Below, piece by piece: positions 1 to 56,828 of a stretch of DNA of 56,828 nt. A program made the position numbers and the translations under genes. Below the pieces are notes generated by a model. The model was not told the origin of the DNA, did not search any database, and worked only from the letters and a program-made list of their open reading frames with translations. The stretch spans positions 1 to 56,828 of IMG/VR virus record IMGVR_UViG_3300025687_000053, one strand, 5' to 3'. Within the stretch, counting starts at the first letter, position 1; each line of letters opens with the position of its first letter. Origin of the DNA: a virus. Taxonomy: Duplodnaviria; Caudoviricetes.

Positions 1-3
1 ATG

Positions 4-129
4 CACGTAACTTTGTATTCATTGTTGATAGTTCAACGGGCTATTGTGAAGTAAAACATGGCACGGATACGCTTGACCAATGGTTGGAACCCACACCAAT
101 CTCTCTAATACAATTTGACAAGATGATGG
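4..129 (+). repeat. Terminal overlap, left copy (126 bp, identical to 56703..56828)
   Basis: CACGTAACTTTGTATTCATT...GACAAGATGATGG occurs at both ends. Bases 1-3 differ from the right-hand context by a 1-nt deletion (ATGCAC vs ATGCCAC). Confidence 0.95.
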
Positions 130-326
130 GTGTTGTGTACCAAAGAGTCGTACAATGTACGGGAGAAGCCGCCCTATTGGTTAAGCGCAATGGAAAATGG
201 CGTGTACGTGCTGAGGGAACGTTTCCTTTCTGCAAAGCGGAAGAAGAAATGTGTCATACTAGATTTGATTCTACTTTAGTTACTTATCAATTTAATATAG
301 AAAAATATGTCAACAAATCCAAATAA
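84..326 (+). CDS. 3' part of a hypothetical gene spanning the circular junction (starts near 56642)
   Basis: The frame ATG AAG AAG ATG ACA... from 56642 reads open through the overlap into LEPTPISLIQFDKMM. Confidence 0.75.
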   Translation: MEPTPISLIQFDKMMGVVYQRVVQCTGEAALLVKRNGKWRVRAEGTFPFCKAEEEMCHTRFDSTLVTYQFNIEKYVNKSK

Positions 327-411
327 ACTATTTAAAAGAATTATCTTGATATACATGCTTACTATGTTTATCATATTTCTAATCAGAATCTATTTAAAAA
401 CAAATGGCTAA
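307..411 (+). CDS. Small membrane peptide (34 aa, MSTNPNKLFKRIILIYMLTMFIIFLIRIYLKTNG)
   Basis: Read by hand. One hydrophobic segment; overlaps both neighbouring ORFs. Confidence 0.4.
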   Translation: MSTNPNKLFKRIILIYMLTMFIIFLIRIYLKTNG

Positions 412-562
412 GAGGAACACAATTGAAAAGCGTCGCAAGAAGGCGATGGAGAATTATCGACAGACAGGGATGTCTAAGTACGAAAGAAAACGCAGAGAAT
501 TAAACAGGGTAGAACACCCTGCAGCAATGTTAGCAAGATGTCACGGCGGACCACAAAAGTAG
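404..562 (+). CDS. Small basic hypothetical protein (52 aa, MAKRNTIEKRRKKAM...)
   Basis: Read by hand. A-rich leader before the ATG; fills the gap before the helicase. Confidence 0.55.
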   Translation: MAKRNTIEKRRKKAMENYRQTGMSKYERKRRELNRVEHPAAMLARCHGGPQK

Positions 563-2259
563 CGAGCGTCTATATAGGACAATATAACGAGGAGTGCATT
601 CGTTGTGACTTTGATTACAATATGAATGACATTTGTGATATTAAGGCTATCAATGGTTCTTACTGGTATAAGCGGGAAAATTGTTGGATTGTACCGTTAA
701 ACCTGGACAACTGTTTTCACCTCAAAAAGAAACTCAAATACAAGTTTAAATTCAATCTGCGGCAATGGGCTAATAATGTATACAAACGCCAAGAGAGGAA
801 ACTGGGTAAACTACAGATTGAGGGGTTGGGTGGTACACTACTACCATTCCAAAATGAAGGCGTGCAGTTGATTAACCTGTTTCAAGGGCGTGCTATACTG
901 GGTGATGAAATGGGTTTGGGTAAGACAGTCCAAGCCCTCGCCTATGCCCAGTTGAACAAACGGTTTAGACCTATGTTAATCGTATGTCCAGGTTTGATGA
1001 AATATAAATGGGCTGACGAGGTTAGACATTGGATTGGTGAGACAGACATAACCATTTTGGAAGGACGTACACCTTACCCAGTACATCCATCGGGGATATT
1101 TATTATCAATTATGATATTCTCCATTACTGGGAACGCCAGTTAGTTCATATTCCCTTTGAATTAGTTGTTATCGATGAACTGCATTACTTAAAGAATAAG
1201 GGGACAAAGAAGTCCCCTGTTAAGCGTACAAACGCCGCTTTGAATATTACCCGTAACATCCGATATCGTTTGGGGTTAACAGGGACGCTGAGTACAGGGA
1301 AAGTTCTGGATATGTTCATACCACTGAAAATCATTAACCCCTACATCTTCACCAACGAATGGAAGTACAAACACAGGTATTGCGGACCCAAGCATAACGG
1401 GTTTGGGTGGGACTTCGATGGTGTATCTAACGCACAGGAGTTACACAACATACTGAAAGAGAAGATTCTTATACGTAGGTTAAAGAAAGATGTGCTTAAA
1501 GACCTACCTGATAAGCAATATAGTTTAACCCAGTTCGATATCGATGGTCGTGGGGATTATGATATGGCTGAACAAAGATACTTGACTTTCCTAGAGAACA
1601 TGGTGGAGGGGAAGGTCAAGCGGTATCTGCAACAATTCTATGATGATAAGATTGGTTGCGTTACCATTGACCACGTGAAGTTAGATGCCATGAAAAAACA
1701 GGCTACTGAAAAGGCTAATGCCCTTACCCAAATGGAACACCTCAGACAGTTGTGTGTCAATGGTAAGTTAGACCAGTGCATTGCTTGGATTGCGGAGTTT
1801 CTTGAAAGTGGTGAAAAGCTATGTGTGTTTGGTATTCACAAACCCTTTGTCCGTAAAATATACGAGCACTTTAAGAGTAAGGCATTACTGATAGCAGGTG
1901 GTACAAGTGCCAAACAAAAAGCACAAATTGAAAAACAATTTCAAACCAATAAAAAATATCGCCTATTAGTAGGAAATGTGAAGGCTGCCGGAATTGGTTT
2001 AACTTTAACAGCTGCCAGTCATATAGCCTTGTTTGAGTTCCCCTGGAACCCAGATGAATTGGCACAAGCCATAGACCGTGTTCACCGTATAACGCAGGAT
2101 AAGAAAGTGATGGTTCATTTACTGGTAAGCCGCGACACGGTTGAACGTAGGATGTTGAAAACCTTGTACGGTAAACAACAGACATCGGATTTGGTGTTGG
2201 ATGGTGGTGTAAGGGAAACGACATTAGAATTACAAACGATAATAAATAGAATAGCATGA
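538..2259 (+). CDS. SNF2/SWI2-family (HARP-like) helicase
   Basis: Motif I GDEMGLGKT, DELH, LTGT, C-terminal GIGLTLTAA and QAIDRVHRITQ. Confidence 0.92.
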   Translation: MSRRTTKVASVYIGQYNEECIRCDFDYNMNDICDIKAINGSYWYKRENCWIVPLNLDNCFHLKKKLKYKFKFNLRQWANNVYKRQERKLGKLQIEGLGGTLLPFQNEGVQLINLFQGRAILGDEMGLGKTVQALAYAQLNKRFRPMLIVCPGLMKYKWADEVRHWIGETDITILEGRTPYPVHPSGIFIINYDILHYWERQLVHIPFELVVIDELHYLKNKGTKKSPVKRTNAALNITRNIRYRLGLTGTLSTGKVLDMFIPLKIINPYIFTNEWKYKHRYCGPKHNGFGWDFDGVSNAQELHNILKEKILIRRLKKDVLKDLPDKQYSLTQFDIDGRGDYDMAEQRYLTFLENMVEGKVKRYLQQFYDDKIGCVTIDHVKLDAMKKQATEKANALTQMEHLRQLCVNGKLDQCIAWIAEFLESGEKLCVFGIHKPFVRKIYEHFKSKALLIAGGTSAKQKAQIEKQFQTNKKYRLLVGNVKAAGIGLTLTAASHIALFEFPWNPDELAQAIDRVHRITQDKKVMVHLLVSRDTVERRMLKTLYGKQQTSDLVLDGGVRETTLELQTIINRIA

Positions 2260-2522
2260 AAAAACTTTACCCCCCGCAATACGCGGAAAGCAACACAACA
2301 GATGATTTTGCAATAGTTGTAAGATACTGTGGAGAGACTGTTCCCATTTTTAACTTGAAAGAAAAAGTAGGGGAAGTCACGGTGCAATTGATTCACGGAG
2401 AAATTAATTTTACCTGTCATATAAAGGAAGAATTTATTGAATTGATCGATGCTCAAAAGCTACACAACGCATTTGTTAAAGAAGAGTTAGTTCGTCTGCA
2501 AATTAATAGCATAATAAAATGA
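2256..2522 (+). CDS. Hypothetical protein
   Basis: Start overlaps the upstream stop (ATGA); its own stop overlaps the next start. Confidence 0.7.
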   Translation: MKKLYPPQYAESNTTDDFAIVVRYCGETVPIFNLKEKVGEVTVQLIHGEINFTCHIKEEFIELIDAQKLHNAFVKEELVRLQINSIIK

Positions 2523-3415
2523 ACATCGAACAACTGTACCGTGACCACAACATCCGTTTCGTAACGGAGGGACACAAACACGCCCGCGAAGGTTGGGTGA
2601 ATGTGGAATGTCCGTTTTGTACTGGTAATCCTGGATATCATTTGGGATACGATACGATCGGGAACAAATTCGTCTGCTGGCGTTGTGGTGGTAAACACGC
2701 CGACCAAGTTATTAGCAAACTTCTTAGAGTAGGTACAGGGGAAGCAAAGACCTTATTAAGACAATACGGTAGTCTAGTCCACAAAGTACCGGAGAAGAGA
2801 GCTAAGATAGGAACAAAGAGGTTTAAATTACCACCACACACCCAACCACTAGCACAAGCCCATAGAAACTATCTTGAAGACAGGGGATTCGCCCCTGACC
2901 TGTTGATTGATTTATATGGTTTACAAGGAACAGGGATATACAGCAGATTGGACAACATTGATTATAGTCGTAGGATAGTGATCCCGTATATGTGGGGTGA
3001 CGAAATAGTTAGTTTTGATTGCCGCGACATTACTAACAAAAGCCAATATAAATACATGGCGTGCAGTGAAGCGCGGGAAAAGATTAATCATAAGCATATT
3101 CTTTACGGTAGTCAACCTCTTTGGGGAGATACTGGTATATGTGTGGAGGGGTGTACAGATGTTTGGCGTATGGGTGTTAATAGTTTTGCTACATCTGGTA
3201 TTAAGTACACGCCAAAACAGCTAAGGCTTATAGCCAAGACATTCAAACGTGTACCAGTATTATTCGACCCTGATCCACAGGGTATCAAACAAGCAAACAA
3301 ATTAATAAGTGATTTGAAGTTTCGTGGGGTGGATAGTTTTAGAGTAGACATTGAGACGGATCCCGGCGACCTCACTCAAACAGAGGCGGATTATTTGGTA
3401 AAACAATTGATTTAA
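2519..3415 (+). CDS. DNA primase (Zn finger plus TOPRIM)
   Basis: CPFC...CWRC zinc finger, CVEG.TD, LFDPD..G and DPGD TOPRIM motifs. Confidence 0.88.
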   Translation: MNIEQLYRDHNIRFVTEGHKHAREGWVNVECPFCTGNPGYHLGYDTIGNKFVCWRCGGKHADQVISKLLRVGTGEAKTLLRQYGSLVHKVPEKRAKIGTKRFKLPPHTQPLAQAHRNYLEDRGFAPDLLIDLYGLQGTGIYSRLDNIDYSRRIVIPYMWGDEIVSFDCRDITNKSQYKYMACSEAREKINHKHILYGSQPLWGDTGICVEGCTDVWRMGVNSFATSGIKYTPKQLRLIAKTFKRVPVLFDPDPQGIKQANKLISDLKFRGVDSFRVDIETDPGDLTQTEADYLVKQLI

Positions 3416-3426
3416 AAAATTAAACT

Positions 3427-3434
3427 TATATTTG
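3427..3434 (+). promoter_or_regulatory. Bacteroidota sigma-A -7 element TATATTTG
   Basis: Matches TAnnTTTG in an AT-rich intergenic gap about 30 nt before ATG 3467. Confidence 0.6.
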
Positions 3435-3466
3435 TGTTAAGGTTTAAAAAATTAAATCACAAGACG

Positions 3467-3628
3467 ATGGCAAAAACGATTGAACATAATGGTAAAAAGT
3501 ACCTTCCTGTAAAGGACTTTGCGGACAAGATGGAGATATCTGTGCAAGCAGTTTATCAAGGTCTTAAAGCAGGTACGTATCAAGGGTATAAATTAGGCAA
3601 CTACCAACTAGTACAGGTAGAAGAGTAA
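3467..3628 (+). CDS. Small HTH DNA-binding protein
   Basis: YLPVKDFADKMEISVQAVYQ helix-turn-helix pattern. Confidence 0.7.
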   Translation: MAKTIEHNGKKYLPVKDFADKMEISVQAVYQGLKAGTYQGYKLGNYQLVQVEE

Positions 3629-3629
3629 C

Positions 3630-4400
3630 ATGAAAAAAACCAAATTACAATATTTTAAATTTGACGCCAGTGAATGGATGATTGGTGACATCACTACCTG
3701 TACAATGGAAGCACAGGGTTTGTTCGCCAACCTATGTGCATTCTATTGGATGCGTGAATGCGTCGTATCATTGGGTATTGTACAGAATAAGTATCCCGAA
3801 CACGCACATCTATTAAATGAATTGATTGACAATGGGGTTATCAAAAGTAATGAAGACCATATTGTCATTGAGTTTTTAGATGAACAAATGGTGGATGTGA
3901 AGAAGTTATCAGAGATACGACGTGACGCTGGAAGTAAAGGGGGGCAGGCAAAAAGTAGCAAATGCTTAGCAAATGGTAAGCAATTGCCAATATACAAAGA
4001 CAAAGACGAAGACTTTGTTTTACCAAAAAAACAAACAAAAAAGGTTTTTAAACGAACGAAACCTTCCAAAAGAGAAAACAAACACCGTCCAATATTTTCT
4101 GAATATGAATGGTTTAGAGATGACGTCCAAAAGATGTGGGATGAAGAATGGTGGCCACTGAAAATGGAGAAAGGTTGTTCACCAAGTGACAATGCAATTA
4201 GACGAGCCCTGAACAAGATTGAAAAGTTTAGTGACGGGGATTACGATACTGCCCTAGAAATATTAACACAGAGCGTTGATCGGGGGTGGACGGACATCTG
4301 GGGTCTAAAAACAAACAAAAAAGACGTCAATCGTCGCGGCTCCCGTAACTTTACATCTCCAGAGGGTGTAGAGTACAGAGAGGGGGTTACCGTACGTTAG
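3630..4400 (+). CDS. Phage replication initiator-like protein (YdaU/DUF1376-like N-terminus)
   Basis: N-terminus YFKFDASEWMIGDI...EAQGLF...YW, R..AGSKGG motif, C-terminal W....P.K and QSVDRGW. Lies upstream of a DnaC-like ATPase. Confidence 0.7.
   Translation: MKKTKLQYFKFDASEWMIGDITTCTMEAQGLFANLCAFYWMRECVVSLGIVQNKYPEHAHLLNELIDNGVIKSNEDHIVIEFLDEQMVDVKKLSEIRRDAGSKGGQAKSSKCLANGKQLPIYKDKDEDFVLPKKQTKKVFKRTKPSKRENKHRPIFSEYEWFRDDVQKMWDEEWWPLKMEKGCSPSDNAIRRALNKIEKFSDGDYDTALEILTQSVDRGWTDIWGLKTNKKDVNRRGSRNFTSPEGVEYREGVTVR
3956..3986 (+). repeat. Iteron-like repeats (TAGCAAATG, TAGCAAATG, AAGCAATTG; 11-bp period)
   Basis: Inside the initiator gene and followed by an A-rich stretch, as in lambda O-type origins. 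Confidence 0.45.
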
Positions 4401-4427
4401 AGACGATAAAATTAAAACACGATAACA

Positions 4428-4784
4428 ATGGAACGAACTAAGAAGAAATTTACCCGTACAAAGAAGGCAGATAAACCAACCTTCACCCGTACCAAAAAGA
4501 AATCTGGTTTCGTACGAACCAAGAAAAAAGAAGTACCACCCATTCAGATCCGGATTAAAGGTGAAATGACTGAGGACAGCCCAATGCCTACTGGAATGTT
4601 CAAAGGAGAGCGCGTTGGGGATATGTGGCCTGAGTATTTATATCGTATCTATAACGACGGCATGTGTACGCCTAAATTGAAACGGTACATAGAAACAAGG
4701 ATGAAAGATATAGAAGAACAAATCCAAGAAAACAAAAACAACCATAATCGGGAAATGCGTAAGTTGCGGGGAGGTAAGAAATGA
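4428..4784 (+). CDS. Protein with four N-terminal RTKK repeats plus a DUF3820-like domain
   Basis: MERTKKKFTRTKK...FTRTKKK...FVRTKKK; MPTGMFKGERVGDMWPEYLYRI resembles the MPFGKYKG...P..YL.W domain. Confidence 0.7.
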   Translation: MERTKKKFTRTKKADKPTFTRTKKKSGFVRTKKKEVPPIQIRIKGEMTEDSPMPTGMFKGERVGDMWPEYLYRIYNDGMCTPKLKRYIETRMKDIEEQIQENKNNHNREMRKLRGGKK

Positions 4785-5392
4785 GAAAACTAAGCCCTGA
4801 ACAAATACAACACAACACCAAGCAATGGGAAGACGTTTGGAAGATTCATCTGTTTAAAGAATTACAGAAAACAAACCCCCGTATATATAAGGTAATAACA
4901 GCCCCCAATTTCAAAGGCACAAAGTATAACACCATACCGACCAGCGCATATCTGTTCGGTGGTGTAGGTACTGGTAAAACGGTTGAGGCAATCTGGATGT
5001 TAATAGAGTGGACTCGTATGCGCATTATGAATAGCCAACCGATAAAAGGATTGGGCTTGTTTGTTACTTGCGAAGAATTGTTCCAATCCATACGGAACAC
5101 ATACAACAAAAAGAGTGACGTTACAGAACAAACTCTATTAGACCTTTATCAAGAAGCGGAAATGTTGGTGATTGATGATTTAGGCGTAATGAATACCAGT
5201 GATTGGACGTATAAGATACTGTACCAGATTGTTGATTACCGTTACAGCAATTTCCTGCCCACCATTTACACCAGCAATATGAGTCTGGCTGACTTGGCTA
5301 AGGTACTGGGGGATGATAGAATACCAGACAGGATACAACATGACTGCAAAGATAATATATATAATTACAAACGTAAATCAAGGAGGATGTAA
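4781..5392 (+). CDS. DnaC/IstB-like AAA+ helicase loader
   Basis: Walker A GGVGTGKT, Walker B LVIDDLG, TIYTSN, DRI.DRI. Confidence 0.88.
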   Translation: MRKLSPEQIQHNTKQWEDVWKIHLFKELQKTNPRIYKVITAPNFKGTKYNTIPTSAYLFGGVGTGKTVEAIWMLIEWTRMRIMNSQPIKGLGLFVTCEELFQSIRNTYNKKSDVTEQTLLDLYQEAEMLVIDDLGVMNTSDWTYKILYQIVDYRYSNFLPTIYTSNMSLADLAKVLGDDRIPDRIQHDCKDNIYNYKRKSRRM

Positions 5393-5393
5393 T

Positions 5394-6089
5394 ATGAAAA
5401 CAAATGATTTAATAAAAGAATACAACGCTAAGATTTACGAGGCTATACATGGTCAGGGCAAGTTGACAACGCAATCGGTTAAAGATGTTTTAAAAGATTT
5501 TGCAAGTGCGTTACTCAAACCATCAGACAAGCAAGAGAAAAACAACGAGGAGGAGAAGAATGTAAAATGTGATAACTGGAATAACTGTCCTGCGCTAAAG
5601 GATAGCTGTTGTTATTCTCTAAATAGTAATAGATATGGGTGCTTCAACCCACCCACAGACCATAATGTTGACGTTAACAAAGCCGAAAGGAATTGTAAAA
5701 CTTGTGGTGATTCAGGATTATATTGTGTTTACATACCAAATGGTCAAGGTGGATGTAAAGTTTGGTTTAAATCTAAAGCCGAAAGCAAACCCGAAGTGAA
5801 GGAGGTTATAGGAGGCTTTGCAGAGGGGAATTATTCTTGTAAATGTATTAACTGTGGAGATATATTTCAAGGAAATAAAAGGGCAGTTCAATGCAAGCCG
5901 TGTGCTTTAAAAGTTAGCGCAAAGGATAAGGAAGTCAAGTTGAGTAGTATACATTCCACTCTTGTTGATTTAAAGTGTGGCGATACTGACGTAGAAAAAG
6001 CCTTATCGGATATAACACAAATTATTGACTCTTTTCACCCCAAAGGAACACAGGTAATAACCATTAAAATTAAACTATGGAATACGTAA
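5394..6089 (+). CDS. Cys-rich patchwork hypothetical protein
   Basis: Several CxxC/CC modules; start taken at MKTND. Confidence 0.6.
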   Translation: MKTNDLIKEYNAKIYEAIHGQGKLTTQSVKDVLKDFASALLKPSDKQEKNNEEEKNVKCDNWNNCPALKDSCCYSLNSNRYGCFNPPTDHNVDVNKAERNCKTCGDSGLYCVYIPNGQGGCKVWFKSKAESKPEVKEVIGGFAEGNYSCKCINCGDIFQGNKRAVQCKPCALKVSAKDKEVKLSSIHSTLVDLKCGDTDVEKALSDITQIIDSFHPKGTQVITIKIKLWNT

Positions 6090-6340
6090 CTGAAATATTA
6101 CAAGCAAGAATCTCAACACATCTAGCTCAAATGAACAATTGGACTAGTAAAGGTAATATAAGTATGGTGAATCAATGTCAAGAAAAGATAAATGAGCTAT
6201 CAAAAGCCATAGAAATGCTTGAAAATGTTACAAGCGAGGAACACAAGCAACCAAACATATTAGACTACATGGCTAATGGCGATACTGATTGGGAGTTGTA
6301 TGCAAAGGCTCTTGAAAAATATTGTAAAGTGGATGCGTGA
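6077..6340 (+). CDS. Hypothetical protein
   Basis: ORF track; overlaps the previous gene. Confidence 0.6.
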   Translation: MEYVTEILQARISTHLAQMNNWTSKGNISMVNQCQEKINELSKAIEMLENVTSEEHKQPNILDYMANGDTDWELYAKALEKYCKVDA

Positions 6341-6359
6341 TAAAATGACAAGGGAATGA

Positions 6360-6492
6360 TAACGTTGAGTATAAGAAACGTAGCGTTTTGAAATACTGAA
6401 CATCAAAAACTTACAAAAGTAAAATTGAAATAGAAAACTTAATATTAACCACTGATGGAGCTATGTTTTTTTATACATTGTTACCGCCAGTT
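6360..6492. repeat. attC-like imperfect palindromic recombination site
   Basis: TAAC at 6360; GTATAAGAAACGTAGC (6369-6384) pairs with GCTATGTTTTTTTATAC (6460-6476) leaving one extra base; then GTTA at 6480. Confidence 0.55.
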
Positions 6493-6505
6493 AATTATTA
6501 AAATT

Positions 6506-6757
6506 ATGTACGGAGATACAAGACAGAAATACGTGAGGCTTAAAGAGTATGACCAAATAATCATATTCCCTCAGATAATTGAACACAGCACATTTAGACA
6601 CCTAGAGCCAGTGAGCGCAGGATTTTGTAGCGTTGGTGATGATATGATAATTTGTAATGGTGGAAGCGTATCTTTAAACTTAGACAGTAAGGAAGATGAT
6701 AGTTTCGTAGCTACAAAACAAGTATTTGGATGGGATGCCGCAGAAGCTCTGCTCTAA
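6506..6757 (+). CDS. Hypothetical protein in a cassette-like unit
   Basis: Flanked by the inverted pair GTTACCGCCAGTT (6480-6492) and AATTGGCGGTAAC (6756-6768). Confidence 0.7.
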   Translation: MYGDTRQKYVRLKEYDQIIIFPQIIEHSTFRHLEPVSAGFCSVGDDMIICNGGSVSLNLDSKEDDSFVATKQVFGWDAAEALL

Positions 6758-6838
6758 TTGGCGGTAACATCTGTATAAACAACAGTAAACGATTGCGCAA
6801 ACGCATAATGAGATAAATTAACCAAATAAAACAGTACT

Positions 6839-6967
6839 ATGAAAACAGCTGCAATACTCTTTATCTTCCTCACATCCTGCGCCACTCTAGACAGACATTA
6901 TAATCCTGAGACGGAGGTAAAGAAGATCGAGACAAAGGAGTTCGACCAGATAATTGAAAAATTTTAA
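6839..6967 (+). CDS. Small putative lipoprotein (42 aa, MKTAAILFIFLTSCATLDR...)
   Basis: Read by hand. Short signal peptide ending in the lipobox LTS-C. Confidence 0.55.
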   Translation: MKTAAILFIFLTSCATLDRHYNPETEVKKIETKEFDQIIEKF

Positions 6968-6987
6968 ACTATAGAGAAAAAGTAGTA

Positions 6988-8556
6988 ATGATAGAACGCA
7001 AAATACTCATAGGATTAATAACATCCACCCCATACACAAAGGCAATTCGTCGTATGTGGGACCCGATGTTGATTGAGTCAACTACTGCACGCACCCTGTG
7101 CAAATGGGCGATAGAATACTTCGACCAGTATAACAAGGCGCCGGGACAACACATAGAGGATATCTATTATCGTAAACTCCAAGAGGGGTTAGACAAGGAC
7201 ACGGCAGAGGAAATTGAAGAAGACATATTACCAGACCTGAGTGAGGAGTATGTCAAAAAGGGGTTAGATGTTGAGTACCTGAAGAACGAAACTGTAGACC
7301 ATTTCAATGCCGTTGGGTTGGCTAAACTTGGTGAGTCCATTAGTGATTTAATGGAATCAAAACAAGACACACTAGAAGAACGTCTACAACAAGCCCAAAA
7401 GCTACGTGACGAGTACACACCCATAACACAAAATAAAGATGATAGCGTTGACTTTAGCCACTCCACAGCCCTAAGAAAACTACGCAAAGCATTTAAGAAC
7501 CCCGCCGAACCACTTATTAGATTCGGAAAGGAGTTGGGTAAGTTTATCAATCGCCAACTTGTACGGGGTGCTTTCGTTAGTTTCCTAGCCCCTGAGAAAC
7601 GGGGGAAGACTTACCTGTTACTAGCACTAGCTAAGCAAGCCGTTCGTCAAGGTCGCAAGGTAGCGTTCTTTCAAGCAGGGGATATGAACGAATCGGAACA
7701 GATGTTAAGATTTGCTGTCAATCTAACCCGTACCAATTATGAGGAGAAGTATTGCAAGGAACATTATCAACCAGTGAGGGATTGTCGTTTAAATCAAACA
7801 GATGAATGCGACAGACCTGAAAGGGAGTGTGGCTTTGGTCCGATGGACGATGGTAAACATATGGATGATTATTCGTACGATCAGTTTATTGAATTGGTTC
7901 AGGCTAATATGGATTACAGACCATGCCATAATTGCAAGATGTATAATGAACGTCGGTTGGGGGCAGTATGGTTGGAGAAGGTTGATGAGAAAGAACCCTT
8001 AGAGTTCCCAGAAGCCAGAAAGGCGTGGGATAAATACTTTGTGAAACATAACAGGAGTATTCGTTTAAGCACGCACGCCAACGGAACATTGTCTGTCAGG
8101 GAAATTGAAAGCATCTTAAACAATTGGGAACAAGATGACGGGTTTATACCTGACGTTATATTGATTGATTATATGGACATCCTAGTACCCAGTATTAGGA
8201 CAGACTTTCGACATCAGGAAAACCAGAAGTGGAAAGACGTGCGTAAGTTAAGCCAAACCAAACGGGGGGGACAATTGCCGTTGGTCATTTCGCCAACACA
8301 AGCAGACGCTGACGCGTATAAACGATATCGACTAGAATTAAGTAACTTTAGCGAGGATAAGCGTAAATACGCACACGTGACAGCCTTCTACGGTATGAAT
8401 CAAGACCCCTATGGTGTCGAAAAGAAGTTGGGGTTGTTACGGTTAAATGAATTAGTAGTAAGGGAAGGATCTTTTGACGCAGCTAATGAAGTAACACTAC
8501 TCCAAAACCTACGCCAAGGACGCCCGATAACAGGGAGCTTTTTTAATTACAAATAA
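6988..8556 (+). CDS. DnaB-like (SF4) replicative helicase with a Cys-rich insertion
   Basis: Walker A APEKRGKT, ILIDYMD, SPTQA, NFSEDKRK; insertion with C...C...C...C...CHNC. Confidence 0.85.
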   Translation: MIERKILIGLITSTPYTKAIRRMWDPMLIESTTARTLCKWAIEYFDQYNKAPGQHIEDIYYRKLQEGLDKDTAEEIEEDILPDLSEEYVKKGLDVEYLKNETVDHFNAVGLAKLGESISDLMESKQDTLEERLQQAQKLRDEYTPITQNKDDSVDFSHSTALRKLRKAFKNPAEPLIRFGKELGKFINRQLVRGAFVSFLAPEKRGKTYLLLALAKQAVRQGRKVAFFQAGDMNESEQMLRFAVNLTRTNYEEKYCKEHYQPVRDCRLNQTDECDRPERECGFGPMDDGKHMDDYSYDQFIELVQANMDYRPCHNCKMYNERRLGAVWLEKVDEKEPLEFPEARKAWDKYFVKHNRSIRLSTHANGTLSVREIESILNNWEQDDGFIPDVILIDYMDILVPSIRTDFRHQENQKWKDVRKLSQTKRGGQLPLVISPTQADADAYKRYRLELSNFSEDKRKYAHVTAFYGMNQDPYGVEKKLGLLRLNELVVREGSFDAANEVTLLQNLRQGRPITGSFFNYK

Positions 8557-8570
8557 TAAACTGAAAAACT

Positions 8571-8930
8571 ATGTACAAAATCACAAAGGAGTTTCATTTT
8601 TGTGCCAGTCACGAATTGTTACACCTACCAAAGACGCACCCGTGTTACAGGTTACACGGACACAACTACGTAATCAAAGTTGAACTGCAAGCCAAGAAAC
8701 TTGGAGCCGATGGGTTCATTGTTGATTACAGGAAATTAGACTGTATTAAACAGTACATCGACCAGAAACTAGACCACCGCCATTTGAATGACGTGTTGCC
8801 AGAAGGTGTTAGACCAACCGCAGAAACAATGGCTAAACACTTCTATGAAAGGTTTAAACTATTAGTGCCCGAATTGAGTGCTGTGGAAATAAGTGAAACG
8901 CCTAAAACAAACGCAAGATATGAACCCTAA
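8571..8930 (+). CDS. queD: 6-carboxy-5,6,7,8-tetrahydropterin synthase
   Basis: F.ASH.L, C.RLHGHNY, LDHRHLND, PTAE, ETP. Confidence 0.95.
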   Translation: MYKITKEFHFCASHELLHLPKTHPCYRLHGHNYVIKVELQAKKLGADGFIVDYRKLDCIKQYIDQKLDHRHLNDVLPEGVRPTAETMAKHFYERFKLLVPELSAVEISETPKTNARYEP

Positions 8931-9681
8931 AACATTAATCAGTTCCGCAAAGGACTATAAACACACCACAACCCCCGAGGAGGATGGGTTGTTTATTAGT
9001 GAATTTTTTTATGATACTGTACAGGGTGAGAACTTCGTTGGCGTTCCCAGTGCTTTTCTACGGTTAAAGAATTGTCATATTGGTTGTACATGGTGCGACA
9101 GTGCCGTTACTTGGAAGCGTGGTGTGAAATGGAACCACCGACAGCTCTTCCGTAAAATAGAGGAAGCTGGTTTGATAGGTAAGTTTAAGAACGGGCAGCA
9201 TTTGGTTATTACAGGAGGCGCCCCGTTGTTACAGCAGGAACAACTGGTGAAGTTCATAGACGCCTTTATAAATAGGTATCATTTTAAACCTTATATAGAG
9301 ATGGAGAATGAGTGCACCATTATGCCAACACCGACGTTGTTCTTATTGGTAGACCGTTGGAACAATTCACCCAAATTAGAATTAAGTGGTGTTAACAAAA
9401 CAAAGACTTATCACCCACGTATCTTAGAACGCATGTCCCAACAACCAAATAGCTATTTCAAGTTTGTTGTAAGCAGTCAAGGGGACTGGGATGAGATACA
9501 AACAAAGTACATTGACCTCGGTTTAATTAAGAAAGAACAGGTAGTGTTGATGCCTTTGGGAGATAATCGTAAAAAAATACGCCAAATACAAGAAAAAGTT
9601 ATAGGACTCTGCATCGTTAATGGAGTTCGATATAGCCCGCGTCTCCATATAGATATATGGGATATGAGCACAGGAGTTTAA
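8920..9681 (+). CDS. queE: 7-carboxy-7-deazaguanine synthase (radical SAM)
   Basis: SE.F.TVQGE, CHIGCTWCD, VITGG.P, SPKL, KFVV, RLH. Confidence 0.93.
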   Translation: MNPKTLISSAKDYKHTTTPEEDGLFISEFFYDTVQGENFVGVPSAFLRLKNCHIGCTWCDSAVTWKRGVKWNHRQLFRKIEEAGLIGKFKNGQHLVITGGAPLLQQEQLVKFIDAFINRYHFKPYIEMENECTIMPTPTLFLLVDRWNNSPKLELSGVNKTKTYHPRILERMSQQPNSYFKFVVSSQGDWDEIQTKYIDLGLIKKEQVVLMPLGDNRKKIRQIQEKVIGLCIVNGVRYSPRLHIDIWDMSTGV

Positions 9682-9722
9682 AACTGACTTTAAAAAAAAT
9701 TTTAAAAAAGTTTGTCAAAAAC

Positions 9723-9753
9723 TTGTTTTTTGATTTTACGGGTATTAACTTTG
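9723..9753 (+). promoter_or_regulatory. Bacteroidota-type promoter (TTG ... TAACTTTG)
   Basis: TAnnTTTG at 9746-9753 with TTG about 20 nt upstream, preceded by A/T tracts. Confidence 0.65.
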
Positions 9754-9844
9754 TGAATACAACGGTGGACGAAAATGGACAACCTGAAACCACCGCAAAA
9801 CGATAATTAAAACGAAAACATAACATTAATTAAAATTTAAAGCG

Positions 9845-10603
9845 ATGAAAAAAATCAAATTGACGCAACTGAAAAAGGCAGGTAAAGAATTGAACGCATT
9901 ACTGTTTGATGATGACAACCCACAAATCGAAATCAAAGCAAGTGAAGAAGAACTAAGTGCACAAATCCTACAAGCGGTGAATGAGTGCCTTGACCCAGAT
10001 GACGAGGTCAGCAAAGCGACGCAAGAAGTGATTGACGCCCTTCAAGAAAACGCAAGTGAAGAACCAGCTGAGGAAGCAAGTGAAGAACCAGCTGAGGAAG
10101 CAAGTGAAGAACCAGCTGAGGAAGTTGATATGGACGAACTTGCCCAAGAGATTATGGATTGTGAAGATGTTAAAGACTTGCGCAAAATGTGTAAGGAGTA
10201 CGTCGAACTTGAATCTTGTCGTAAGGGTATTGGCATCAAAAAGATTGAAAAACTACGTAACGAAATGCTTGAGGCACTTGGTTACGAGGTTGAAGACTCG
10301 ACAAAGGAAGCCCCAAAGGGTACGGACAAAAAAGAGAAGGGTACAGGTAACAAAAAGGAAAAAGGTGCCAAGAAAGAGAAGAAAGAGGGAGCTGGAACTA
10401 CTGAGTACGGACACCGCAAAGGAAGCCAAAGTGGACAAATTGATGAGGTATTACTTGGTGCCAAGAAAGCCCTTAGCCTGGATGAAATTGCTGAGGAAGT
10501 TGGTTGTACTGCCGGAAGGGTTAAGAACCACATAGCCCACCTTGAAAAAAACAAAGACGTTGAATTCAAATTGGTTAACGATAAATACAGAATCGTTAAG
10601 TAA
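9845..10603 (+). CDS. Acidic low-complexity protein with a C-terminal winged HTH (putative DNA-binding/regulator)
   Basis: ASEEPAEE repeats, Lys-rich linker, LSLDEIAEEVGCTAGRVKNHIAHL HTH. Confidence 0.75.
   Translation: MKKIKLTQLKKAGKELNALLFDDDNPQIEIKASEEELSAQILQAVNECLDPDDEVSKATQEVIDALQENASEEPAEEASEEPAEEASEEPAEEVDMDELAQEIMDCEDVKDLRKMCKEYVELESCRKGIGIKKIEKLRNEMLEALGYEVEDSTKEAPKGTDKKEKGTGNKKEKGAKKEKKEGAGTTEYGHRKGSQSGQIDEVLLGAKKALSLDEIAEEVGCTAGRVKNHIAHLEKNKDVEFKLVNDKYRIVK
10052..10123 (+). repeat. Perfect in-frame tandem repeat, 3 x 24 bp (GCAAGTGAAGAACCAGCTGAGGAA)
   Basis: Directly visible; encodes ASEEPAEE three times. Confidence 0.95.
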
Positions 10604-10604
10604 T

Positions 10605-11594
10605 ATGAGAAACATCGTTAAAGCGGAAGTGTTGTGGACGCGCAAGTGTCCACTTCACTGCCATTATTGTAGCATGGCTACGCAGGAAGCAAACTCCTAT
10701 CCAATTGAGTTATGGAAAGAGGGGTTGCTTCAATTGCGCAAATTGGACTGTAAATTTATAGCCATTTACGGTGCCGAACCGACAGCCGACTTCGATAACC
10801 TGTGTGAGTTTGTAAAGACCGCTAGCCTTATGGGGTTTGACATGACACTGATTACAAGTGGACAAGGTGGAAACATACCTGAGAAACTTAAACTATTATA
10901 TGAAGCAGGTTTACGCTCTTTAACTATGTCTTATGACATTGTACCATTAGACCCCAGTAGTGCTATCAAGAGTAGCAAGGCGCTAAAGACTTTGAATTAT
11001 TTTGGTAGTTTAGGACCTGTAGATAATTTGGCGATCTGTACCACGTTAACCCGCAAGAACTATACCAAGTTATATGATAGCTTTAAAGTGTTGGCAGAGC
11101 TTGGCTATTGGACGTTTTTTGACATTATTCACCACGACCGAGGACAAGAGGGCAGCAAAGTAAAAGGACGTGATGAAGAATTAATGTTTACAGAGGATGA
11201 TATTCTACCCTTAATCACCCAACTGCAACTCCTTAAAACAAACAGGGACAGACTAAAGATACACGCAAGTGATGGTTTTCTTGATTACCTGTGCAACAAC
11301 CCTGAACTCTTTTTAACATACGATTGGAACTGCGCTAACAGTAGAAGTTTCCCAAGTTGGGTGACCATAGATTGTGATGGACAGGTGTACCCATGTGATG
11401 ATTTCCAACCGAAATCAATTGGTGTACCATTCCACCAAATAGCAGACCGTTGGGAAACGTTCCAAGACGCATGGCGTACGAAAGTATCAATAGACTGCCC
11501 TGGCTGTATATGGAACACCCATATCGATGCCAACCTTATTAAAGAGGGGGCAGTTAGTATTAACCAATATATCCATAAAGACAATGGCAGATAG
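10605..11594 (+). CDS. Radical SAM protein with a SPASM/Twitch-like C-terminus
   Basis: CPLHCHYC (CxxxCxxC), GAEP, C...IDCDGQVYPCD...CPGC. Confidence 0.88.
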   Translation: MRNIVKAEVLWTRKCPLHCHYCSMATQEANSYPIELWKEGLLQLRKLDCKFIAIYGAEPTADFDNLCEFVKTASLMGFDMTLITSGQGGNIPEKLKLLYEAGLRSLTMSYDIVPLDPSSAIKSSKALKTLNYFGSLGPVDNLAICTTLTRKNYTKLYDSFKVLAELGYWTFFDIIHHDRGQEGSKVKGRDEELMFTEDDILPLITQLQLLKTNRDRLKIHASDGFLDYLCNNPELFLTYDWNCANSRSFPSWVTIDCDGQVYPCDDFQPKSIGVPFHQIADRWETFQDAWRTKVSIDCPGCIWNTHIDANLIKEGAVSINQYIHKDNGR

Positions 11595-12267
11595 AGATAA
11601 CAGCGTATTGTTGTTTAGTGGTGGGATTGACAGTTTTGTAGCCTACCATTATTTGAACAAACCGAAAACCGTTTATTTTGACGTGCAGAGTAGGTACACC
11701 CAACGGGAACTAGAGGTGGTGAAAAGATTAATACCCAGTACAATCATTGACCACAGCCTAGATTTTAGTAGCCGTGAGATAGGAGTAAACGCCTATATCC
11801 CATTTAGAAACCTTTTACTGGCAGCCCAGGCAGCCAAGTATGCCGATACTATCTACATAGTAGGTATCAAGGGGGACAACGTCAGTGACAAGAACGAAGA
11901 AATCTTTGAAGAGTTCAGTACCCTGTTAACCAAACTGGAGAATAGACCAATCAAAGTCTTAAGCCCATTTTGGGAAAAAACTAAATCTGAAATCATTAGT
12001 TGGTATCTAAACGATCACAAAGGGAATCTTGGAATCTTGTTGCAAACCATTAGTTGCTACGCGCCAAAGGCTACTGGCTCTTACTGTGGACGATGTCCTA
12101 GTTGTTTCCGTAAATGGACTGCTTTAAGGGCTAACGGGATTAACGTACCATTTTACAACGATGCTCTATTAGATGAGTATTACAAGGCTGCTAAAAAAGG
12201 TATTTACATTAAAGAAAGAAACGATGAAATTATCAGGGAAATCGATGCGTATCGCAGTGGACATTGA
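11584..12267 (+). CDS. queC: 7-cyano-7-deazaguanine (preQ0) synthase
   Basis: SGGIDS PP-loop, YIPFRN, SCY...CGRCPSC zinc site. Confidence 0.9.
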   Translation: MADRDNSVLLFSGGIDSFVAYHYLNKPKTVYFDVQSRYTQRELEVVKRLIPSTIIDHSLDFSSREIGVNAYIPFRNLLLAAQAAKYADTIYIVGIKGDNVSDKNEEIFEEFSTLLTKLENRPIKVLSPFWEKTKSEIISWYLNDHKGNLGILLQTISCYAPKATGSYCGRCPSCFRKWTALRANGINVPFYNDALLDEYYKAAKKGIYIKERNDEIIREIDAYRSGH

Positions 12268-12532
12268 TGGTATTTTAACCAATGAAACTGAAGGATACGA
12301 TTATCAAAACCGCACACCCAACCAAGAGAACATTGATACAGTGAACAGGATATATGACCACGGACATATCGTGGTCTTGTTCACCAGTAGATTTGGAGTT
12401 GACCTACACATCACAAAAAGGTGGCTGAAGGAACATGGTGTACAGTATCATAAGTTGATATTGGATAAACCCCAGTACGATATTTTCGTAGACGATAAAG
12501 CGTATAACTCATTTAAAGAATTAGGATTATGA
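12245..12532 (+). CDS. Minimal HAD-superfamily phosphatase
   Basis: VDIDG motif I, FTSR, KP..D.FVDDKA motif IV. Confidence 0.85.
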   Translation: MRIAVDIDGILTNETEGYDYQNRTPNQENIDTVNRIYDHGHIVVLFTSRFGVDLHITKRWLKEHGVQYHKLILDKPQYDIFVDDKAYNSFKELGL

Positions 12533-13431
12533 AAAAAGTATATAATGTGACGCCAGGAGAAATCAATGATTTCTTGGCCGAATTTGATCACGAAGATACT
12601 ACTGTGTACGGAGTGCCCAACGGGGGACTTATGTTAGCAGCGTACCTAACTGAAGCCGAAGTGGTATTTACTGTAGAAGATGCCGACATCATATTAGACG
12701 ACCTGATTGATAGTGGTGTAACTATGGAACGATATAAGGCTGAATGGCCTGATAAACAGTTTAAAGCTATGTTTGATAAACGTGACGGTCAAGCGGATGC
12801 TAATTTTCAAGGACAATGGATTGTGTTTCCTTGGGAACGTAGCCACCCAAATGGTGAGAAAACTATTGAGGACAATATCGTACGAATACTCCAGTACATT
12901 GGTGAAAAACCTGAACGCGATGGTTTGGTTGGTACACCTGACAGGGTGGTTCGTATGTACAGTGAAATCTTCCGTGGATACGATCCTGCACATCGTCCAA
13001 AGGTGACCATCTTTAAAAACGGTGCAGACGGTTTGGATTACAATCAAATGATAACAGACGAGGGAAGTTTCCACAGCCATTGTGAACATCATATGGTTCC
13101 GTTCTTTGGCAAATATTACTTTGCATACATACCCAGTAGAAAAGGAAACATCTTAGGACTGTCTAAGGTGGCGCGTATTGTTGATTATCATGCGGCTAAG
13201 TTACAGATACAGGAACGACTCGGTCACGATATTGTGGAGGACTTATGGAAAGCCCTGTGTACGGGAGCAGATGAACCGTTGGGGATGGCGTTAATGATGC
13301 GTGCGGAACATCTGTGTAAAACGATGCGGGGTGTTAAAAAGAAAGGACAAGCCACTACCACCACATTGAAAGGCGTGTTCTTAACTGAGCCAAAAGTCAA
13401 ACAAGAATTTCTAAACAGTTGTAAGATATGA
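12529..13431 (+). CDS. folE: GTP cyclohydrolase I fused to an N-terminal purine phosphoribosyltransferase-like domain
   Basis: C-terminal half TPDRV, SHCEHHMVPF, GLSK.AR, QER, HLCKTMRG. N-terminal half GVPNGG, LDDLIDSG.T, WIVFPWE. Confidence 0.92.
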   Translation: MKKVYNVTPGEINDFLAEFDHEDTTVYGVPNGGLMLAAYLTEAEVVFTVEDADIILDDLIDSGVTMERYKAEWPDKQFKAMFDKRDGQADANFQGQWIVFPWERSHPNGEKTIEDNIVRILQYIGEKPERDGLVGTPDRVVRMYSEIFRGYDPAHRPKVTIFKNGADGLDYNQMITDEGSFHSHCEHHMVPFFGKYYFAYIPSRKGNILGLSKVARIVDYHAAKLQIQERLGHDIVEDLWKALCTGADEPLGMALMMRAEHLCKTMRGVKKKGQATTTTLKGVFLTEPKVKQEFLNSCKI

Positions 13432-14315
13432 AAATCTATATTGCAGGTATTCACGGGGTTTATGAGACCAGTCAAATAAACCAGTTACTGACGAACAGTT
13501 TGGTGACTTTCTGGGAGAAACCAAAGTTTCACAAATGTCACAGGGAACAGGACATCTTCCTAGACTCGGGAGCCTTTAGTGCTTGGAGTCGTAAAAAATC
13601 AATTGACTTGAAGGATTACATCCGTTACGTAAAAGAGAATGAGGAGTGGATTACTGTGTACGCCAACCTTGATGTCATTGGTAGTGCCAGGAGGTCTTGG
13701 CGTAACCAAATGAAAATGGAAAAGGCTGGGTTAAAACCTATGCCCGTATTTCACACAGAGGACGAGCCTTACTGGTTAGAAAAGTGCGTCAATGAGTACG
13801 AGATGTTTTGTATTGGAGGTATGGCTAAAGGGTTTAGCAGAAAGGAGCGACAGAGCTTCCTAGATCGTTCATTTGAACTGGTTGAGAAGTTAGGTGGATT
13901 GGACCGTTGTAAGATACACGGATTTGGAATGACCAGCTTTGATTTGATGTGGAGATATCCTTGGTATAGTGTGGACAGTACCACGGCAGTGCTTGTCAGT
14001 GGTATGGGTGGGATAATTGTTCCACCACGTAGAAACGGTGAATGGCGTTATGACTTACCACCACACGGAATATCAATAAGTGAAAAGTCACCCAGCGCCA
14101 AAAAGTTGAATGAACATTACACAACTGTTCCCCCAACTGTTAAACAAATGATTGACGATTACCTAACTGAAAACGAGTACAGCTTTAAAGACTGTGCCGA
14201 GAGTTACCTACCAAGGAGGGAATTGAATATTATTTATTACAATACCCTGCAAGATGCAATAACTGAAAAAGGTTCCAACTGGGACGATACTAACAAACTA
14301 ATTCCATTGCTATGA
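13428..14315 (+). CDS. dpdA: DNA 7-deazaguanine transglycosylase (TGT-like)
   Basis: FLDSGAFS, NLDVIG, PVFH, GG, IHGFG, WYSVDS; adjacent to the preQ0 genes. Confidence 0.82.
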   Translation: MKIYIAGIHGVYETSQINQLLTNSLVTFWEKPKFHKCHREQDIFLDSGAFSAWSRKKSIDLKDYIRYVKENEEWITVYANLDVIGSARRSWRNQMKMEKAGLKPMPVFHTEDEPYWLEKCVNEYEMFCIGGMAKGFSRKERQSFLDRSFELVEKLGGLDRCKIHGFGMTSFDLMWRYPWYSVDSTTAVLVSGMGGIIVPPRRNGEWRYDLPPHGISISEKSPSAKKLNEHYTTVPPTVKQMIDDYLTENEYSFKDCAESYLPRRELNIIYYNTLQDAITEKGSNWDDTNKLIPLL

Positions 14316-15322
14316 AAATAAACAAAAACGAACTGAGTAAAGCACTAGACATGGTTAAGCCTGGATTAAGTGCCCAAGAAATGATTGAACAAAGTACTAG
14401 CTTCTGCTTCTTAAATGGACGGGTCATTACGTACAATGACCAAATCAGTATCAGTTACCCATTAGATATTGATTTGGAAGGTGCTATTAACAGTACCGAG
14501 TTGTATGCCTTTGTGAAAAAAGTAAGTAACGAGGAGATAGATGTTAGTATTGACGACAGGGAAATACGTATGAAAGCAGGAAGGGCTAAAGCTGGGTTTG
14601 TACTACAAAGTGAAATAAAACTACCTATCAACGAAGTAGGTGATGTAGAAGAGTGGAAAGACCTCCCAAAAGGATTTCTAAAAGCCCTACGTTTCACGAT
14701 GGGTAGTTGCAGCAATGATATGACTGCCCCTGTTTTGACCTGTGTACATATTAACGGAAAAGTGATGGAGGCTTCAGACCGTTTTAGAATAACCAAGTAC
14801 CAATTAAAGAAGGCTGCCCCGTTAAAACAGTTCCTCCTGCCGGCAGCTGTGTGTGGTACTGTCATTGCTTTTAAACCTGTACAAGTAAGTGAGGGTGAAG
14901 GTTGGGTTCACTTTAAGAACAAAGAGGACGCGGTATTGAGTTGTCGTGTGTTTCAAGATAAGTTTCCAGATGTGTCTAGGTTCTTAGTAGAGGCGGGTGA
15001 GGAGATAAAGTTCCCCTCAGAAATAAAAGGTATCTTGGAAAGGGCTACCATATTCAGCAAAAAAGATAATGCAGCCAATGAGAGTATAGAGCTTGAATTT
15101 AGCAAGAAGAAGGTGGTAATACGCGCCCGCAGTGATTCAGGTTGGTTTGAGGAGAAAGCAAGGGTTGATTATATAGGTAAAGAAGTGACATTCGTTGTTA
15201 CGCCGTATCTATTACAAGATATCCTAGACGAAACGAATGTAGCCACCCTGAATGAAAGTTCTCTTTTGTTTACTGGTGAGGAGTGGCAATACCTATCAAT
15301 GTTAAGAGGGACAGCCAAATAA
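14312..15322 (+). CDS. dnaN: DNA sliding clamp (beta-clamp-like)
   Basis: Size 336 aa; PVLTCVHI, ASDRFRI, FPDV motifs; lies next to the polymerase. Confidence 0.8.
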   Translation: MKINKNELSKALDMVKPGLSAQEMIEQSTSFCFLNGRVITYNDQISISYPLDIDLEGAINSTELYAFVKKVSNEEIDVSIDDREIRMKAGRAKAGFVLQSEIKLPINEVGDVEEWKDLPKGFLKALRFTMGSCSNDMTAPVLTCVHINGKVMEASDRFRITKYQLKKAAPLKQFLLPAAVCGTVIAFKPVQVSEGEGWVHFKNKEDAVLSCRVFQDKFPDVSRFLVEAGEEIKFPSEIKGILERATIFSKKDNAANESIELEFSKKKVVIRARSDSGWFEEKARVDYIGKEVTFVVTPYLLQDILDETNVATLNESSLLFTGEEWQYLSMLRGTAK

Positions 15323-15323
15323 T

Positions 15324-17945
15324 ATGGAGGGATTTTTTACAAAGAAAGAAGTCAGCAGTGAGAACATGCATAGGGGCAAAGCCCTGACCTGTGTCTCCTG
15401 TGGTCGTTACCAACAATGTGAGTCTCCAAAGATGGAGGCAACTGGTAACTTTGGCAAAGGTATTTTGAATATCCTAATAGCCCCAGATAGTTCAGAAGAT
15501 AGTAGGGGGAAACCATACTCGGGAAAGTATGCTAGAACATTGCGTAAACAGTACACTGAGTTCGGTATTGATATGGACGAGGATTGTTTAAATACCTACG
15601 CCGTCAGGTGTAAAGGTGACGAAGTACCTACGTTTGAGGAAGTGACGCAGTGTCGCAGATTTATTATGCAACTGATAAAAGACCGCCAGCCCCGTGTAAT
15701 ATGTGTCTTCAGTGAACATGGTTTGTACAGCCTTATTGGACATCGTTGGTTGAAGGACTTTGGAAATTACCTGAAATGGATTGGCTACCAAATACCAGAC
15801 CAAGACTTCATGGCTTGGATATGTCCAATCGTTATGCCCAAACTGAGTGAAGACAACCCGATATTTGACCTGTACTTTAAACTCCATTTAGAAAGGGCTG
15901 TACAGAAGGTTGATATGCCTGTACCAGTTTACAAAGAACCCGAGTTCATATACCTTGAAGATGACCTTAGTGTGTTGGAAACTTTGAAGACTTTTCGTAT
16001 TAGTTTTGATTATGAAACTACTGGATTAAAACCACACGGGAAAGGACATAGGATTGTATGTGCAAGCGTAGCACCGAACCCCGACCAAGTGTATGTCTTT
16101 ATGATGCCAAAAACAAGACGCAAACAACGCCCGTTCATTAAGTTGTTAAAACGTAAAGACGTATTGAAGATGGCGTATAACATGAAGTTCGAAGATACGT
16201 GGTCTTTCGTACGGTTAAAGACAAGGATTAAAGGTTGGTATTTAGATACGATGTTGGGTGTACACATTTATGACAACCGTCCAGGGACTAAATCCTTAAA
16301 GTTTCAAACCTACGTACGACTCGGGATTGTAAACTATGATGAGGAGGTGTCCCCATATTTAAAGGCAGACCCCAAAGATGGCAACGCAATAAACAAAGTG
16401 CCAGAATTGATTAAAACACCTGAGGGTCGTAAAATGCTGATGAAATACTGTGGGTATGATAGTATCAACGAACATCGCATTGGTAAACTAATTGAAGCCC
16501 CAATGAAGGACGCAAGAAAACAAGGTGATTTGCCTGTACCACAGTATAGCAATTTCGAGGAGGCTTACAAACTATTACACCACGGAACACTCGCGTTAGC
16601 CGAAGCAGAAAGACAGGGGATGCGGATTGATTTAGAGTACTGTGATAAACAAAAGAGGAAGTTGACTCGTAAGATTGAAAAGTACGAATCCAAAATATAT
16701 GGCAGTTCGTTCTACAGACATTGGCAACATACTCTAGGGGGGGCAAGTCCTAATCTAAACAGTGACGACCAATTGGCTAAATACCTGTACGACGTTAAGA
16801 AGATTGAACCTAAAAAGCTGACAGAGCACGGGCGAGGTAGTACAGACGAAGAAGCTTTAAAGATGTTAGAGATACCTGAATTGAATTGGTTGATTAACCG
16901 TGGCAAGTTGATAAAGGTTCGGGATACATACTTGGATGCATTTGTACGGGAACAGGTTGACGGGGTGTTACATCCGTTCTTTAATTTACATATCGCTAGA
17001 ACGTACCGCAGCAGTAGCAACAAACCTAACTTCCAAAACATACCGAAACGGGACTTAGAGACGATGAAATTAGTGCGTAGAGCTATATATCCCAGACATG
17101 GTCACCAGTTAATGGAACTGGACTATTCAGGTATTGAGGTAGCCATTGCAGCCACCTATCACAAAGACCCGACGATGATTAAGTACATCACCGACCCGAC
17201 CACGGATATGCACGGGGATATGGCGCAACAGATATTTATGATTGGCGATTGGGATAGGAAGAATAAGAAACATGGTTATCTAAGAAGCGCTACAAAGAAC
17301 AGTTTCGTATTCCCCCAGTTTTATGGAGACTATTGGCGTAATTGCGCTATGAATTTTTGCGGGAATTGGATAGGCGTACCAAGTGAGGGCAGTAGGTTTA
17401 AGAAGGGGGTTGGTGTTGAAGTGTTTGAGGGTGTACATATGACAGACCATTTAATTGAAAACGGTATTAAATCATACGCCCAATTTGAGAAACATATGAA
17501 AGACATTGAAGATTCATTTTGGGGAGAACGGTTTCCTGTATATGCCAAATGGAAAGAGAAGCATTACAACCGCTATTTGAAACGTGGTTACGTGTCATTT
17601 CATACGGGGTTTGTATGTGGTGGGATAATGGGTAAGAATGATGTCATTAATTACCCAGTACAAGGAGCAGCGTTTCATTGTTTGTTGTGGTTGTTTTGGA
17701 AGTTAACGGAACGGATGAAAGACCTTAAGATGAAAACCAAGTTAATTGGACAAATACACGATGCTATCGTTTTAGATGTACACCCAGATGAATTAGAGGA
17801 TGTGTATAGATTAGCCAAACAGGTGGGAATTGATGAATTAAGACGCACCTTCCCTTGGATAAATGTACCTCTTGAAATGGAAGCTGAGTTGTGTCCTGTC
17901 GATGGTAGCTGGGCTGAAAAAGAGGACTATTTTATTGAGTGTTAA
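15324..17945 (+). CDS. polA: Family A DNA polymerase with an N-terminal UDG-like domain and 3'-5' exonuclease
   Basis: CVSC...RC...C family-4 UDG-like N-terminus; exonuclease DYETTG, YNMKFE, YD; RSSSNKPNFQNIP, motif A DYSGIE, motif B R..TK..F...YG, NYPVQG, motif C IHDA. Confidence 0.93.
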   Translation: MEGFFTKKEVSSENMHRGKALTCVSCGRYQQCESPKMEATGNFGKGILNILIAPDSSEDSRGKPYSGKYARTLRKQYTEFGIDMDEDCLNTYAVRCKGDEVPTFEEVTQCRRFIMQLIKDRQPRVICVFSEHGLYSLIGHRWLKDFGNYLKWIGYQIPDQDFMAWICPIVMPKLSEDNPIFDLYFKLHLERAVQKVDMPVPVYKEPEFIYLEDDLSVLETLKTFRISFDYETTGLKPHGKGHRIVCASVAPNPDQVYVFMMPKTRRKQRPFIKLLKRKDVLKMAYNMKFEDTWSFVRLKTRIKGWYLDTMLGVHIYDNRPGTKSLKFQTYVRLGIVNYDEEVSPYLKADPKDGNAINKVPELIKTPEGRKMLMKYCGYDSINEHRIGKLIEAPMKDARKQGDLPVPQYSNFEEAYKLLHHGTLALAEAERQGMRIDLEYCDKQKRKLTRKIEKYESKIYGSSFYRHWQHTLGGASPNLNSDDQLAKYLYDVKKIEPKKLTEHGRGSTDEEALKMLEIPELNWLINRGKLIKVRDTYLDAFVREQVDGVLHPFFNLHIARTYRSSSNKPNFQNIPKRDLETMKLVRRAIYPRHGHQLMELDYSGIEVAIAATYHKDPTMIKYITDPTTDMHGDMAQQIFMIGDWDRKNKKHGYLRSATKNSFVFPQFYGDYWRNCAMNFCGNWIGVPSEGSRFKKGVGVEVFEGVHMTDHLIENGIKSYAQFEKHMKDIEDSFWGERFPVYAKWKEKHYNRYLKRGYVSFHTGFVCGGIMGKNDVINYPVQGAAFHCLLWLFWKLTERMKDLKMKTKLIGQIHDAIVLDVHPDELEDVYRLAKQVGIDELRRTFPWINVPLEMEAELCPVDGSWAEKEDYFIEC

Positions 17946-18026
17946 TAACTATGTTAAAAACTCTTTTAAAAAGTCTTTAAAATACATTTTTATATACTTA
18001 ATTTTACAACACAAACAAAGGTAATC

Positions 18027-18944
18027 ATGAGCTTATATCACAAGTACAGACCGACTTCCCTAGGTCAAGTCAAAGGGAACAAAGAAATCGTTTCTAGTTT
18101 AGGTAATCTGCTGAAGTCGCCAAGCACAATGCCACACACCTACCTCTTCAAAGGGCCGACGGGTTGTGGTAAAACTACCCTCGCACGTATTATCGCTAAG
18201 GAGTTAGAAATTACTGATGCTGATTTTGTTGAAATGAACTCAAGTGATTTTAAAGGAATTGACACCATTAGAGAGATAATTAGAAATGTGGCGTATAAAC
18301 CATTGGAAAGTCCTTATAGGATATACCTATTAGATGAGTGCCATAAGTTAACCAACGACGCCCAAAACGCCTTGCTAAAGACATTAGAAGATACACCTAA
18401 GCACGTTATCTTCATACTATGTACAACTGACCCACAAAAACTGCTAGCCGCCATATTGGGCAGGTGTCAAGAGTTTACTGTCAGAACCTTAACTGCCGAG
18501 GAGATGGTGAACCTCTTGACACGGGTCAGTCGTAAAGAAAAAGAAAAGGTTGATAAAAAGATACTGGAACAAATAGCCGAAGACAGCCAAGGTCATCCAC
18601 GTAACGCATTGCAAATACTTGAAAAGGTATTAGCAGTCGAACCAGAATTACGTGAGGATGTCGCTAAACAAACGGCGGAGGATTTGAATAAGTCTATTGA
18701 CCTGTGTAAAGCATTGATAGCTGGAAAGCCTTGGAAGGTTGTTAAGAACATTGTCAAGGACTTGAAAGATCAAGATCCTGAGGGTGTACGAAGGCACGTA
18801 CTGGCATACGCCCAAGCAGTACACCTTAACAAAGGGGATGCGCAAAGTGGGTTGGTTCTAGAGGAGTTTATAGAGCCATTTTACCATACAGGATTCCCGC
18901 AACTGGTTTTGGCTTGTTCACGTGTATGTAACGGAGGAGAATAA
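18027..18944 (+). CDS. dnaX: Clamp loader, DnaX gamma/tau-like AAA+
   Basis: LYHKYRP, GPTGCGKTT, LDECHKL, NALLKTLE, FILCTT, GRC. Confidence 0.9.
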   Translation: MSLYHKYRPTSLGQVKGNKEIVSSLGNLLKSPSTMPHTYLFKGPTGCGKTTLARIIAKELEITDADFVEMNSSDFKGIDTIREIIRNVAYKPLESPYRIYLLDECHKLTNDAQNALLKTLEDTPKHVIFILCTTDPQKLLAAILGRCQEFTVRTLTAEEMVNLLTRVSRKEKEKVDKKILEQIAEDSQGHPRNALQILEKVLAVEPELREDVAKQTAEDLNKSIDLCKALIAGKPWKVVKNIVKDLKDQDPEGVRRHVLAYAQAVHLNKGDAQSGLVLEEFIEPFYHTGFPQLVLACSRVCNGGE

Positions 18945-18945
18945 C

Positions 18946-19134
18946 ATGCCTATTCCAACGGACGAAACTGAAATCACGTTTGGTAAATATAAAGGAACCA
19001 AACTGGCAAACGTACCCGCTTCATATTTGTTATGGCTGTATGATAATAATAAATGTGGATATGAATTGAAAACCTATATAAGAAACAACCATGAACAACT
19101 CGAAAAAGAAGCCAAAGAAACAAAGAGAAATTAA
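18946..19134 (+). CDS. DUF3820-like small protein
   Basis: ITFGKYKGTKLANVPASYLLWL. Confidence 0.75.
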   Translation: MPIPTDETEITFGKYKGTKLANVPASYLLWLYDNNKCGYELKTYIRNNHEQLEKEAKETKRN

Positions 19135-19306
19135 GATATGGAAGGACAAAGATTGTCCTATCTGTAGGAGTGGTTTGCTTGGCGTGTGTGCGATTATACA
19201 AGAACCAACGGGGGTGACGATGTTCGTATTGAAATGTGATCACTGCGGACACGTACCAAAATCAAAAAGAGAACTAAATCAATTGTTGAACTTTAATGCA
19301 AAATAG
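19091..19306 (+). CDS. Small zinc-ribbon protein
   Basis: CPIC...CDHC. Confidence 0.55.
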   Translation: MNNSKKKPKKQREIKIWKDKDCPICRSGLLGVCAIIQEPTGVTMFVLKCDHCGHVPKSKRELNQLLNFNAK

Positions 19307-19309
19307 ATT

Positions 19310-19786
19310 ATGAACTATGAACGAGATGTCGAGATAGACGAAACCGCATTGGATGTGGAATGGTTAAACCAACCTGCACTTGCATTACGGTATGGGCGCA
19401 ACTGGGCGAACCTCAAAAAACAGGTAGCTCTCAAAGAAGAGGAAATTAAAATCACTCGCAGTGAGTTAATCAAAGAAGCCAACGAGACATTGGATAAACC
19501 AACTGGTCCGAACGTGGAAGCTTACTACAGAGAGCACAGTAAGCACAAAAAGTTGAAACAACAACTGATTGAACTGGAATATGACTGTGACATAGCGTTG
19601 ATTGCCAAACAGGAAATCAGCCACAGTAGAAAAGTAGCGCTGGAAAACCTTGTACGGTTACACGGACAGAACTACTTTGCTGGTCCAAGTATTCCAAGGG
19701 ACTTGACACGCGAGGCAGAACAACGCCAGTCACAACAAGATAGCGACGCAAAGGTTGCGCGCACATTTAAACGAACGAAAAAGTAG
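19310..19786 (+). CDS. Coiled-coil protein, possibly a UvsY-like recombination mediator
   Basis: IDETALDVEW..QP N-terminus, helical body, position before SSB and RecA. Confidence 0.55.
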   Translation: MNYERDVEIDETALDVEWLNQPALALRYGRNWANLKKQVALKEEEIKITRSELIKEANETLDKPTGPNVEAYYREHSKHKKLKQQLIELEYDCDIALIAKQEISHSRKVALENLVRLHGQNYFAGPSIPRDLTREAEQRQSQQDSDAKVARTFKRTKK

Positions 19787-19808
19787 TACTAATTTAAAAC
19801 GTAAAACA

Positions 19809-21089
19809 ATGGCTAAGAAAACAAAAAAATCAGCCTTTAAGAACAAGGTAGGCAACAACGCAAAAACAAGTGGGAGTGGCGGTAACCAGTTTGGCTATCT
19901 AAACTTACCAAAGGGCATTGAACAGTACAGTCCGAAAGGTGGTAAACGGGAAAAGATTGACATTATCCCGTACATCGTAGGTACGAAAAACCACCCAGAC
20001 AAAGACAGTGAACACGAAATCGCAATCAAGGGGGAGCCATGGTACAAGCGTCCATTCTGGGTTCACCGTAATGTTGGTTCTGATAAAGACACGGTGGTTT
20101 GTTTAAAATCATTTGGTGAGAAGTGTCCTATTTGTGAATATCGTAGCAAACGTGTCAAAGAAGGCGCAGACAAGGAGGAACTAAAGGCGTACAATAATAG
20201 CCTGCGGAACCTGTACTACGTTATTCCTAGAGGAATTAAAAAGATGGAGGAAGTGGCCCATGTTTTTGACATGTCTCAGTTCCTATTTCAAAACCTATTG
20301 AATGAGGAAATGTTAGAGGATGAGAATTACGAGGTATTCCCCGACCTTGAAGAAGGACTCACATTGAAAGTTCGTTGGACTGAGGAGAACTTTATGGGTA
20401 ACAAATATGCCCAAGCTGGAAGGATTGATTTTGAAGAACGTGAGGAACCAATTGATGAGGAGATTATGAATGAATTGCCTGATTTAGATACGTGTTTAAA
20501 GCGTATGTCGTACGACCAGTTGCAAGCCATGTTCTTTGAAATGGGTGAACCAAGTGAAGCCGATGAGTCTACTGGTAAGGAGGACGAGGATGAAGACGAG
20601 GATGACGCTCCTACACGAAAACCACGTAGCAACAAACCTGAAAAGGAAGAGGAAACCACAAATGATGGTGCGTTACCATTCAGTGATGACCTTGACTGGG
20701 ATGAGTTGAAGGATATGGATCTGATGGAACTGGTTGATGTTGTTAAGGCGAAAGATGAGTTGGAAGACATTGACGTAGATGATTATGACAGTGCCGAAGA
20801 GTTAGCCAAAGCCATCGCCGAGGAACTTGACATTGACATACCAAAGGAGAAACCCAAAAAGGAAAAGCCTAAAAAGGAAGAACCTGCCAAAAAAGAGAAG
20901 GAAGACAAAGGGGGTGCGGTTGATGTTGACAGCCTTGACTGGGAAGAGTTACAGGGTATGAGTAGAAAGAAGTTGAAGAAACTCATTAAACAAGAAGACC
21001 TCACAGAGGATGTTGACCCAGACGATTACGAGGACGACGAAGAGTTGGCTAAAGCAATCGCTGAGGAATTAGTAATTGATATTGATTAA
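19809..21089 (+). CDS. gp32-like single-stranded DNA-binding protein with an acidic tail carrying two repeated helical modules
   Basis: H...C.....CPIC zinc site; long D/E-rich C-terminus; repeats DLDWDEL...EELAKAIAEEL. Confidence 0.75.
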   Translation: MAKKTKKSAFKNKVGNNAKTSGSGGNQFGYLNLPKGIEQYSPKGGKREKIDIIPYIVGTKNHPDKDSEHEIAIKGEPWYKRPFWVHRNVGSDKDTVVCLKSFGEKCPICEYRSKRVKEGADKEELKAYNNSLRNLYYVIPRGIKKMEEVAHVFDMSQFLFQNLLNEEMLEDENYEVFPDLEEGLTLKVRWTEENFMGNKYAQAGRIDFEEREEPIDEEIMNELPDLDTCLKRMSYDQLQAMFFEMGEPSEADESTGKEDEDEDEDDAPTRKPRSNKPEKEEETTNDGALPFSDDLDWDELKDMDLMELVDVVKAKDELEDIDVDDYDSAEELAKAIAEELDIDIPKEKPKKEKPKKEEPAKKEKEDKGGAVDVDSLDWEELQGMSRKKLKKLIKQEDLTEDVDPDDYEDDEELAKAIAEELVIDID

Positions 21090-21092
21090 GTT

Positions 21093-21428
21093 ATGAATGT
21101 ACTTAGAAATAAGAACAGTACAAACAACGGTAAGAGATTAGTTGGGGGATACGTCCCCCAACATCTCTATCAAGCTCTGTATTTAAAGAGCTTAGCCGAA
21201 GGGGTGTCTATTAACCAGTTAGTAGAAAAATCCCTTACAGAGACCGTCGGTGACATTGTCACTATTCCCGAAATGGTTAATAAGATTATTGACCGCGCCA
21301 ATCACAGTTACCGCAACTTGAATACCAATAGCAAACGGAAATTCAGAAGCGGACTGCGTGCGCAACTAACTAACAAAAAAGTTGACGAGAGTATTATCGA
21401 TGAAATCATTAACGGTATTAAGTTATGA
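21093..21428 (+). CDS. Ribbon-helix-helix-like DNA-binding protein
   Basis: VGGYVPQHLYQAL...AEGVSINQLV. Confidence 0.55.
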   Translation: MNVLRNKNSTNNGKRLVGGYVPQHLYQALYLKSLAEGVSINQLVEKSLTETVGDIVTIPEMVNKIIDRANHSYRNLNTNSKRKFRSGLRAQLTNKKVDESIIDEIINGIKL

Positions 21429-22507
21429 GGAGAACCAAGAAAAAATTCAGCAGGACTAAAACAAATAAACCGTTATCGGCCCAAATGAAAAAACGGGTGG
21501 AACAACCTTTCGAACCTGTTGAAGATCATACCAATTACAAAGGCAACACAGAAGTGATGGTCAGTACTGGAAGCACCTTATTAGATTTGGCTATTAGTGG
21601 TAAACGTAAAAGAGGCGGTGGTGTTCCTGGCGGTATTATGTTGGAAGCCTTTGGACCTGAGGGTAGTGGGAAGACTGTACTACTTTGTGAGATGGCTGGT
21701 GCTATACAACGGTTACACGGAGATGTGAAGTTTAACGACCCCGAAGCCCGTTTAAATGAGCAGTTCGCAGCCATGTTTGGCGTAGACACCAAGGAAATGG
21801 AGATTGAGGAACCTGATACGGTTACAGATATCTTCAAGGCTCTTAACAAATGGGAACCTGAAGGGAATGGTAAGGTACACGGGTTGATGACAGATAGTTT
21901 GGCCGCCTTGAGTACCAATATGGAAATGGAGAATGAGGAAGGCGATAAAATGGGTATGCGCCGTGCCAAAGAGTTCAGCGAGGGTTTCCGGAAAGCCTGT
22001 AGACACCTAAAAAAGATGAACATCATTATGGCTTGCAGTAACCAGATAAGAGTTAAGAATGGCGCAAGTAAATACGAGGAACAGTTCACCGTTCCAGGTG
22101 GTACGGCGATTGCCTTTTATTCTAGTGTACGGTTACGCTTTCACAAGCCAAAGAAGATTAAGAAAAAGGTCAAATATGCAGGCAAGGAGGTTGAACGTAC
22201 CATAGGCGTTGAAACCAAAGTGGAGGTCTACAAAAATAGTTGCGACGCCCCTTATAGAACAGCCCCGTTGTGTATTATGTTTGATTATGGTATTGATGAT
22301 ATCAGGATGAACCTTCAGTTCCTAAAGGATTACAGCAAGTCAATCATGTATCACATCGACGAAGTACAGTTATCTAAGTCAATGGAAGAAGCTATTATGA
22401 TGGTGGAAAAAGGTCATTTGGAAGAGGACTTGAAGGAAGCAGTGATCGACCTGTGGCACGATATCGAAAACCGTTTTAAAGTAACGCGTAAAAAGAAAAG
22501 GAGATAG
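21425..22507 (+). CDS. recA: RecA/UvsX-like recombinase
   Basis: STGS..LD.A, GPEGSGKT, DPE, DSLAAL, NQIR, PGG.A..FYSSVR. Confidence 0.93.
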   Translation: MRRTKKKFSRTKTNKPLSAQMKKRVEQPFEPVEDHTNYKGNTEVMVSTGSTLLDLAISGKRKRGGGVPGGIMLEAFGPEGSGKTVLLCEMAGAIQRLHGDVKFNDPEARLNEQFAAMFGVDTKEMEIEEPDTVTDIFKALNKWEPEGNGKVHGLMTDSLAALSTNMEMENEEGDKMGMRRAKEFSEGFRKACRHLKKMNIIMACSNQIRVKNGASKYEEQFTVPGGTAIAFYSSVRLRFHKPKKIKKKVKYAGKEVERTIGVETKVEVYKNSCDAPYRTAPLCIMFDYGIDDIRMNLQFLKDYSKSIMYHIDEVQLSKSMEEAIMMVEKGHLEEDLKEAVIDLWHDIENRFKVTRKKKRR

Positions 22508-22508
22508 T

Positions 22509-22955
22509 ATGGCATTCCAAAACCAAATGAATCACAGCGGCGGGCGCAAAGTAGCAATGAACCCGATATCCCCAAAACAACGTCACGACAGAAACGTGCG
22601 TAGAGAATTAGCAATAGCGAAACAGGTACTGATCGGCTATGTGAACAAAGCATTGCAAGCGTATAATGAGCACGGTTGTGACAGGTTGGCAGCCTCGCAA
22701 ATGATTGATATGTATGAAAGGAAATACATTGAGTACGTCCGTAATCATAACGCCAGCAAACAAAGGTTCGCTGAATTGCGTGAGACAGATTTTAATGATT
22801 TATTAACCACAACAATTGAAAAGCATGAAGCGTACCAAACCTACAAAAGCAGTTGGACATACAAGTTCATCGAATGGTGGAACAGATCAGCCGTCGGTCA
22901 ACTTATTAGCATTAGACATCGCAACAAAGACGGGATGGAAAACAAGAACAAGTAG
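22509..22955 (+). CDS. Hypothetical protein
   Basis: ORF track; starts 1 nt after the recA stop. Confidence 0.65.
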   Translation: MAFQNQMNHSGGRKVAMNPISPKQRHDRNVRRELAIAKQVLIGYVNKALQAYNEHGCDRLAASQMIDMYERKYIEYVRNHNASKQRFAELRETDFNDLLTTTIEKHEAYQTYKSSWTYKFIEWWNRSAVGQLISIRHRNKDGMENKNK

Positions 22956-23331
22956 CGGGGTCTGGGACTTTAAACCCAACAGAGGAGAGAGCGAAGGCAT
23001 GCGTGTGGTACGTTTTAAAGCTCGTGTACGGGAGTTAATAAGGTTGGAGCGTATAGATGTAATAGCTTACGAAAGACCAGCTGGTAAACATAAAGCCAGC
23101 ATAATGGTAGCCAGTGAAATGATTGGTGTGTTGAAGGATTTGTGTAGTAAAAAGAAAATCAATTATGCATCCTATTCCGCAAGTGAAATTAAGAAGTTTG
23201 CTACTGGCAAGGGTAATTGTAGCAAGGAGTTAATGATACAAGCTGCAATCGATTCGGGTTACCAACCGCAGGATGATAATGAGGCTGACGCTATACACTT
23301 GTATAATCTAGTAATGAAGGAGTTATCTTGA
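22825..23331 (+). CDS. ruvC: RuvC-like Holliday junction resolvase
   Basis: LALDIAT.TG, IAYE, IKKFATGKGN..K, DDNEADA. Confidence 0.88.
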   Translation: MKRTKPTKAVGHTSSSNGGTDQPSVNLLALDIATKTGWKTRTSSGVWDFKPNRGESEGMRVVRFKARVRELIRLERIDVIAYERPAGKHKASIMVASEMIGVLKDLCSKKKINYASYSASEIKKFATGKGNCSKELMIQAAIDSGYQPQDDNEADAIHLYNLVMKELS

Positions 23332-23332
23332 T

Positions 23333-23632
23333 ATGATGTTAATTAATGCACTGGAGATAGTGTTTGAATTTAGGCACTTTCCAGAAGAAGAATTAAGAAA
23401 CCAGTACCCAGACGCAGTGACAAAATTTAGTTATGATGATTCACGTGGAAATATTAGTGTCCGAACACTTAACAACAAAGAGGACGTATTTGATAATCCC
23501 CACAGGGTTTTGATTCTAAAGTATTTGCCTGAATGGTTTGATTTTAAATTGTTTCGAATATATCTAATCCAATACCTAACAAACGATGATAAAGACACTA
23601 ACGATACGAAACTTCCAGAGTCACAAGCGTAG
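23333..23632 (+). CDS. Hypothetical protein
   Basis: ORF track. Confidence 0.55.
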   Translation: MMLINALEIVFEFRHFPEEELRNQYPDAVTKFSYDDSRGNISVRTLNNKEDVFDNPHRVLILKYLPEWFDFKLFRIYLIQYLTNDDKDTNDTKLPESQA

Positions 23633-24641
23633 CAAACTGGTATTGCATAAAGGGTTGAACGTTATCATTGGTGAAAGTGATAGCGGGAAGTCAGCTATAC
23701 TACGGGCTTTGCGTTGGGTAATTGCCAACAAACCATCGGGGGACGCTTATCGTCGTCGTGTGGGTGGTACTGTGTTTGATACGGATGTGAAAATTGTTAC
23801 GGATAACGGCACGGTGAAAAAGGTTAAGGGAAAGGGAGTGAACCTGTACCAGTTAGATGACCAAGTGTTTAAGGCGTTCGGAAAGGATATACCAAAGGAG
23901 GTGCAAGATTGTTTGAATATGTACGAAACAAACATCCAAAGACAGTTAGACACCCCGTTTCTGTTGAGTGATAGTCCCGGCGTTGTTGCCCAGCATTTTA
24001 ACAAGGTGGCGAACCTTGATAAGATAGACAAAGGACAAACCAACATCCAACGAGAAATCAGTACACTAAATAAAGATATTAAGTACATTGACGGGGAGAT
24101 TGAAAGTAAGAAAACCCAGTTAACCGAGTTCCCCAACCTTAAAATGCTTGACAGGAAAATCAAACAGGTTGAACGTAAGCAAGAGAAACTTGACAAGATA
24201 GATGACGAGGGTGTTGCGTTGCAAAGTTTAACTAATGACCTTAGCAACATAGAAGGGGAGTTGGTGAAGTATGGTGATGTTGAGACCGCCCTTAATGACA
24301 TTTATGATTTGATGGCGCTGCAGGATAGTCTTGGTGGTAAGATGGAGGATTACCACAATCTGAGTGATTTAGGCAAAGCAATAGTAAAGACCACCAACAA
24401 GATCAATGCCTTACAAAACACCATTAAAGCGGAAGGGGAGATAGACGAGGTGCTTAAATTACACAACAGCCTTAAAGAAAAGGACACCCAGTTATCGCAA
24501 TTAGAAAAACTATACAAGGATACCATATCTACAACAAAATCCCTCACAGAGGAGGAATTAAAGTTAGGTAAATTAGAGGAAGAATATCATAAGAACTTCC
24601 CAGACATTTGCCCATTGTGTAATCATACAACCAAACGATGA
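23586..24641 (+). CDS. sbcC: SbcC/Rad50-like ATPase, N-terminal half (Walker A, coiled coil, zinc hook)
   Basis: IRNFQSH, GESDSGKS, Q-loop, coiled coil ending CPLC. Confidence 0.85.
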   Translation: MIKTLTIRNFQSHKRSKLVLHKGLNVIIGESDSGKSAILRALRWVIANKPSGDAYRRRVGGTVFDTDVKIVTDNGTVKKVKGKGVNLYQLDDQVFKAFGKDIPKEVQDCLNMYETNIQRQLDTPFLLSDSPGVVAQHFNKVANLDKIDKGQTNIQREISTLNKDIKYIDGEIESKKTQLTEFPNLKMLDRKIKQVERKQEKLDKIDDEGVALQSLTNDLSNIEGELVKYGDVETALNDIYDLMALQDSLGGKMEDYHNLSDLGKAIVKTTNKINALQNTIKAEGEIDEVLKLHNSLKEKDTQLSQLEKLYKDTISTTKSLTEEELKLGKLEEEYHKNFPDICPLCNHTTKR

Positions 24642-24907
24642 AGAAATTAGTATATATCCTGACCGTACACGGTGACATCTACCGACCTCAAGAACCAAAT
24701 GTACAAGACCCCACAAAGGTTGCCGGGTATTATCACCCAGTTTGTCTGATTAAGAAATTATTATTTGGTAGATGGCAGATTGATTACTTCTGTCCAAAGG
24801 TAGCGTGTGTGAATGGTGGTATTTCGCGAGGTGATGAAAATACACCAAATATCAGACTCATACTTTACCCAAACGGAATTCAACAAATACGTTATGAAAA
24901 GGACTAA
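24638..24907 (+). CDS. Hypothetical protein
   Basis: ATGA overlap with the previous gene. Confidence 0.55.
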   Translation: MKKLVYILTVHGDIYRPQEPNVQDPTKVAGYYHPVCLIKKLLFGRWQIDYFCPKVACVNGGISRGDENTPNIRLILYPNGIQQIRYEKD

Positions 24908-25784
24908 AAAGAAAACCTTTAAACGAGCAGACCTCATATTGTGCGCTGACATACACCTTATGGAGAACAAACCCGTATGCAGAACGGATGACTTTGTTAC
25001 AGAGACACAATGGAAAAAGATGAATTGGTTATGTGAATTGCAAAACACACATGATTGCCAAGTGATGCACGCTGGTGATTTGTTTCATTATTGGAAGCCG
25101 AGTCCTTGGTTGTTGTCAAAGGCGTTGAATTATTTACCTATGAATATGATGTCTTGTTATGGCAATCACGATTTACCCCAACACAATTATGAGTTAAAAG
25201 AAAAAAGTGGTCTGTATGTTTTAGAACAAGCAGGAGCAATTCAGATAGATGGTGGTCACTGGGGTGCGGATGGTCCAGGCATTGTTGATATTATTGATGA
25301 GCGTCGGATTGGTATGGTTCACATCATGACATACCAAGGCAAAGAACCATATCCAGGCTGCACAGCACCAAAGGGGGCTACGCTATTACGCCAGTACCCT
25401 GAATATGATTTGATAGTTACGGGAGACAATCACAAACCATTCGTAGAAGAACATGAGGGGAGGTTACTGGTAAATCCTGGCTCATTATTTAGGACAACGG
25501 CTGCACAATTTGATTACAAACCCCGTGTCTATTTATGGTATGCTGAAACAAACACCGTAGAAGCTGTCTATGTACCAATAGAGGAGGGCGTAATTAGCAG
25601 GGAACATATAGAGAAGGTTGGAGAACGTAATGATAGAATCGACGCGTTCATTAACACCCTCAACGACGACTGGGAAGCTAAGATGAGTTTTGAAGAAAAT
25701 ATTGAACGATTTAAGGAAGAGAATAATGTAAGTGATAAAGTAATGAAAATAATCTATAAAGCAATTGACAATGGCACTAACTGA
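24894..25784 (+). CDS. sbcD: SbcD/Mre11-like metallophosphoesterase nuclease
   Basis: ADIH, AGDLFH, GNHD, GDNH, NPGS. Confidence 0.88.
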   Translation: MKRTKKKTFKRADLILCADIHLMENKPVCRTDDFVTETQWKKMNWLCELQNTHDCQVMHAGDLFHYWKPSPWLLSKALNYLPMNMMSCYGNHDLPQHNYELKEKSGLYVLEQAGAIQIDGGHWGADGPGIVDIIDERRIGMVHIMTYQGKEPYPGCTAPKGATLLRQYPEYDLIVTGDNHKPFVEEHEGRLLVNPGSLFRTTAAQFDYKPRVYLWYAETNTVEAVYVPIEEGVISREHIEKVGERNDRIDAFINTLNDDWEAKMSFEENIERFKEENNVSDKVMKIIYKAIDNGTN

Positions 25785-26019
25785 AAAAGACCTACTGAAA
25801 AAGAAACAGGAACTGGAGACTGCTAAGAGCACAGTTGCTGAACTTACTGGTGAAAAGAACACCCTGTTAAAACGGTTGGAAAAGGAGTACGGGTGCAAAG
25901 ATATCCGTGAGGCCCGTAAGAAAATCAAAACCATGCAGACGGGGGCGGAGACCCTTGAAAAGGAAATCGAAACCAAAACCCAAGAGATTGAGGACAAATA
26001 CTTTAATGATGAAGATTAG
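25771..26019 (+). CDS. Small coiled-coil protein
   Basis: Heptad-rich; lies between sbcD and the C-terminal sbcC half. Confidence 0.7.
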   Translation: MALTEKDLLKKKQELETAKSTVAELTGEKNTLLKRLEKEYGCKDIREARKKIKTMQTGAETLEKEIETKTQEIEDKYFNDED

Positions 26020-26620
26020 CGACATACGTAGTAAAGCAGACCGACTGCAAGGAAGGTACGACCAAATCTCACAGGACATCACCAACCTAAAAGAAGAACG
26101 TGTTGTTAAGGAAGAATCCTTACGATTACATGAGGAGGCTAAAACAGTTGTGCAGCAGGTTGCTATAAAGACCCAAGAGCAACTCCAATACCATATAAGT
26201 GACATCACCAGTTTGGCACTGGAGGCCGTGTTTCCTGAACCCTACAAATTGGAACTAAAGTTTGAAACCCGTCGTAATAAGACTGAGTGTGATATATTGT
26301 TTACCCGTGACGGACTAGAGATAGATCCATTAGAAGCTAGCGGTGGTGGTGTGGTAGATGTGGCTGCCTTTGCCTTACGAATAGCTAGTTGGTCACTATC
26401 CCAAAATAAAACACGCCCGACCATTATACTAGACGAGCCGTTGAAGTGGGTCAGTGAAGGTTTAAAGGAAAGTGCGGCAAGTATGTTAAAACAAGTGAGT
26501 GCGAAACTGGGTATACAGTTCATCGTCGTCACGCATGAACCAAAGTTAACCCAGTATGCAGACAAGATATTTGAGGTGAAGAAAAAAAGGAAAGTCAGCT
26601 CAACACGTGAACTGACTTAA
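26006..26620 (+). CDS. sbcC: SbcC/Rad50-like ATPase, C-terminal half
   Basis: Signature ASGGG, Walker B IILDEP, H-loop VVTHE. Confidence 0.85.
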   Translation: MMKISDIRSKADRLQGRYDQISQDITNLKEERVVKEESLRLHEEAKTVVQQVAIKTQEQLQYHISDITSLALEAVFPEPYKLELKFETRRNKTECDILFTRDGLEIDPLEASGGGVVDVAAFALRIASWSLSQNKTRPTIILDEPLKWVSEGLKESAASMLKQVSAKLGIQFIVVTHEPKLTQYADKIFEVKKKRKVSSTRELT

Positions 26621-26684
26621 TCCAAAACGATAACATGAGTATAAGGTAGGCGATAACAAATATACATTAATCACTTTTCTGAGT

Positions 26685-27158
26685 TTACAAAGTGCTCACA
26701 TCAAAACATGGACACTCTTTACGCCAATCAATTTTATCAATAATCCCATCCCCATTTATATCAGGTGAAAGGTCGCGGTGACCATACAAAGGAACATCGC
26801 CTCCAGGAATCATAGCCTGCAACTTTTTAATCTCTTCTGCCATCGCCTTTTTCTGTTCAGGGGTTCTGGTATCCTTAGCCTTCCCGTGTTTGTCTAAGCC
26901 ACCCACGTAGCAGATGGCTATCGTACCTATATTGAAGTTCTCTCCACCAAACTTTTTGAAGTTAGCATGGGCTCCTTGTCTTTCCAAAGAACGACCATCC
27001 TCAACCGTGCCATCGAGCTTGATTACTTTATGGTAACCAATATCGCTGAAACCCCGTTCTAAATGCCAACGCCTGATTGTAGATGCGTCTATGTCTTTCC
27101 CTTCATGGGTTGCAGAACAATGCACTACAATGCCCACATCAATTTTTCTTTTAATCAT
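26685..27158 (-). CDS. Endolysin, N-acetylmuramoyl-L-alanine amidase (Amidase_2, T7-lysozyme-like)
   Basis: VVHCSAT, IGYH, GAHA, ICYVGG, GHRD, K.CPCFDV; start placed at ATG 27158. Confidence 0.92.
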   Translation of the reverse strand: MIKRKIDVGIVVHCSATHEGKDIDASTIRRWHLERGFSDIGYHKVIKLDGTVEDGRSLERQGAHANFKKFGGENFNIGTIAICYVGGLDKHGKAKDTRTPEQKKAMAEEIKKLQAMIPGGDVPLYGHRDLSPDINGDGIIDKIDWRKECPCFDVSTL

Positions 27159-27361
27159 TTGGATTGGTTGTTCTGTTTCTGTTTCCGTTTTACTTCCCTG
27201 TGACCTACTGCTATCATCCCCCACACGCCCAGCAGCGCCAATAGGTAATTTCCTGTCACCTCGTTGATGGCTCCTGTATTTAAAAGGTAACCAACGGTCA
27301 AGGAAGCTGTCAAGCCAATCTGTGTTTTTCGTCCATTTAACCATGCTAATGCTTTTTTCAT
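27155..27361 (-). CDS. Putative holin
   Basis: Two hydrophobic segments, basic C-terminus, LNGRKT motif; adjacent to the endolysin. Confidence 0.7.
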   Translation of the reverse strand: MKKALAWLNGRKTQIGLTASLTVGYLLNTGAINEVTGNYLLALLGVWGMIAVGHREVKRKQKQNNQSK

Positions 27362-28434
27362 ATGTTTAAGAATTTGTGAGTGTTTTCCCTTGCTATCTTA
27401 TCAAATATCTGTACACCAATTTTCCTACGCAAACCAATTGACCATTCTGCTTCCGTTGTTTCTGATAGGTTCATATACCAATCCGAGCCAAATAAAATGC
27501 GGTCATGCAAGAACTCAAATTTAGGCTCAGTCATTAAGGTAAACAAAACATCAGCCGCAAAATCTTTGTTAGCTGTAAAGCTGATGTCCATGTACACATT
27601 CTTATGGACAGCCATTATATTGATGATTTTATTTAACAGGTTGTTTTCATTACTCGGTTGCTTCAACCATTGTTCCCATTCCTTACTGCCACCAGCATGC
27701 GCCAAGCATATTTTAAGCCCCGGAAACTTAGCAGCTACCTTCGCCCAGTTGTCTGGATTCGTAAATTTATCACAATTGCCTTTCCTACCCAATTTCTTCT
27801 CATACTCATCAAACGGCAATAACAACCAATCCAATTCTGATTTACTGCCTTTGTAGTGTACGGGGTTTCCATAGGTGCAATGTGAGATGATTGGTATGTT
27901 TCTTTCTTGACACTTCTCGTAAATGTATTCGTAACGTGCGTCCTGCGGCCATGTTCCTAGCGGTGGGTACATTTTAACACCCGTCCAACCACGTTTCAAA
28001 ACAAAGTCATCAAAGAAGTTATCGCAATTCTCATCCCTGCAATCCGCCATATAAAACGGTAGTACCTTTTCGGGAAAAATTTTCCGTAAGCTATCTAATG
28101 CCAAAAGACTTTGTAAGTAGGTACGACGACATCTACCCGCACCCATATGATGCATATTCATCATTAAGGCTACGAACTTGGTCGTGCTAGGGTAGTAAGC
28201 ACGAACATCGTTAAACAATTCCATCTCGCTACCAATACGACTTGCTTTAACGAACGTCAACAGTTTATCCAACGCATCTTTGTTAGAAAATGGGTTGAGG
28301 TTATGCAGCACCCCACTAAGTAGCTTGAAACCAATCTTTGTATTTGCTATCTTTGCTAGTACTTTGTTAGGAAACCCAACTGGAATATCTAAGTGTGATA
28401 GCAGGTGCGTGTGTGCGTTTATGATTGGCTTCAT
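27358..28434 (-). CDS. Amidohydrolase-superfamily (Amidohydro_2-like) metalloenzyme
   Basis: NAHTH, GVKMYPPLG, HC, LAHAGG, YMDIS, ILFGSDW. Confidence 0.85.
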   Translation of the reverse strand: MKPIINAHTHLLSHLDIPVGFPNKVLAKIANTKIGFKLLSGVLHNLNPFSNKDALDKLLTFVKASRIGSEMELFNDVRAYYPSTTKFVALMMNMHHMGAGRCRRTYLQSLLALDSLRKIFPEKVLPFYMADCRDENCDNFFDDFVLKRGWTGVKMYPPLGTWPQDARYEYIYEKCQERNIPIISHCTYGNPVHYKGSKSELDWLLLPFDEYEKKLGRKGNCDKFTNPDNWAKVAAKFPGLKICLAHAGGSKEWEQWLKQPSNENNLLNKIINIMAVHKNVYMDISFTANKDFAADVLFTLMTEPKFEFLHDRILFGSDWYMNLSETTEAEWSIGLRRKIGVQIFDKIARENTHKFLNI

Positions 28435-28824
28435 CTATTGATCTTTAATTATTATCTTATCAATCTTTTTCTCTATACGTTCTGCAAACGCCCTAAACTC
28501 TTTATGTATAGCCTGAGCATATAAGTCAGATGCTTTCTTTTCTAGTTTGGTTTCCAGTGCTTTGATATTGTCCGTATGTTCTTTGTCTTTCTCATCAGAA
28601 CGTTGCTGCACCAAATGAATGTCTTTTTCACATTGAGTTTTACAATCAAGGAGTTCTTTTTCATGGGTTTCTTTGACTTCTTTTAGCTCTTTGTCTAAAC
28701 GCTTACCCAAGGCTTCAATTTCTTCTTTCCTTTTGGTGTTGTTGTTGCGGGTGTTCCAGTAAAAGCCCGCTACCGTAATAAGTGCAACAACACTTGGTAA
28801 ACTCAATTGCATTAATTCATCCAT
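28435..28824 (-). CDS. Membrane-anchored coiled-coil protein (lysis-associated?)
   Basis: N-terminal transmembrane helix followed by a coiled coil. Confidence 0.6.
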   Translation of the reverse strand: MDELMQLSLPSVVALITVAGFYWNTRNNNTKRKEEIEALGKRLDKELKEVKETHEKELLDCKTQCEKDIHLVQQRSDEKDKEHTDNIKALETKLEKKASDLYAQAIHKEFRAFAERIEKKIDKIIIKDQ

Positions 28825-30068
28825 TATACTAATCCTTTAAATTTATCAACAATATATTCACGCATTGTTTTGGTTGCCCAACTTGCGTCTAGTCCTAAAT
28901 ACCCTTGAGCTGTTGCACCTACTACTGTATCAAACCAAGTAAATGTTGAATCATTTGTAATATCATCGTAAATGCTTCCTTTACCCGATTTCAAATAAGT
29001 ATTAACAGCAGCATTATGTGATTCAAATACATCAGTCAATTTAACTTCTGCATCATCCACATCAGGGGAAGTCCCGTTCATTAACATAATAGCTGCACAA
29101 TTTGATTGCAATTGGTGGAGGATGTTATCTCTGCGCCTCTGTCCCTCATCATTCTGCTTTTTGCGTGTATCGTATTTCTTTGTGGTGACTTTCTTATTCT
29201 TATGGTCATTCCCTTTTGTGTCTTTCCATGTGCGGGTTTTTTCTCGCTCTGTGATTGTTCTTGCCGCTGGTATAGGTTCACTTTCATCAGCTGTCCAATT
29301 GTGCTCAACCTTTAACACTAAAGTCCCCTTGTCGTTTTCATCCACATAGTTATGATAATATTCTACCAAACCAATTAAACCATCAACGCCAATCTGTTCT
29401 ACTTTATGCAACCTACACCCACTTTTCAAATCAGTAATATAATTAATCACCGTGTGATCCATTGAGCTGTATTGCGCCAGTTCTACAATAACCGCTTCAG
29501 CGGTACAACAAACATCTCCATCTGCTACCTCTGCTGCATAAGTACCTAGTCTTTCTATTTGTGTAGCTCTGCTAATTCTATCAATATGCGTTTTAGCATG
29601 TTCCAATTGTTTAGCTTCATCAGGGTAAATGGTATCACGTTCTGCCTTGGTTATTACGAATAACTCTGATGCCGTTTTTTGAGAAGCTTCACTCAAGTTC
29701 TCTAAGCCCTCAGCAGCAACATAAGTTTCTGCCCAGTCTCTTAATGCTAAATAGGTTAATTCACCAGCGTTACATAAATGGTACATCAAGTGTACATCCG
29801 TAACATCAGTATCACCCTCGGCTTGGAAATCGTGTTCATCATCAACCACCTTCACAATATCTTGTGTATTAAACCGTAACACCCATCTGCCACCTTCCAA
29901 ATCTCCTTTATCATCAGGTTTAATGCCCCCATGCTGTTCAAATGGCATATAGTAATAAATATCACCTAAACAAAACCTTCTCGATTGTGCTGTAAGGTTT
30001 GTAGAGTCTAAAGATTTCAAGGCTGTTATATCAGCCGAATATACGTTTGTTTTAACTGCTATTTTCAT
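28824..30068 (-). CDS. Hypothetical late protein (possible tail-associated)
   Basis: 414-aa ORF. The N-terminus ITALKSL...GGIKPDD...GRWVL resembles tailspike anchor segments. No signal peptide. Confidence 0.6.
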   Translation of the reverse strand: MKIAVKTNVYSADITALKSLDSTNLTAQSRRFCLGDIYYYMPFEQHGGIKPDDKGDLEGGRWVLRFNTQDIVKVVDDEHDFQAEGDTDVTDVHLMYHLCNAGELTYLALRDWAETYVAAEGLENLSEASQKTASELFVITKAERDTIYPDEAKQLEHAKTHIDRISRATQIERLGTYAAEVADGDVCCTAEAVIVELAQYSSMDHTVINYITDLKSGCRLHKVEQIGVDGLIGLVEYYHNYVDENDKGTLVLKVEHNWTADESEPIPAARTITEREKTRTWKDTKGNDHKNKKVTTKKYDTRKKQNDEGQRRRDNILHQLQSNCAAIMLMNGTSPDVDDAEVKLTDVFESHNAAVNTYLKSGKGSIYDDITNDSTFTWFDTVVGATAQGYLGLDASWATKTMREYIVDKFKGLV

Positions 30069-31012
30069 CTTGTATAGTGTTGGAGTGAAATCCTACTCAT
30101 GGAGGTCACTGTTGTTGTTATTCCTTTATTTGCATTGAATGTGATGTTGTACCCGTACCCAGTGCCCAATGGAGGAGGTAAACTAGCTCCATCGGCAAAC
30201 GTTATCAGCAAGGCTTGTTGATTTGTTCCGCTTGTAGTTCCTTCCGGCAGTACGACTGTATTGGTGGTTACGAAACCACTTAACGGGTTCTTAAGAGAAA
30301 CGTCTACCCCTACTACATCATTATTATTCTTGCCTGTATAATCAAATATCACACGCCATATATGGGCCTGTCCAGCTATTAAGTTTTCCCATACTGTTTT
30401 ATGTACACTATCCCAAATTAGTGTGTCATTAGGAAATAATATATTTTGAGGCCATTCATTTGTGGGACTTGAGGATAAGTCAAGGGCTGCCGTCCCATAA
30501 TCAACTATAGAATCCACTCCGGGCGTTAATGTAAAAGAAGGATCAACGCCACCGGAACCGTTTACTTTAACCTTGCCGTCTACCCTATTGGATAGGAATA
30601 TAGTGGTATCAAGTTTGCGTTTAAGGCTATCGCTGATTACTATTTTTATACTATCCTTTGTGTAGTAATTTTCAGCTAAATTGGTTGAGTCGTTTACAAA
30701 CCTACTGTCTAATAAAGCTAAGAATGAACTGTCACTAATAATACGATTATCAAAATATGTAATGACTTCATTCAGCCTATTGGAGTCTGCTATGATCCTG
30801 CTACTATTCAAATCAATCAATGCTTGCCAATAAGAAGCAGGTTGTCCACCAAGACTGTCAGCATTACCCACTGACCCGCCTCCACTACCGCTTACACGGG
30901 AACTATCTGCATACTCTGCCTCTGGTACGGGTGGGTCGAGGTTTATCAATGTTTGTCCAACCGCAAAATGTACGGCCAACAAAACGCCTAATATTAATAG
31001 AAACTTTTTCAT
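30065..31012 (-). CDS. Secreted fibre-like protein rich in D-S/T sequons
   Basis: Signal peptide MKKFLLILGVLLAVHFAVG/Q; fibre motif NADSLGGQPASYW; 12 D-(S/T) dipeptides. Confidence 0.75.
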   Translation of the reverse strand: MKKFLLILGVLLAVHFAVGQTLINLDPPVPEAEYADSSRVSGSGGGSVGNADSLGGQPASYWQALIDLNSSRIIADSNRLNEVITYFDNRIISDSSFLALLDSRFVNDSTNLAENYYTKDSIKIVISDSLKRKLDTTIFLSNRVDGKVKVNGSGGVDPSFTLTPGVDSIVDYGTAALDLSSSPTNEWPQNILFPNDTLIWDSVHKTVWENLIAGQAHIWRVIFDYTGKNNNDVVGVDVSLKNPLSGFVTTNTVVLPEGTTSGTNQQALLITFADGASLPPPLGTGYGYNITFNANKGITTTVTSMSRISLQHYTR

Positions 31013-31013
31013 G

Positions 31014-31421
31014 TTAGTATTGTTTAATATTCAATATTACTTTGATTGTTCCTCCCGTCATACTATTCTTGGAAAATATGATTGGAATGTACTTAAAAGG
31101 AAGCCCATCTTTTGGCAACCCGATTGAAACATTTGCTGTATCAATAGTATACGGCAATTGTGTGCTTGGTATCTCCACATACAACTCCTGCAAATCATTT
31201 GTCTCGTAAACATTGAAAGAACCATCGGGGGTTCCCACTACATCTTTATAAATAACCTGCAAACCCATCAACGCGTCGACCTTGTATTTGCTTTCAATGT
31301 AGAACGTGTCTACAGCAGACATGGTTGATATGTCTATTTCTGTTGAACCCCTTTTTATCTCTGTTTGGCTATACGCTGTCAGGGTAAGCAGCAGTAATAC
31401 GCCCATAAATAGTCTTTTCAT
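31014..31421 (-). CDS. Secreted beta-rich protein
   Basis: Signal peptide MKRLFMGVLLLLTLTAYS/Q; start placed at ATG 31421. Confidence 0.75.
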   Translation of the reverse strand: MKRLFMGVLLLLTLTAYSQTEIKRGSTEIDISTMSAVDTFYIESKYKVDALMGLQVIYKDVVGTPDGSFNVYETNDLQELYVEIPSTQLPYTIDTANVSIGLPKDGLPFKYIPIIFSKNSMTGGTIKVILNIKQY

Positions 31422-31434
31422 GGCTTCTCCTGTG

Positions 31435-31836
31435 TTATTTGTTATACGGTATAATAGTATCCCAGCCGGAGTAAGTTTGCAGGCTGTCGATGAAAGTTTC
31501 ATATACTGGGTAAATCAATGAATCTAAGTACCCTTGCTCAAAACATAACCGCAAATTATTGACAATAGTATTTGTTCCATCTTTATAGGGTAGTACATCC
31601 CCATTTCCATTCCTTGCGGCTGTTGGGTTTATCTTACTCATCATTTCTACTGTTACACAACTATCGTTTCCAAAACCAGTAATTGCTCTAAATTGGAAAA
31701 ATAGGCTATCTGTTGATACGCCTACGTTGGTTGATACTTCGTCAAGTACTACATTCCCTTTCTGAGCAAATGTAGGTTTGTTAATCACGATTATGTTTAA
31801 CGTGATTGCTAAAATTAAAACCATTGTCTTTTTCAT
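31435..31836 (-). CDS. Secreted protein rich in D-S/T sequons
   Basis: Signal peptide MKKTMVLILAITLNIIVINKPTFA/Q; DSL three times, DSC, DTI. Confidence 0.72.
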   Translation of the reverse strand: MKKTMVLILAITLNIIVINKPTFAQKGNVVLDEVSTNVGVSTDSLFFQFRAITGFGNDSCVTVEMMSKINPTAARNGNGDVLPYKDGTNTIVNNLRLCFEQGYLDSLIYPVYETFIDSLQTYSGWDTIIPYNK

Positions 31837-31882
31837 ATTGTCAAATTTTTAGTAAATATACGAATTTTAAATTTTTCTATTA

Positions 31883-33847
31883 TTACAGGGCTTTTGTTCC
31901 AGTTAATATAAACCAATTTGTTCCGTCTGAAATTATTTGATAAAAGTTTGTTCCGCCTCCGTTATCGTCGATGTATGAAGTATACCCTGCGCCTACCGTT
32001 GCGGGTGTTCCATAAATAGCGTCTAGCTCTGCATCTGTTGGCGGGTTGCTTACATCGTCTGTGTATACCTTTTGTTTAATATCCCCGCTATGTTCCATCG
32101 TACCACCGTTTTTTATAGATGTACTGTGCGAACCGTCAGAATTTTCAACATAGAACCCCGTTGTTGCGTCTGTGTTGCCGGAGCCTTTGGCGTTGAGGGT
32201 TGCTGTAAGCGTTCTTGTATTAACACCCAATTGTTTTGTTAGAAAATCACCATGAACAAGGTTGTGTTCATTATTACCGCTGCCTGTATATGCGGAAACG
32301 TACAGTTTATAGTTTTCCCCAGGAACCCCATACTGAGAACCTGCGGCCATACCCAAATAGAGGTTATAATTACCCGTTGTTTGCGTAAATGCTGTAAATC
32401 TACCAAGTGCTGTATTACCAATTCCTGATGTAATATAGCGACCTGCAATTGTTCCCACTAATACGTTACTACTACCTGTCTGAAGTCTTTCCCCTGTAAA
32501 TTGCCCTATACCTATGTTATCCGTACCCGTAGACCCTGTTGCCGTTCCGTACAATGCGCGATAGCCTATGCCTATTCCGTAATCACCCCTATTATTAACT
32601 GCTGCCTCATAGCCTAATGCAACAATATTATTACCAGTTAGCACATTACTTCCTGCATTTGCACCAATAAGTGTATTTGATCCGCCTGTGGTGACGCCAG
32701 ACCCACCAAAAGACCCAACAAAAGTATTTCCACCTCCCGTCGAATTAATGCCACCATTATACCCTATATAAGTATTATCCAATTGAGTTGTTTGATTATT
32801 TCCGGCATACCTTCCAATCAAAACAGATCGAACATCAGATGTAAGATTTTGCCCTGCCGCTATTCCAAATGTCAACGTCCCTTGCCCCTTATTAGTACTT
32901 ATGTAGTTGCTCAACATTCCGCCATCCGAAAACAATTGAAATTTATTTGCTGTTCCGGCACCATTTTTCAATGCAAAGCCTGTTGTTGAATCGGTGTTTA
33001 CGGTTAAGGTAGATTTCATGTTTACATTTACGCCATCATAAGTGAAGTTATCACTACCCTCTATCTGTCCCGTGCCGTCTAATACAGCCACCTGATTAAC
33101 GCTACCTGTTTGGCTTATGAAGTTGTCGTTCATGTACTCTCTATTCGCCTGTAAACTATCCTCCGTTTCTGTCCTTACACTATCAACCGACTGGCTTACG
33201 TATGTTTCTGAAACGCCGCCACTAAAATTAGCCAACAAGCTGTCAACATACCAACGCGAAGCATCCCAAGTGCCTGTATCTTGTATATCTTGCTTCAAAC
33301 CCAAAAGTGCTTGCATAAATAATTTTGTGTAATACTCATTGCTGTCACTCAACCATACAGGGTCTGTTTCCGTATAGCTGGTCAAGAACCCCTGCAAGTT
33401 TACCCATGCTTGGGTGGCCATTATACTATTCGTGTCTTGCCAACTCATGAACCTCGCCGTGTCTAATTTAACAATCATCCAATACGTTCCCAACCAATCC
33501 GTTGTATCACTACTGTAAACATCTCCACCGCTTGTCGCAGTTGTGTCAATGTAAATAGTATCATTCAATAATTTCCACCCGCTTTCCATCGTACACCCAT
33601 CGCAGTAATTGACAAACGTGCTATCGCGATTAACAATCTTCCAATCACTATTGGATAATTTCTGTGAGGAGGCTGCTTTATTGAGCATTTGGTATATTGT
33701 ACCTGTCTGCTCATCTTGTACCAATTTACCTGCCTTCAGCGTTCTGCCAAAAGCAGTTGTACTATCCTCTACTTGAAATACTGTCCCGTTCTGAGCCATT
33801 GCGCCCAGTGCAACGACCATCAATAAAAATGTAAGTAATTTTTTCAT
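31883..33847 (-). CDS. Secreted tail-fibre/adhesin-like protein with trimeric beta-roll (N..G..A/G) repeats
   Basis: Signal peptide MKKLLTFLLMVVALGAMA/Q; ETDP and YVD fibre motifs; about ten ~14-residue repeats such as NTFVGSFGG, NTLIGANAG, NIVALGYEAA. Confidence 0.8.
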   Translation of the reverse strand: MKKLLTFLLMVVALGAMAQNGTVFQVEDSTTAFGRTLKAGKLVQDEQTGTIYQMLNKAASSQKLSNSDWKIVNRDSTFVNYCDGCTMESGWKLLNDTIYIDTTATSGGDVYSSDTTDWLGTYWMIVKLDTARFMSWQDTNSIMATQAWVNLQGFLTSYTETDPVWLSDSNEYYTKLFMQALLGLKQDIQDTGTWDASRWYVDSLLANFSGGVSETYVSQSVDSVRTETEDSLQANREYMNDNFISQTGSVNQVAVLDGTGQIEGSDNFTYDGVNVNMKSTLTVNTDSTTGFALKNGAGTANKFQLFSDGGMLSNYISTNKGQGTLTFGIAAGQNLTSDVRSVLIGRYAGNNQTTQLDNTYIGYNGGINSTGGGNTFVGSFGGSGVTTGGSNTLIGANAGSNVLTGNNIVALGYEAAVNNRGDYGIGIGYRALYGTATGSTGTDNIGIGQFTGERLQTGSSNVLVGTIAGRYITSGIGNTALGRFTAFTQTTGNYNLYLGMAAGSQYGVPGENYKLYVSAYTGSGNNEHNLVHGDFLTKQLGVNTRTLTATLNAKGSGNTDATTGFYVENSDGSHSTSIKNGGTMEHSGDIKQKVYTDDVSNPPTDAELDAIYGTPATVGAGYTSYIDDNGGGTNFYQIISDGTNWFILTGTKAL

Positions 33848-33851
33848 AATC

Positions 33852-34442
33852 TTATTGTATAAATTGTAATTGTTCACCATCTTCTCTTGGCGTCACCTCT
33901 ACCGTATCATCGGTGACGCCTGTTATAATTGATTTAGGCTGTAACACCCCTTCCACTAAACACCGCACTCTTCCCAGTATTGGGAGGAAATCTGTGATAA
34001 CAAAATCCGTTTGTCCTGCCGTAGCTTCTAAATCTTCTTGCCCATGCAACCCGTTTCCCGCTATGGGTATGAGCGTTGCTAAAAATTGGTAGATGAGCAG
34101 TTTAGCCAAACTCGTATCACTTATAAACTCACCCGTTTCAATCAATCTCGTATCCCAACCAACTGGATCAGGAGCCACGCTGTTAGCCGTGTATACTGTG
34201 TACGTATCGTTGGTCACATAAATGTCCCCAACGCTTAACGGGTTTGCTGGTAGGCTGGTCGTGTTTCCAATTCCCAAATTCGCCACAATTGCTTTAGCTG
34301 GCAATACGCCTGCGGCAAGAGGGAAGAAGTTGGCATCTTCATCTAAATATCCGGGCACCCCCTGCGCATTGAACGTGTATGCCCTGCACCCCGTTGCGGG
34401 GTTTCTGTGTGTTCCTTGTTTTCCTAATTCTAATTGTGCCAT
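33852..34442 (-). CDS. Tail/fibre-associated protein
   Basis: C-terminal ATAGQTDF...VEGVLQ beta module; position in the tail cluster. Confidence 0.6.
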   Translation of the reverse strand: MAQLELGKQGTHRNPATGCRAYTFNAQGVPGYLDEDANFFPLAAGVLPAKAIVANLGIGNTTSLPANPLSVGDIYVTNDTYTVYTANSVAPDPVGWDTRLIETGEFISDTSLAKLLIYQFLATLIPIAGNGLHGQEDLEATAGQTDFVITDFLPILGRVRCLVEGVLQPKSIITGVTDDTVEVTPREDGEQLQFIQ

Positions 34443-34446
34443 AGTT

Positions 34447-34779
34447 CTAAGGTATTGTGATTGTTCCGTAGCATTCTATACTACCATTTACTTGCAATCT
34501 GTATGTATTGTACGCCCAATTAACTGGGATAGTAAGTACGTCATCTTCTTCTATCAATTCCTTCACCCCTCCTATTACTTTACCATTAAGTTTAACACCA
34601 ACTCCATTCTCAGCGGGGTCTCCGTGAAACTTTCGCATAACGCCATTGCGGGCTTGATAAAACCATGTGGCATCATCTGGGTAATAAAAAGCCTGATCGA
34701 TCCAACCTGCATCGGTTGGTTCAAGGTCTTCTATCGCCTCGTAAGTGTTGGCATATATGAATCTTAAAGCTGCTCCCAT
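34447..34779 (-). CDS. Tail-associated hypothetical protein
   Basis: ORF track and position. Confidence 0.6.
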   Translation of the reverse strand: MGAALRFIYANTYEAIEDLEPTDAGWIDQAFYYPDDATWFYQARNGVMRKFHGDPAENGVGVKLNGKVIGGVKELIEEDDVLTIPVNWAYNTYRLQVNGSIECYGTITIP

Positions 34780-36266
34780 TCTACTGTGTCTCCCTCAATG
34801 TTTTGGATTTGATTATTAGTTACTGAATTATTCGTAATATTCTGAATCTCTTGTTGCACTGAGAAAATACTCAGTCTAAACAGGTTTGCTAGATTAATTG
34901 GTAGTACATCACCGAACTTAATTGTGTACTGGTACGGGTCTGTAATTTTCTGTACAATTTCATTAATCTCAAAAAACTGATCAAGATTAAACTTAGTTGA
35001 TACCACTCGTATCACATCACCCACGTATAGATGAAGTCCACGTGAACGCAAGTAATCTTTATCTACTTTGGCTTCATACTGTTCTTGTGGGGTACTTACA
35101 TCATCAAGGTGCTCTTCTGTCCTTGTTTGAAGTCTTGTCATGGCTGTCGCAATATACGATTCGGGAAACGCAATATCAAATATCTTGTACGTGTCTCCCG
35201 TCTCCATAATAATCGACGTATTTGGATATTGACCCGATGGGTCTGTAACAGGTGTGAGTGTGATTTGGAAACTGTCATGGTCGTACGCTATTGAAAAGGT
35301 TTGTCCCACCAATCTACCATCCAAGAAAGTCACCTTAGCAGTTATCCCCTCTAACAAGTAATTATTAATATCAAAGTCTATGGTCTGGTCGGTGAAGGTA
35401 TGCGTATCAATCACATCAGTGACCGTACCAGTGAACTCAGGGAAGATATCATCAAACTCTACCACCGTTTCACGAACCCCATATAAATCGATATTTTTAG
35501 TTAATTTACTTTCCCCGCCGACCCCGACAAATGCCAAACGGTTTTCGGTTAACGTAGGACCGTCATAGGTGGCGCCTCCTGTATTTGTTCTGGGTGGGAG
35601 GTTCTTTGTACTACCATAACCATAAACAACCGTAAAAAGAGACGTATTATTGAGTCTCATCCTTGTTAAACTTTCGAACCCGTTCTTCATACCAACTTGG
35701 AAGACGTGGGTTGTTTGGTTTTCTCTCGCCTTAAAGTTTAAAACCCCGCCCTCTAGATACCAATTGAAACCAATCTTTTGCGCAAGTACTTGAATGGTCT
35801 CGTAGACGTTCCAATTATTGAAGTCAATAGTATACGAAGCAGTCTCCTCATAATCACCTACCGTATAATTGCCCCCAGCATTATTCAACACATTGACAAT
35901 GAACTGAAGAAATGTTTGTGCTGTGCCAGTAAGTGGGAAACGGTAATCCAAATATGAACCGCCCCCCACTTTAGGAGTCTCTAGGAATACCTTTACTTTT
36001 TGAAACTCATGTATCCCAGTTTCGAAATAACATTCATAACTATATTCTCTAGGCTTGGATAAGACTCTTGGTTGTTCGTTTAAATAGTATTGAAGCCCAT
36101 TCTTTTCGTAAATGATAAAGTCACCAATCTTTAACTCTATGAAAGTATCACTACGAAAACTCAAACGTATTCTATCCTGCAACTCTTTTTTACAAGTGTA
36201 TTCGGAGTTGTTGTCGGGTCTTACCTGAGTAACGAGTATATTATTTCTAAAGATTGAAATCAACAT
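34764..36266 (-). CDS. Tail tip / baseplate hub (Tal-like) protein
   Basis: IGDFI.Y, TVVYGYGSTKNLP, YGVRE...FDDIFP, VGDVIRV; follows Dit. Confidence 0.75.
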   Translation of the reverse strand: MLISIFRNNILVTQVRPDNNSEYTCKKELQDRIRLSFRSDTFIELKIGDFIIYEKNGLQYYLNEQPRVLSKPREYSYECYFETGIHEFQKVKVFLETPKVGGGSYLDYRFPLTGTAQTFLQFIVNVLNNAGGNYTVGDYEETASYTIDFNNWNVYETIQVLAQKIGFNWYLEGGVLNFKARENQTTHVFQVGMKNGFESLTRMRLNNTSLFTVVYGYGSTKNLPPRTNTGGATYDGPTLTENRLAFVGVGGESKLTKNIDLYGVRETVVEFDDIFPEFTGTVTDVIDTHTFTDQTIDFDINNYLLEGITAKVTFLDGRLVGQTFSIAYDHDSFQITLTPVTDPSGQYPNTSIIMETGDTYKIFDIAFPESYIATAMTRLQTRTEEHLDDVSTPQEQYEAKVDKDYLRSRGLHLYVGDVIRVVSTKFNLDQFFEINEIVQKITDPYQYTIKFGDVLPINLANLFRLSIFSVQQEIQNITNNSVTNNQIQNIEGDTVEWEQL

Positions 36267-36961
36267 TATGCTGTCTCCCCTACAAACCAACATGAACTCA
36301 CTACAATGTTCCCAGTTCCGCTCAATGTTGTGTATGAAAATAAATCAATTCGTAAATCGTTTGCCGTTGCCATCCTACAATTACCATTCAACGGCACAGT
36401 CGGGGCCTGTACATCAAACGCCCCTGCTACTGCTGCCTTGGTTGCTGGCTTAGCCCATGCAGGAACGTTTGCAAATGTAATGGCGGCTACCTGTGCCTGT
36501 CCCCATATACTGAAGTCAAACTTAAAACGCCCCGTCATGAAACATACTTGGCCTTGGCGTATGAAACGTATATCACACTCGAGTACGCCCTGTGAGGGTG
36601 TTCCTGTTACATGGTAAACCTCTTGTCCTTTTTCAAGTGCTTTGCGCAAGTTATTAGCCACCACAGCATTGTCATTATCTAACGACCCTAAATTAGCCTC
36701 AGTGGCCACTCGTATGACCCCAGTTACATCCTCACTGGCTACCGTAGCTTTCAATGCCTTTGGTGTAACAACGTTTGTTCGATTGGCTAGTGTATCACCG
36801 CTGTCGTCCATAGCCCCGTCTAATAATAGTTCGGATAGTTTGACGTGTTTAGCTTCCCCAGCAGACAAGCTGCTGTCATCTACCGGAATAACAGCACTAG
36901 CAATCAAAGCTGCTAATTCTGTTATCGTCATTTTGGTTAAATCGTATGTTCTCTTTCCCAT
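36266..36961 (-). CDS. Tail fibre / receptor-binding-like protein
   Basis: ITEL N-terminus, VVTPKAL, GVIRVAT; C-terminal RQGQV..., PAWAKP beta-sandwich. Confidence 0.6.
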   Translation of the reverse strand: MGKRTYDLTKMTITELAALIASAVIPVDDSSLSAGEAKHVKLSELLLDGAMDDSGDTLANRTNVVTPKALKATVASEDVTGVIRVATEANLGSLDNDNAVVANNLRKALEKGQEVYHVTGTPSQGVLECDIRFIRQGQVCFMTGRFKFDFSIWGQAQVAAITFANVPAWAKPATKAAVAGAFDVQAPTVPLNGNCRMATANDLRIDLFSYTTLSGTGNIVVSSCWFVGETA

Positions 36962-36966
36962 GTTGA

Positions 36967-37905
36967 TTAATTATTAGTATTTAATGATTCCGTATTATCA
37001 ATCAATAACGACTCCGAATCGCTAATGCTTAACGTTCCAGGGGTTACCGTGATATAATTTGTCTTTGTTTCAATTGCTTGTCCTTGTTCTGTATTAAACA
37101 CAACAAGAGTGACCGTGTATGTTCCTGCTTCATTGTACGTGTGTAAGGGGTTCTGTTGATCACTGGTACTACCATCTCCAAAGTCCCAACTCCAGACCGC
37201 AACGCCCCCTGTACTATTATCTGTGAACTGAACATCTAAAAATGCTTCACCAGCTAGTACATCCGCTTCAAAGTCTGCTACCAGTACATTGACTGAGGAA
37301 TCTGTTTTATCAACGTCGATAATAATCTCTACCAAGCCGTCGGCTGTGTAATCATCTTTCGTATAGTTGCCTGAGTTACTGACATCCCCCCGATCACCGT
37401 CTCCCCAGAAGATGTTAGAACTTCTTCCCTTATCATACGTCACTGTGACTGTGTTTCCTGTGATTTGCGTGTAGTATTTAATGGCGTTAGGGTTAACGTC
37501 CCTGAATCCCAGTTTAAACACGTATAGAGAGTTCTGTAGGCGTATGTGCACCGTTGGGACGATAGTGGTAGAACGTTCAGCCAATACTGCAAATCTTTTG
37601 GTCGGGTCTGGGTCTACATCATCCTCTCTTATTGACAAGACAAACAAACCCTTATCAAACATATAACTAATCAGGTCATCTACTTTTTGACGAGCCGATA
37701 ATTGGTCACCTGCCTTTACCAAACAAAAGAAAACGAACTCATTGCTATCAAAGCGTTGGTTGGTTAACAACTTCTCAACACCAGACTTGTCTTGCCATAC
37801 CCTCGTGTCGGGACGCTCATTGGCAAATGATAGTAGACCTGTGTGGTCTAGTACCTTCACGCCGTAGGTGGCTTCTAAGTCTTTATTATCAATGTAAAAT
37901 TTCAT
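36967..37905 (-). CDS. Distal tail (Dit-like) protein with a PKD domain
   Basis: IDNKDL..TYGV; PKD signature WSWDFGDGSTS..QNP.HTY...GTYTVTL. Confidence 0.75.
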   Translation of the reverse strand: MKFYIDNKDLEATYGVKVLDHTGLLSFANERPDTRVWQDKSGVEKLLTNQRFDSNEFVFFCLVKAGDQLSARQKVDDLISYMFDKGLFVLSIREDDVDPDPTKRFAVLAERSTTIVPTVHIRLQNSLYVFKLGFRDVNPNAIKYYTQITGNTVTVTYDKGRSSNIFWGDGDRGDVSNSGNYTKDDYTADGLVEIIIDVDKTDSSVNVLVADFEADVLAGEAFLDVQFTDNSTGGVAVWSWDFGDGSTSDQQNPLHTYNEAGTYTVTLVVFNTEQGQAIETKTNYITVTPGTLSISDSESLLIDNTESLNTNN

Positions 37906-37909
37906 ATTC

Positions 37910-40900
37910 TTATGCTTCTAAGTTTTCAACTGTCCTACGTGTATTCTCTGCTATCTGTGGTAGATAACTCGTATACTCTTTAATCGCATTTAATACTACC
38001 AAATTTACTAAACTATTTTGATAGATTTCTGAACTGTTATCTGCGATGATTTGATTTGATAACATAATTGCTCCTAAACGTCCCACCAAACTTGAGGCTG
38101 ACTCTTCTGTTATTGCCGCAGATACGATCGCCCCTGCGGGTGCTTTATCAGGTCCGCCGGCGTCTCCACTAAACGCAGATTCGAAACCAGCTTGTTCCGC
38201 TAACTCATCTGCCTTTTTAAAAGCATCTAATATATCCTCCTGTGCGCCGGATAGGTTATTGTAAAACTCACCGAGTGAACTAATAACGTCTTCTTGTAGT
38301 TCCGCTGCTGGGATATCTCCTTTTGCATAGGCCGTCGCGCTTTCTTTTGTCGCCTTGTCCAACTTATCTATAAAAGGTTGTAATAAAGCAAACTCAATGG
38401 TGTCCCGCGTAAAGTTCTCAATCATTGTGGACATACTAGCACTGAGCCCCTTTAAAGACTGATCGCCCCCCTCATACATATCTTGAAATGCTTTGGTGAC
38501 TTCACCAGCCACATTGCCAAAAATACTGGATATGTACTGGGCGAATTGGTCGTATGCTGTTTCCAGTAGATCAGTATTCTCTATCAAACCTTCTAAAAAT
38601 TGTTGGTTCTCCTCTGATAGGTTTTCAGTATTCACCACAGTTTTCAACAATTCGGTATTAAGTTGTCCATTTGCATCAACCAACTCTGGATATAGACTCA
38701 ACAGACTTTCGAATTGGTCTTCAAAGCCAAATGTCTCAGCGAACTTTCCACGGTCTTTTGTTGTGGCTAGGATACTGTTTAAGGCTGCTTCTACGTCACT
38801 TTTTACCTTATCCGGGTCTACGACCTTAATGTTCTCCGCTTCTTTATTAAACAACTTCCTAACACCTTTCACGGCCAAGCTAAACCCACCAAGAGGCGTT
38901 ATCAGACTTTCAAGGTACGATTTTCCAAAAGACTCAACCCCTTGTATGTTTTCTTCGTTGTATGTTTGGATTTGTAGTAGAATGTCTTTTTGATTTCCTA
39001 AAACATTATTATAAGCGCCCAATCCTCGCAATGCTTCTTGCCATCGGTTTTGGCTAAAATAAGAAGTACTCTCTTCCGCCAATTGGTTTTGCTCAATCAA
39101 TAAACGGTTATACACTTGTTGATATTTGATTTGTTTTACAGCAGCGTCAGTTCTTCTTGTTTCTATATCCTCAACTGCCTGCTGCAGTGAAGCGTACACC
39201 TTAACCGCCGCACTCAATGCGATGAGTACTGCGGAGGCTTTATCCAAGTCAGAGGCTGCTGCATCAATTCCCTTAATTGCTTTCAACATTCCAACAAACC
39301 CCTGAGTCGCGCCGGCAATCCCTTTCACCATTATCCCAATCTCAGAACCTGCGTTTCCAAAACTATCTACCAAATCATTTGTCAACTCCCGCACATTATT
39401 CATCACCTCGACAGTATCCTGAAATGATTTGGTGCTTGTGGCTGTTGCTTTATTCAACTTCTCAATCATATTGGTGATTACCAATATATCCTCAGGAGAT
39501 AAAGTAGTATCAAGTTTTATCCTTTCATTTAATGCTTGTAACCGTTTTTGAATTTCCACCACCCCTGCTTCTGCTGCTTTTGGTAAATCCTTTTCCAACC
39601 AGTCTTGATATTTCTTATTCTGTTTAAGAATGTTATCATCCAATTCTTCTAACTCCCGAGCTAAAGCCCTTTCTGCTACTTTAGCTTTTTCACCGTACCC
39701 TTTTTCGTACAGATCATTTATCTTTTCTTGGTAGTCCTTCTCAATTTCTGTTCTTTGTTCTGTGTACGTTTTGAATTGATCTACTAACGCGGATAACTGG
39801 TCTTTCTGATTTTGTAAAGACTCATCATCAATCAATTGTATTTGTCCGCGTATTTGTTCTTGTTCCAACTTATCTTTCGTAAGTGTTAAAACCTTTTCTA
39901 AATACTCGCGTTCTGCTTGTAGTAAGGCTTCATTCTTTTCGTACGCCAACTTTTCTTCTGTACCATACTTCTGTTCTATTAAATTGATTTCCTTTTGGTA
40001 GGTTAATTCTGCCGCTTCTAATGTACGTTCTGTCAAGGATTTGTTTAACTGGTCTACACGGGCTTGTTTAGTGTCAATCTCCACCTGTAACCTATCCAAT
40101 TCCGCTTGGTTAACGATACCCGTTTGTTCTTGTCGTTTGGTTTCTAAGTCACTAATCTCATCTTCCAGTTTTTTGATGGTCTGTAACTGTGCTACTGTAC
40201 CTGCTCCAGTCTTTCCCCCAGTTCCTAAAGTCCCCTCCTCAATGGCTAACAACTTAGCATTGATTGCTGCCAACTTTGATTGCAAATCATCAGCATCTTT
40301 AAGGCTTTCGTCCGCTGCTGCTAAATATGCTTTATAGCGATCCCGTAAAACATTGTCACTATCTGGCTGCGCCCCCTCATCTAAAGTAAATAAATAAGCC
40401 TTCTTAAATTGCTCAAATGTAAATAGCACTTCATCACCAAGTTCACGTACCAACTCGGGCGTCTTTTCTATTTCCGCTAATATTTTTTCACGTTCCTTGA
40501 ATAAATCAGCATATTGTTTACCGAGATCCACAACATTTTTTTGATATTGTATTTCAGCAAATAAAGCGTCCTTGCGTTGTTGTATACGTTTGGACTCTAT
40601 AGCTGCTTCATACTCGCTCAATTCTGCATTACTGGATACTGATTCTTGCTCCGCAATTAATTCCTCTAGTTTCGACTGAAGTATTTTTAGACGGGTTACT
40701 TTTTCAAGGTTTTTAATGTATGTATCAAATACCTTATTTAAATCCCCCATTGAGGCTTGTTCCCCATCAATATTTTTAAGTAAATCCGGGTACTCATCGT
40801 TCAATTCATTTATTAAGGCAACACGCCTAGCACTTCCGGGTTCCGTACGGCTTAACATAGAACGGTATGTACCCAATGCCCTTGTTTCTTTTTCAACGGC

Positions 40901-42772
40901 GGATGTTGTTTTGTCGGTGACATCATTTAAATCCTGCGCTAACTCCTCACTCTTACTTAACTCATCATTAAAATCAATTAAGAATGGTATAGCGAGGGAT
41001 AATGCCGTTACGATTAATCCAATCGGGTTTGTGGCGAACGCTACTCTCATTGCCCGCATCGCTGTGGTTAATCTTAAAGTAGCAATGGTGAATGCATTTT
41101 TGGTTGCGGTGGCTCCTTTAGTGGTTGCCGTGTCCAAACGTGTTTGAATAATCCCTGCTTGAGTAGCCGCTATATTTCCCTGTTTAGTAGCGGTAGCAAT
41201 TTTTTCAGTGGTTGCTTTCTGGGTAATAACCGCTGACGCTTTTTGGTTCTCCAAGTTTTCAATGCGTTGTTGAATGATTTTGTACTTGGTTAAATCGCCA
41301 GATGTTTTTGCCTGTGTTAATGCTATTTTTTCTGCTGCTATTTTAGCATTAAGTGAATTAATGGCTAATTTGTTTTTCTGCGCCTCAATAATAGCACTCG
41401 ATTTGATTACTTTTTGCTTATCAACAATAATCTGTAATTCACGTAATTCCTCAACCTGTTTTTGCTTAATCGTTAATAACTGCGCTTTTGTGAGTTTGTT
41501 TATGTTGGTAATGCCTAATTGCTGCTTTTCTTGCGCGGTTAAATTCTTAGCAATGTATAAACCTTCCAATTGCGCCGCTCTCAACGAGTTTGCCGTGCGT
41601 ATCTTAGCAGCTTTTGATAACGCCAAGGTAGACACCTTATAAGTAATAAACGCAGCCGATAGAGCTTTTATGGCTGTCAAGTACTTATCAATATCACCAG
41701 AGTCAAATGCTTCGTTCAAGTTGCCCGCTAATTTAGAAATGGTTTTAACGGCATCATTGCCTAAATCACTAAACGTTGCGAGTAAATTGTTTTTAAGTTG
41801 GTTGATTTGGAAATCGGCACTTTCCGTTACTTGGTCGAATGCTGCATCGACCACACCAGCACTCTCACTCATTGCCAATAAATCTTGAGCAGCTCCCTTA
41901 GCATTGATTCCTGTTAGCCCGAGAACACCGTTGACCGCCTCAACCCTCCCAAGCATGTCTTTCAGTTGGGTTTGGCTTCCACCTGCTTTGTCGGCTACCT
42001 GTTGTATGGCTTCTTGGTAGGTCATTAGTTCCGACCATCCGTCTCCTAAAATCGGGTTCATGGCAATAATAGAAGAACGTATCTGTGTGATTGCTTGGGC
42101 GGTTGGTGTTCCCTGTTTGGTTAATGTCGCAATCGCTGCTGTAATTTCTTCCAAAGGTATTCCCGCACTCGCTGCCAATGGGGCGACAACGGCTATGCTA
42201 CCAGCCAATTGATCGAACGTCGTCTTACCATATTTAACCGTATTGAAAAGAACATCGTTGACCCGCCCAGATTCCGTTGCTTCCAGTTTCCAAGCATTCA
42301 GTACAGTTGTTAAACCATCGGCGGCTACTTTAATATCTACGAACCCCGCCACACTTGCTTTATTAGCAGCATTCAGTAATTCTAAACCAGCAGCACCATC
42401 ATACCCAGCCGAAACAACATCGTAAAAAGCATTCCCAAGCTCTATTGCTGTTTTGTTTGACTGGGTAGCCATTTCAATAAGGATATCTCGGTAACCCTCG
42501 AAGTCTTCTGTCACCGCGCCGGAAATAGTTTGGACTTCTTTTAAAGACGTTTCCAAGTCTTTATTGAAGTTTATTATCTCACGCCCAGCAGCACCGATGG
42601 CGAGGATGGATACCGTGTTTCTAATAGTGCTGCCCAGTTCTGAAAATGAATCATCCAGTTGTTGTGTCTGTGACTCTACATTGGTACTGAACTTATTCAT
42701 AGACTTATTCATGCGAGACAGGTCCTTTTCAAAACCCCTGTCTATTCCACTTGTAAATTCTAATCCAGGCAT
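37910..42772 (-). CDS. Tail tape measure protein
   Basis: 1620 aa, helical; TP901-type core (VKYGKTTFDQLA), TNPIGLIV motif. Confidence 0.92.
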   Translation of the reverse strand: MPGLEFTSGIDRGFEKDLSRMNKSMNKFSTNVESQTQQLDDSFSELGSTIRNTVSILAIGAAGREIINFNKDLETSLKEVQTISGAVTEDFEGYRDILIEMATQSNKTAIELGNAFYDVVSAGYDGAAGLELLNAANKASVAGFVDIKVAADGLTTVLNAWKLEATESGRVNDVLFNTVKYGKTTFDQLAGSIAVVAPLAASAGIPLEEITAAIATLTKQGTPTAQAITQIRSSIIAMNPILGDGWSELMTYQEAIQQVADKAGGSQTQLKDMLGRVEAVNGVLGLTGINAKGAAQDLLAMSESAGVVDAAFDQVTESADFQINQLKNNLLATFSDLGNDAVKTISKLAGNLNEAFDSGDIDKYLTAIKALSAAFITYKVSTLALSKAAKIRTANSLRAAQLEGLYIAKNLTAQEKQQLGITNINKLTKAQLLTIKQKQVEELRELQIIVDKQKVIKSSAIIEAQKNKLAINSLNAKIAAEKIALTQAKTSGDLTKYKIIQQRIENLENQKASAVITQKATTEKIATATKQGNIAATQAGIIQTRLDTATTKGATATKNAFTIATLRLTTAMRAMRVAFATNPIGLIVTALSLAIPFLIDFNDELSKSEELAQDLNDVTDKTTSAVEKETRALGTYRSMLSRTEPGSARRVALINELNDEYPDLLKNIDGEQASMGDLNKVFDTYIKNLEKVTRLKILQSKLEELIAEQESVSSNAELSEYEAAIESKRIQQRKDALFAEIQYQKNVVDLGKQYADLFKEREKILAEIEKTPELVRELGDEVLFTFEQFKKAYLFTLDEGAQPDSDNVLRDRYKAYLAAADESLKDADDLQSKLAAINAKLLAIEEGTLGTGGKTGAGTVAQLQTIKKLEDEISDLETKRQEQTGIVNQAELDRLQVEIDTKQARVDQLNKSLTERTLEAAELTYQKEINLIEQKYGTEEKLAYEKNEALLQAEREYLEKVLTLTKDKLEQEQIRGQIQLIDDESLQNQKDQLSALVDQFKTYTEQRTEIEKDYQEKINDLYEKGYGEKAKVAERALARELEELDDNILKQNKKYQDWLEKDLPKAAEAGVVEIQKRLQALNERIKLDTTLSPEDILVITNMIEKLNKATATSTKSFQDTVEVMNNVRELTNDLVDSFGNAGSEIGIMVKGIAGATQGFVGMLKAIKGIDAAASDLDKASAVLIALSAAVKVYASLQQAVEDIETRRTDAAVKQIKYQQVYNRLLIEQNQLAEESTSYFSQNRWQEALRGLGAYNNVLGNQKDILLQIQTYNEENIQGVESFGKSYLESLITPLGGFSLAVKGVRKLFNKEAENIKVVDPDKVKSDVEAALNSILATTKDRGKFAETFGFEDQFESLLSLYPELVDANGQLNTELLKTVVNTENLSEENQQFLEGLIENTDLLETAYDQFAQYISSIFGNVAGEVTKAFQDMYEGGDQSLKGLSASMSTMIENFTRDTIEFALLQPFIDKLDKATKESATAYAKGDIPAAELQEDVISSLGEFYNNLSGAQEDILDAFKKADELAEQAGFESAFSGDAGGPDKAPAGAIVSAAITEESASSLVGRLGAIMLSNQIIADNSSEIYQNSLVNLVVLNAIKEYTSYLPQIAENTRRTVENLEA

Positions 42773-42784
42773 CGCGTGTGTTGT

Positions 42785-43069
42785 TTAACCAAAGAGTCCA
42801 CTGATAGCCGCCATTTCATCTTTAGCCGTTTGTGGGATCTTTTCGTTGTTATTTGTTTTCGTTGTTCCATTGGATGATTCGCGTTCTTCTTTCACTTTGT
42901 CGTAATCGATGGAGGGTGCTGTTAACATACCAAGAACAATCATCAACCAAGGCGTCCTCATAATTTCTTCAATTCCCATACCTGTTTTCTCTTGGTATGC
43001 GAATATATATCCCATTATTGTGTTGCCTCCTTTAATAGGGTATTGTCCTTCATGTGAACCATCTTCCAA
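42785..43069 (-). CDS. Tail assembly chaperone, downstream (gpT-like) frame
   Basis: Lies in the -1 frame relative to the upstream chaperone, immediately before the tape measure gene. Confidence 0.6.
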   Translation of the reverse strand: MEDGSHEGQYPIKGGNTIMGYIFAYQEKTGMGIEEIMRTPWLMIVLGMLTAPSIDYDKVKEERESSNGTTKTNNNEKIPQTAKDEMAAISGLFG

Positions 43070-43455
43070 TAGCTGAAAAAAAAAGCGGGTTCAGCCATTT
43101 TATAGAGAGTCATATACATCTGCCAAATCTGTCGTTGGCTTGAGCGTCTTAGTTTAAGGTATATAAAGGGAACCAACACCCAACCAAATGGACGTTGATT
43201 TAATATTCCGATCATACAGTACTTAAATAATAAGGGGAGTAAAGGCTCCTGAACGGTTGGATTATAGAAATCATTAACCGTAGGTTCCTCCTGTCCTTCT
43301 GGTAACAACGCCTGCATCTGTGCCCTTACCTTACACATTCTGATATGTGTTCTTGCAGTAAGGTATCTAAGGTGAAAGGGAAAAATCCCTAACACCTTGA
43401 AACCTTTTAATCTGACAGGATCATTAGCTGCTATGTCCGCTAATTGTTCTCTCAT
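43015..43455 (-). CDS. Tail assembly chaperone (gpG-like)
   Basis: Between the tail tube and tape measure genes; contains a U9 slippery run. Confidence 0.65.
   Translation of the reverse strand: MREQLADIAANDPVRLKGFKVLGIFPFHLRYLTARTHIRMCKVRAQMQALLPEGQEEPTVNDFYNPTVQEPLLPLLFKYCMIGILNQRPFGWVLVPFIYLKLRRSSQRQIWQMYMTLYKMAEPAFFFSYWKMVHMKDNTLLKEATQ
43076..43084 (-). other. Putative -1 ribosomal frameshift site (U UUU UUU)
   Basis: GCT TTT TTT TTC; a -1 slip enters the open 42785..43069 frame. Confidence 0.6.
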
Positions 43456-43470
43456 CGCTTCTTACACTAA

Positions 43471-44241
43471 TTAAGCAGCTACGGTAACAGTAACAGTCCA
43501 AGTCTTAGTCGTACCATCTGCGGCAGTAACAACGTACTCAACAGGGTTCGTGAAGTCTTGTGCAACTTTGTTAACTGGTGCGATAGACGCTCCAAGTGAA
43601 ATTGCGATAGTTGGGACAAGGTCTGTGACATCTGTTCCGTTAGCAACTTCGATATCAATTTCACCCGTACCTGAAGTAATTGTAGCAGGTCCAGTTTGTT
43701 CTTCCATACTAAAGGCAGTGATTTCAGCATTACTAATAGCTGCTGCTTTAATAAGGTCCATTGCATAAGTTGGTTCACCAACCTTAGAAGGAGTGAGAAC
43801 AGTTGTGTTGACTTGGAAGTAATGCAAGTCGTCGTCGTTCATGATTGGGAACGCATCGAATGAACATCTTGGTAGACTTACCAACACGTTCTTGTCTGTT
43901 AAGAACAGAATCGAACGTTCGATTGATTGGTTTGGATTTGCTGGGGATTCAAAACGAATTGAATCTGCGTCCTCAACAACCACACCACCAATCATGTCTG
44001 CAATCACTTCTGCATCAAAGTCCGCAAATTGGAAATTCATCGTTGTGTCACCTTTTACAATGGCACTTTCGACTACGTCACCAAGCACGTTCTTATATGT
44101 AGTCGTGTCGGCGTCTGAGCCGTTAAACTGACATGTCGCTTCACGGGTTCCAATTTGAAGCTCCGTTAGCTGGGTACTGATTCCACCATCGGCTTCGATA
44201 GGACCGTACCATAATTTCTTAACTTTTATGGATGTTTTCAT
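43471..44241 (-). CDS. Major tail tube protein with a C-terminal Ig-like domain
   Basis: Position; C-terminal P..AQDFTNPVEYVVTAADGTTKTWTVTV. Confidence 0.82.
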   Translation of the reverse strand: MKTSIKVKKLWYGPIEADGGISTQLTELQIGTREATCQFNGSDADTTTYKNVLGDVVESAIVKGDTTMNFQFADFDAEVIADMIGGVVVEDADSIRFESPANPNQSIERSILFLTDKNVLVSLPRCSFDAFPIMNDDDLHYFQVNTTVLTPSKVGEPTYAMDLIKAAAISNAEITAFSMEEQTGPATITSGTGEIDIEVANGTDVTDLVPTIAISLGASIAPVNKVAQDFTNPVEYVVTAADGTTKTWTVTVTVAA

Positions 44242-44645
44242 GAATTCAAATATTTAAAATTAATTTTTAGTATTGCATAATACTGTTGAACTTCCAGAAC
44301 TGGTTCCGTGTATATCTCTCGACTTTGGATGTAGTAAGTATACTCAGGCATATCCAGTAAATTTTGTGACAACTGGTACAGTAGAGCTTCGAGTTGTACA
44401 GCACGTGTACTATTTTCAGCCCATGTAGTACCCAATTGAATATTCTTATAGAAGATTTTAACAAACACAGTGCCATCAAATACGAACTTCCCCTGTACAC
44501 CTGGAATGATATGGACAACCGTATCCTCTAACTCGCTTTCTGTTGGACGTGTCTTACGGTATATCTCCCCATTCGTATTCGCAGGAATACTGCTAGCTTT
44601 GATAACCTCAATCACATCTGTTATGACATCCGTCGTAGTTTTCAT
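44238..44645 (-). CDS. Tail terminator-like protein
   Basis: Position and size; GEIYR..RP motif. Confidence 0.6.
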   Translation of the reverse strand: MKTTTDVITDVIEVIKASSIPANTNGEIYRKTRPTESELEDTVVHIIPGVQGKFVFDGTVFVKIFYKNIQLGTTWAENSTRAVQLEALLYQLSQNLLDMPEYTYYIQSREIYTEPVLEVQQYYAILKINFKYLNS

Positions 44646-45073
44646 ATCGTTTGTTTTAATCGTTCCAATAGTAAAGGCAACTCGCGTTCCATACGCAGTT
44701 TGCTTTTCTGTAACACGTTTAATCCGTGCAGGTTCTCAACATATGTGGCGTATTCCATTCCCGCTACAATTATGAGCACATAACCTGACGTATATTTTTG
44801 GCTTATTTGGTCTAAATAGGTTTTTCCAGTACTAGACCCTTTCCCCGTGTTAGTAAACCCCACATAAGAGACGGGGCGGCCATTTTTTAACACAACCCCA
44901 CCGATGCTTGATTTTAGGTTTCCTGTTCTATCTTGATACCCTGCTGATTCCTTTGCATGATTCTCTAATTGAATGACTAAATATTGGAGATTGTAGAGCA
45001 AAGCCTTCTCAACCTTCGCACCATAATCCTGCAAAGCCTTATTGACTGCTTTTTTATTCTTGAGCTGAAACAT
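44642..45073 (-). CDS. HK97 gp10-like neck/tail completion protein
   Basis: YQDRTGNLKSSI, AGMEYATYVE. Confidence 0.78.
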   Translation of the reverse strand: MFQLKNKKAVNKALQDYGAKVEKALLYNLQYLVIQLENHAKESAGYQDRTGNLKSSIGGVVLKNGRPVSYVGFTNTGKGSSTGKTYLDQISQKYTSGYVLIIVAGMEYATYVENLHGLNVLQKSKLRMERELPLLLERLKQTI

Positions 45074-45410
45074 CTCTCAATATTAATTTATTCTTCTTAA
45101 ACAAACTCAAAGGCTCGTTGGAATGTACTATGAAGTCACCCAACACGACACCATCTAAATTCTTCAATCTACACATTGTAAGAGCATTGGCGTCGTAACC
45201 ATCAGGCATTTCGGAAGGTTTGATATAGATACTATACTTTGCTTGTACATACTGACCATCTACCAGCATGCGATAATCCCTCTTAATCTGCTGTAGATTA
45301 CAAGGGACATAAGCTGAAACCTCATCAGCAGGAGGTATGGGGTTACGATTTTCGTCGTATCCCCCTCCTGTCTGTTTATGAAAAGCTATATAAGCATTGT
45401 CTAACTCCAT
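45054..45410 (-). CDS. Head closure / stopper-like protein
   Basis: GGYDENRNP..., VPCN; position. Confidence 0.6.
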   Translation of the reverse strand: MELDNAYIAFHKQTGGGYDENRNPIPPADEVSAYVPCNLQQIKRDYRMLVDGQYVQAKYSIYIKPSEMPDGYDANALTMCRLKNLDGVVLGDFIVHSNEPLSLFKKNKLILRDVSAQE

Positions 45411-45415
45411 AGTAT

Positions 45416-45739
45416 CTATCCATTGTAGTTTTCACCAATCAACCCATAGCGTCTACCACTAAAGGCGGGGTCGTTCAGTTCACCGTACACTCTATTCGCT
45501 CTGTTCTTGTAGTTCTTACGGTCTGCAGGCGTAATACTGATTTCCTGTTCCTTCAAATCTGGGGCTGTGAACATATACATGAACAAGTCCGCCTCAGCCA
45601 ATCTGTAGGCATCGGATTCAGCAATTGTGGTGGTGTACTCCTCTGTTAAGGTTAAACCCCTGTCTACGCCGATCTTTTCGACGTTGGCGTCTGGGATGGG
45701 GTACTGTACTAATGATGTCAAAGCTTCCTTGATAGTCAT
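45416..45739 (-). CDS. Head-tail adaptor-like protein
   Basis: MTIKEAL...YPIP..., LAEADL, AN.VY; directly after the major capsid gene. Confidence 0.6.
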   Translation of the reverse strand: MTIKEALTSLVQYPIPDANVEKIGVDRGLTLTEEYTTTIAESDAYRLAEADLFMYMFTAPDLKEQEISITPADRKNYKNRANRVYGELNDPAFSGRRYGLIGENYNG

Positions 45740-45758
45740 GGCTTTCAGTTTTTAGTTA

Positions 45759-46853
45759 TTACCACGCAACAGCGTCTACTTTCAAATAGAAGTTTTCGTG
45801 ATATGTATCTATTACTGGGAAGCCACGTCCTTTAGCATAAATCTTGCTATAAGATGGATCAACCTTCGTAATGTTACCAACTGTAAACCAAGACTCCGTC
45901 GTTTCGCGAGGGTCGATGATTGGTAAAGCATTCCATTGGAAATGACCAAGTACTTTTGACTGTGCGAAAACAGCTACACCGTTAGCAAACGGATTAGATG
46001 TCACTTCGTTACCATCAAGGTCTACTCTAGTTACGCGCTCATCAATAACCTCAAAGGCAATAGGCCCTGAGAAGTATTGTGCAAGCATTGCGTTAACTGC
46101 ATCCAATGTTGGGGGTGCTTGGGTGTCAAACAAGTTAGCAGCAAGTGACGCAGTGTATTTCTGAATCTGCGTATTGTTTCTAACATATGTCCACCACTTC
46201 TTATTGATGAAGATGGTTGTATACACCTTACTATATTCGTCCCCAAGGTCAATCGCAGATTCGATGTCGCCAAGTATCTCTGCAGCTGGGTTGTCCCAAC
46301 TTGTACCAACGGCGTCTTTCTGCCAAGCTTCCAAACCGTAATCCATACCAGTGATTCCTTGCATGTAAGGACTGTTTGCAGCGACGAAACCAATCTCACA
46401 AGCTGAACTAATCAAAGTCCAATCTAAGTAAGTCATTTCGGCGTACATCGCGTCTCTCACAAAACCTAAATCATCTCCGTAATAGTCTAACAGTTCACGA
46501 GCAGCAGTAGCGTTCTGTAACTGTGCGAAATTTCTTTTAAGTCTTTCGAACTTTTCAATTTCGTCAGCAGTCATTTCACGACCTTTACCAAATGTTGCCA
46601 TCTCACCCATAACATCCTTGAACCCTTTACGCCCTGACACAGGAACGGTTGAGTTTGGTGAAATAGGATCAGCAGCAATATTCTTTTTCAATGATCTATT
46701 CTGCATTGTTTTCCAATACGTATTCTCCGATCCGATAATCGGGAAGGTTCCTTCCGCCTTTGATGGTGGTAAGGGATTTGCTTCGTACCAAGCCTGAATA
46801 TCTTCAGTGGTTAGCATAGAAGCAACTTCAACGGGTTTATTTTTTCCAGTCAT
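45759..46853 (-). CDS. Major capsid protein (lambda gpE-like)
   Basis: 364 aa after the scaffold and decoration genes; GRGFPVI C-terminal motif. Confidence 0.8.
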   Translation of the reverse strand: MTGKNKPVEVASMLTTEDIQAWYEANPLPPSKAEGTFPIIGSENTYWKTMQNRSLKKNIAADPISPNSTVPVSGRKGFKDVMGEMATFGKGREMTADEIEKFERLKRNFAQLQNATAARELLDYYGDDLGFVRDAMYAEMTYLDWTLISSACEIGFVAANSPYMQGITGMDYGLEAWQKDAVGTSWDNPAAEILGDIESAIDLGDEYSKVYTTIFINKKWWTYVRNNTQIQKYTASLAANLFDTQAPPTLDAVNAMLAQYFSGPIAFEVIDERVTRVDLDGNEVTSNPFANGVAVFAQSKVLGHFQWNALPIIDPRETTESWFTVGNITKVDPSYSKIYAKGRGFPVIDTYHENFYLKVDAVAW

Positions 46854-46876
46854 TGTTTTTATCTCCTATCTTTTAA

Positions 46877-47473
46877 TTAATAACTAACCTCACCGATACC
46901 ATTCATGGTTGCTAGGTACAAAGCACCAATAGCATCTTTCAATACGTCTGCACGAATGAAAGCGTCTGCCATGAAAATAACGTGGTCTCCTGAAGGAACT
47001 TCGAACGCCTCCTTCAATATAGCGTCTGCGGTGTTTTCTAAAGCACCAGTATCAGCTCCCTCACCAGCCGCAACACTTGACTGATAAATAACTGTACCTT
47101 CAGCTGCGCTTTCTAACGCCGTACCTACTGTGATAGTATCGTAAACGACACCGCCCACAGTACCTGCCTCACGGGCAACTGTACCAGCATAAGCAGCTCC
47201 CCCAGCAACCTGGAATGCGATGTCTCCAGTCTTGAATTGGTTGGTTGCACTTTCAACACGCATGACAGTAGTCGTAGACCCTGCCAATAATTTTGCGGAT
47301 TTGCAAACTGTTCTTTTGCCATCTACTGGTGCAGTAACAGGTGTGCCCTCAGGAACAACTGTACCGGCAACCAATGTAGACAAAACCAACGAGATGCCCG
47401 CAGGAATATCAGCAATACGATTGATGATAACCTTTTTTGTTTGCTTGTCAGCACTTTTTGATATTTGCTTCAT
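46877..47473 (-). CDS. Head decoration protein
   Basis: DIPAGISL...VPEGTPV...CKSAK; lies between the scaffold and major capsid genes. Confidence 0.65.
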   Translation of the reverse strand: MKQISKSADKQTKKVIINRIADIPAGISLVLSTLVAGTVVPEGTPVTAPVDGKRTVCKSAKLLAGSTTTVMRVESATNQFKTGDIAFQVAGGAAYAGTVAREAGTVGGVVYDTITVGTALESAAEGTVIYQSSVAAGEGADTGALENTADAILKEAFEVPSGDHVIFMADAFIRADVLKDAIGALYLATMNGIGEVSY

Positions 47474-47497
47474 TGCTTAAAAAGATTTTTGTTTAAC

Positions 47498-48202
47498 TTA
47501 AGATTTTTGTTCTAACTTTTCTTTCTCCTCTTTAACCATTTTCATGGCGTCCTTCAACTCACCAGTTTGACCAGTTTTGTCTGGTTGTTGTGCTGGTTTT
47601 GGTGTACTACTTGGCAAGCCATGTTCTTTAGCTTGTTGCGCAAACTCCTCCCCACTTTTACCAACTCTTTCAAGGTAGGAATTGAATGCATCTTCGTTTT
47701 CGAACTGCATACTATCAAAACCGCTGACGATTGGAGTAGTGTAGTACTCCGGCAGGTCTTTCAATTTACCTTTAATTAAGTTTAAGCGGTCAGCCTTGAT
47801 TTCTTCAGCGCTTCTACGGTCAAATTGGGTTTGCAACTTTTTGTTTTGTTCCTGAAGGGCTTCATTCTGTTTCATCAACGTCTTTGCCCAAGCAGGAATT
47901 TCACCGTTGTCGTCTACTTCTTTCTCCTTACGCCTTTTTTCAGCCTCCTCATCTGCGAGCCTTTTTTTCTCTGCAGCTTCTTCGTCAGCTTTTTGCTGAG
48001 CTGTTTTTACTGCATCGGACGCTTTTTTGTTAATGTTACCGTCAATGCTTTTGATGGCTGGTGTGAAATCTGCACTTTCTAATGCTTCTTCGGTGGTTAT
48101 CACCTTTTCTAATGTTCTTGCCAAGTCTTCTAATGACTTGTCAGTCACAGACGAGTTTTCTCCTCGTTGTGTCTTCAGTTTCTGTAAGATTTTTTCGTAC
48201 AT
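47498..48202 (-). CDS. Capsid scaffolding protein
   Basis: Charged coiled coil with IPAWAK motif; start placed at MYEKIL. Confidence 0.7.
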   Translation of the reverse strand: MYEKILQKLKTQRGENSSVTDKSLEDLARTLEKVITTEEALESADFTPAIKSIDGNINKKASDAVKTAQQKADEEAAEKKRLADEEAEKRRKEKEVDDNGEIPAWAKTLMKQNEALQEQNKKLQTQFDRRSAEEIKADRLNLIKGKLKDLPEYYTTPIVSGFDSMQFENEDAFNSYLERVGKSGEEFAQQAKEHGLPSSTPKPAQQPDKTGQTGELKDAMKMVKEEKEKLEQKS

Positions 48203-48232
48203 GAGTTTTTTGTTTAAAAAGTTAATTTGATA

Positions 48233-48240
48233 CAAATATA
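48233..48240 (-). promoter_or_regulatory. Bacteroidota -7 element TATATTTG (head operon)
   Basis: CAAATATA on the + strand, 30 nt upstream of the scaffold ATG. Confidence 0.55.
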
Positions 48241-48262
48241 ATGAATTTGAAAACTAGATGAT

Positions 48263-49348
48263 TTATTTACCATCTATTAGTTTCTTGTTCTGTTGGATGA
48301 AACGTGGTTGATTTTTCATTTTTGTTAAATCCTTGTTGTACTGTGTTTGCCAATTCTTGTAACTCACTGGCATACCATCTACTTGTCGTGTACTGGGTGT
48401 ATCTGGTTGTTCCCCCTCTAATATCTTCTCTGTGTCCTTATCTAATTCCCCGCGTGTCTTTAGTATGGGTGTGCTAATACACAGACAGTTGACATGCCAT
48501 TTGTAAGTGAAGTCAAAGTTTTTTGGGTAATCACCTTGAAGGTCTATACATTTCACAGCTCCTTTGTCACTGGAAGGATCGTGTCCAGGTGTTGTTTGTA
48601 TTCGTACACCAACTATGAAGTCTAACTGTTTACGCTTCTCAGTATTACTGCCCTCGTAACTGAAGTTGATTTCATTACGAGCCAGGCGCATTGCGTTTTT
48701 GTATGAACTTCTATACCTACCCTGTCCAGGATTGTATGCTTTGCCTGCCTTAGATAGTCTTAGTATCCCGTTTTCCTTGTCTCTAACGCGACGATACAGT
48801 CTGTCAGGGTCGTTTAGGTATCCCGTAATGTTTCTAGCTATTGTTTGAGCCGAATTCCCTTTACCAATACCTACCTCTAAGGCTAGTTCTAATTCTGTTT
48901 TGAATTGTCTCGTATTACGCCATACTTTTTGGCTTAACCGTAAACCATCTTTTCCATCTTTACGGTATAGGAAGTTTCTACGAGCCCCCCCATTATTGGA
49001 TAGATAGTTGTTGCGTACTGTGGTTGAAAGTTCATTTAACGTAGTACCGAACACGTATTTGACCAGTTCATTGTTCTTATCTACTGCCAGCTGCCACCCT
49101 GTATTAATACCCATAACTGAATCACCATACACGTTCGTATATAATTCCTTAATAAGGGCGTTCATCTTCTCGTTGAGTGCTGGGTAGTTACGCCAGTAGA
49201 ATTCATCGTTCTTGTTGAGGGATACGCCAACGGTCATTTGACTGACCTCTTTTATTACTGCATTATAATAACGACGAATGCGCCTGAGGTAATACTCACG
49301 GCGCTTGTTAAATTCATCATCCCATTTCCTTTGACTTGGTATAGGCAT
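48263..49348 (-). CDS. Minor head morphogenesis protein (SPP1 gp7 / Mu F-like)
   Basis: LSQKVW, NAMRLARNE.N, C..L.G.YPK, WHVNCLC. Confidence 0.8.
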   Translation of the reverse strand: MPIPSQRKWDDEFNKRREYYLRRIRRYYNAVIKEVSQMTVGVSLNKNDEFYWRNYPALNEKMNALIKELYTNVYGDSVMGINTGWQLAVDKNNELVKYVFGTTLNELSTTVRNNYLSNNGGARRNFLYRKDGKDGLRLSQKVWRNTRQFKTELELALEVGIGKGNSAQTIARNITGYLNDPDRLYRRVRDKENGILRLSKAGKAYNPGQGRYRSSYKNAMRLARNEINFSYEGSNTEKRKQLDFIVGVRIQTTPGHDPSSDKGAVKCIDLQGDYPKNFDFTYKWHVNCLCISTPILKTRGELDKDTEKILEGEQPDTPSTRQVDGMPVSYKNWQTQYNKDLTKMKNQPRFIQQNKKLIDGK

Positions 49349-49349
49349 A

Positions 49350-49529
49350 TTAGATTGTGTAAGGTTCTTGTAGTAATTTCCAATCTATTTTTGTCATATC
49401 TCTATAGGGCTGTGCTTCCTTGTACGCCTGTTCACAAATTTCATTAATCTGCTTTTTGCCTTGTTCACTTTTAGCCCAACGACGAAGTTCTTCAACTTTC
49501 TCTTTTGGTATGTAACTTGCACCCGCCAT
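49350..49529 (-). CDS. Small hypothetical protein (59 aa, MAGASYIPKEKVEELRRW...)
   Basis: Read by hand; fills the gap between the portal and head genes exactly. Confidence 0.65.
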   Translation of the reverse strand: MAGASYIPKEKVEELRRWAKSEQGKKQINEICEQAYKEAQPYRDMTKIDWKLLQEPYTI

Positions 49530-49533
49530 ATTC

Positions 49534-50952
49534 TTATTCTTCTCCTAGCATGTTGTTGGTTGCGCCCATTTCGACTTCTATGCGCTTGACTTCAGCTTCT
49601 ACGTTATCCACCTCATCTAATACCCCTACTTTCGTTTCTAAACTCATTGCGTTACCTGCTGTGGCTATGTACTCGGCTACCTCTAATCTATTGCGTACAT
49701 TGTATGGCTTAATCTTACTACGGACACTGAACTTGGCTAGTTGTTGTGCATATTTGCTGAACATAATACCCAACATTGTTTTCACTATCTCTAGTTCACT
49801 GTAAAACATCGTTTCCCATTCACCACCAATGTCCTCTGCCTTTGCCCTAGCATCTGCGAATATCAATTCCTTATTTTCTGCACTGGTATTACTTGCTATC
49901 ATATTAGCGAATGAGGTGTCTGGTACTTGTATCTGTTCAAAGAACGCATTCTTAATACGTTTATATCTAGCTTCGATAGCCTCTGTGGCTCCCTTCCAAG
50001 TCACGTCCTTCATTTCACCGCCTCTGCCCAGTTCAATAATACGACGACTGTCATTACTGGTTTCCTTATCCTCGTCCCCCTCTTTTAGGTCACCTTCTTC
50101 AATCTCACCGTAATCGATGGTGAATGTGGGTACGGTGTTTCTCTTAATGTATAAGCCTTGATAGCTTTCCATTTCTTCCAGTTGTTCTACCAATGCTGTA
50201 CCAGCTTCCCCTCCCCATACTGGTTCTCTTGTGTACATATACAGCACTGGGAACACCTCTAGTTCTTGTTGAGCCTCTTGGTCGATTGCCCATTTATCTA
50301 ATTTAGCGAATCTGAAGTACTGGGGCTTGGTTGTATCATACCCGTTAATGTACGTGTCCATATAGTCTGTTCCTGTTTCGTCCTTGTAAAAGATACTCAT
50401 TACAAGTAAGTCGCCCGCCTCGTCAATGATTGGATATAACTTATATCCGTTCATTTCACTGTATATGTTATGCCTTAGCGTGTATTTGCTTTGCTCCTCA
50501 CCAACCGTCATCGGTTTCTCTACCACGTTCCACACGGTGCAGACTTGACAGGTGGCGAGTAATTGTTTGGCTCTTTCGATGTTAGAACCATCTATGCTAT
50601 TCCTTACCCTGTACACTTCCTCTACAAGGTTAATTGCGTCCTTTTCTTGTTCGTTGTCTTCTGCTTCCCCATACATCCTCTGCACGGGTGTACTAAACAT
50701 AGATTGAGCCACACGGTTTACAGCCAGCTTTTGTAACGCCAGAGGAGTTCTTTTAAAGTCGTCCTGACCATTGTCCCCAAGTTTGGGTGGATACAATGTT
50801 GTATTGAAGATAGCATGTTGTAGAGGGTCATATTGTTCTTCTAAGTCTGACCACTCTGGTATGATGTTTCCATAGCTACTTACTTGAAGGGCTTTCACTA
50901 CAGCCGCTATATCCGTGTTGGCTAATATTATATCTAGCTGTTCTCTTGTCAT
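49534..50952 (-). CDS. Portal protein (SPP1-like)
   Basis: 472 aa downstream of TerL; LQKLAV, MFSTPV, C-terminal MSLET.V...VEAEVKRI. Confidence 0.82.
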   Translation of the reverse strand: MTREQLDIILANTDIAAVVKALQVSSYGNIIPEWSDLEEQYDPLQHAIFNTTLYPPKLGDNGQDDFKRTPLALQKLAVNRVAQSMFSTPVQRMYGEAEDNEQEKDAINLVEEVYRVRNSIDGSNIERAKQLLATCQVCTVWNVVEKPMTVGEEQSKYTLRHNIYSEMNGYKLYPIIDEAGDLLVMSIFYKDETGTDYMDTYINGYDTTKPQYFRFAKLDKWAIDQEAQQELEVFPVLYMYTREPVWGGEAGTALVEQLEEMESYQGLYIKRNTVPTFTIDYGEIEEGDLKEGDEDKETSNDSRRIIELGRGGEMKDVTWKGATEAIEARYKRIKNAFFEQIQVPDTSFANMIASNTSAENKELIFADARAKAEDIGGEWETMFYSELEIVKTMLGIMFSKYAQQLAKFSVRSKIKPYNVRNRLEVAEYIATAGNAMSLETKVGVLDEVDNVEAEVKRIEVEMGATNNMLGEE

Positions 50953-50985
50953 GGCTCAATCTATTAAATAATTATTCACTCAGGC

Positions 50986-51459
50986 TTAGGCTTCTACCAA
51001 ACCCAGTTCTTCCAATACTGCTTGGCAAAGGTCTTCTACTTCTTCGTAGTCAGATGGTTCAATGTCCAGTTCCTTTTCTTCAATCACGTCTGATAACTCA
51101 TCGATATCAAGCGCCTGGATTGCTTCTACCTTTGCTTCATTGATTTTGTCTTCCATCCACTCTTTGTCATTCTTCTTAGCGTTGGCTACCTTTTTACCAA
51201 TAACCTCTGCGTATTCTTCACGAACCTTTTCGATTTCAGTTTTTTCGTTTGCAGCGTTGTTACCAGATGAAGCGTCCTCGTTTTTGGATTTTACTTTGGC
51301 TTTCAAATCACCACCAAACAATTGCTTATGGGATTTTACTGAACCGTCGGATAAACGATACGATATCTCACCTGTCCCGAAGTTTTTCTTCACTGTCTTT
51401 ACAGTTAATTCTTCGTCACCCACTTTTACAGGGTCACCAATTTCTAATAATTTTTTCAT
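50986..51459 (-). CDS. Acidic hypothetical protein with HeH/LEM-like modules
   Basis: REEYAEVIGKK segment and C-terminal ALDIDELSDVIEEKELDIEPSDYEEVEDLCQAVLEELG. Confidence 0.7.
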   Translation of the reverse strand: MKKLLEIGDPVKVGDEELTVKTVKKNFGTGEISYRLSDGSVKSHKQLFGGDLKAKVKSKNEDASSGNNAANEKTEIEKVREEYAEVIGKKVANAKKNDKEWMEDKINEAKVEAIQALDIDELSDVIEEKELDIEPSDYEEVEDLCQAVLEELGLVEA

Positions 51460-51494
51460 TTTCGTAAATTTTTGTTAACAATTAATTTAGATTA

Positions 51495-51502
51495 CAAATT
51501 TA
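51495..51502 (-). promoter_or_regulatory. Bacteroidota -7 element TAAATTTG
   Basis: CAAATTTA on the + strand in the gap after terL. Confidence 0.45.
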
Positions 51503-51510
51503 ACACATTC

Positions 51511-53025
51511 TTAAGATAGATACTTTCTTACCTTATTTAATGTCTCGCTGCTTCGCTTCTTATTACTTCCCTTCAAATACTTCTTACCAGCATAACAGGT
51601 AAGATCGACCGCTTCATCGTGGGCAGCGTTTGGAAACCCACATATCTCATCCAAATACTTCCTATTCCACGATCCCTGTACCAGCACAACACGACCTGCC
51701 TCTATGCGTGGTGACATATTTCGTAATTCAGTTTCTTTACTATCCTTCCTTCCCTCAATCTCTTTTACGTTTAAGTCTGTAAACTGACGTAACATTTGGA
51801 CGGTTGATTTACCACTCGCTTTCGGTTCTATGTGTATCATTGACCTGCTAGCCCTGTACCCATACTCCAGTGCCCAGTCATTGATGAACTTCACTAAATC
51901 GTGTATCTCCATATACACACTACGATAATCCAAGATATATACCTTACCATTTCTAAAGTACGTAGCCATTAAGCCCGTCGGGTCATTCTTAGCTGTCCCT
52001 GTACGTTTATTGACATTCTTCTTCTCTTCATACCCAGTATCAATCCAGAAGTGAACATGGGGTACGTGTGTGAATGATGTCTCTGCATCGATTACAGTAA
52101 ACCATCGACGCTTAATCATTCCTCCTTCTGGTGGTGTGGGGTCTTGTTGGAATTGGCTGTGGTAATCATACGTCCCTAGTTCGTCTTTCTTCTCGTCTAG
52201 GATCTCAGGTGACATACGTTTAGGATCCATTAACCCATTTACATAGTGCTTGCGTAATTCGGGTGGAGAGACGCTATTATTTAGTTCTGCTGGAAGATTA
52301 ATGTGTTTGATTATCCTTTTACCTTTTTTAGCCAATGTCTGTAGGTAGGCAGTACAGTCTAATTCATGTAGCCTTTGCATTATCAGTATATTGACTGAAT
52401 TACCTTTTTCAACTTCACGTGTAAACAGGGTCTTCATATGACGAATGGCTGCTTCTCTGTCTGGTTCACTTTCAGCCTTCTGTATATCCTGTAAATCATC
52501 CATCAATTTCACGTGGGCGTGTCTACCAGTAATTCCACTTCCTGTACTGGTACAATCACGCGTCCCGCCTTTGGTTGTTTCGTAGGCTCTCTTAGCACTT
52601 TTATCTCCACGGAGTACTACGTGTGGGAACATCGTCCTATACTTAGGAGAGACGATAATATCCCGTGTCTTCATTGCAGCCTCTATACTAAGTTCATTGG
52701 AGTGGGAACTACTAATGATTCTAACCGTAGGGTCGATAGCCCATAACCAAGCAGGGAACGATTGTAAGACGATTGTGGTCTTGGTACTCCCTGGAGGCAC
52801 GTTAATGATTAGGTCATACGGTTTCCTTTTACGGTTAATTATGAAATGACTGAGGTACTGCAACTCATCGCATATTACTTTGATATGCCAGTTATCTACC
52901 AACTCCTCTTGGACTATGGTGTCCCAAAAGGATAAAAAGAATTGGTAGAAGGATTGTTCGCAGGCTCTCTTCTCTATCTCTACCAGTATTTTATCTGCGG
53001 GTAGGTTTCGCAAATCCCTATTCAT
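51511..53025 (-). CDS. terL: Terminase large subunit
   Basis: INVPPGSTKT, TGRHA...MDD, IMQRLH..D, QFQQDP, IEPKASG, FPNAAHDEAVD. Confidence 0.93.
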   Translation of the reverse strand: MNRDLRNLPADKILVEIEKRACEQSFYQFFLSFWDTIVQEELVDNWHIKVICDELQYLSHFIINRKRKPYDLIINVPPGSTKTTIVLQSFPAWLWAIDPTVRIISSSHSNELSIEAAMKTRDIIVSPKYRTMFPHVVLRGDKSAKRAYETTKGGTRDCTSTGSGITGRHAHVKLMDDLQDIQKAESEPDREAAIRHMKTLFTREVEKGNSVNILIMQRLHELDCTAYLQTLAKKGKRIIKHINLPAELNNSVSPPELRKHYVNGLMDPKRMSPEILDEKKDELGTYDYHSQFQQDPTPPEGGMIKRRWFTVIDAETSFTHVPHVHFWIDTGYEEKKNVNKRTGTAKNDPTGLMATYFRNGKVYILDYRSVYMEIHDLVKFINDWALEYGYRASRSMIHIEPKASGKSTVQMLRQFTDLNVKEIEGRKDSKETELRNMSPRIEAGRVVLVQGSWNRKYLDEICGFPNAAHDEAVDLTCYAGKKYLKGSNKKRSSETLNKVRKYLS

Positions 53026-53722
53026 ATCTGAGTTTCTTACGTGCGACTTCCAACAGTACATTGAGTTCTTCTTCAGTAAGTGAGTTAATATCAATAGATG
53101 TTTTCACTTCCCCACTCATTTCAACCTTCTCTGGTTTCTTGTAACCCTGGAGGACATCAATCTGTTTCAATGCTTCAATACGGTTGTGCATTTTGACTTT
53201 GATGTATTCGATTTGGTGTAACTGTTTGTATTCATCCATACGGTATATGATTTTCGTATCGATGGTTTCAATGGCGTCTAAGATATCTGGGTTTTCATCT
53301 ACCAGTTCATTCCAGTCTTTTTGCTTGTACCAACCGTCTCGCAAACCAGCTATTGAAGCGTAGCCTATTTTGGCGTATTCCCTTAATTGGCGCTGGAAAG
53401 AAACCCCTGTTAAGAGTTCGAATTCTCCTCGTACTGCCTCGAGATATTGTCGGTTAAGGGTCACTCTAAGTTTTTTCGAACCATTATTATTCGCAGTCAA
53501 CCTACTCGCATTCGGCCATATTCTTAGATATGCGTTAGTAATATGGAAACCATTACACAGGTACTCCTTAATAAATGCTTTATCCCTCTCGTGTAGTTTC
53601 TCTTCTAGTTCTTGTAGTGTGTACTGCTGTTCGTTGTTGTTATTGGTTTCTGTGACTTTCACTTCACTCATATTTCCCTTTTTGGTACGTATAAGTTTCT
53701 TTTTCATTTTGGTACGTGTCAT
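53018..53722 (-). CDS. terS: Terminase small subunit
   Basis: FIKEYL.NG..ITNAY, KVKMHNRIEAL..I, KVEMSGEV; immediately upstream of terL. Confidence 0.82.
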   Translation of the reverse strand: MTRTKMKKKLIRTKKGNMSEVKVTETNNNNEQQYTLQELEEKLHERDKAFIKEYLCNGFHITNAYLRIWPNASRLTANNNGSKKLRVTLNRQYLEAVRGEFELLTGVSFQRQLREYAKIGYASIAGLRDGWYKQKDWNELVDENPDILDAIETIDTKIIYRMDEYKQLHQIEYIKVKMHNRIEALKQIDVLQGYKKPEKVEMSGEVKTSIDINSLTEEELNVLLEVARKKLRYE

Positions 53723-53760
53723 AATATTAGATTTTTTCTATTGTTTGACAATTATTTGTA

Positions 53761-53768
53761 CAAAGGTA
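53761..53768 (-). promoter_or_regulatory. Bacteroidota -7 element TACCTTTG (late arm)
   Basis: CAAAGGTA on the + strand in the divergent intergenic region. Confidence 0.55.
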
Positions 53769-53860
53769 ATGAATAGAAAATATCACTTTTTTGAAAATAT
53801 TTTTCATTTCACTTGACTTTTGATTTTCATTGTTGTAATTTAGTGAAACGATAACACACT

Positions 53861-53876
53861 AAAACCTGACGACATG
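53861..53876 (+). promoter_or_regulatory. Repeated early-gene start motif AAAACCTGACGAC-ATG (first of 5 copies)
   Basis: Further copies at 54084, 54415, 55353 and 55701, each ending 3 nt before an ATG. Confidence 0.75.
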
Positions 53877-54071
53877 ACAAACATTCAAACAATTATTAGC
53901 AAAGTAAGTAAAGGACAAGAAATCACTATTATTGGTACGGGTGAAACTGTTACTGGTAAAGTATGTAGCATTTGCACAATCAATGAGAGTATTGTGGTGT
54001 TGGATAATGTTACTAGACGCTTTCGTACCATATGCGCAGAAAACCTTCACACTATTAAAGCTATTGTATAA
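53874..54071 (+). CDS. Early hypothetical protein
   Basis: Preceded by the start motif. Confidence 0.7.
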   Translation: MTNIQTIISKVSKGQEITIIGTGETVTGKVCSICTINESIVVLDNVTRRFRTICAENLHTIKAIV

Positions 54072-54096
54072 TAAAAACCCTATAAAACCTGACGAC

Positions 54097-54363
54097 ATGA
54101 AACTACAAGACATTAAACAAGCAAACGAACTTACTGAAAAAGAAACTACTGTACTTGACCACCTTTACGAAGCATTAGCCAGTTACTTTGGTGAATTGTA
54201 TTCAGATGTTGATTGTATCGACATCAGTAAAGCAATATCAATGCCAATACCAACCGTGAAGGGTGTTGTTGGTAGTTTGGTTAAAAAAGGTATTCTTGGA
54301 ACATACGATACAGGCACTGGATTTGAAGTGGTTTGTTTTATTGACCAAGAAGAAATGGAATAG
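54097..54363 (+). CDS. Winged-HTH protein
   Basis: DISKAISMPIPTVKGVVGSLVKKGIL; start fixed by the motif. Confidence 0.7.
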   Translation: MKLQDIKQANELTEKETTVLDHLYEALASYFGELYSDVDCIDISKAISMPIPTVKGVVGSLVKKGILGTYDTGTGFEVVCFIDQEEME

Positions 54364-54373
54364 AATCACTTTT

Positions 54374-54407
54374 GGTGTGGTGGTGTAATAGTCGCCACAC
54401 CTTTTTT
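54374..54407 (+). terminator. Intrinsic terminator-like hairpin
   Basis: GGTGTGGTGG-TGTAATAG-TCGCCACACC followed by TTTTTT. Confidence 0.75.
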
Positions 54408-54427
54408 AACCCTTAAAACCTGACGAT

Positions 54428-54790
54428 ATGAAATACCCTAAAATCAGTATTAAAGAAATTAAAGCCATCGATCGTAGCCTTACAGACCAAGAGGAAGACC
54501 AATATGGTATGATTGATATTCCCGACCCACGTAATGAGGATCGGTACGAGAGCGCCAAGAATAAAGCAGAGCAAGGTGGTTTTGAGTTTTGCCCCTGTTG
54601 TGGTAAGGCGATCTCTACAAGCAACTTGTACATCTTTAGTGCGTATGGTGGTTGTGCGTACAAATACGATAACAAAGCCCTTTATAGTGACTGCTGGCTT
54701 ATGCCAATAGGTAGTGAGTGTGCCAAACGATTTCCAAAGGGATATATATTTGAATTGACTACTAATTTTGTAAGAACTAAAAAACGATAA
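54428..54790 (+). CDS. Zn-binding hypothetical protein ending in FVRTKKR
   Basis: CPCCGK...IGSECAK. Confidence 0.7.
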   Translation: MKYPKISIKEIKAIDRSLTDQEEDQYGMIDIPDPRNEDRYESAKNKAEQGGFEFCPCCGKAISTSNLYIFSAYGGCAYKYDNKALYSDCWLMPIGSECAKRFPKGYIFELTTNFVRTKKR

Positions 54791-54794
54791 AGAC

Positions 54795-55244
54795 ATGGCT
54801 GAGAAAGAAAAAGCACAACGCATCAGACTCGTCTACACAGGGCGACGCATCAATGGTTCCAAACTATGTTACACATACAAGGATATCGATAAACTGGGTG
54901 AGGACGACCTATTCCTATTCGGTAGTAAATTGTCGGGCAGTGGTGGTGTGTGTAGTATTGTTTCTGCAGAACGCGAGGGTGACGCCTTTAGGAACTCGAA
55001 TTTCGATGGTTGGTACAATGGTGAGTACATGAACACCATACAGATAATATCTCGTACCAACGAGGAGGAAATTACCCTACGTAGGATGCAAAAGAAAAAG
55101 GCACCTGATTATATGGATGATATCGCCACCCGTATAGCCAAAGACTACAAGAAACTGAAGTGGCAAGAACGTGAAGCGTTTTGGCGTTGTCTACGTTCCA
55201 TTACTGAAACAAAGTGTAATTCCAAGCACACAAAATTTGATTAG
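54795..55244 (+). CDS. Hypothetical protein
   Basis: ORF track. Confidence 0.65.
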   Translation: MAEKEKAQRIRLVYTGRRINGSKLCYTYKDIDKLGEDDLFLFGSKLSGSGGVCSIVSAEREGDAFRNSNFDGWYNGEYMNTIQIISRTNEEEITLRRMQKKKAPDYMDDIATRIAKDYKKLKWQEREAFWRCLRSITETKCNSKHTKFD

Positions 55245-55291
55245 GATTTACAGGGGTTTGAACCAACTCTTTAAAAAAAAGTTTAAAAAAG

Positions 55292-55323
55292 TTTGGTTTC
55301 TTTCAAATCTTGTCCTATATTTG
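55292..55323 (+). promoter_or_regulatory. Canonical Bacteroidota promoter TTTG-N20-TATATTTG
   Basis: -33 TTTG at 55292-55295 and -7 TATATTTG at 55316-55323; A-tracts upstream. Confidence 0.75.
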
Positions 55324-55365
55324 TGTAAACAAACGGTAACAAGACAAACTTTAAAACCTGACAAA

Positions 55366-55641
55366 ATGAAAACAATTAATTGGGAAACCACACACAAAGA
55401 AAAGAATCTTATTACAAAAATCGTAAAAAGAGCACACCAACTACATCCAAATCAATTTGAGCATATAAGTTTAATGATGGATGTGGTGGCGTGTCATAAT
55501 AATGACACACCTCTTGATTTGAAAAAACTCCTAACAAGCGATGATTCGACTTTTAATCACGACATTTTTGGAATAGTCAATAACATCTGTAGAAATACAG
55601 GAACTATTCAGAATTGCTTCTTGCCTAAATGCTCGAAGTAG
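55366..55641 (+). CDS. Conserved phage hypothetical protein (DUF6874-like)
   Basis: MDV.ACH...PLDL..LL..DD..F.HDIFGI...I.R.TG...NCFLPK pattern. Confidence 0.7.
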   Translation: MKTINWETTHKEKNLITKIVKRAHQLHPNQFEHISLMMDVVACHNNDTPLDLKKLLTSDDSTFNHDIFGIVNNICRNTGTIQNCFLPKCSK

Positions 55642-55655
55642 TTTTGATTAGGTTT

Positions 55656-55688
55656 GTGTGTAGGGTGTAACAGTCCTGCACACTTTTT
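55656..55688 (+). terminator. Intrinsic terminator-like hairpin
   Basis: GTGTGTAGGG-TGTAACAG-TCCTGCACAC followed by TTTTT. Confidence 0.72.
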
Positions 55689-55713
55689 ATTTACTCACTT
55701 AATACCTGACACA

Positions 55714-55941
55714 ATGTTTTTAGAATACGTAGATGCCAACACCGTTAAAATAAACGGCGCCCAGTACACCCCAAATTCCCTAGAGCATAAATTAAGGTTC
55801 ACAGAGGTACATACACGGCGTAATTTAATCGCAACCGTGTGGGCATGGGTGTACCAGTACAAGACCCTCAATGAAGATGATAGGGAGTTTATCAGCCAAC
55901 AAACAGAATTGAAATGCAAACGTCACAAAATAGCAATATAA
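55714..55941 (+). CDS. Early hypothetical protein
   Basis: Start fixed by AATACCTGACACA-ATG. Confidence 0.65.
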   Translation: MFLEYVDANTVKINGAQYTPNSLEHKLRFTEVHTRRNLIATVWAWVYQYKTLNEDDREFISQQTELKCKRHKIAI

Positions 55942-55975
55942 TGCAAATTCATATTAACTACTAAAATCGATAAAG

Positions 55976-56218
55976 ATGCAAGGACAATTATTAACCCCTA
56001 TGGGAATGCACACTGAAGGTCGTATCACAATGACCGACACAATGGTACGGGAACAAAACAGGAAGACACTGAAAAAGCGTATGATTGAACATTGTATGGT
56101 GATGAACAAGAAATTGCCAAGAAAGTTCTTAAATGGAAAGACTGAAGAACAGTTGTTAGCGTGGTGTCACCCACACGACAGAGCTGATTTTTACAAAGAA
56201 CTCTACCCCGCGTACTAG
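55976..56218 (+). CDS. Hypothetical protein
   Basis: ORF track; CGATAAAG-ATG leader. Confidence 0.65.
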   Translation: MQGQLLTPMGMHTEGRITMTDTMVREQNRKTLKKRMIEHCMVMNKKLPRKFLNGKTEEQLLAWCHPHDRADFYKELYPAY

Positions 56219-56304
56219 CGTTAGTCAGGTTTCGCTATGTACAAGCTCGCATCCTTCTTGGGTGTGGGCTTTGGGTGGTGAAAACAATTCAAAAAACGAT
56301 AACA

Positions 56305-56661
56305 ATGAAAACTGAAAAATTCTATTATGAATTAAATGGTGGGTCGTGTACCGACAAATGTCCAATTAAGCCACACATACGAATTGGCTCCTACACCTGC
56401 ACACATGGCTGCATTTATCGTGATGAGACAGGTGAGGACAATTGCGGGACGTGGTTGCGATGTAGGTGGCTTACTGGGAAAATGGTCGTTGGAAACAATA
56501 TCGACCAGCAAACGGTAGAAAAACCAGTTGACAAACGGTTTACAGTTAAGTATTGGGAGGGGCGACACCATGCCGTTACGAACAGGTTCAAACTCGCAGA
56601 AGAAATTGTTAAATTTGCTAATGAAATTAAAAACGGTAATTATGAAGAAGATGACAATTAA
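56305..56661 (+). CDS. Cys-rich hypothetical protein
   Basis: CGATAACA-ATG leader; C...CP...IGS..C...C. Confidence 0.65.
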   Translation: MKTEKFYYELNGGSCTDKCPIKPHIRIGSYTCTHGCIYRDETGEDNCGTWLRCRWLTGKMVVGNNIDQQTVEKPVDKRFTVKYWEGRHHAVTNRFKLAEEIVKFANEIKNGNYEEDDN

Positions 56662-56828
56662 AATGCAAGTGCCTGTTGATGGTGTGTTTATGATAGATAT
56701 GCCACGTAACTTTGTATTCATTGTTGATAGTTCAACGGGCTATTGTGAAGTAAAACATGGCACGGATACGCTTGACCAATGGTTGGAACCCACACCAATC
56801 TCTCTAATACAATTTGACAAGATGATGG
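56642..56828 (+). CDS. 5' part of the junction-spanning hypothetical gene
   Basis: Open frame continues into 84..326 through the terminal overlap. Confidence 0.7.
   Translation, partial: MKKMTIKMQVPVDGVFMIDMPRNFVFIVDSSTGYCEVKHGTDTLDQWLEPTPISLIQFDKMM
56703..56828 (+). repeat. Terminal overlap, right copy
   Basis: Identical to 4..129; implies a circular unit of about 56,699 bp. Confidence 0.95.

Follow-up and report, generated by a model that had tools for sequence, protein, structure and literature searches.

In T4, a LAST motif of the form (Lys/Arg)3(Ser/Thr)2 lies in the N-terminal domain of gp32, where, according to PMC12893549, an acidic region of the neighboring gp32 core is the docking site for the sequence Lys-Arg-Lys-Ser-Thr, which resembles the core LAST sequence Lys-Arg-Lys-Thr-Ser, an ssDNA-contacting segment. 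T4 gp32 also brings in UvsX, UvsY, gp59, and Dda, as stated in PMC11551737, and RecO binds the final 9 residues of SSB (PMC7913777). The window analyzed here, i.e., a whole stretch of viral DNA of 56,828 nucleotides, is the genome of a tailed phage and encodes TerS, a portal, and, in its structural arm, an ORF of 1,620 aa. The genome matches, which bear on the host, were MAGs from many phyla. The peptide [M/F/L]-x-R-T-K occurs in the window in 13 copies across 8 proteins, and a literature search found no published description of this tag. The tag copies (located by sequence) and the candidate receptor, SSB (AF2 model and Foldseek), are as follows.

4047..4061, + strand: internal tag FKRTK, within VFKRTKP, of an initiator-like protein (gene 3630-4400)
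4428..4784, + strand: ORF4428, 118 aa, with four tags within residues 1-34 (MERTK 4428-4442, FTRTK 4449-4463, FTRTK 4482-4496, FVRTK 4509-4523)
19766..19780, + strand: C-terminal tag FKRTK, followed by K and the stop, of a UvsY-like protein (gene 19310-19786)
19809..21089, + strand: gp32-like SSB, 426 aa, net charge -46
21425..21460, + strand: N-terminal tags MRRTK (21425-21439) and FSRTK (21446-21460) of RecA (gene 21425-22507)
22825..22839, + strand: N-terminal tag MKRTK, followed by P, of RuvC (gene 22825-23331)
24894..24908, + strand: N-terminal tag MKRTK of SbcD (gene 24894-25784), which starts MKRTKKKTFKR
53681..53722, - strand: N-terminal tags MTRTK (53708-53722) and LIRTK (53681-53695) of TerS (gene 53018-53722)
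54767..54781, + strand: C-terminal tag FVRTK, followed by KR and the stop, of ORF 54428-54790 (120 aa)

The first-pass annotation had reported the tag on many unrelated proteins, and every peptide that it quoted was located where it had been placed when the window was re-read. Across the 73 gene calls (18,599 aa) used for the statistics, 14 coding RTK tripeptides were observed, versus 4.5 after shuffling within proteins (maximum of 14 in 2,000 shuffles) and 4.9 after shuffling in 20-aa blocks (maximum of 16). Twelve of the 14 were terminal, i.e., in the 40 N-terminal or 12 C-terminal residues (sizes picked post hoc, with the data already seen), versus 0.9 and 1.7 expected from the within-protein and block shuffles, with maxima of 5 and 7, respectively, in 2,000 shuffles. 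The other five orders of R, T, and K occurred 2 to 9 times each overall and 1 to 4 times at termini. M, F, or L stood two residues ahead of the Arg in 13 of the 14 cases. Hydrophobic-x-Arg-Thr-Lys(-Lys/Pro) is a true short linear motif, the hydrophobic position being Met1 in N-terminal tags and Phe, Leu, Met, or Ile elsewhere. Tags in the window are encoded by CGAACT, CGTACA, CGTACC, AGAACC, AGGACT, and CGAACG; among 71 tags of relatives, all six Arg codons are used (AGA, 30; CGA, 19; AGG, 14; CGG, 4; CGT, 3; CGC, 1), as are all four Thr codons. This variety of Arg and Thr codons indicates selection at the protein level, as had been proposed from the window alone, and no upstream nucleotide cassette common to the tagged genes was found.

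The starts had been placed upstream of the tags, and for several proteins this held. No ATG, GTG, or TTG occurs in RuvC from the ATG at 22825 to the catalytic Asp31, and SbcD has no in-frame Met from its tag to the D-x-H motif (residues about 19 to 21); these two proteins therefore cannot begin downstream of their tags. The N terminus of RecA (MRRTKKKFSRTK) is kept in homologues. The placement is less firm for TerS (MTRTKMKKKLIRTKK) and ORF4428, in which this genome alone also allows starts past the tags, at Met6 and Met18 and at Met47, respectively; TerS relatives begin MKRTKF (L064) and MKRAKKK (P0272).

The tags lie in predicted disordered tails or linkers of RecA, a UvsY-like mediator, SbcD, a junction resolvase, TerS, an initiator, and two small ORFs, and their positions support the proposal that the motif avoids catalytic folds, occurring N-terminally, C-terminally, or within a linker. 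In RecA, residues 1-14 have a pLDDT of <50, and the RecA domain begins at residue 45, downstream of the tags. The RuvC tag is on an extension of ~24 aa preceding the catalytic Asp, and the nearest RuvC homologues (64 to 72% identity) are without this tagged extension. The UvsY-like protein, whose match to Pfam UvsY (E value of 0.0025) was below the cutoff, has an acidic conserved N-terminal segment, YE.D..ID...LD.EW, and in its relatives the C terminus is a variant of the form [L/M/I/F]-x-R-[T/R/K]-K. The initiator matches PHROG 29280 at residues 5-113 and the O-like PHROG 678 at residues 63-254, and its tag is embedded in a low-complexity stretch, KKQTKKVFKRTKPSKRENK, whose composition suggests a putative linker. 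In ORF4428, whose stop overlaps the start of a DnaC-like gene at 4781, a small C-terminal domain follows the tags; two protein searches returned no homologues and there was no Pfam or PHROG family match, while residues about 45-112 gave a structure lead to PF12843 (Atlas). The adaptor or decoy role first suggested for ORF4428 is putative. ORF 54428-54790 had no family match in the searches. Pol (15324-17945), the primase, and the helicases of the window are without the tag; Pol has no RTK, and its sole loose internal string is MPKTRRK. Weaker matches had been suggested in SSB (MAKKTKKSAF) and SNF2 (MSRRTTK); both strings are real, but the N terminus of SSB belongs to a motif of its own in the clade, MAKK..S.FRGKV.

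Conservation in homologues was borne out, but the description of the tag as phage specific needs some adjustment. There were 1,973 SbcD homologues with E values of ≤1e-10; of the best 119 of them, 79 start M-x-R-T, with Arg3 in 106/119 and Thr4 in 79/119, and RTK occurs only once in their remaining 35,316 aa. Among unique proteins of 80 related IMG/VR loci (2,865 ORFs), an N-terminal-region M-x-RT was found in SbcD (32/68), RecA (31/66), and RuvC (8/15), versus SSB (1/60), UvsY (0/58), SbcC-N (0/66), SbcC-C (1/57), and the clamp loader (0/50). M-x-RT[KR] starts 62 of the 2,865 ORFs versus 0 to 17 for permuted cores, and the C-terminal form occurs 15 times versus 1 to 5 for permuted orders. The hydrophobic anchor precedes 16/24 C-terminal RT[KR] of relatives versus 33/122 in protein bodies (binomial P = 6e-5), and Glu occupies position x in 25 of the 71 tags. 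In the resolvase slot, at least four nuclease families carry the tag, including RuvC subtypes, EndoVII (PF02945), and PDDEXK_15 (PF24608; PD-(D/E)XK), so that these nonhomologous enzymes acquired it convergently. Other carriers are TerS, one portal, a GIY-YIG endonuclease, and an ORF with a Zn finger. A large clade of uncultivated phages has this tag as its hallmark.

SSB is the only strongly acidic member of the conserved module. Its AF2 model comprises a basic N terminus (MAKKTKKSAFKNKV), a Zn/OB core (28-245), and a pair of acidic helical modules at the C terminus, and it matches the T4 gp32 core (1gpc) at an E value of 2.3e-6 and the RB69 core at 1.3e-5 (Foldseek). An acidic helical module of the SSB type is also present on ORF 50986-51459, and ORF 9845-10603 is acidic. 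Both tags and acidic modules seem commoner in this phage than in its relatives.

The tag looks like a common address label with a putative receptor. We infer a common binding partner and, as that partner, SSB. Recruitment to a hub, as the first-pass annotation had suggested, is still the best reading, and we tentatively propose, at somewhat worse than even odds, that the tag is a docking tag tethering its carriers to a shared hub, for which the gp32-like SSB is the best candidate. The tag would act like the basic/hydroxyl LAST motif that docks T4 gp32 on the acidic region of its neighbor, tethering carriers to one polyanionic hub on replicating phage DNA, the phage's own SSB with its net charge of -46. 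Clients would be concentrated on SSB-coated ssDNA, the presumed meeting point of recombination-dependent replication, branch resolution, and packaging. The hydrophobic anchor, as in peptide-pocket motifs, favors docking.

Among the partners tried, SSB alone gained support from structure prediction, and that support was weak. An ESMFold2 complex of SSB, the clamp, and ORF4428 residues 1-45 as the partner had ipSAE values of 0.06, 0.39, and 0.43 (median, 0.39) versus 0.02 for the best of 3 controls. Replacing the SSB chain lowered the score to 0.02. The runs shared at least 31% of their contacts, and the partner pLDDT was at least 35. In the calibration, from which this job differed in having three chains and custom alignments, 58 of 80 solved complexes passed the mark, as did 2 of 110 mismatched pairs, and values of 0.60 or under comprised 7 of the 80 solved complexes plus both passing mismatches. 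By the tool's calibration, a pass this low is wrong more often than it is right for any guess without good prior odds, and a polybasic peptide may score against a -46 protein through charge alone. The SSB tail, moreover, is not conserved: it consists of acidic helical modules in the window versus Cys-rich ...WDDCIEAKE tails in relatives, some of which retain a classical DDIPF-type end. That this tail varies while the tags are conserved counts against SSB as the receptor. Tags were associated with an acidic SSB C terminus in raw comparisons (Fisher P = 0.027, Mann-Whitney P = 0.037, n = 59), but the association was lost in a phylogeny-aware test with 6 independent pairs (1.3 same, 0.5 opposite, and 4.3 with no difference). 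A role as SSB clients is less obvious for the portal and TerS than for the recombination proteins, and T4 Pol, primase, and helicases interact with gp32, whereas their counterparts here are untagged.

Since all clients bind DNA, DNA itself could be the partner instead of SSB. The tag would then be an autonomous nucleic-acid-binding arm, a small, flexible basic/hydroxyl unit holding on to the DNA backbone or a groove without a protein receptor and raising the DNA affinity of any carrier; we regard this as possible and nearly as likely as SSB docking. No receptor has to be postulated, and the clients are all DNA-handling proteins (RecA, UvsY, SbcD, nucleases, TerS, portal, initiator, Zn-finger ORF, and GIY-YIG), with RecA having an additional conserved basic C-terminal tail, RKPKKR. 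The Lys/Arg-plus-Thr composition also fits, the T4 core LAST being described as ssDNA contacting (PMC12893549). However, DNA binders of the same module (SSB, the SbcC halves, and the clamp loader, 0 to 1 of 50 to 66) lack the tag, as do Pol, the primase, and the helicases of the window. The strict R-T-K order relative to permutations, and the conserved hydrophobic anchor with frequent Glu at x, would be unusual for a purely electrostatic arm, and ORF4428 has four tags but no recognized DNA-binding domain.

Docking on a different protein hub is unlikely, whether the hub is of the phage (RecA filament, UvsY ring, SbcC, terminase/portal, or a small conserved ORF) or of the host (unfoldase, chaperone, clamp, or polymerase). 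Both the restriction of the tag to certain clients and its hydrophobic anchor do point to a protein pocket, TerS and portal clients fit a packaging-linked hub, and the UvsY-like N terminus offers its acidic segment; nevertheless, none of these candidates has positive evidence here, and RecA is itself basic (pI 9.2). More doubtful again is a client code of a charge-driven DNA-processing compartment, in which polybasic tags and polyacidic scaffolds would form a condensate-like factory on replicating DNA. Its clients would be the recombination, resolution, initiation, and packaging proteins, its scaffolds the tail of the -46 SSB and its pair of acidic helical modules, ORF 50986-51459, and ORF 9845-10603, and the four-tag orphan ORF4428 would serve as a multivalent cross-linker or competitive gatekeeper.

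It is similarly improbable that the tag has a regulatory role, as a degron, a site of cleavage, or a site of Thr/Arg modification, through which the phage or host would jointly time or restrain potentially toxic DNA enzymes. Exposed tails at either terminus are a degron-like placement, nucleases are frequent among the clients (the GIY-YIG enzyme, SbcD, and at least four families of resolvase), and the invariant Thr between basic residues resembles basophilic kinase sites, but no kinase, ADP-ribosyltransferase, or dedicated protease was recognized in the scanned part of the proteome. Finally, an absence of function, with the tags due to composition, A-rich codons after starts, or miscalled starts, finds some footing in the many genes here that begin MKK, in mildly A-ending tag Arg codons (CGA, 27% versus 15% background), and in the TerS and ORF4428 starts, which are not provable from this genome, but it is close to refuted, with very little probability left to it, by the composition-keeping block shuffles, the rarity of permuted orders, the use of all Arg and Thr codons, the C-terminal and internal copies, the SbcD homologues, and the fixed starts of RuvC and SbcD.

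Compared with known systems, the tag has several partial parallels. The clamp-binding motif QL[SD]LF and the PIP box Qxx[LIM]xx[FY][FY] likewise place one motif N-terminally, C-terminally, or in a linker of unrelated DNA enzymes, and PIP-type motifs occur on archaeal resolvase and Mre11. No tag copy matches either pattern, and Pol is untagged. The AT-hook, with its core Arg-Gly-Arg-Pro, and N-terminal arms such as the DNA-binding STKKKP of lambda repressor are, like the tag, small stand-alone peptides rich in Lys/Arg, with Ser or Thr, at flexible ends of DNA-binding proteins; the Arg-Gly-Arg-Pro core is missing from all 13 tag copies, and the hydrophobic anchor and tolerated Glu are atypical of such arms. 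BRC-like FxxA inserts into the neighboring RecA/Rad51 recombinase core, and the F-x-R-T of the tag is only loosely similar; a conserved Y-x-G segment beside the core would fit the polymerization strand better. Strings of the KRTKK type fit the monopartite nuclear localization signal K-(K/R)-x-(K/R), which is recognized by importin in nucleated hosts, whereas the genome here is that of a tailed phage. In SSB C-terminal hubs (E. coli SSB-Ct and the T4 gp32 C-terminal domain with Dda), one short peptide gathers DNA enzymes on ssDNA, but the peptide is on the hub and a folded pocket is on each client, whereas here the clients carry the peptide. The T4 LAST motif is on SSB itself and drives self-cooperativity, whereas the tag is on many other proteins, with M-x-RT on 1/60 SSBs and clade SSBs starting with their own motif. 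The tag also has a fixed order, a hydrophobic anchor, and a single Thr, so that its K/R-rich forms (KRTKK and RTKKK) come near (Lys/Arg)3(Ser/Thr)2 but not to the 3+2 formula. Like LAST, however, it is a short basic and hydroxyl peptide at the flexible terminus of a phage DNA metabolism protein, and the SSB here has a gp32-like core.

Every peptide quoted for the tag in the first-pass annotation was found in the window. The best form was hydrophobic-x-R-T-K, with 13 copies in eight proteins. The initiator Met supplies the hydrophobic residue of the N-terminal copies (MERTK, MRRTK, MKRTK, MKRTK, and MTRTK); in the remaining copies it is Phe (seven times) or Leu (once). The suspected excess over shuffled proteomes held: RTK occurred 14 times in 73 gene calls (18,599 aa), compared with 4.5 to 4.9 times after shuffling. 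Twelve of the 14 lay within 40 residues of the N-terminus or 12 of the C-terminus (0.9 to 1.7 expected; maximum of 7 in 2,000 shuffles), and the other five arrangements of R, T, and K were each found one to four times at the termini; these terminal windows were set after the data had been seen, whereas the whole-proteome count and the permutation control are independent of them.

The concern that true starts lie downstream of the tags is ruled out for RuvC (no alternative start codon ahead of the catalytic Asp) and SbcD (no in-frame Met ahead of the D-x-H motif), and the RecA N-terminus is kept in homologues. TerS and the four-copy protein ORF4428 may start downstream, judging from this genome alone. 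The tags do lie outside the catalytic folds, as had been proposed: the Pfam domains start beyond them, at residue 45 in both RecA and TerS (Terminase_2) and beyond the extensions in RuvC and SbcD (Metallophos). These late domain starts and the AlphaFold2 model of RecA, with pLDDT below 50 at residues 1 to 14 and 27 to 38 and a confident core, point to a location on predicted disordered tails. The alignment of RecA to the Escherichia coli protein begins at residue 45, so the N-terminal helix/strand typical of bacterial RecA is missing. RecA ends in a basic tail, F..(E/D)RKPKKR (22480-22507), that is conserved in homologues and kept even in distant relatives without the N-terminal tag.

The tagged genes belong to the following layout.

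Gene groups and selected genes of the window
1 to ~26.6 kb, plus strand: replication, DNA modification, and recombination
Plus strand, replication: SNF2 helicase, primase, O-like initiator, DnaC-like, DnaB-like, DnaN-like clamp, family-A polymerase, and clamp loader
8571-14315, plus strand, 7-deazaguanine DNA modification: QueD-like, QueE-like, second radical-SAM protein, QueC-like, HAD/isomerase-like ORF, GTP cyclohydrolase (FolE), and tgt/DpdA-like transglycosylase
Plus strand, recombination: UvsY-like, SSB, RecA, RuvC, and a split SbcC flanking SbcD
23586-24641: SbcC N-terminal ATPase half
24638-24907: small ORF between the SbcC N-terminal half and SbcD
24894-25784: SbcD
26.7-53.7 kb, minus strand: structural and packaging genes, with TerS last

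The C-terminal half of SbcC follows SbcD, with homologues starting near Met34-35 of the 25907 ORF (region 23586-26620); this split order was also found in relatives. A 148-aa ORF without a family (22509-22955) overlaps the RuvC 5' end by 131 nt in another frame and is either a genuine overlap or not a gene. The 7-deazaguanine cluster is partly common to two relatives, G001 and G002. The window is an entire virus record of 56,828 bases. An exact 126-nt direct repeat at the record ends (4-129 and 56703-56828) indicates either circular assembly or terminal redundancy, which leaves ~56.7 kb of unique sequence; an ORF crosses the junction (56528 to 326). No close cultured relative was found in INPHARED, where SbcD had no match at an E value of ≤1e-5 and the best match of the polymerase was 25% identical. 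The 13 genome matches were MAG contigs of many phyla and were uninformative about the host.

Conservation in homologues, which had been proposed as a check, was clear. A search of 5.8 billion proteins yielded 1,973 SbcD homologues (E value of ≤1e-10). Among the best 119, leaving out the window protein, 79 start with M-x-R-T and 106 with M-x-R, and position 5 is Lys in 63; across the other 35,316 residues of these proteins, RTK is found a single time. We then scored unique proteins from 80 related IMG/VR loci found by SbcD alignment (L numbers). An N-terminal M-x-RT was present in 32 of 68 SbcD, 31 of 66 RecA, and 8 of 15 window-type RuvC proteins and was nearly absent from SSB (1/60), the UvsY N-terminus (0/58), the SbcC N-terminal (0/66) and C-terminal (1/57) halves, and the clamp loader (0/50). 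A variant shorter by one residue, M-R-T-K, is also present among relatives. UvsY-like proteins of relatives carry the motif at the C-terminus (recurrent KLMRRTK, KMTRTKR, KLRRTKK, and KLNRTK), and termini without Thr, such as IMKRKK, also occur.

Residue order was specific. Among 2,865 unique ORFs of the 80 loci, M-x-RT[KR] starts 62, compared with 0 to 17 for permuted cores, and the C-terminal form occurs 15 times, compared with 1 to 5. A hydrophobic residue two positions before Arg was found in 16 of 24 C-terminal copies but in 33 of 122 copies in protein bodies. The earlier observation that codons differ between copies extended to relatives: 71 tags draw on every one of the six Arg and four Thr codons, near background usage. 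The tagged starts were also inspected for a common upstream nucleotide cassette or an RNA operator, and none was visible among the tagged genes of the window. The varied codons and the lack of a common upstream motif show that selection acts on the peptide itself. The tag is absent from the more distant relatives L014 and G004 (RecA, 44 to 47% identical; SbcD, 27 to 29%). When diverse RecA representatives were drawn from 50% identity clusters, only 4 of the 97 N-termini that could be assessed had a flagged tag (plus 2 among the unassessable rows), so the RecA tag is confined to nearer relatives. The association between SbcD and RecA tags within genomes (21/9/11/24; Fisher P = 0.003) ignores kinship and was given no weight.

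The strongest argument that the tag is functional is its convergence. In relatives, the slot between RecA and the SbcC N-terminal half is occupied by several nuclease families, most of which include tagged members.

Protein families in the resolvase slot of related loci
RuvC, two or three subtypes (PF02075 confirmed for L048 and L117; PF02945 not involved)
T4-type endonuclease VII, PF02945 (L013 and L007)
PD-(D/E)XK family, PF24608 (L060)

Counting every unique slot ORF of at least 100 aa, unrelated ones included, M-(x)-RT begins at an in-frame Met somewhere in residues 1 to 45 in 38 of 136. The nearest homologues of the window RuvC (64 to 72% identical), from phages reached through RuvC only, start with MKILALD and lack the 24-residue tagged extension. 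The packaging genes give further cases. TerS of one related locus (L064) starts with MKRTKF; the window TerS has no homologue in IMG/VR, and its sole protein-database homologue starts with MKRAKKK. A PF06381 portal (L095:15327-16778) has the tag at both termini: MKRTT opens the protein, and MKRTK-stop closes it after a ~40-residue run of Glu, Asp, and Gln. Further carriers in the window are the initiator, in its linker (no homologues in IMG/VR), ORF 54428, and the orphan ORF4428, for which neither protein search found homologues. The ESM Atlas model of ORF4428 residues ~45 to 112 (4560-4784) aligns with small viral proteins of PF12843 (QSregVF_b/DUF3820), a domain that also occurs in fusions with exonucleases and Rad52-like proteins. 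The alignment is no more than a lead, with a TM score of 0.93 by row, a model pLDDT of only 0.53, and no Pfam sequence match.

The tag is a real linear motif, present across the clade and conserved at the protein level; it shows clear signs of function and has spread convergently. Its fixed order, hydrophobic anchor, flexible tails, defined clients, and independent acquisition give it the look of a hub-binding motif. Docking on SSB, a gp32-like protein (19809-21089, 426 aa), is the leading, if tentative, hypothesis; as candidate hub, SSB would receive the tagged recombination, resolution, and packaging proteins. Its AlphaFold2 model matches the T4 and RB69 gp32 cores, and its net charge is -46. 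T4 gp32 recruits UvsX, UvsY, and others (PMC11551737), and its N-terminal LAST motif, Lys-Arg-Lys-Ser-Thr, which is similar to gp32's own ssDNA-contacting residues, docks on an acidic region of a neighboring gp32 (PMC12893549).

The clamp and the SSB tail had both been proposed for a peptide screen, and a predicted complex gave weak support to the SSB part, with an SSB-dependent score, and no support to the clamp part. Three chains, SSB, the clamp, and ORF4428 residues 1 to 45 as the partner, were modeled with custom alignments, unlike in the calibration. The ipSAE values were 0.06, 0.39, and 0.43 (median, 0.39; best control, 0.02), with contact agreement between runs of at least 31% and partner pLDDT of at least 35. 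In the calibration, 58 of 80 solved complexes and 2 of 110 mismatched pairs passed the mark, with only 7 of the 80 and both passing mismatches at ≤0.60. The score may reflect charge alone, because the peptide is polybasic and SSB polyacidic. It fell to 0.02 when SSB was replaced and the clamp kept, a value not counted against clamp binding. An association between tags and an acidic SSB C-terminus (raw P = 0.027 and 0.037) disappeared in a phylogeny-aware independent-pairs test (6 pairs; median P = 1).

A single-sequence scan found no SSB homologues, and the SSBs of relatives were located instead beside RecA and SbcD. The window SSB tail has two confidently modeled acidic helical modules (residues ~290 to 350 and ~370 to 426), each ending in DDY..EELAKAIAEEL.IDI. 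The same module ends the ORF at 50986-51459 (minus strand), between TerL and the portal; another ORF (9845-10603) is very acidic and contains ASEEPAEE repeats and, at its C-terminus, a weak HTH. SSBs of relatives (L001-L016, L022, and L026) have Cys-rich tails with CxxCxGxG repeats and C..C..WDDCIEAKE, not these helical modules. One relative's SSB ends in DDIPF, like bacterial SSB, and some clamp loaders of relatives end in DDTPF or EEPAF. Some relatives' SSBs start with MARTKRKSKF (L004:297-1523, L026:4018-5130, and L013:6397-7611); without Met this gives ARTKRKS, which we take to resemble the start of the histone H3 tail, a likeness that is probably a chance effect of basic composition.

That the tag is an autonomous DNA-binding arm is a nearly equal rival. 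All clients handle DNA, but the tag is missing from many of the module's other DNA-binding proteins, and its strict R-T-K order, its hydrophobic anchor, and the frequent Glu at position x fit such an arm poorly. Docking on a hub other than SSB is less likely than either reading, and a regulatory mark on the tagged proteins less likely again. Set beside the shuffled-proteome and permuted-core counts, a compositional artefact is the least likely of all.

If the tag is a docking signal, for SSB or another hub, a five-residue code would wire recombination, junction resolution, and packaging to one hub in a large uncultivated phage group, and it would be portable, having been picked up by at least four unrelated nuclease families. 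As a simple sequence rule, it would place unknown ORFs in this network, and as a peptide handle, it would serve for receptor pull-downs and to direct cargo to sites of phage replication. Should the tag prove to be a new DNA-binding unit that acts autonomously, prokaryotic viruses would have a module resembling the AT-hook. A full-text literature search, which covered neither subscription-only papers nor supplements, found no published description of the tag.

The tag is not a member of the LAST, SSB-Ct, clamp motif/PIP, or AT-hook systems. It does not match the AT-hook consensus; recruitment through the clamp motif or PIP would be alike, but the tag fits neither consensus. SSB-tail recruitment would be similar with reversed polarity, so that a docking tag would invert the usual arrangement of a peptide on the hub and a pocket on the client. 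The gp32 LAST motif would be the closest in mode of action; unlike LAST, the tag is not carried by SSB.

What the first reader, a model, noticed from the sequence alone, without database searches (positions are those of the whole stretch)
30065..33847. Exported fibre module loaded with O-glycosylation sequons: phage fibres possibly routed through the host periplasm for glycosylation
Seen: four consecutive late genes, sitting where tail fibres or receptor-binding proteins belong, each begin with a classical Sec signal peptide followed by Gln (MKKLLTFLLMVVALGAMA/Q, MKKTMVLILAITLNIIVINKPTFA/Q, MKRLFMGVLLLLTLTAYS/Q, MKKFLLILGVLLAVHFAVG/Q). By hand count they contain 32 D-(S/T) dipeptides (13, 5, 2, 12). 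Of these, 23 match D-(S/T)-(A/I/L/V/M/T). In the 315-aa protein, 12 of 23 Asp are followed by S or T. Two of the four carry phage-fibre motifs (NADSLGGQPASYW, ETDP, YVDS, beta-roll repeats). Established: D-(S/T)-(A/I/L/V/M/T) is the sequon of the Bacteroidota general O-glycosylation system, which modifies exported proteins. Gln at +1, cyclised to pyroglutamate, is typical of Bacteroidota SPase I substrates. Virion proteins are normally made in the cytoplasm without signal peptides. Inference: the phage exports fibre or appendage subunits so that the host glycosylates them. They would then join virions at or after lysis, for shielding, stability or adhesion, or else decorate the infected cell surface. 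This is the best candidate for an undescribed system in the window.
Basis: partly seen in the sequence, partly recalled or inferred. Interest (0 to 1): 0.92.

Follow-up and report, generated by a model that had tools for sequence, protein, structure and literature searches.

The report
Exported, sequon-rich phage fibre genes
A phage of Bacteroidota bacteria carries four neighbouring tail-fibre-like genes that all begin with secretion signals and are packed with the host's sugar-attachment motif, suggesting fibres that mature outside the cytoplasm, which has not been described for tailed phages.

Summary
Four consecutive minus-strand genes (33847..30065) start with tripartite Sec/SPase-I-type leaders followed by Gln. 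They hold 32 D-(S/T) dipeptides and 23 D-(S/T)-(AILVMT) sequons, against 6.3 expected (z 6.9). No other ORF in this 56.8-kb virus record is enriched. Of the 20 possible X-(S/T)-(AILVMT) motifs, only X = Asp stands out.

The record is an apparently virulent siphovirus whose tail-tip protein has relatives only in Bacteroidota phages. The genes lie inside the late operon, between tail-tip genes and the lysis cassette. Protein A shares fibre repeats with tail fibres. Protein D ends in a confidently modelled TNF/C1q-like knob resembling the Sf6 tail-needle knob.

Similar runs of leader-plus-Gln, sequon-rich fibre-like genes occur in the structural modules of five other uncultured phage contigs, one of them a close relative with identical gene order. 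Four cultured Bacteroidota relatives lack them.

Export and host O-glycosylation are well-supported inferences. Whether the proteins join virions at lysis (my best guess, about 0.4) or act free of the virion (about 0.35) is untested. One point against a simple link: other leader-bearing proteins with the D-type knob are not sequon-enriched. No paper found describes this.

The parts
31883..33847 (-). Gene A, 654 aa. 18-aa leader MKKLLTFLLMVVALGAMA then Gln; a conserved N-domain; a DS-rich helical stretch; Gly-rich fibre repeats; a C-terminal domain. 10 sequons. An alternative start lies at 33880.
   Evidence: ORF. Sequons 10 vs 3.4 expected, p 0.0012. PHROG tail spike and virion structural protein matches at residues 316-514. 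134 homologues.
33794..33847 (-). Signal peptide of A (residues 1-18); predicted cleavage AMA|Q.
   Evidence: Sequence; heuristic. The leader and Gln are kept in homologues P0006 and P0029.
33623..33793 (-). N-domain of mature A (residues 19-75). It follows the leader directly.
   Evidence: Aligned with P0006, with two L007 proteins and with the L024 380-aa protein. In every case it follows a leader plus Gln.
32282..32902 (-). Gly-rich fibre repeat region of A (about residues 316-522).
   Evidence: PHROG matches. tblastn and protein hits cover this region.
31435..31836 (-). Gene B, 133 aa. 24-aa leader ending TFA|Q; 4 sequons; an orphan.
   Evidence: 4 vs 0.54, p 0.0002. Only itself was found. 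Weak full-length resemblance to the 131-aa leader protein that follows the fibre in L019 (E 0.015).
31014..31421 (-). Gene C, 135 aa. 18-aa leader ending AYS|Q; 1 sequon (not enriched). An AGGAG motif lies 6 nt before the ATG. An alternative start lies at 31502.
   Evidence: Atlas: 29 of 30 nearest clusters carry no Pfam family; the three shown score 0.92 and are mostly viral, 128-142 aa. Structural look-alikes are mainly small beta-sandwich-type proteins (GOLD, GldH-like).
30065..31012 (-). Gene D, 315 aa. 19-aa leader ending AVG|Q; short N-terminus; the fibre motif NADSLGGQPASYW; a DS-rich helical stalk; a C-terminal knob. 8 sequons.
   Evidence: 8 vs 1.8, p 0.0002. Model.
30068..30580 (-). 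TNF/C1q-like knob domain of D (residues 145-315).
   Evidence: pLDDT 90-99. Foldseek best hits are the Sf6 and HS1 tail-needle knobs, E 1.5e-6. 223 representative homologues, all matching at or near their C-terminus in the 150 listed. Fibre proteins of cultured Acinetobacter phages also match.
33852..34442 (-). p196, no leader, immediately upstream of A (4-nt gap). Candidate adaptor for A.
   Evidence: 48% identical homologue in the same position in L023. Its C-terminal domain recurs as a 98-aa gene directly upstream of the leader-bearing N-domain protein in L024 (E 5.8e-4).
34764..36293 (-). Tail-tip protein (Tal-like, Prophage_tail domain), short form. Context and host marker.
   Evidence: Pfam PF06605, E 6.7e-11. 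tblastn matched 62 phage records; all named hosts are Bacteroidota except one record labelled Shigella.
28824..30068 (-). p414, no leader. Its start overlaps the stop of D by 4 nt.
   Evidence: Its N-terminal 107 aa resemble the gene that follows the leaderless D homologue P0002 in L020 (E 5.6e-5).
26685..28824 (-). Lysis-proximal genes closing the operon: a 129-aa protein with a hydrophobic N-terminal segment and a coiled-coil match, a 358-aa amidohydrolase, a 68-aa protein that may be a holin (my reading of its sequence), and an amidase endolysin.
   Evidence: Pfam Amidohydro_2, Amidase_2 and a DUF7365 coiled-coil match. Overlapping or abutting starts and stops.
26592..26618 (-). Terminator-like hairpin after the endolysin; it has the longest stem of the two on this strand. 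The other minus-strand site, a 6-pair stem at 37850..37834, lies inside the Dit gene.
   Evidence: 5 terminator-like sites found against 8.4 expected. None lies on the minus strand between 26618 and 37834.

Best explanation
A to D form a late-expressed module of fibre and lectin-like appendage proteins. They are made as Sec precursors and cut by host signal peptidase I to expose Gln, which the Bacteroidota glutaminyl cyclase would convert to pyroglutamate. In the periplasm the host's general O-glycosylation system would glycosylate them at their many D-(S/T)-(AILVMT) sites.

They accumulate in the periplasm while capsids and tails assemble in the cytoplasm. When the holin and endolysin break the envelope, the compartments merge. 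The glycosylated fibres then dock on the tail tip, A through its conserved N-domain and probably onto the p196-type protein encoded just upstream. Released virions would thus carry host-glycosylated, protease-resistant fibres ending in lectin-like knobs.

Shown: gene anatomy, leader features, specific sequon enrichment, fibre homology and knob fold, operon position, and recurrence in other phage contigs.

Inferred: export, cleavage, glycosylation, and above all attachment to virions.

Confidence in export plus glycosylation is about 0.8. Confidence in the whole chain, including virion attachment, is 0.4.
For: 1. Leaders. All four have a positive N-region, a hydrophobic core, small residues at -3 and -1, and Gln at +1. 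The Q-rule is described as a Bacteroidetes feature of SPase I substrates (PMC5837995 and PMC10653852; only the listings and the starts of the abstracts were seen).

2. Host phylum. The Tal protein matched 62 phage records: Bacteroides 23, Riemerella 14, Porphyromonas 12, Elizabethkingia 1, unnamed 11, and 1 labelled Shigella.

3. Sequon enrichment. 23 vs 6.3 expected, z 6.9, specific to Asp, with Glu depleted. The residue after S/T is most often L, T or I, and S outnumbers T 15 to 8. This matches the published preferences, and the review states that the motif is glycosylated nearly fully in non-cytoplasmic proteins and even when engineered in (PMC12871550, passages read). 65 other window ORFs gave 48 vs 46.1.

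4. Fibre nature. A matches PHROG tail spike and virion structural families. D's knob is modelled at pLDDT above 90 and resembles the Sf6 and HS1 tail-needle knobs and TNF-like lectins. Knob homologues sit in annotated fibre proteins of cultured Acinetobacter phages.

5. Position. The genes lie inside a tightly packed late operon between tail-tip and lysis genes, with gaps of 4, 46, 13 and 1 nt and a 4-nt overlap. There is no internal terminator-like site and no GC anomaly. No window protein without a leader resembles A or D.

6. Conservation. L023 is a relative (Dit 55%, Tal 54%, p110 57%, p196 48% identity). It keeps the order TMP-Dit-p231-Tal-p110-p196 and then the A homologue P0006, with leader and Gln.

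7. Recurrence. L007 has 3 consecutive leader-plus-Gln genes. L008 has 3 of 4 consecutive genes. L019 has a fibre plus a small protein just before lysis genes. L024 has 3 consecutive genes after a tape-measure-like gene. Six L007/L008 proteins pooled gave 46 vs 19.4 sequons, z 6.5.

8. A possible adaptor. A p196-type domain gene sits directly upstream of the A-type N-domain gene in two lineages (window plus L023; L024).

9. Leaderless fibre relatives are at expectation. Chryseobacterium phage MA9V-3 6 vs 5.7; TaPaz 2 vs 1.9. Long Tal proteins of RAP44, TCUEAP3 and Pg phage005b: 2 vs 3.1, 1 vs 4.3, 4 vs 3.2. 83 leaderless A homologues: 284 vs 291.
Against: - No tailed phage is known (from my own recall, and none turned up in searches) to route virion proteins through the periplasm. 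Fibres would have to find tails only during or after lysis.
- SignalP was not run. My leader test is crude and flagged 7 other ORFs loosely.
- Among 151 proteins with the D-type knob, the 30 with leaders are not sequon-enriched (46 vs 38.4). The 121 without leaders even show some excess within the knob (126 vs 87.3). Part of the signal could therefore be structural.
- Several A sequons (DSL, DSV) lie in a motif conserved in P0006 and P0029. The L007 count is inflated by a repeated unit.
- C is not enriched. B has no relatives.
- G001 (L007) shares the A-type N-domain with the window but no other detectable protein, and has no detectable p196-like gene. This fits a host-encoded partner as well as a virion partner.
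- Four cultured Bacteroidota relatives examined have leaderless tail proteins.
- p414 has no leader, yet its relative sits next to a leaderless D homologue in L020.
Confidence: 0.4

Rival explanations
1. The proteins are exported and glycosylated but never become part of the virion. They are pre-loaded in the periplasm and act on the envelope or, after lysis, as free glycosylated lectin-like fibres. Possible roles are masking receptors on envelope debris or neighbouring cells, blocking superinfection, or binding host or environmental glycans.
For: - Every exported protein of tailed phages that I can recall is non-virion (spanins, T4 RI, T5 Llp, lambda Lom and Bor; all recalled, not tested here).
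- Q-rule leader genes in P. gingivalis phages were read by their authors as potential modifiers of the host outer membrane (PMC10367356, passages read).
- The A-type N-domain is shared with G001, which shares no other detectable protein with the window. This fits a host partner.
- Bacteroidota cells encode leader-bearing 'tail fiber domain-containing' proteins with T9SS sorting domains (Ekhidna and Bacteroidia entries). Fibre folds therefore do serve as exported cell proteins.
- D's knob resembles TNF-like lectins.
Against: - The phage looks virulent. It encodes a DNA polymerase, a sliding clamp (processivity factor), a helicase, a Toprim-domain protein and RecA, and no integrase turned up among the 30 ORFs scanned. 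Lysogenic-conversion roles are therefore unlikely.
- The genes lie inside the structural operon, with no terminator-like site of their own on that strand and no GC deviation.
- No leaderless paralogue exists in the window that could be the virion's matching receptor-binding protein.
- No lipobox is visible in the four leaders and no T9SS C-terminal domain was detected, so nothing found would carry them to the cell surface.
- Long fibres have little obvious use inside a narrow periplasm.
- The position, leader and gene order are kept in a relative at about 50% identity.
Confidence: 0.35
2. The N-terminal hydrophobic segments are not working export signals, or work only inefficiently. The proteins are then ordinary cytoplasmic tail fibres, and the D-S/T-hydrophobic excess reflects fibre structure (stalk periodicity, conserved motifs) rather than glycosylation.
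For: - Leaderless members of the D-knob family show a sequon excess in the knob (126 vs 87.3).
- DSL and DSV motifs are conserved within helical motifs of A, P0006 and P0029.
- Repeats inflate the count in L007.
- SignalP was not run.
Against: - Four of four leaders have Gln at +1, and Gln makes up 4.0% of the window's ORF products. The same holds in L007, L008, L019, L023 and L024.
- The enrichment is specific to Asp, with Glu depleted, as the glycosylation system requires.
- Leaderless fibre homologues are at expectation: 284 vs 291; 6 vs 5.7 and 2 vs 1.9.
- No other structural protein of this phage is enriched.
Confidence: 0.1
3. The proteins are displayed on the infected cell surface or secreted through the type IX secretion system or another outer-membrane route, as a cell-surface module carried by the phage.
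For: Relatives of A's repeat region in bacterial genomes carry the Por_Secre_tail sorting domain PF18962 (P0021, P0040, P0064, P0106).
Against: - No T9SS C-terminal domain was found in A to D, in Pfam at E up to 0.01 or in NCBIfam at E up to 0.1.
- The leaders are SPase I type, with no lipobox Cys visible.
- Divergent sorting domains could have been missed.
Confidence: 0.07

Closest known systems
Q-rule signal-peptide genes of unknown function in Porphyromonas gingivalis phages (Matrishin et al. 2023, PMC10367356; passages read)
   Same: Phage genes of a Bacteroidota host whose predicted SPase I cleavage exposes Gln. The authors inferred use of the host's general secretion system. The window's Tal protein has relatives in P. 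gingivalis phages.
   Different: Those are five genes of unknown function in temperate phages, read as host-membrane modifiers. The word stem 'glycosyl' does not occur in that paper, and the passages read did not link these genes to fibres. In the one Pg phage I examined (phage005b), the tail proteins next to Tal carry no leader. That paper's supplements could not be seen.
Substrates of the Bacteroidota general O-glycosylation system (review PMC12871550; passages read)
   Same: Non-cytoplasmic proteins bearing D-(S/T)-(A/L/V/I/M/T). The motif is enriched over chance. S is preferred over T, and L, I, V, T are preferred at the third place. All of this is mirrored in A, B and D.
   Different: The known substrates are host proteins. 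The word 'phage' does not occur in the review. The enrichment here (3.6-fold) is well above that of other leader-bearing relatives (1.2-fold to 1.4-fold).
Phage tail fibres and tail-needle knobs (Sf6 and HS1 gp26 knob; cyanophage A-1(L) short tail fibre; Acinetobacter phage TaPaz fibre protein)
   Same: D has a stalk plus a C-terminal TNF-like jelly-roll knob and shows sequence homology to annotated fibre proteins. A has fibre repeats. Both lie at the end of the tail module.
   Different: The cultured relatives examined here (TaPaz, MA9V-3) have no leader and sequons at expectation. As far as I recall, such fibres are made and assembled in the cytoplasm.
T4 long tail fibre gene set gp34-gp35-gp36-gp37 (recalled, not tested)
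   Same: Four consecutive genes in the order large, small, small, then a distal protein with a binding tip. This resembles A-B-C-D, and all four here share one compartment.
   Different: No sequence relationship was tested or seen. The T4 proteins are cytoplasmic and need cytoplasmic chaperones.
Exported accessory proteins of tailed phages: lambda Lom and Bor, T5 Llp, spanins, T4 RI (recalled; a T4 RI paper appeared in the listing)
   Same: Late or tail-adjacent phage genes with Sec leaders that act in the envelope.
   Different: Those are small lipoproteins, outer-membrane proteins or lysis regulators, not fibre-like trimeric proteins. None is known to be selected for glycosylation sites.
Bacteroidota cellular 'tail fiber domain-containing' proteins with T9SS sorting domains (NCBI names)
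   Same: A leader, often followed by Gln, and the same Gly-rich repeats as A.
   Different: They carry Peptidase_S74 and/or Por_Secre_tail domains, which A lacks. Two of them (P0021, P0064) have 0 sequons. By their NCBI names and contig lengths they appear to be bacterial.
Glycosylated mycobacteriophage virions (recalled, not read here)
   Same: Precedent that phage virion proteins can carry glycans.
   Different: As I recall, that glycosylation is done in the cytoplasm by phage-encoded glycosyltransferases. No glycosyltransferase was seen among the 30 window ORFs scanned, and the route proposed here is the host's periplasmic system.

Membership tests
Sec/SPase I substrates obeying the Bacteroidetes Q-rule | Tripartite leader: positive N-region, hydrophobic core, small residues at -3 and -1 | tested here: met
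   Met by sequence inspection and my own heuristic for all four. SignalP was not available, so this is a weak test.
Sec/SPase I substrates obeying the Bacteroidetes Q-rule | Gln at +1 of the cleavage site | tested here: met
   4 of 4 (AMA|Q, TFA|Q, AYS|Q, AVG|Q). Also met in homologues P0006, P0029 and P0004 and in the leader-bearing genes of L007, L008, L019, L023 and L024.
Sec/SPase I substrates obeying the Bacteroidetes Q-rule | Actual cleavage and pyroglutamate formation | not testable with these tools
   Needs N-terminal proteomics.
Substrates of the Bacteroidota general O-glycosylation system | D-(S/T)-(A/I/L/V/M/T) motif in a soluble region | tested here: met
   23 motifs: 10, 4, 1 and 8 in A, B, C and D. 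Enriched with z 6.9, specific to Asp.
Substrates of the Bacteroidota general O-glycosylation system | Non-cytoplasmic location | tested here: inconclusive
   Inferred only from the leaders.
Substrates of the Bacteroidota general O-glycosylation system | Host belongs to Bacteroidota and has the system | tested here: inconclusive
   The phylum is inferred from Tal relatives and the Q-rule. The host itself is unknown.
Substrates of the Bacteroidota general O-glycosylation system | Glycan attached | not testable with these tools
   Needs glycoproteomics.
Phage tail fibre / receptor-binding appendage | Homology or fold shared with known fibre modules | tested here: met
   A: PHROG tail spike family, E 5e-8, and virion structural protein family, E 4e-9. 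D: knob resembles the Sf6 tail-needle knob, E 1.5e-6, and fibre proteins of Acinetobacter phages. B and C have no such evidence.
Phage tail fibre / receptor-binding appendage | Encoded in the tail morphogenesis module | tested here: met
   The genes lie between Tal, p110 and p196 and the lysis genes. The same order is found in L023.
Phage tail fibre / receptor-binding appendage | Present in the virion | not testable with these tools
   Needs purified virions.
Phage tail fibre / receptor-binding appendage | Made in the cytoplasm without a signal peptide (the usual state) | tested here: not met
   All four have leaders.
TNF/C1q-like trimeric knob (Sf6-type tail-needle knob) | Jelly-roll beta-sandwich at the C-terminus | tested here: met
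   pLDDT 90-99 over residues 145-312. Foldseek probability 1.0, TM by target 0.54-0.61. Trimer formation was not tested.
Moron or lysogenic-conversion cassette | Own promoter and terminator, deviating composition, temperate phage | tested here: not met
   No terminator-like site on that strand within the module. GC is 0.38-0.42, like its surroundings. No integrase among the 30 ORFs scanned. The promoter scan is not informative for Bacteroidota.
Type IX secretion cargo | C-terminal sorting domain (Por_Secre_tail or type B) | tested here: not met
   No match in Pfam at E up to 0.01 or NCBIfam at E up to 0.1. Divergent domains could escape detection.
Lipoprotein (SPase II) exclusion proteins or spanins | Lipobox with Cys at +1 | tested here: not met
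   No lipobox in A to D. Lipoproteins were seen in RAP44 and Pg phage005b instead.

The most novel reading that the evidence does not exclude
A subset of tailed phages of Bacteroidota build their tail fibres in two compartments. Fibre subunits are secreted by Sec, capped with pyroglutamate and coated with the host's own O-glycan in the periplasm. They are mounted on cytoplasmically assembled tails only when the holin and endolysin merge the compartments. This would be a previously unknown assembly pathway for tailed phages, and the first case of a phage using a host general protein-glycosylation system to dress its virion.
Probability: 0.4. Interest if true: 0.92.

Novelty: new variant of a known kind. 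Interest (0 to 1): 0.78.

Why it matters
Tailed-phage virions are thought to assemble entirely in the cytoplasm. Fibres that must pass through the periplasm would add a new step to phage morphogenesis. It would also tie infectivity to host Sec, signal peptidase, glutaminyl cyclase and O-glycosylation genes, which would become new host factors and resistance routes.

Host-type glycans on fibres could change their stability, their protease resistance and how phages are recognised. That is relevant to Bacteroidota phages of water and gut and to engineering them.

Even if the proteins never reach virions, a recurrent class of secreted, heavily glycosylated fibre and lectin proteins made late by lytic phages has not been described.

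The claim is directly testable: glycoproteomics and N-terminal mapping on virions, or heterologous expression in Flavobacterium or Bacteroides with and without O-glycosylation.

Tried and rejected
**Searches for close relatives**
- DNA search of 10 kb against cultured phages found no match.
- The search for related loci with D and with A alone in IMG/VR found nothing.
- An alignment of A, P0006 and P0029 found six loci.
- The N-domain alone against cultured phages gave no match. In IMG/VR it found only the L007 contig again.

**Genome collection.** A 5-row D alignment and the single protein P0231 found no confirmed locus. I therefore could not name organisms that encode leader-bearing knob proteins. 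The listing of cluster members gave no taxon names.

**First structure model.** It was replaced by a 79-row alignment.

**Tests that came out negative**
- I tested whether sequons track leaders across the D-knob family. They do not: leader-bearing 46 vs 38.4, leaderless 271 vs 232.9.
- I considered that a fibre N-terminal motif (VP..D..LG...W) marks a virion anchor kept behind the leader. I rejected this because the motif occurs at many internal positions in leaderless fibres.
- I looked for homology between p110, p196 or A and the C-terminal extensions of the long Tal proteins of RAP44, TCUEAP3 and Pg phage005b. None was found.
- The p196 profile against the genes upstream of the leader clusters in L007 and L019 gave no significant match.
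- PHROG annotation of ten late proteins of the complete record G002 named only the major head protein and one weak fibre motif. I could not show that the leader-bearing proteins are its only fibres.

**Promoter scans.** The sigma-70-type scan and the TAnnTTTG motif were both at chance level.

**Complex prediction.** A residues 19-130 against p196, p110 and Tal 330-509: the verdict was 'no answer'. It counts neither for nor against binding.

**Sequencing runs.** No RNA holder was listed.

**Literature.** Searches found no paper that links phage fibres with Sec export or the Bacteroidota sequon. Supplements were closed; those of PMC10367356 may list the positions and sizes of its Q-rule genes.

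Full report
**What the window is.** It is a whole IMG/VR virus record of 56,828 bases, estimated 88% complete.
- The plus-strand half encodes replication and DNA-modification functions: an SNF2 helicase, a Toprim-domain protein, a DnaB-like helicase, a radical SAM protein, a GTP cyclohydrolase, a queuine tRNA-ribosyltransferase-like protein, a clamp, a DNA polymerase, RecA and an SMC-like ATPase.
- The minus-strand half is one long late block: large terminase, portal, head morphogenesis protein, major head protein, major tail protein, a 1620-aa ORF at 37910..42772 that I take to be the tape measure from its size, position and 32% identity to the large protein preceding the Dit homologue in L023, a Dit-like protein with a PKD domain, p231, a Tal-like tip protein, p110, p196, then A, B, C and D, then p414, a 129-aa protein with a hydrophobic N-terminal segment and a coiled-coil match, an amidohydrolase, a 68-aa protein that may be a holin, and an amidase.
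- None of the 30 ORFs I scanned is an integrase or repressor, so the phage looks virulent. The other ORFs were not scanned.
- The Tal protein matched 62 records of cultured or assembled phages: Bacteroides 23, Riemerella 14, Porphyromonas 12, Elizabethkingia 1, unnamed 11, and one labelled Shigella. The host is therefore most likely a member of Bacteroidota.

- The four ORFs, their N-termini and the hand counts are exact.
- Each leader has two or three Lys/Arg, a hydrophobic core of about 11 to 15 residues, small residues at -3 and -1, and Gln at +1. My crude rule set flagged 11 of 69 ORFs, but only these four have that full pattern. SignalP was not available, so this remains a weak test.
- Sequons are enriched in A, B and D but not in C.
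- Pooled over the mature proteins there are 23 sequons against 6.3 expected (z 6.9). Among the 20 tripeptide classes X-(S/T)-(AILVMT), Asp is the only outlier and Glu is depleted (0 vs 2.7). Ser outnumbers Thr 15 to 8, and L, T and I lead at the third place.
[quoted passage not shown] It also states that non-cytoplasmic proteins are modified in the periplasm, nearly completely, and even at engineered or foreign motifs (PMC12871550, passages read).
- The rest of the phage is at expectation: none of 63 other ORFs reached p < 0.08, and 65 ORFs pooled gave 48 vs 46.1.

**What the proteins are.**
- A has an N-domain directly after the leader, a DS-rich helical part, and Gly-rich repeats. The repeats match PHROG tail spike and virion structural families and 134 database proteins.
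- D has a short N-terminus, the common fibre motif NADSLGGQPASYW, a stalk modelled at low confidence as helices, and a C-terminal domain modelled at pLDDT 90-99. That domain is a TNF/C1q-like jelly roll. Its best solved matches are the Sf6 and HS1 tail-needle knobs (E 1.5e-6), a cyanophage short-tail-fibre domain, and TNF-like lectins.
- The knob occurs in 223 representative proteins; in all 150 listed it lies at or near the C-terminus, and those proteins range from 134 to 1259 residues. It also occurs in annotated fibre proteins of cultured Acinetobacter phages and in a 1459-aa protein of Chryseobacterium phage MA9V-3.
- C resembles small, mostly viral proteins of about 130 to 145 aa with no family name.
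- B is an orphan, apart from a weak full-length resemblance to the 131-aa leader protein that follows the fibre in L019 (E 0.015).

**Do relatives keep leaders and sequons?** The answer is mixed, and both sides matter.

In favour:
- P0006 is the best full-length relative of A. It has a leader plus Gln and 9 sequons against 3.7 expected. Its gene sits in L023, a relative of this phage (Dit 55%, Tal 54%, p110 57%, p196 48% identity), at the same place in the same gene order.
- L019 is another siphovirus contig. It ends its tail module with the leader-bearing fibre P0029 (6 vs 3.4) and a small leader protein, followed by lysis genes.
- L007 has three consecutive leader-plus-Gln genes after the head and connector genes.
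- L008 lies in a complete 48-kb record. It has three such genes among four consecutive genes ahead of small membrane proteins and the terminase.
- L024 has three in a row after a tape-measure-like gene.
- Six L007/L008 proteins pooled gave 46 sequons vs 19.4 (z 6.5), although a repeated unit in the 1003-aa protein inflates this count.
- Of 119 A homologues, the 36 with leader-like N-termini gave 126 vs 92.2 (ratio 1.37). The 83 without leaders gave 284 vs 291.4 (ratio 0.97).
- Leaderless fibres of cultured phages are at expectation.

Against:
- In the D-knob family, the 30 of 151 proteins with leaders (27 with Gln) are not enriched (46 vs 38.4).
- Leaderless members of that family show an excess inside the knob itself (126 vs 87.3).
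- Export alone therefore does not produce the pattern, and some Asp-Ser/Thr-hydrophobic positions are structural.
- Four cultured Bacteroidota relatives have long, leaderless tail proteins: RAP44, TCUEAP3, Pg phage005b and B. thetaiotaomicron phage jmh72_hp.

**How it most likely works.**
- Export, cleavage before Gln and O-glycosylation follow from established rules if the leaders work. I put that at about 0.8.
- The open question is where the proteins go. Without a lipobox or a T9SS sorting domain, they should stay in the periplasm until lysis.
- For a role on the virion: the fibre and knob homology; the position inside a tightly coupled tail-to-lysis operon with no terminator-like site of its own on that strand and no GC deviation; the lack of any leaderless paralogue of A or D in the phage; conservation of place and leader in L023; and a p196-type domain gene immediately upstream of the A-type N-domain gene in two lineages.
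- Against it: the compartment barrier; the absence of any precedent that I know of or could find; and the fact that G001 shares the N-domain with this phage but no other detectable protein.
- I therefore commit to fibres that mature in the periplasm and mount on tails at lysis, at 0.4. Exported but virion-independent lectin-like fibres follow at 0.35.

**Comparison with what is known.**
- Leaders obeying the Q-rule on phage genes were reported for P. gingivalis phages and read as host-surface modifiers (PMC10367356).
- A rumen phage study found signal peptides only in two Bacteroides phages (2 and 1 genes) and did not interpret them further (PMC5723332).
- A Bacteroides phage study used the lack of signal peptides on phage DGR target proteins as a mark of phage origin (PMC6199706).
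- None of the papers I read links phage proteins to the O-glycosylation motif. The review of the system does not mention phages.
- The finding is thus a new variant of known kinds (phage fibres; exported phage proteins). If the virion route is real, it becomes a new assembly pathway.

**Limits.**
- Everything rests on sequence and predicted structure.
- The leader test is my own heuristic.
- The host is inferred, not known.
- The related contigs are uncultured.
- The supplements of the cited papers were closed.

Noticed in passing
window 10542..14315 (+): A cluster of a radical SAM protein, a GTP cyclohydrolase fused to a phosphoribosyltransferase-like region, and a queuine tRNA-ribosyltransferase-like protein, next to the replication genes. 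This looks like a 7-deazaguanine DNA-modification pathway.
   Followed up: no
window 27358..28434 (-): A 358-aa Amidohydro_2-family protein sits inside the lysis cassette, between a 129-aa protein with a hydrophobic N-terminal segment and a coiled-coil match and the 68-aa protein that may be a holin. This is an unusual neighbour for lysis genes.
   Followed up: no
window 26685..27344 (-): The amidase ORF as listed overlaps the 68-aa ORF by 190 nt. The Amidase_2 match starts at residue 71, so the real start is probably the internal Met (MIKRK) near 27158, which would overlap the upstream stop by 4 nt.
   Followed up: partly
window 36967..37905 (-): The Dit-like distal tail protein carries a C-terminal PKD domain (E 8e-18), a possible carbohydrate-binding decoration on the tail tip that needs no export.
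   Followed up: no
window 48263..49348 (-): The head-morphogenesis protein matches a PHROG family labelled Bxa ADP-ribosyl transferase (E 1e-63) over residues 186-359. Several head-morphogenesis families match overlapping parts of the protein, so the label probably reflects a shared head-protein domain rather than a toxin.
   Followed up: no
L007 12940..13848 and G001 738..17510: The gene after the leader cluster in L007 encodes a leucine-rich-repeat protein of the kind I recall from BspA-type surface proteins, with a PKD-like start and no leader. The same record holds a 5590-aa ORF.
   Followed up: no
L002 13480..14058 and L004 15023..15553: The lipoproteins near the endolysins of Riemerella phage RAP44 and P. 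gingivalis phage005b (the latter annotated as a spanin) each carry 2 sequons against 0.3-0.4 expected. Periplasmic lysis proteins of Bacteroidota phages may be glycosylated too.
   Followed up: no
L008 3833..6433: The 866-aa leader-bearing fibre contains a GDS motif typical of SGNH/GDSL esterases (VLGDSFGAS). Its last 60-80 residues are 44-56% identical to the C-termini of cyanophage virion structural proteins.
   Followed up: partly
window 30065..33847: Runs labelled freshwater metagenome hold this stretch: X1 with a share of 1.00 (possibly the source sample) and X2 with 0.35 in another study. A second assembly contig of 57,146 bases encodes identical A and B proteins.
   Followed up: no
window 33600..33640 (A residues about 82-87): A contains a Cys-Asp-Gly-Cys motif and B has two Cys. 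Disulfide formation in the periplasm could be another reason for export. C and D have no Cys.
   Followed up: no
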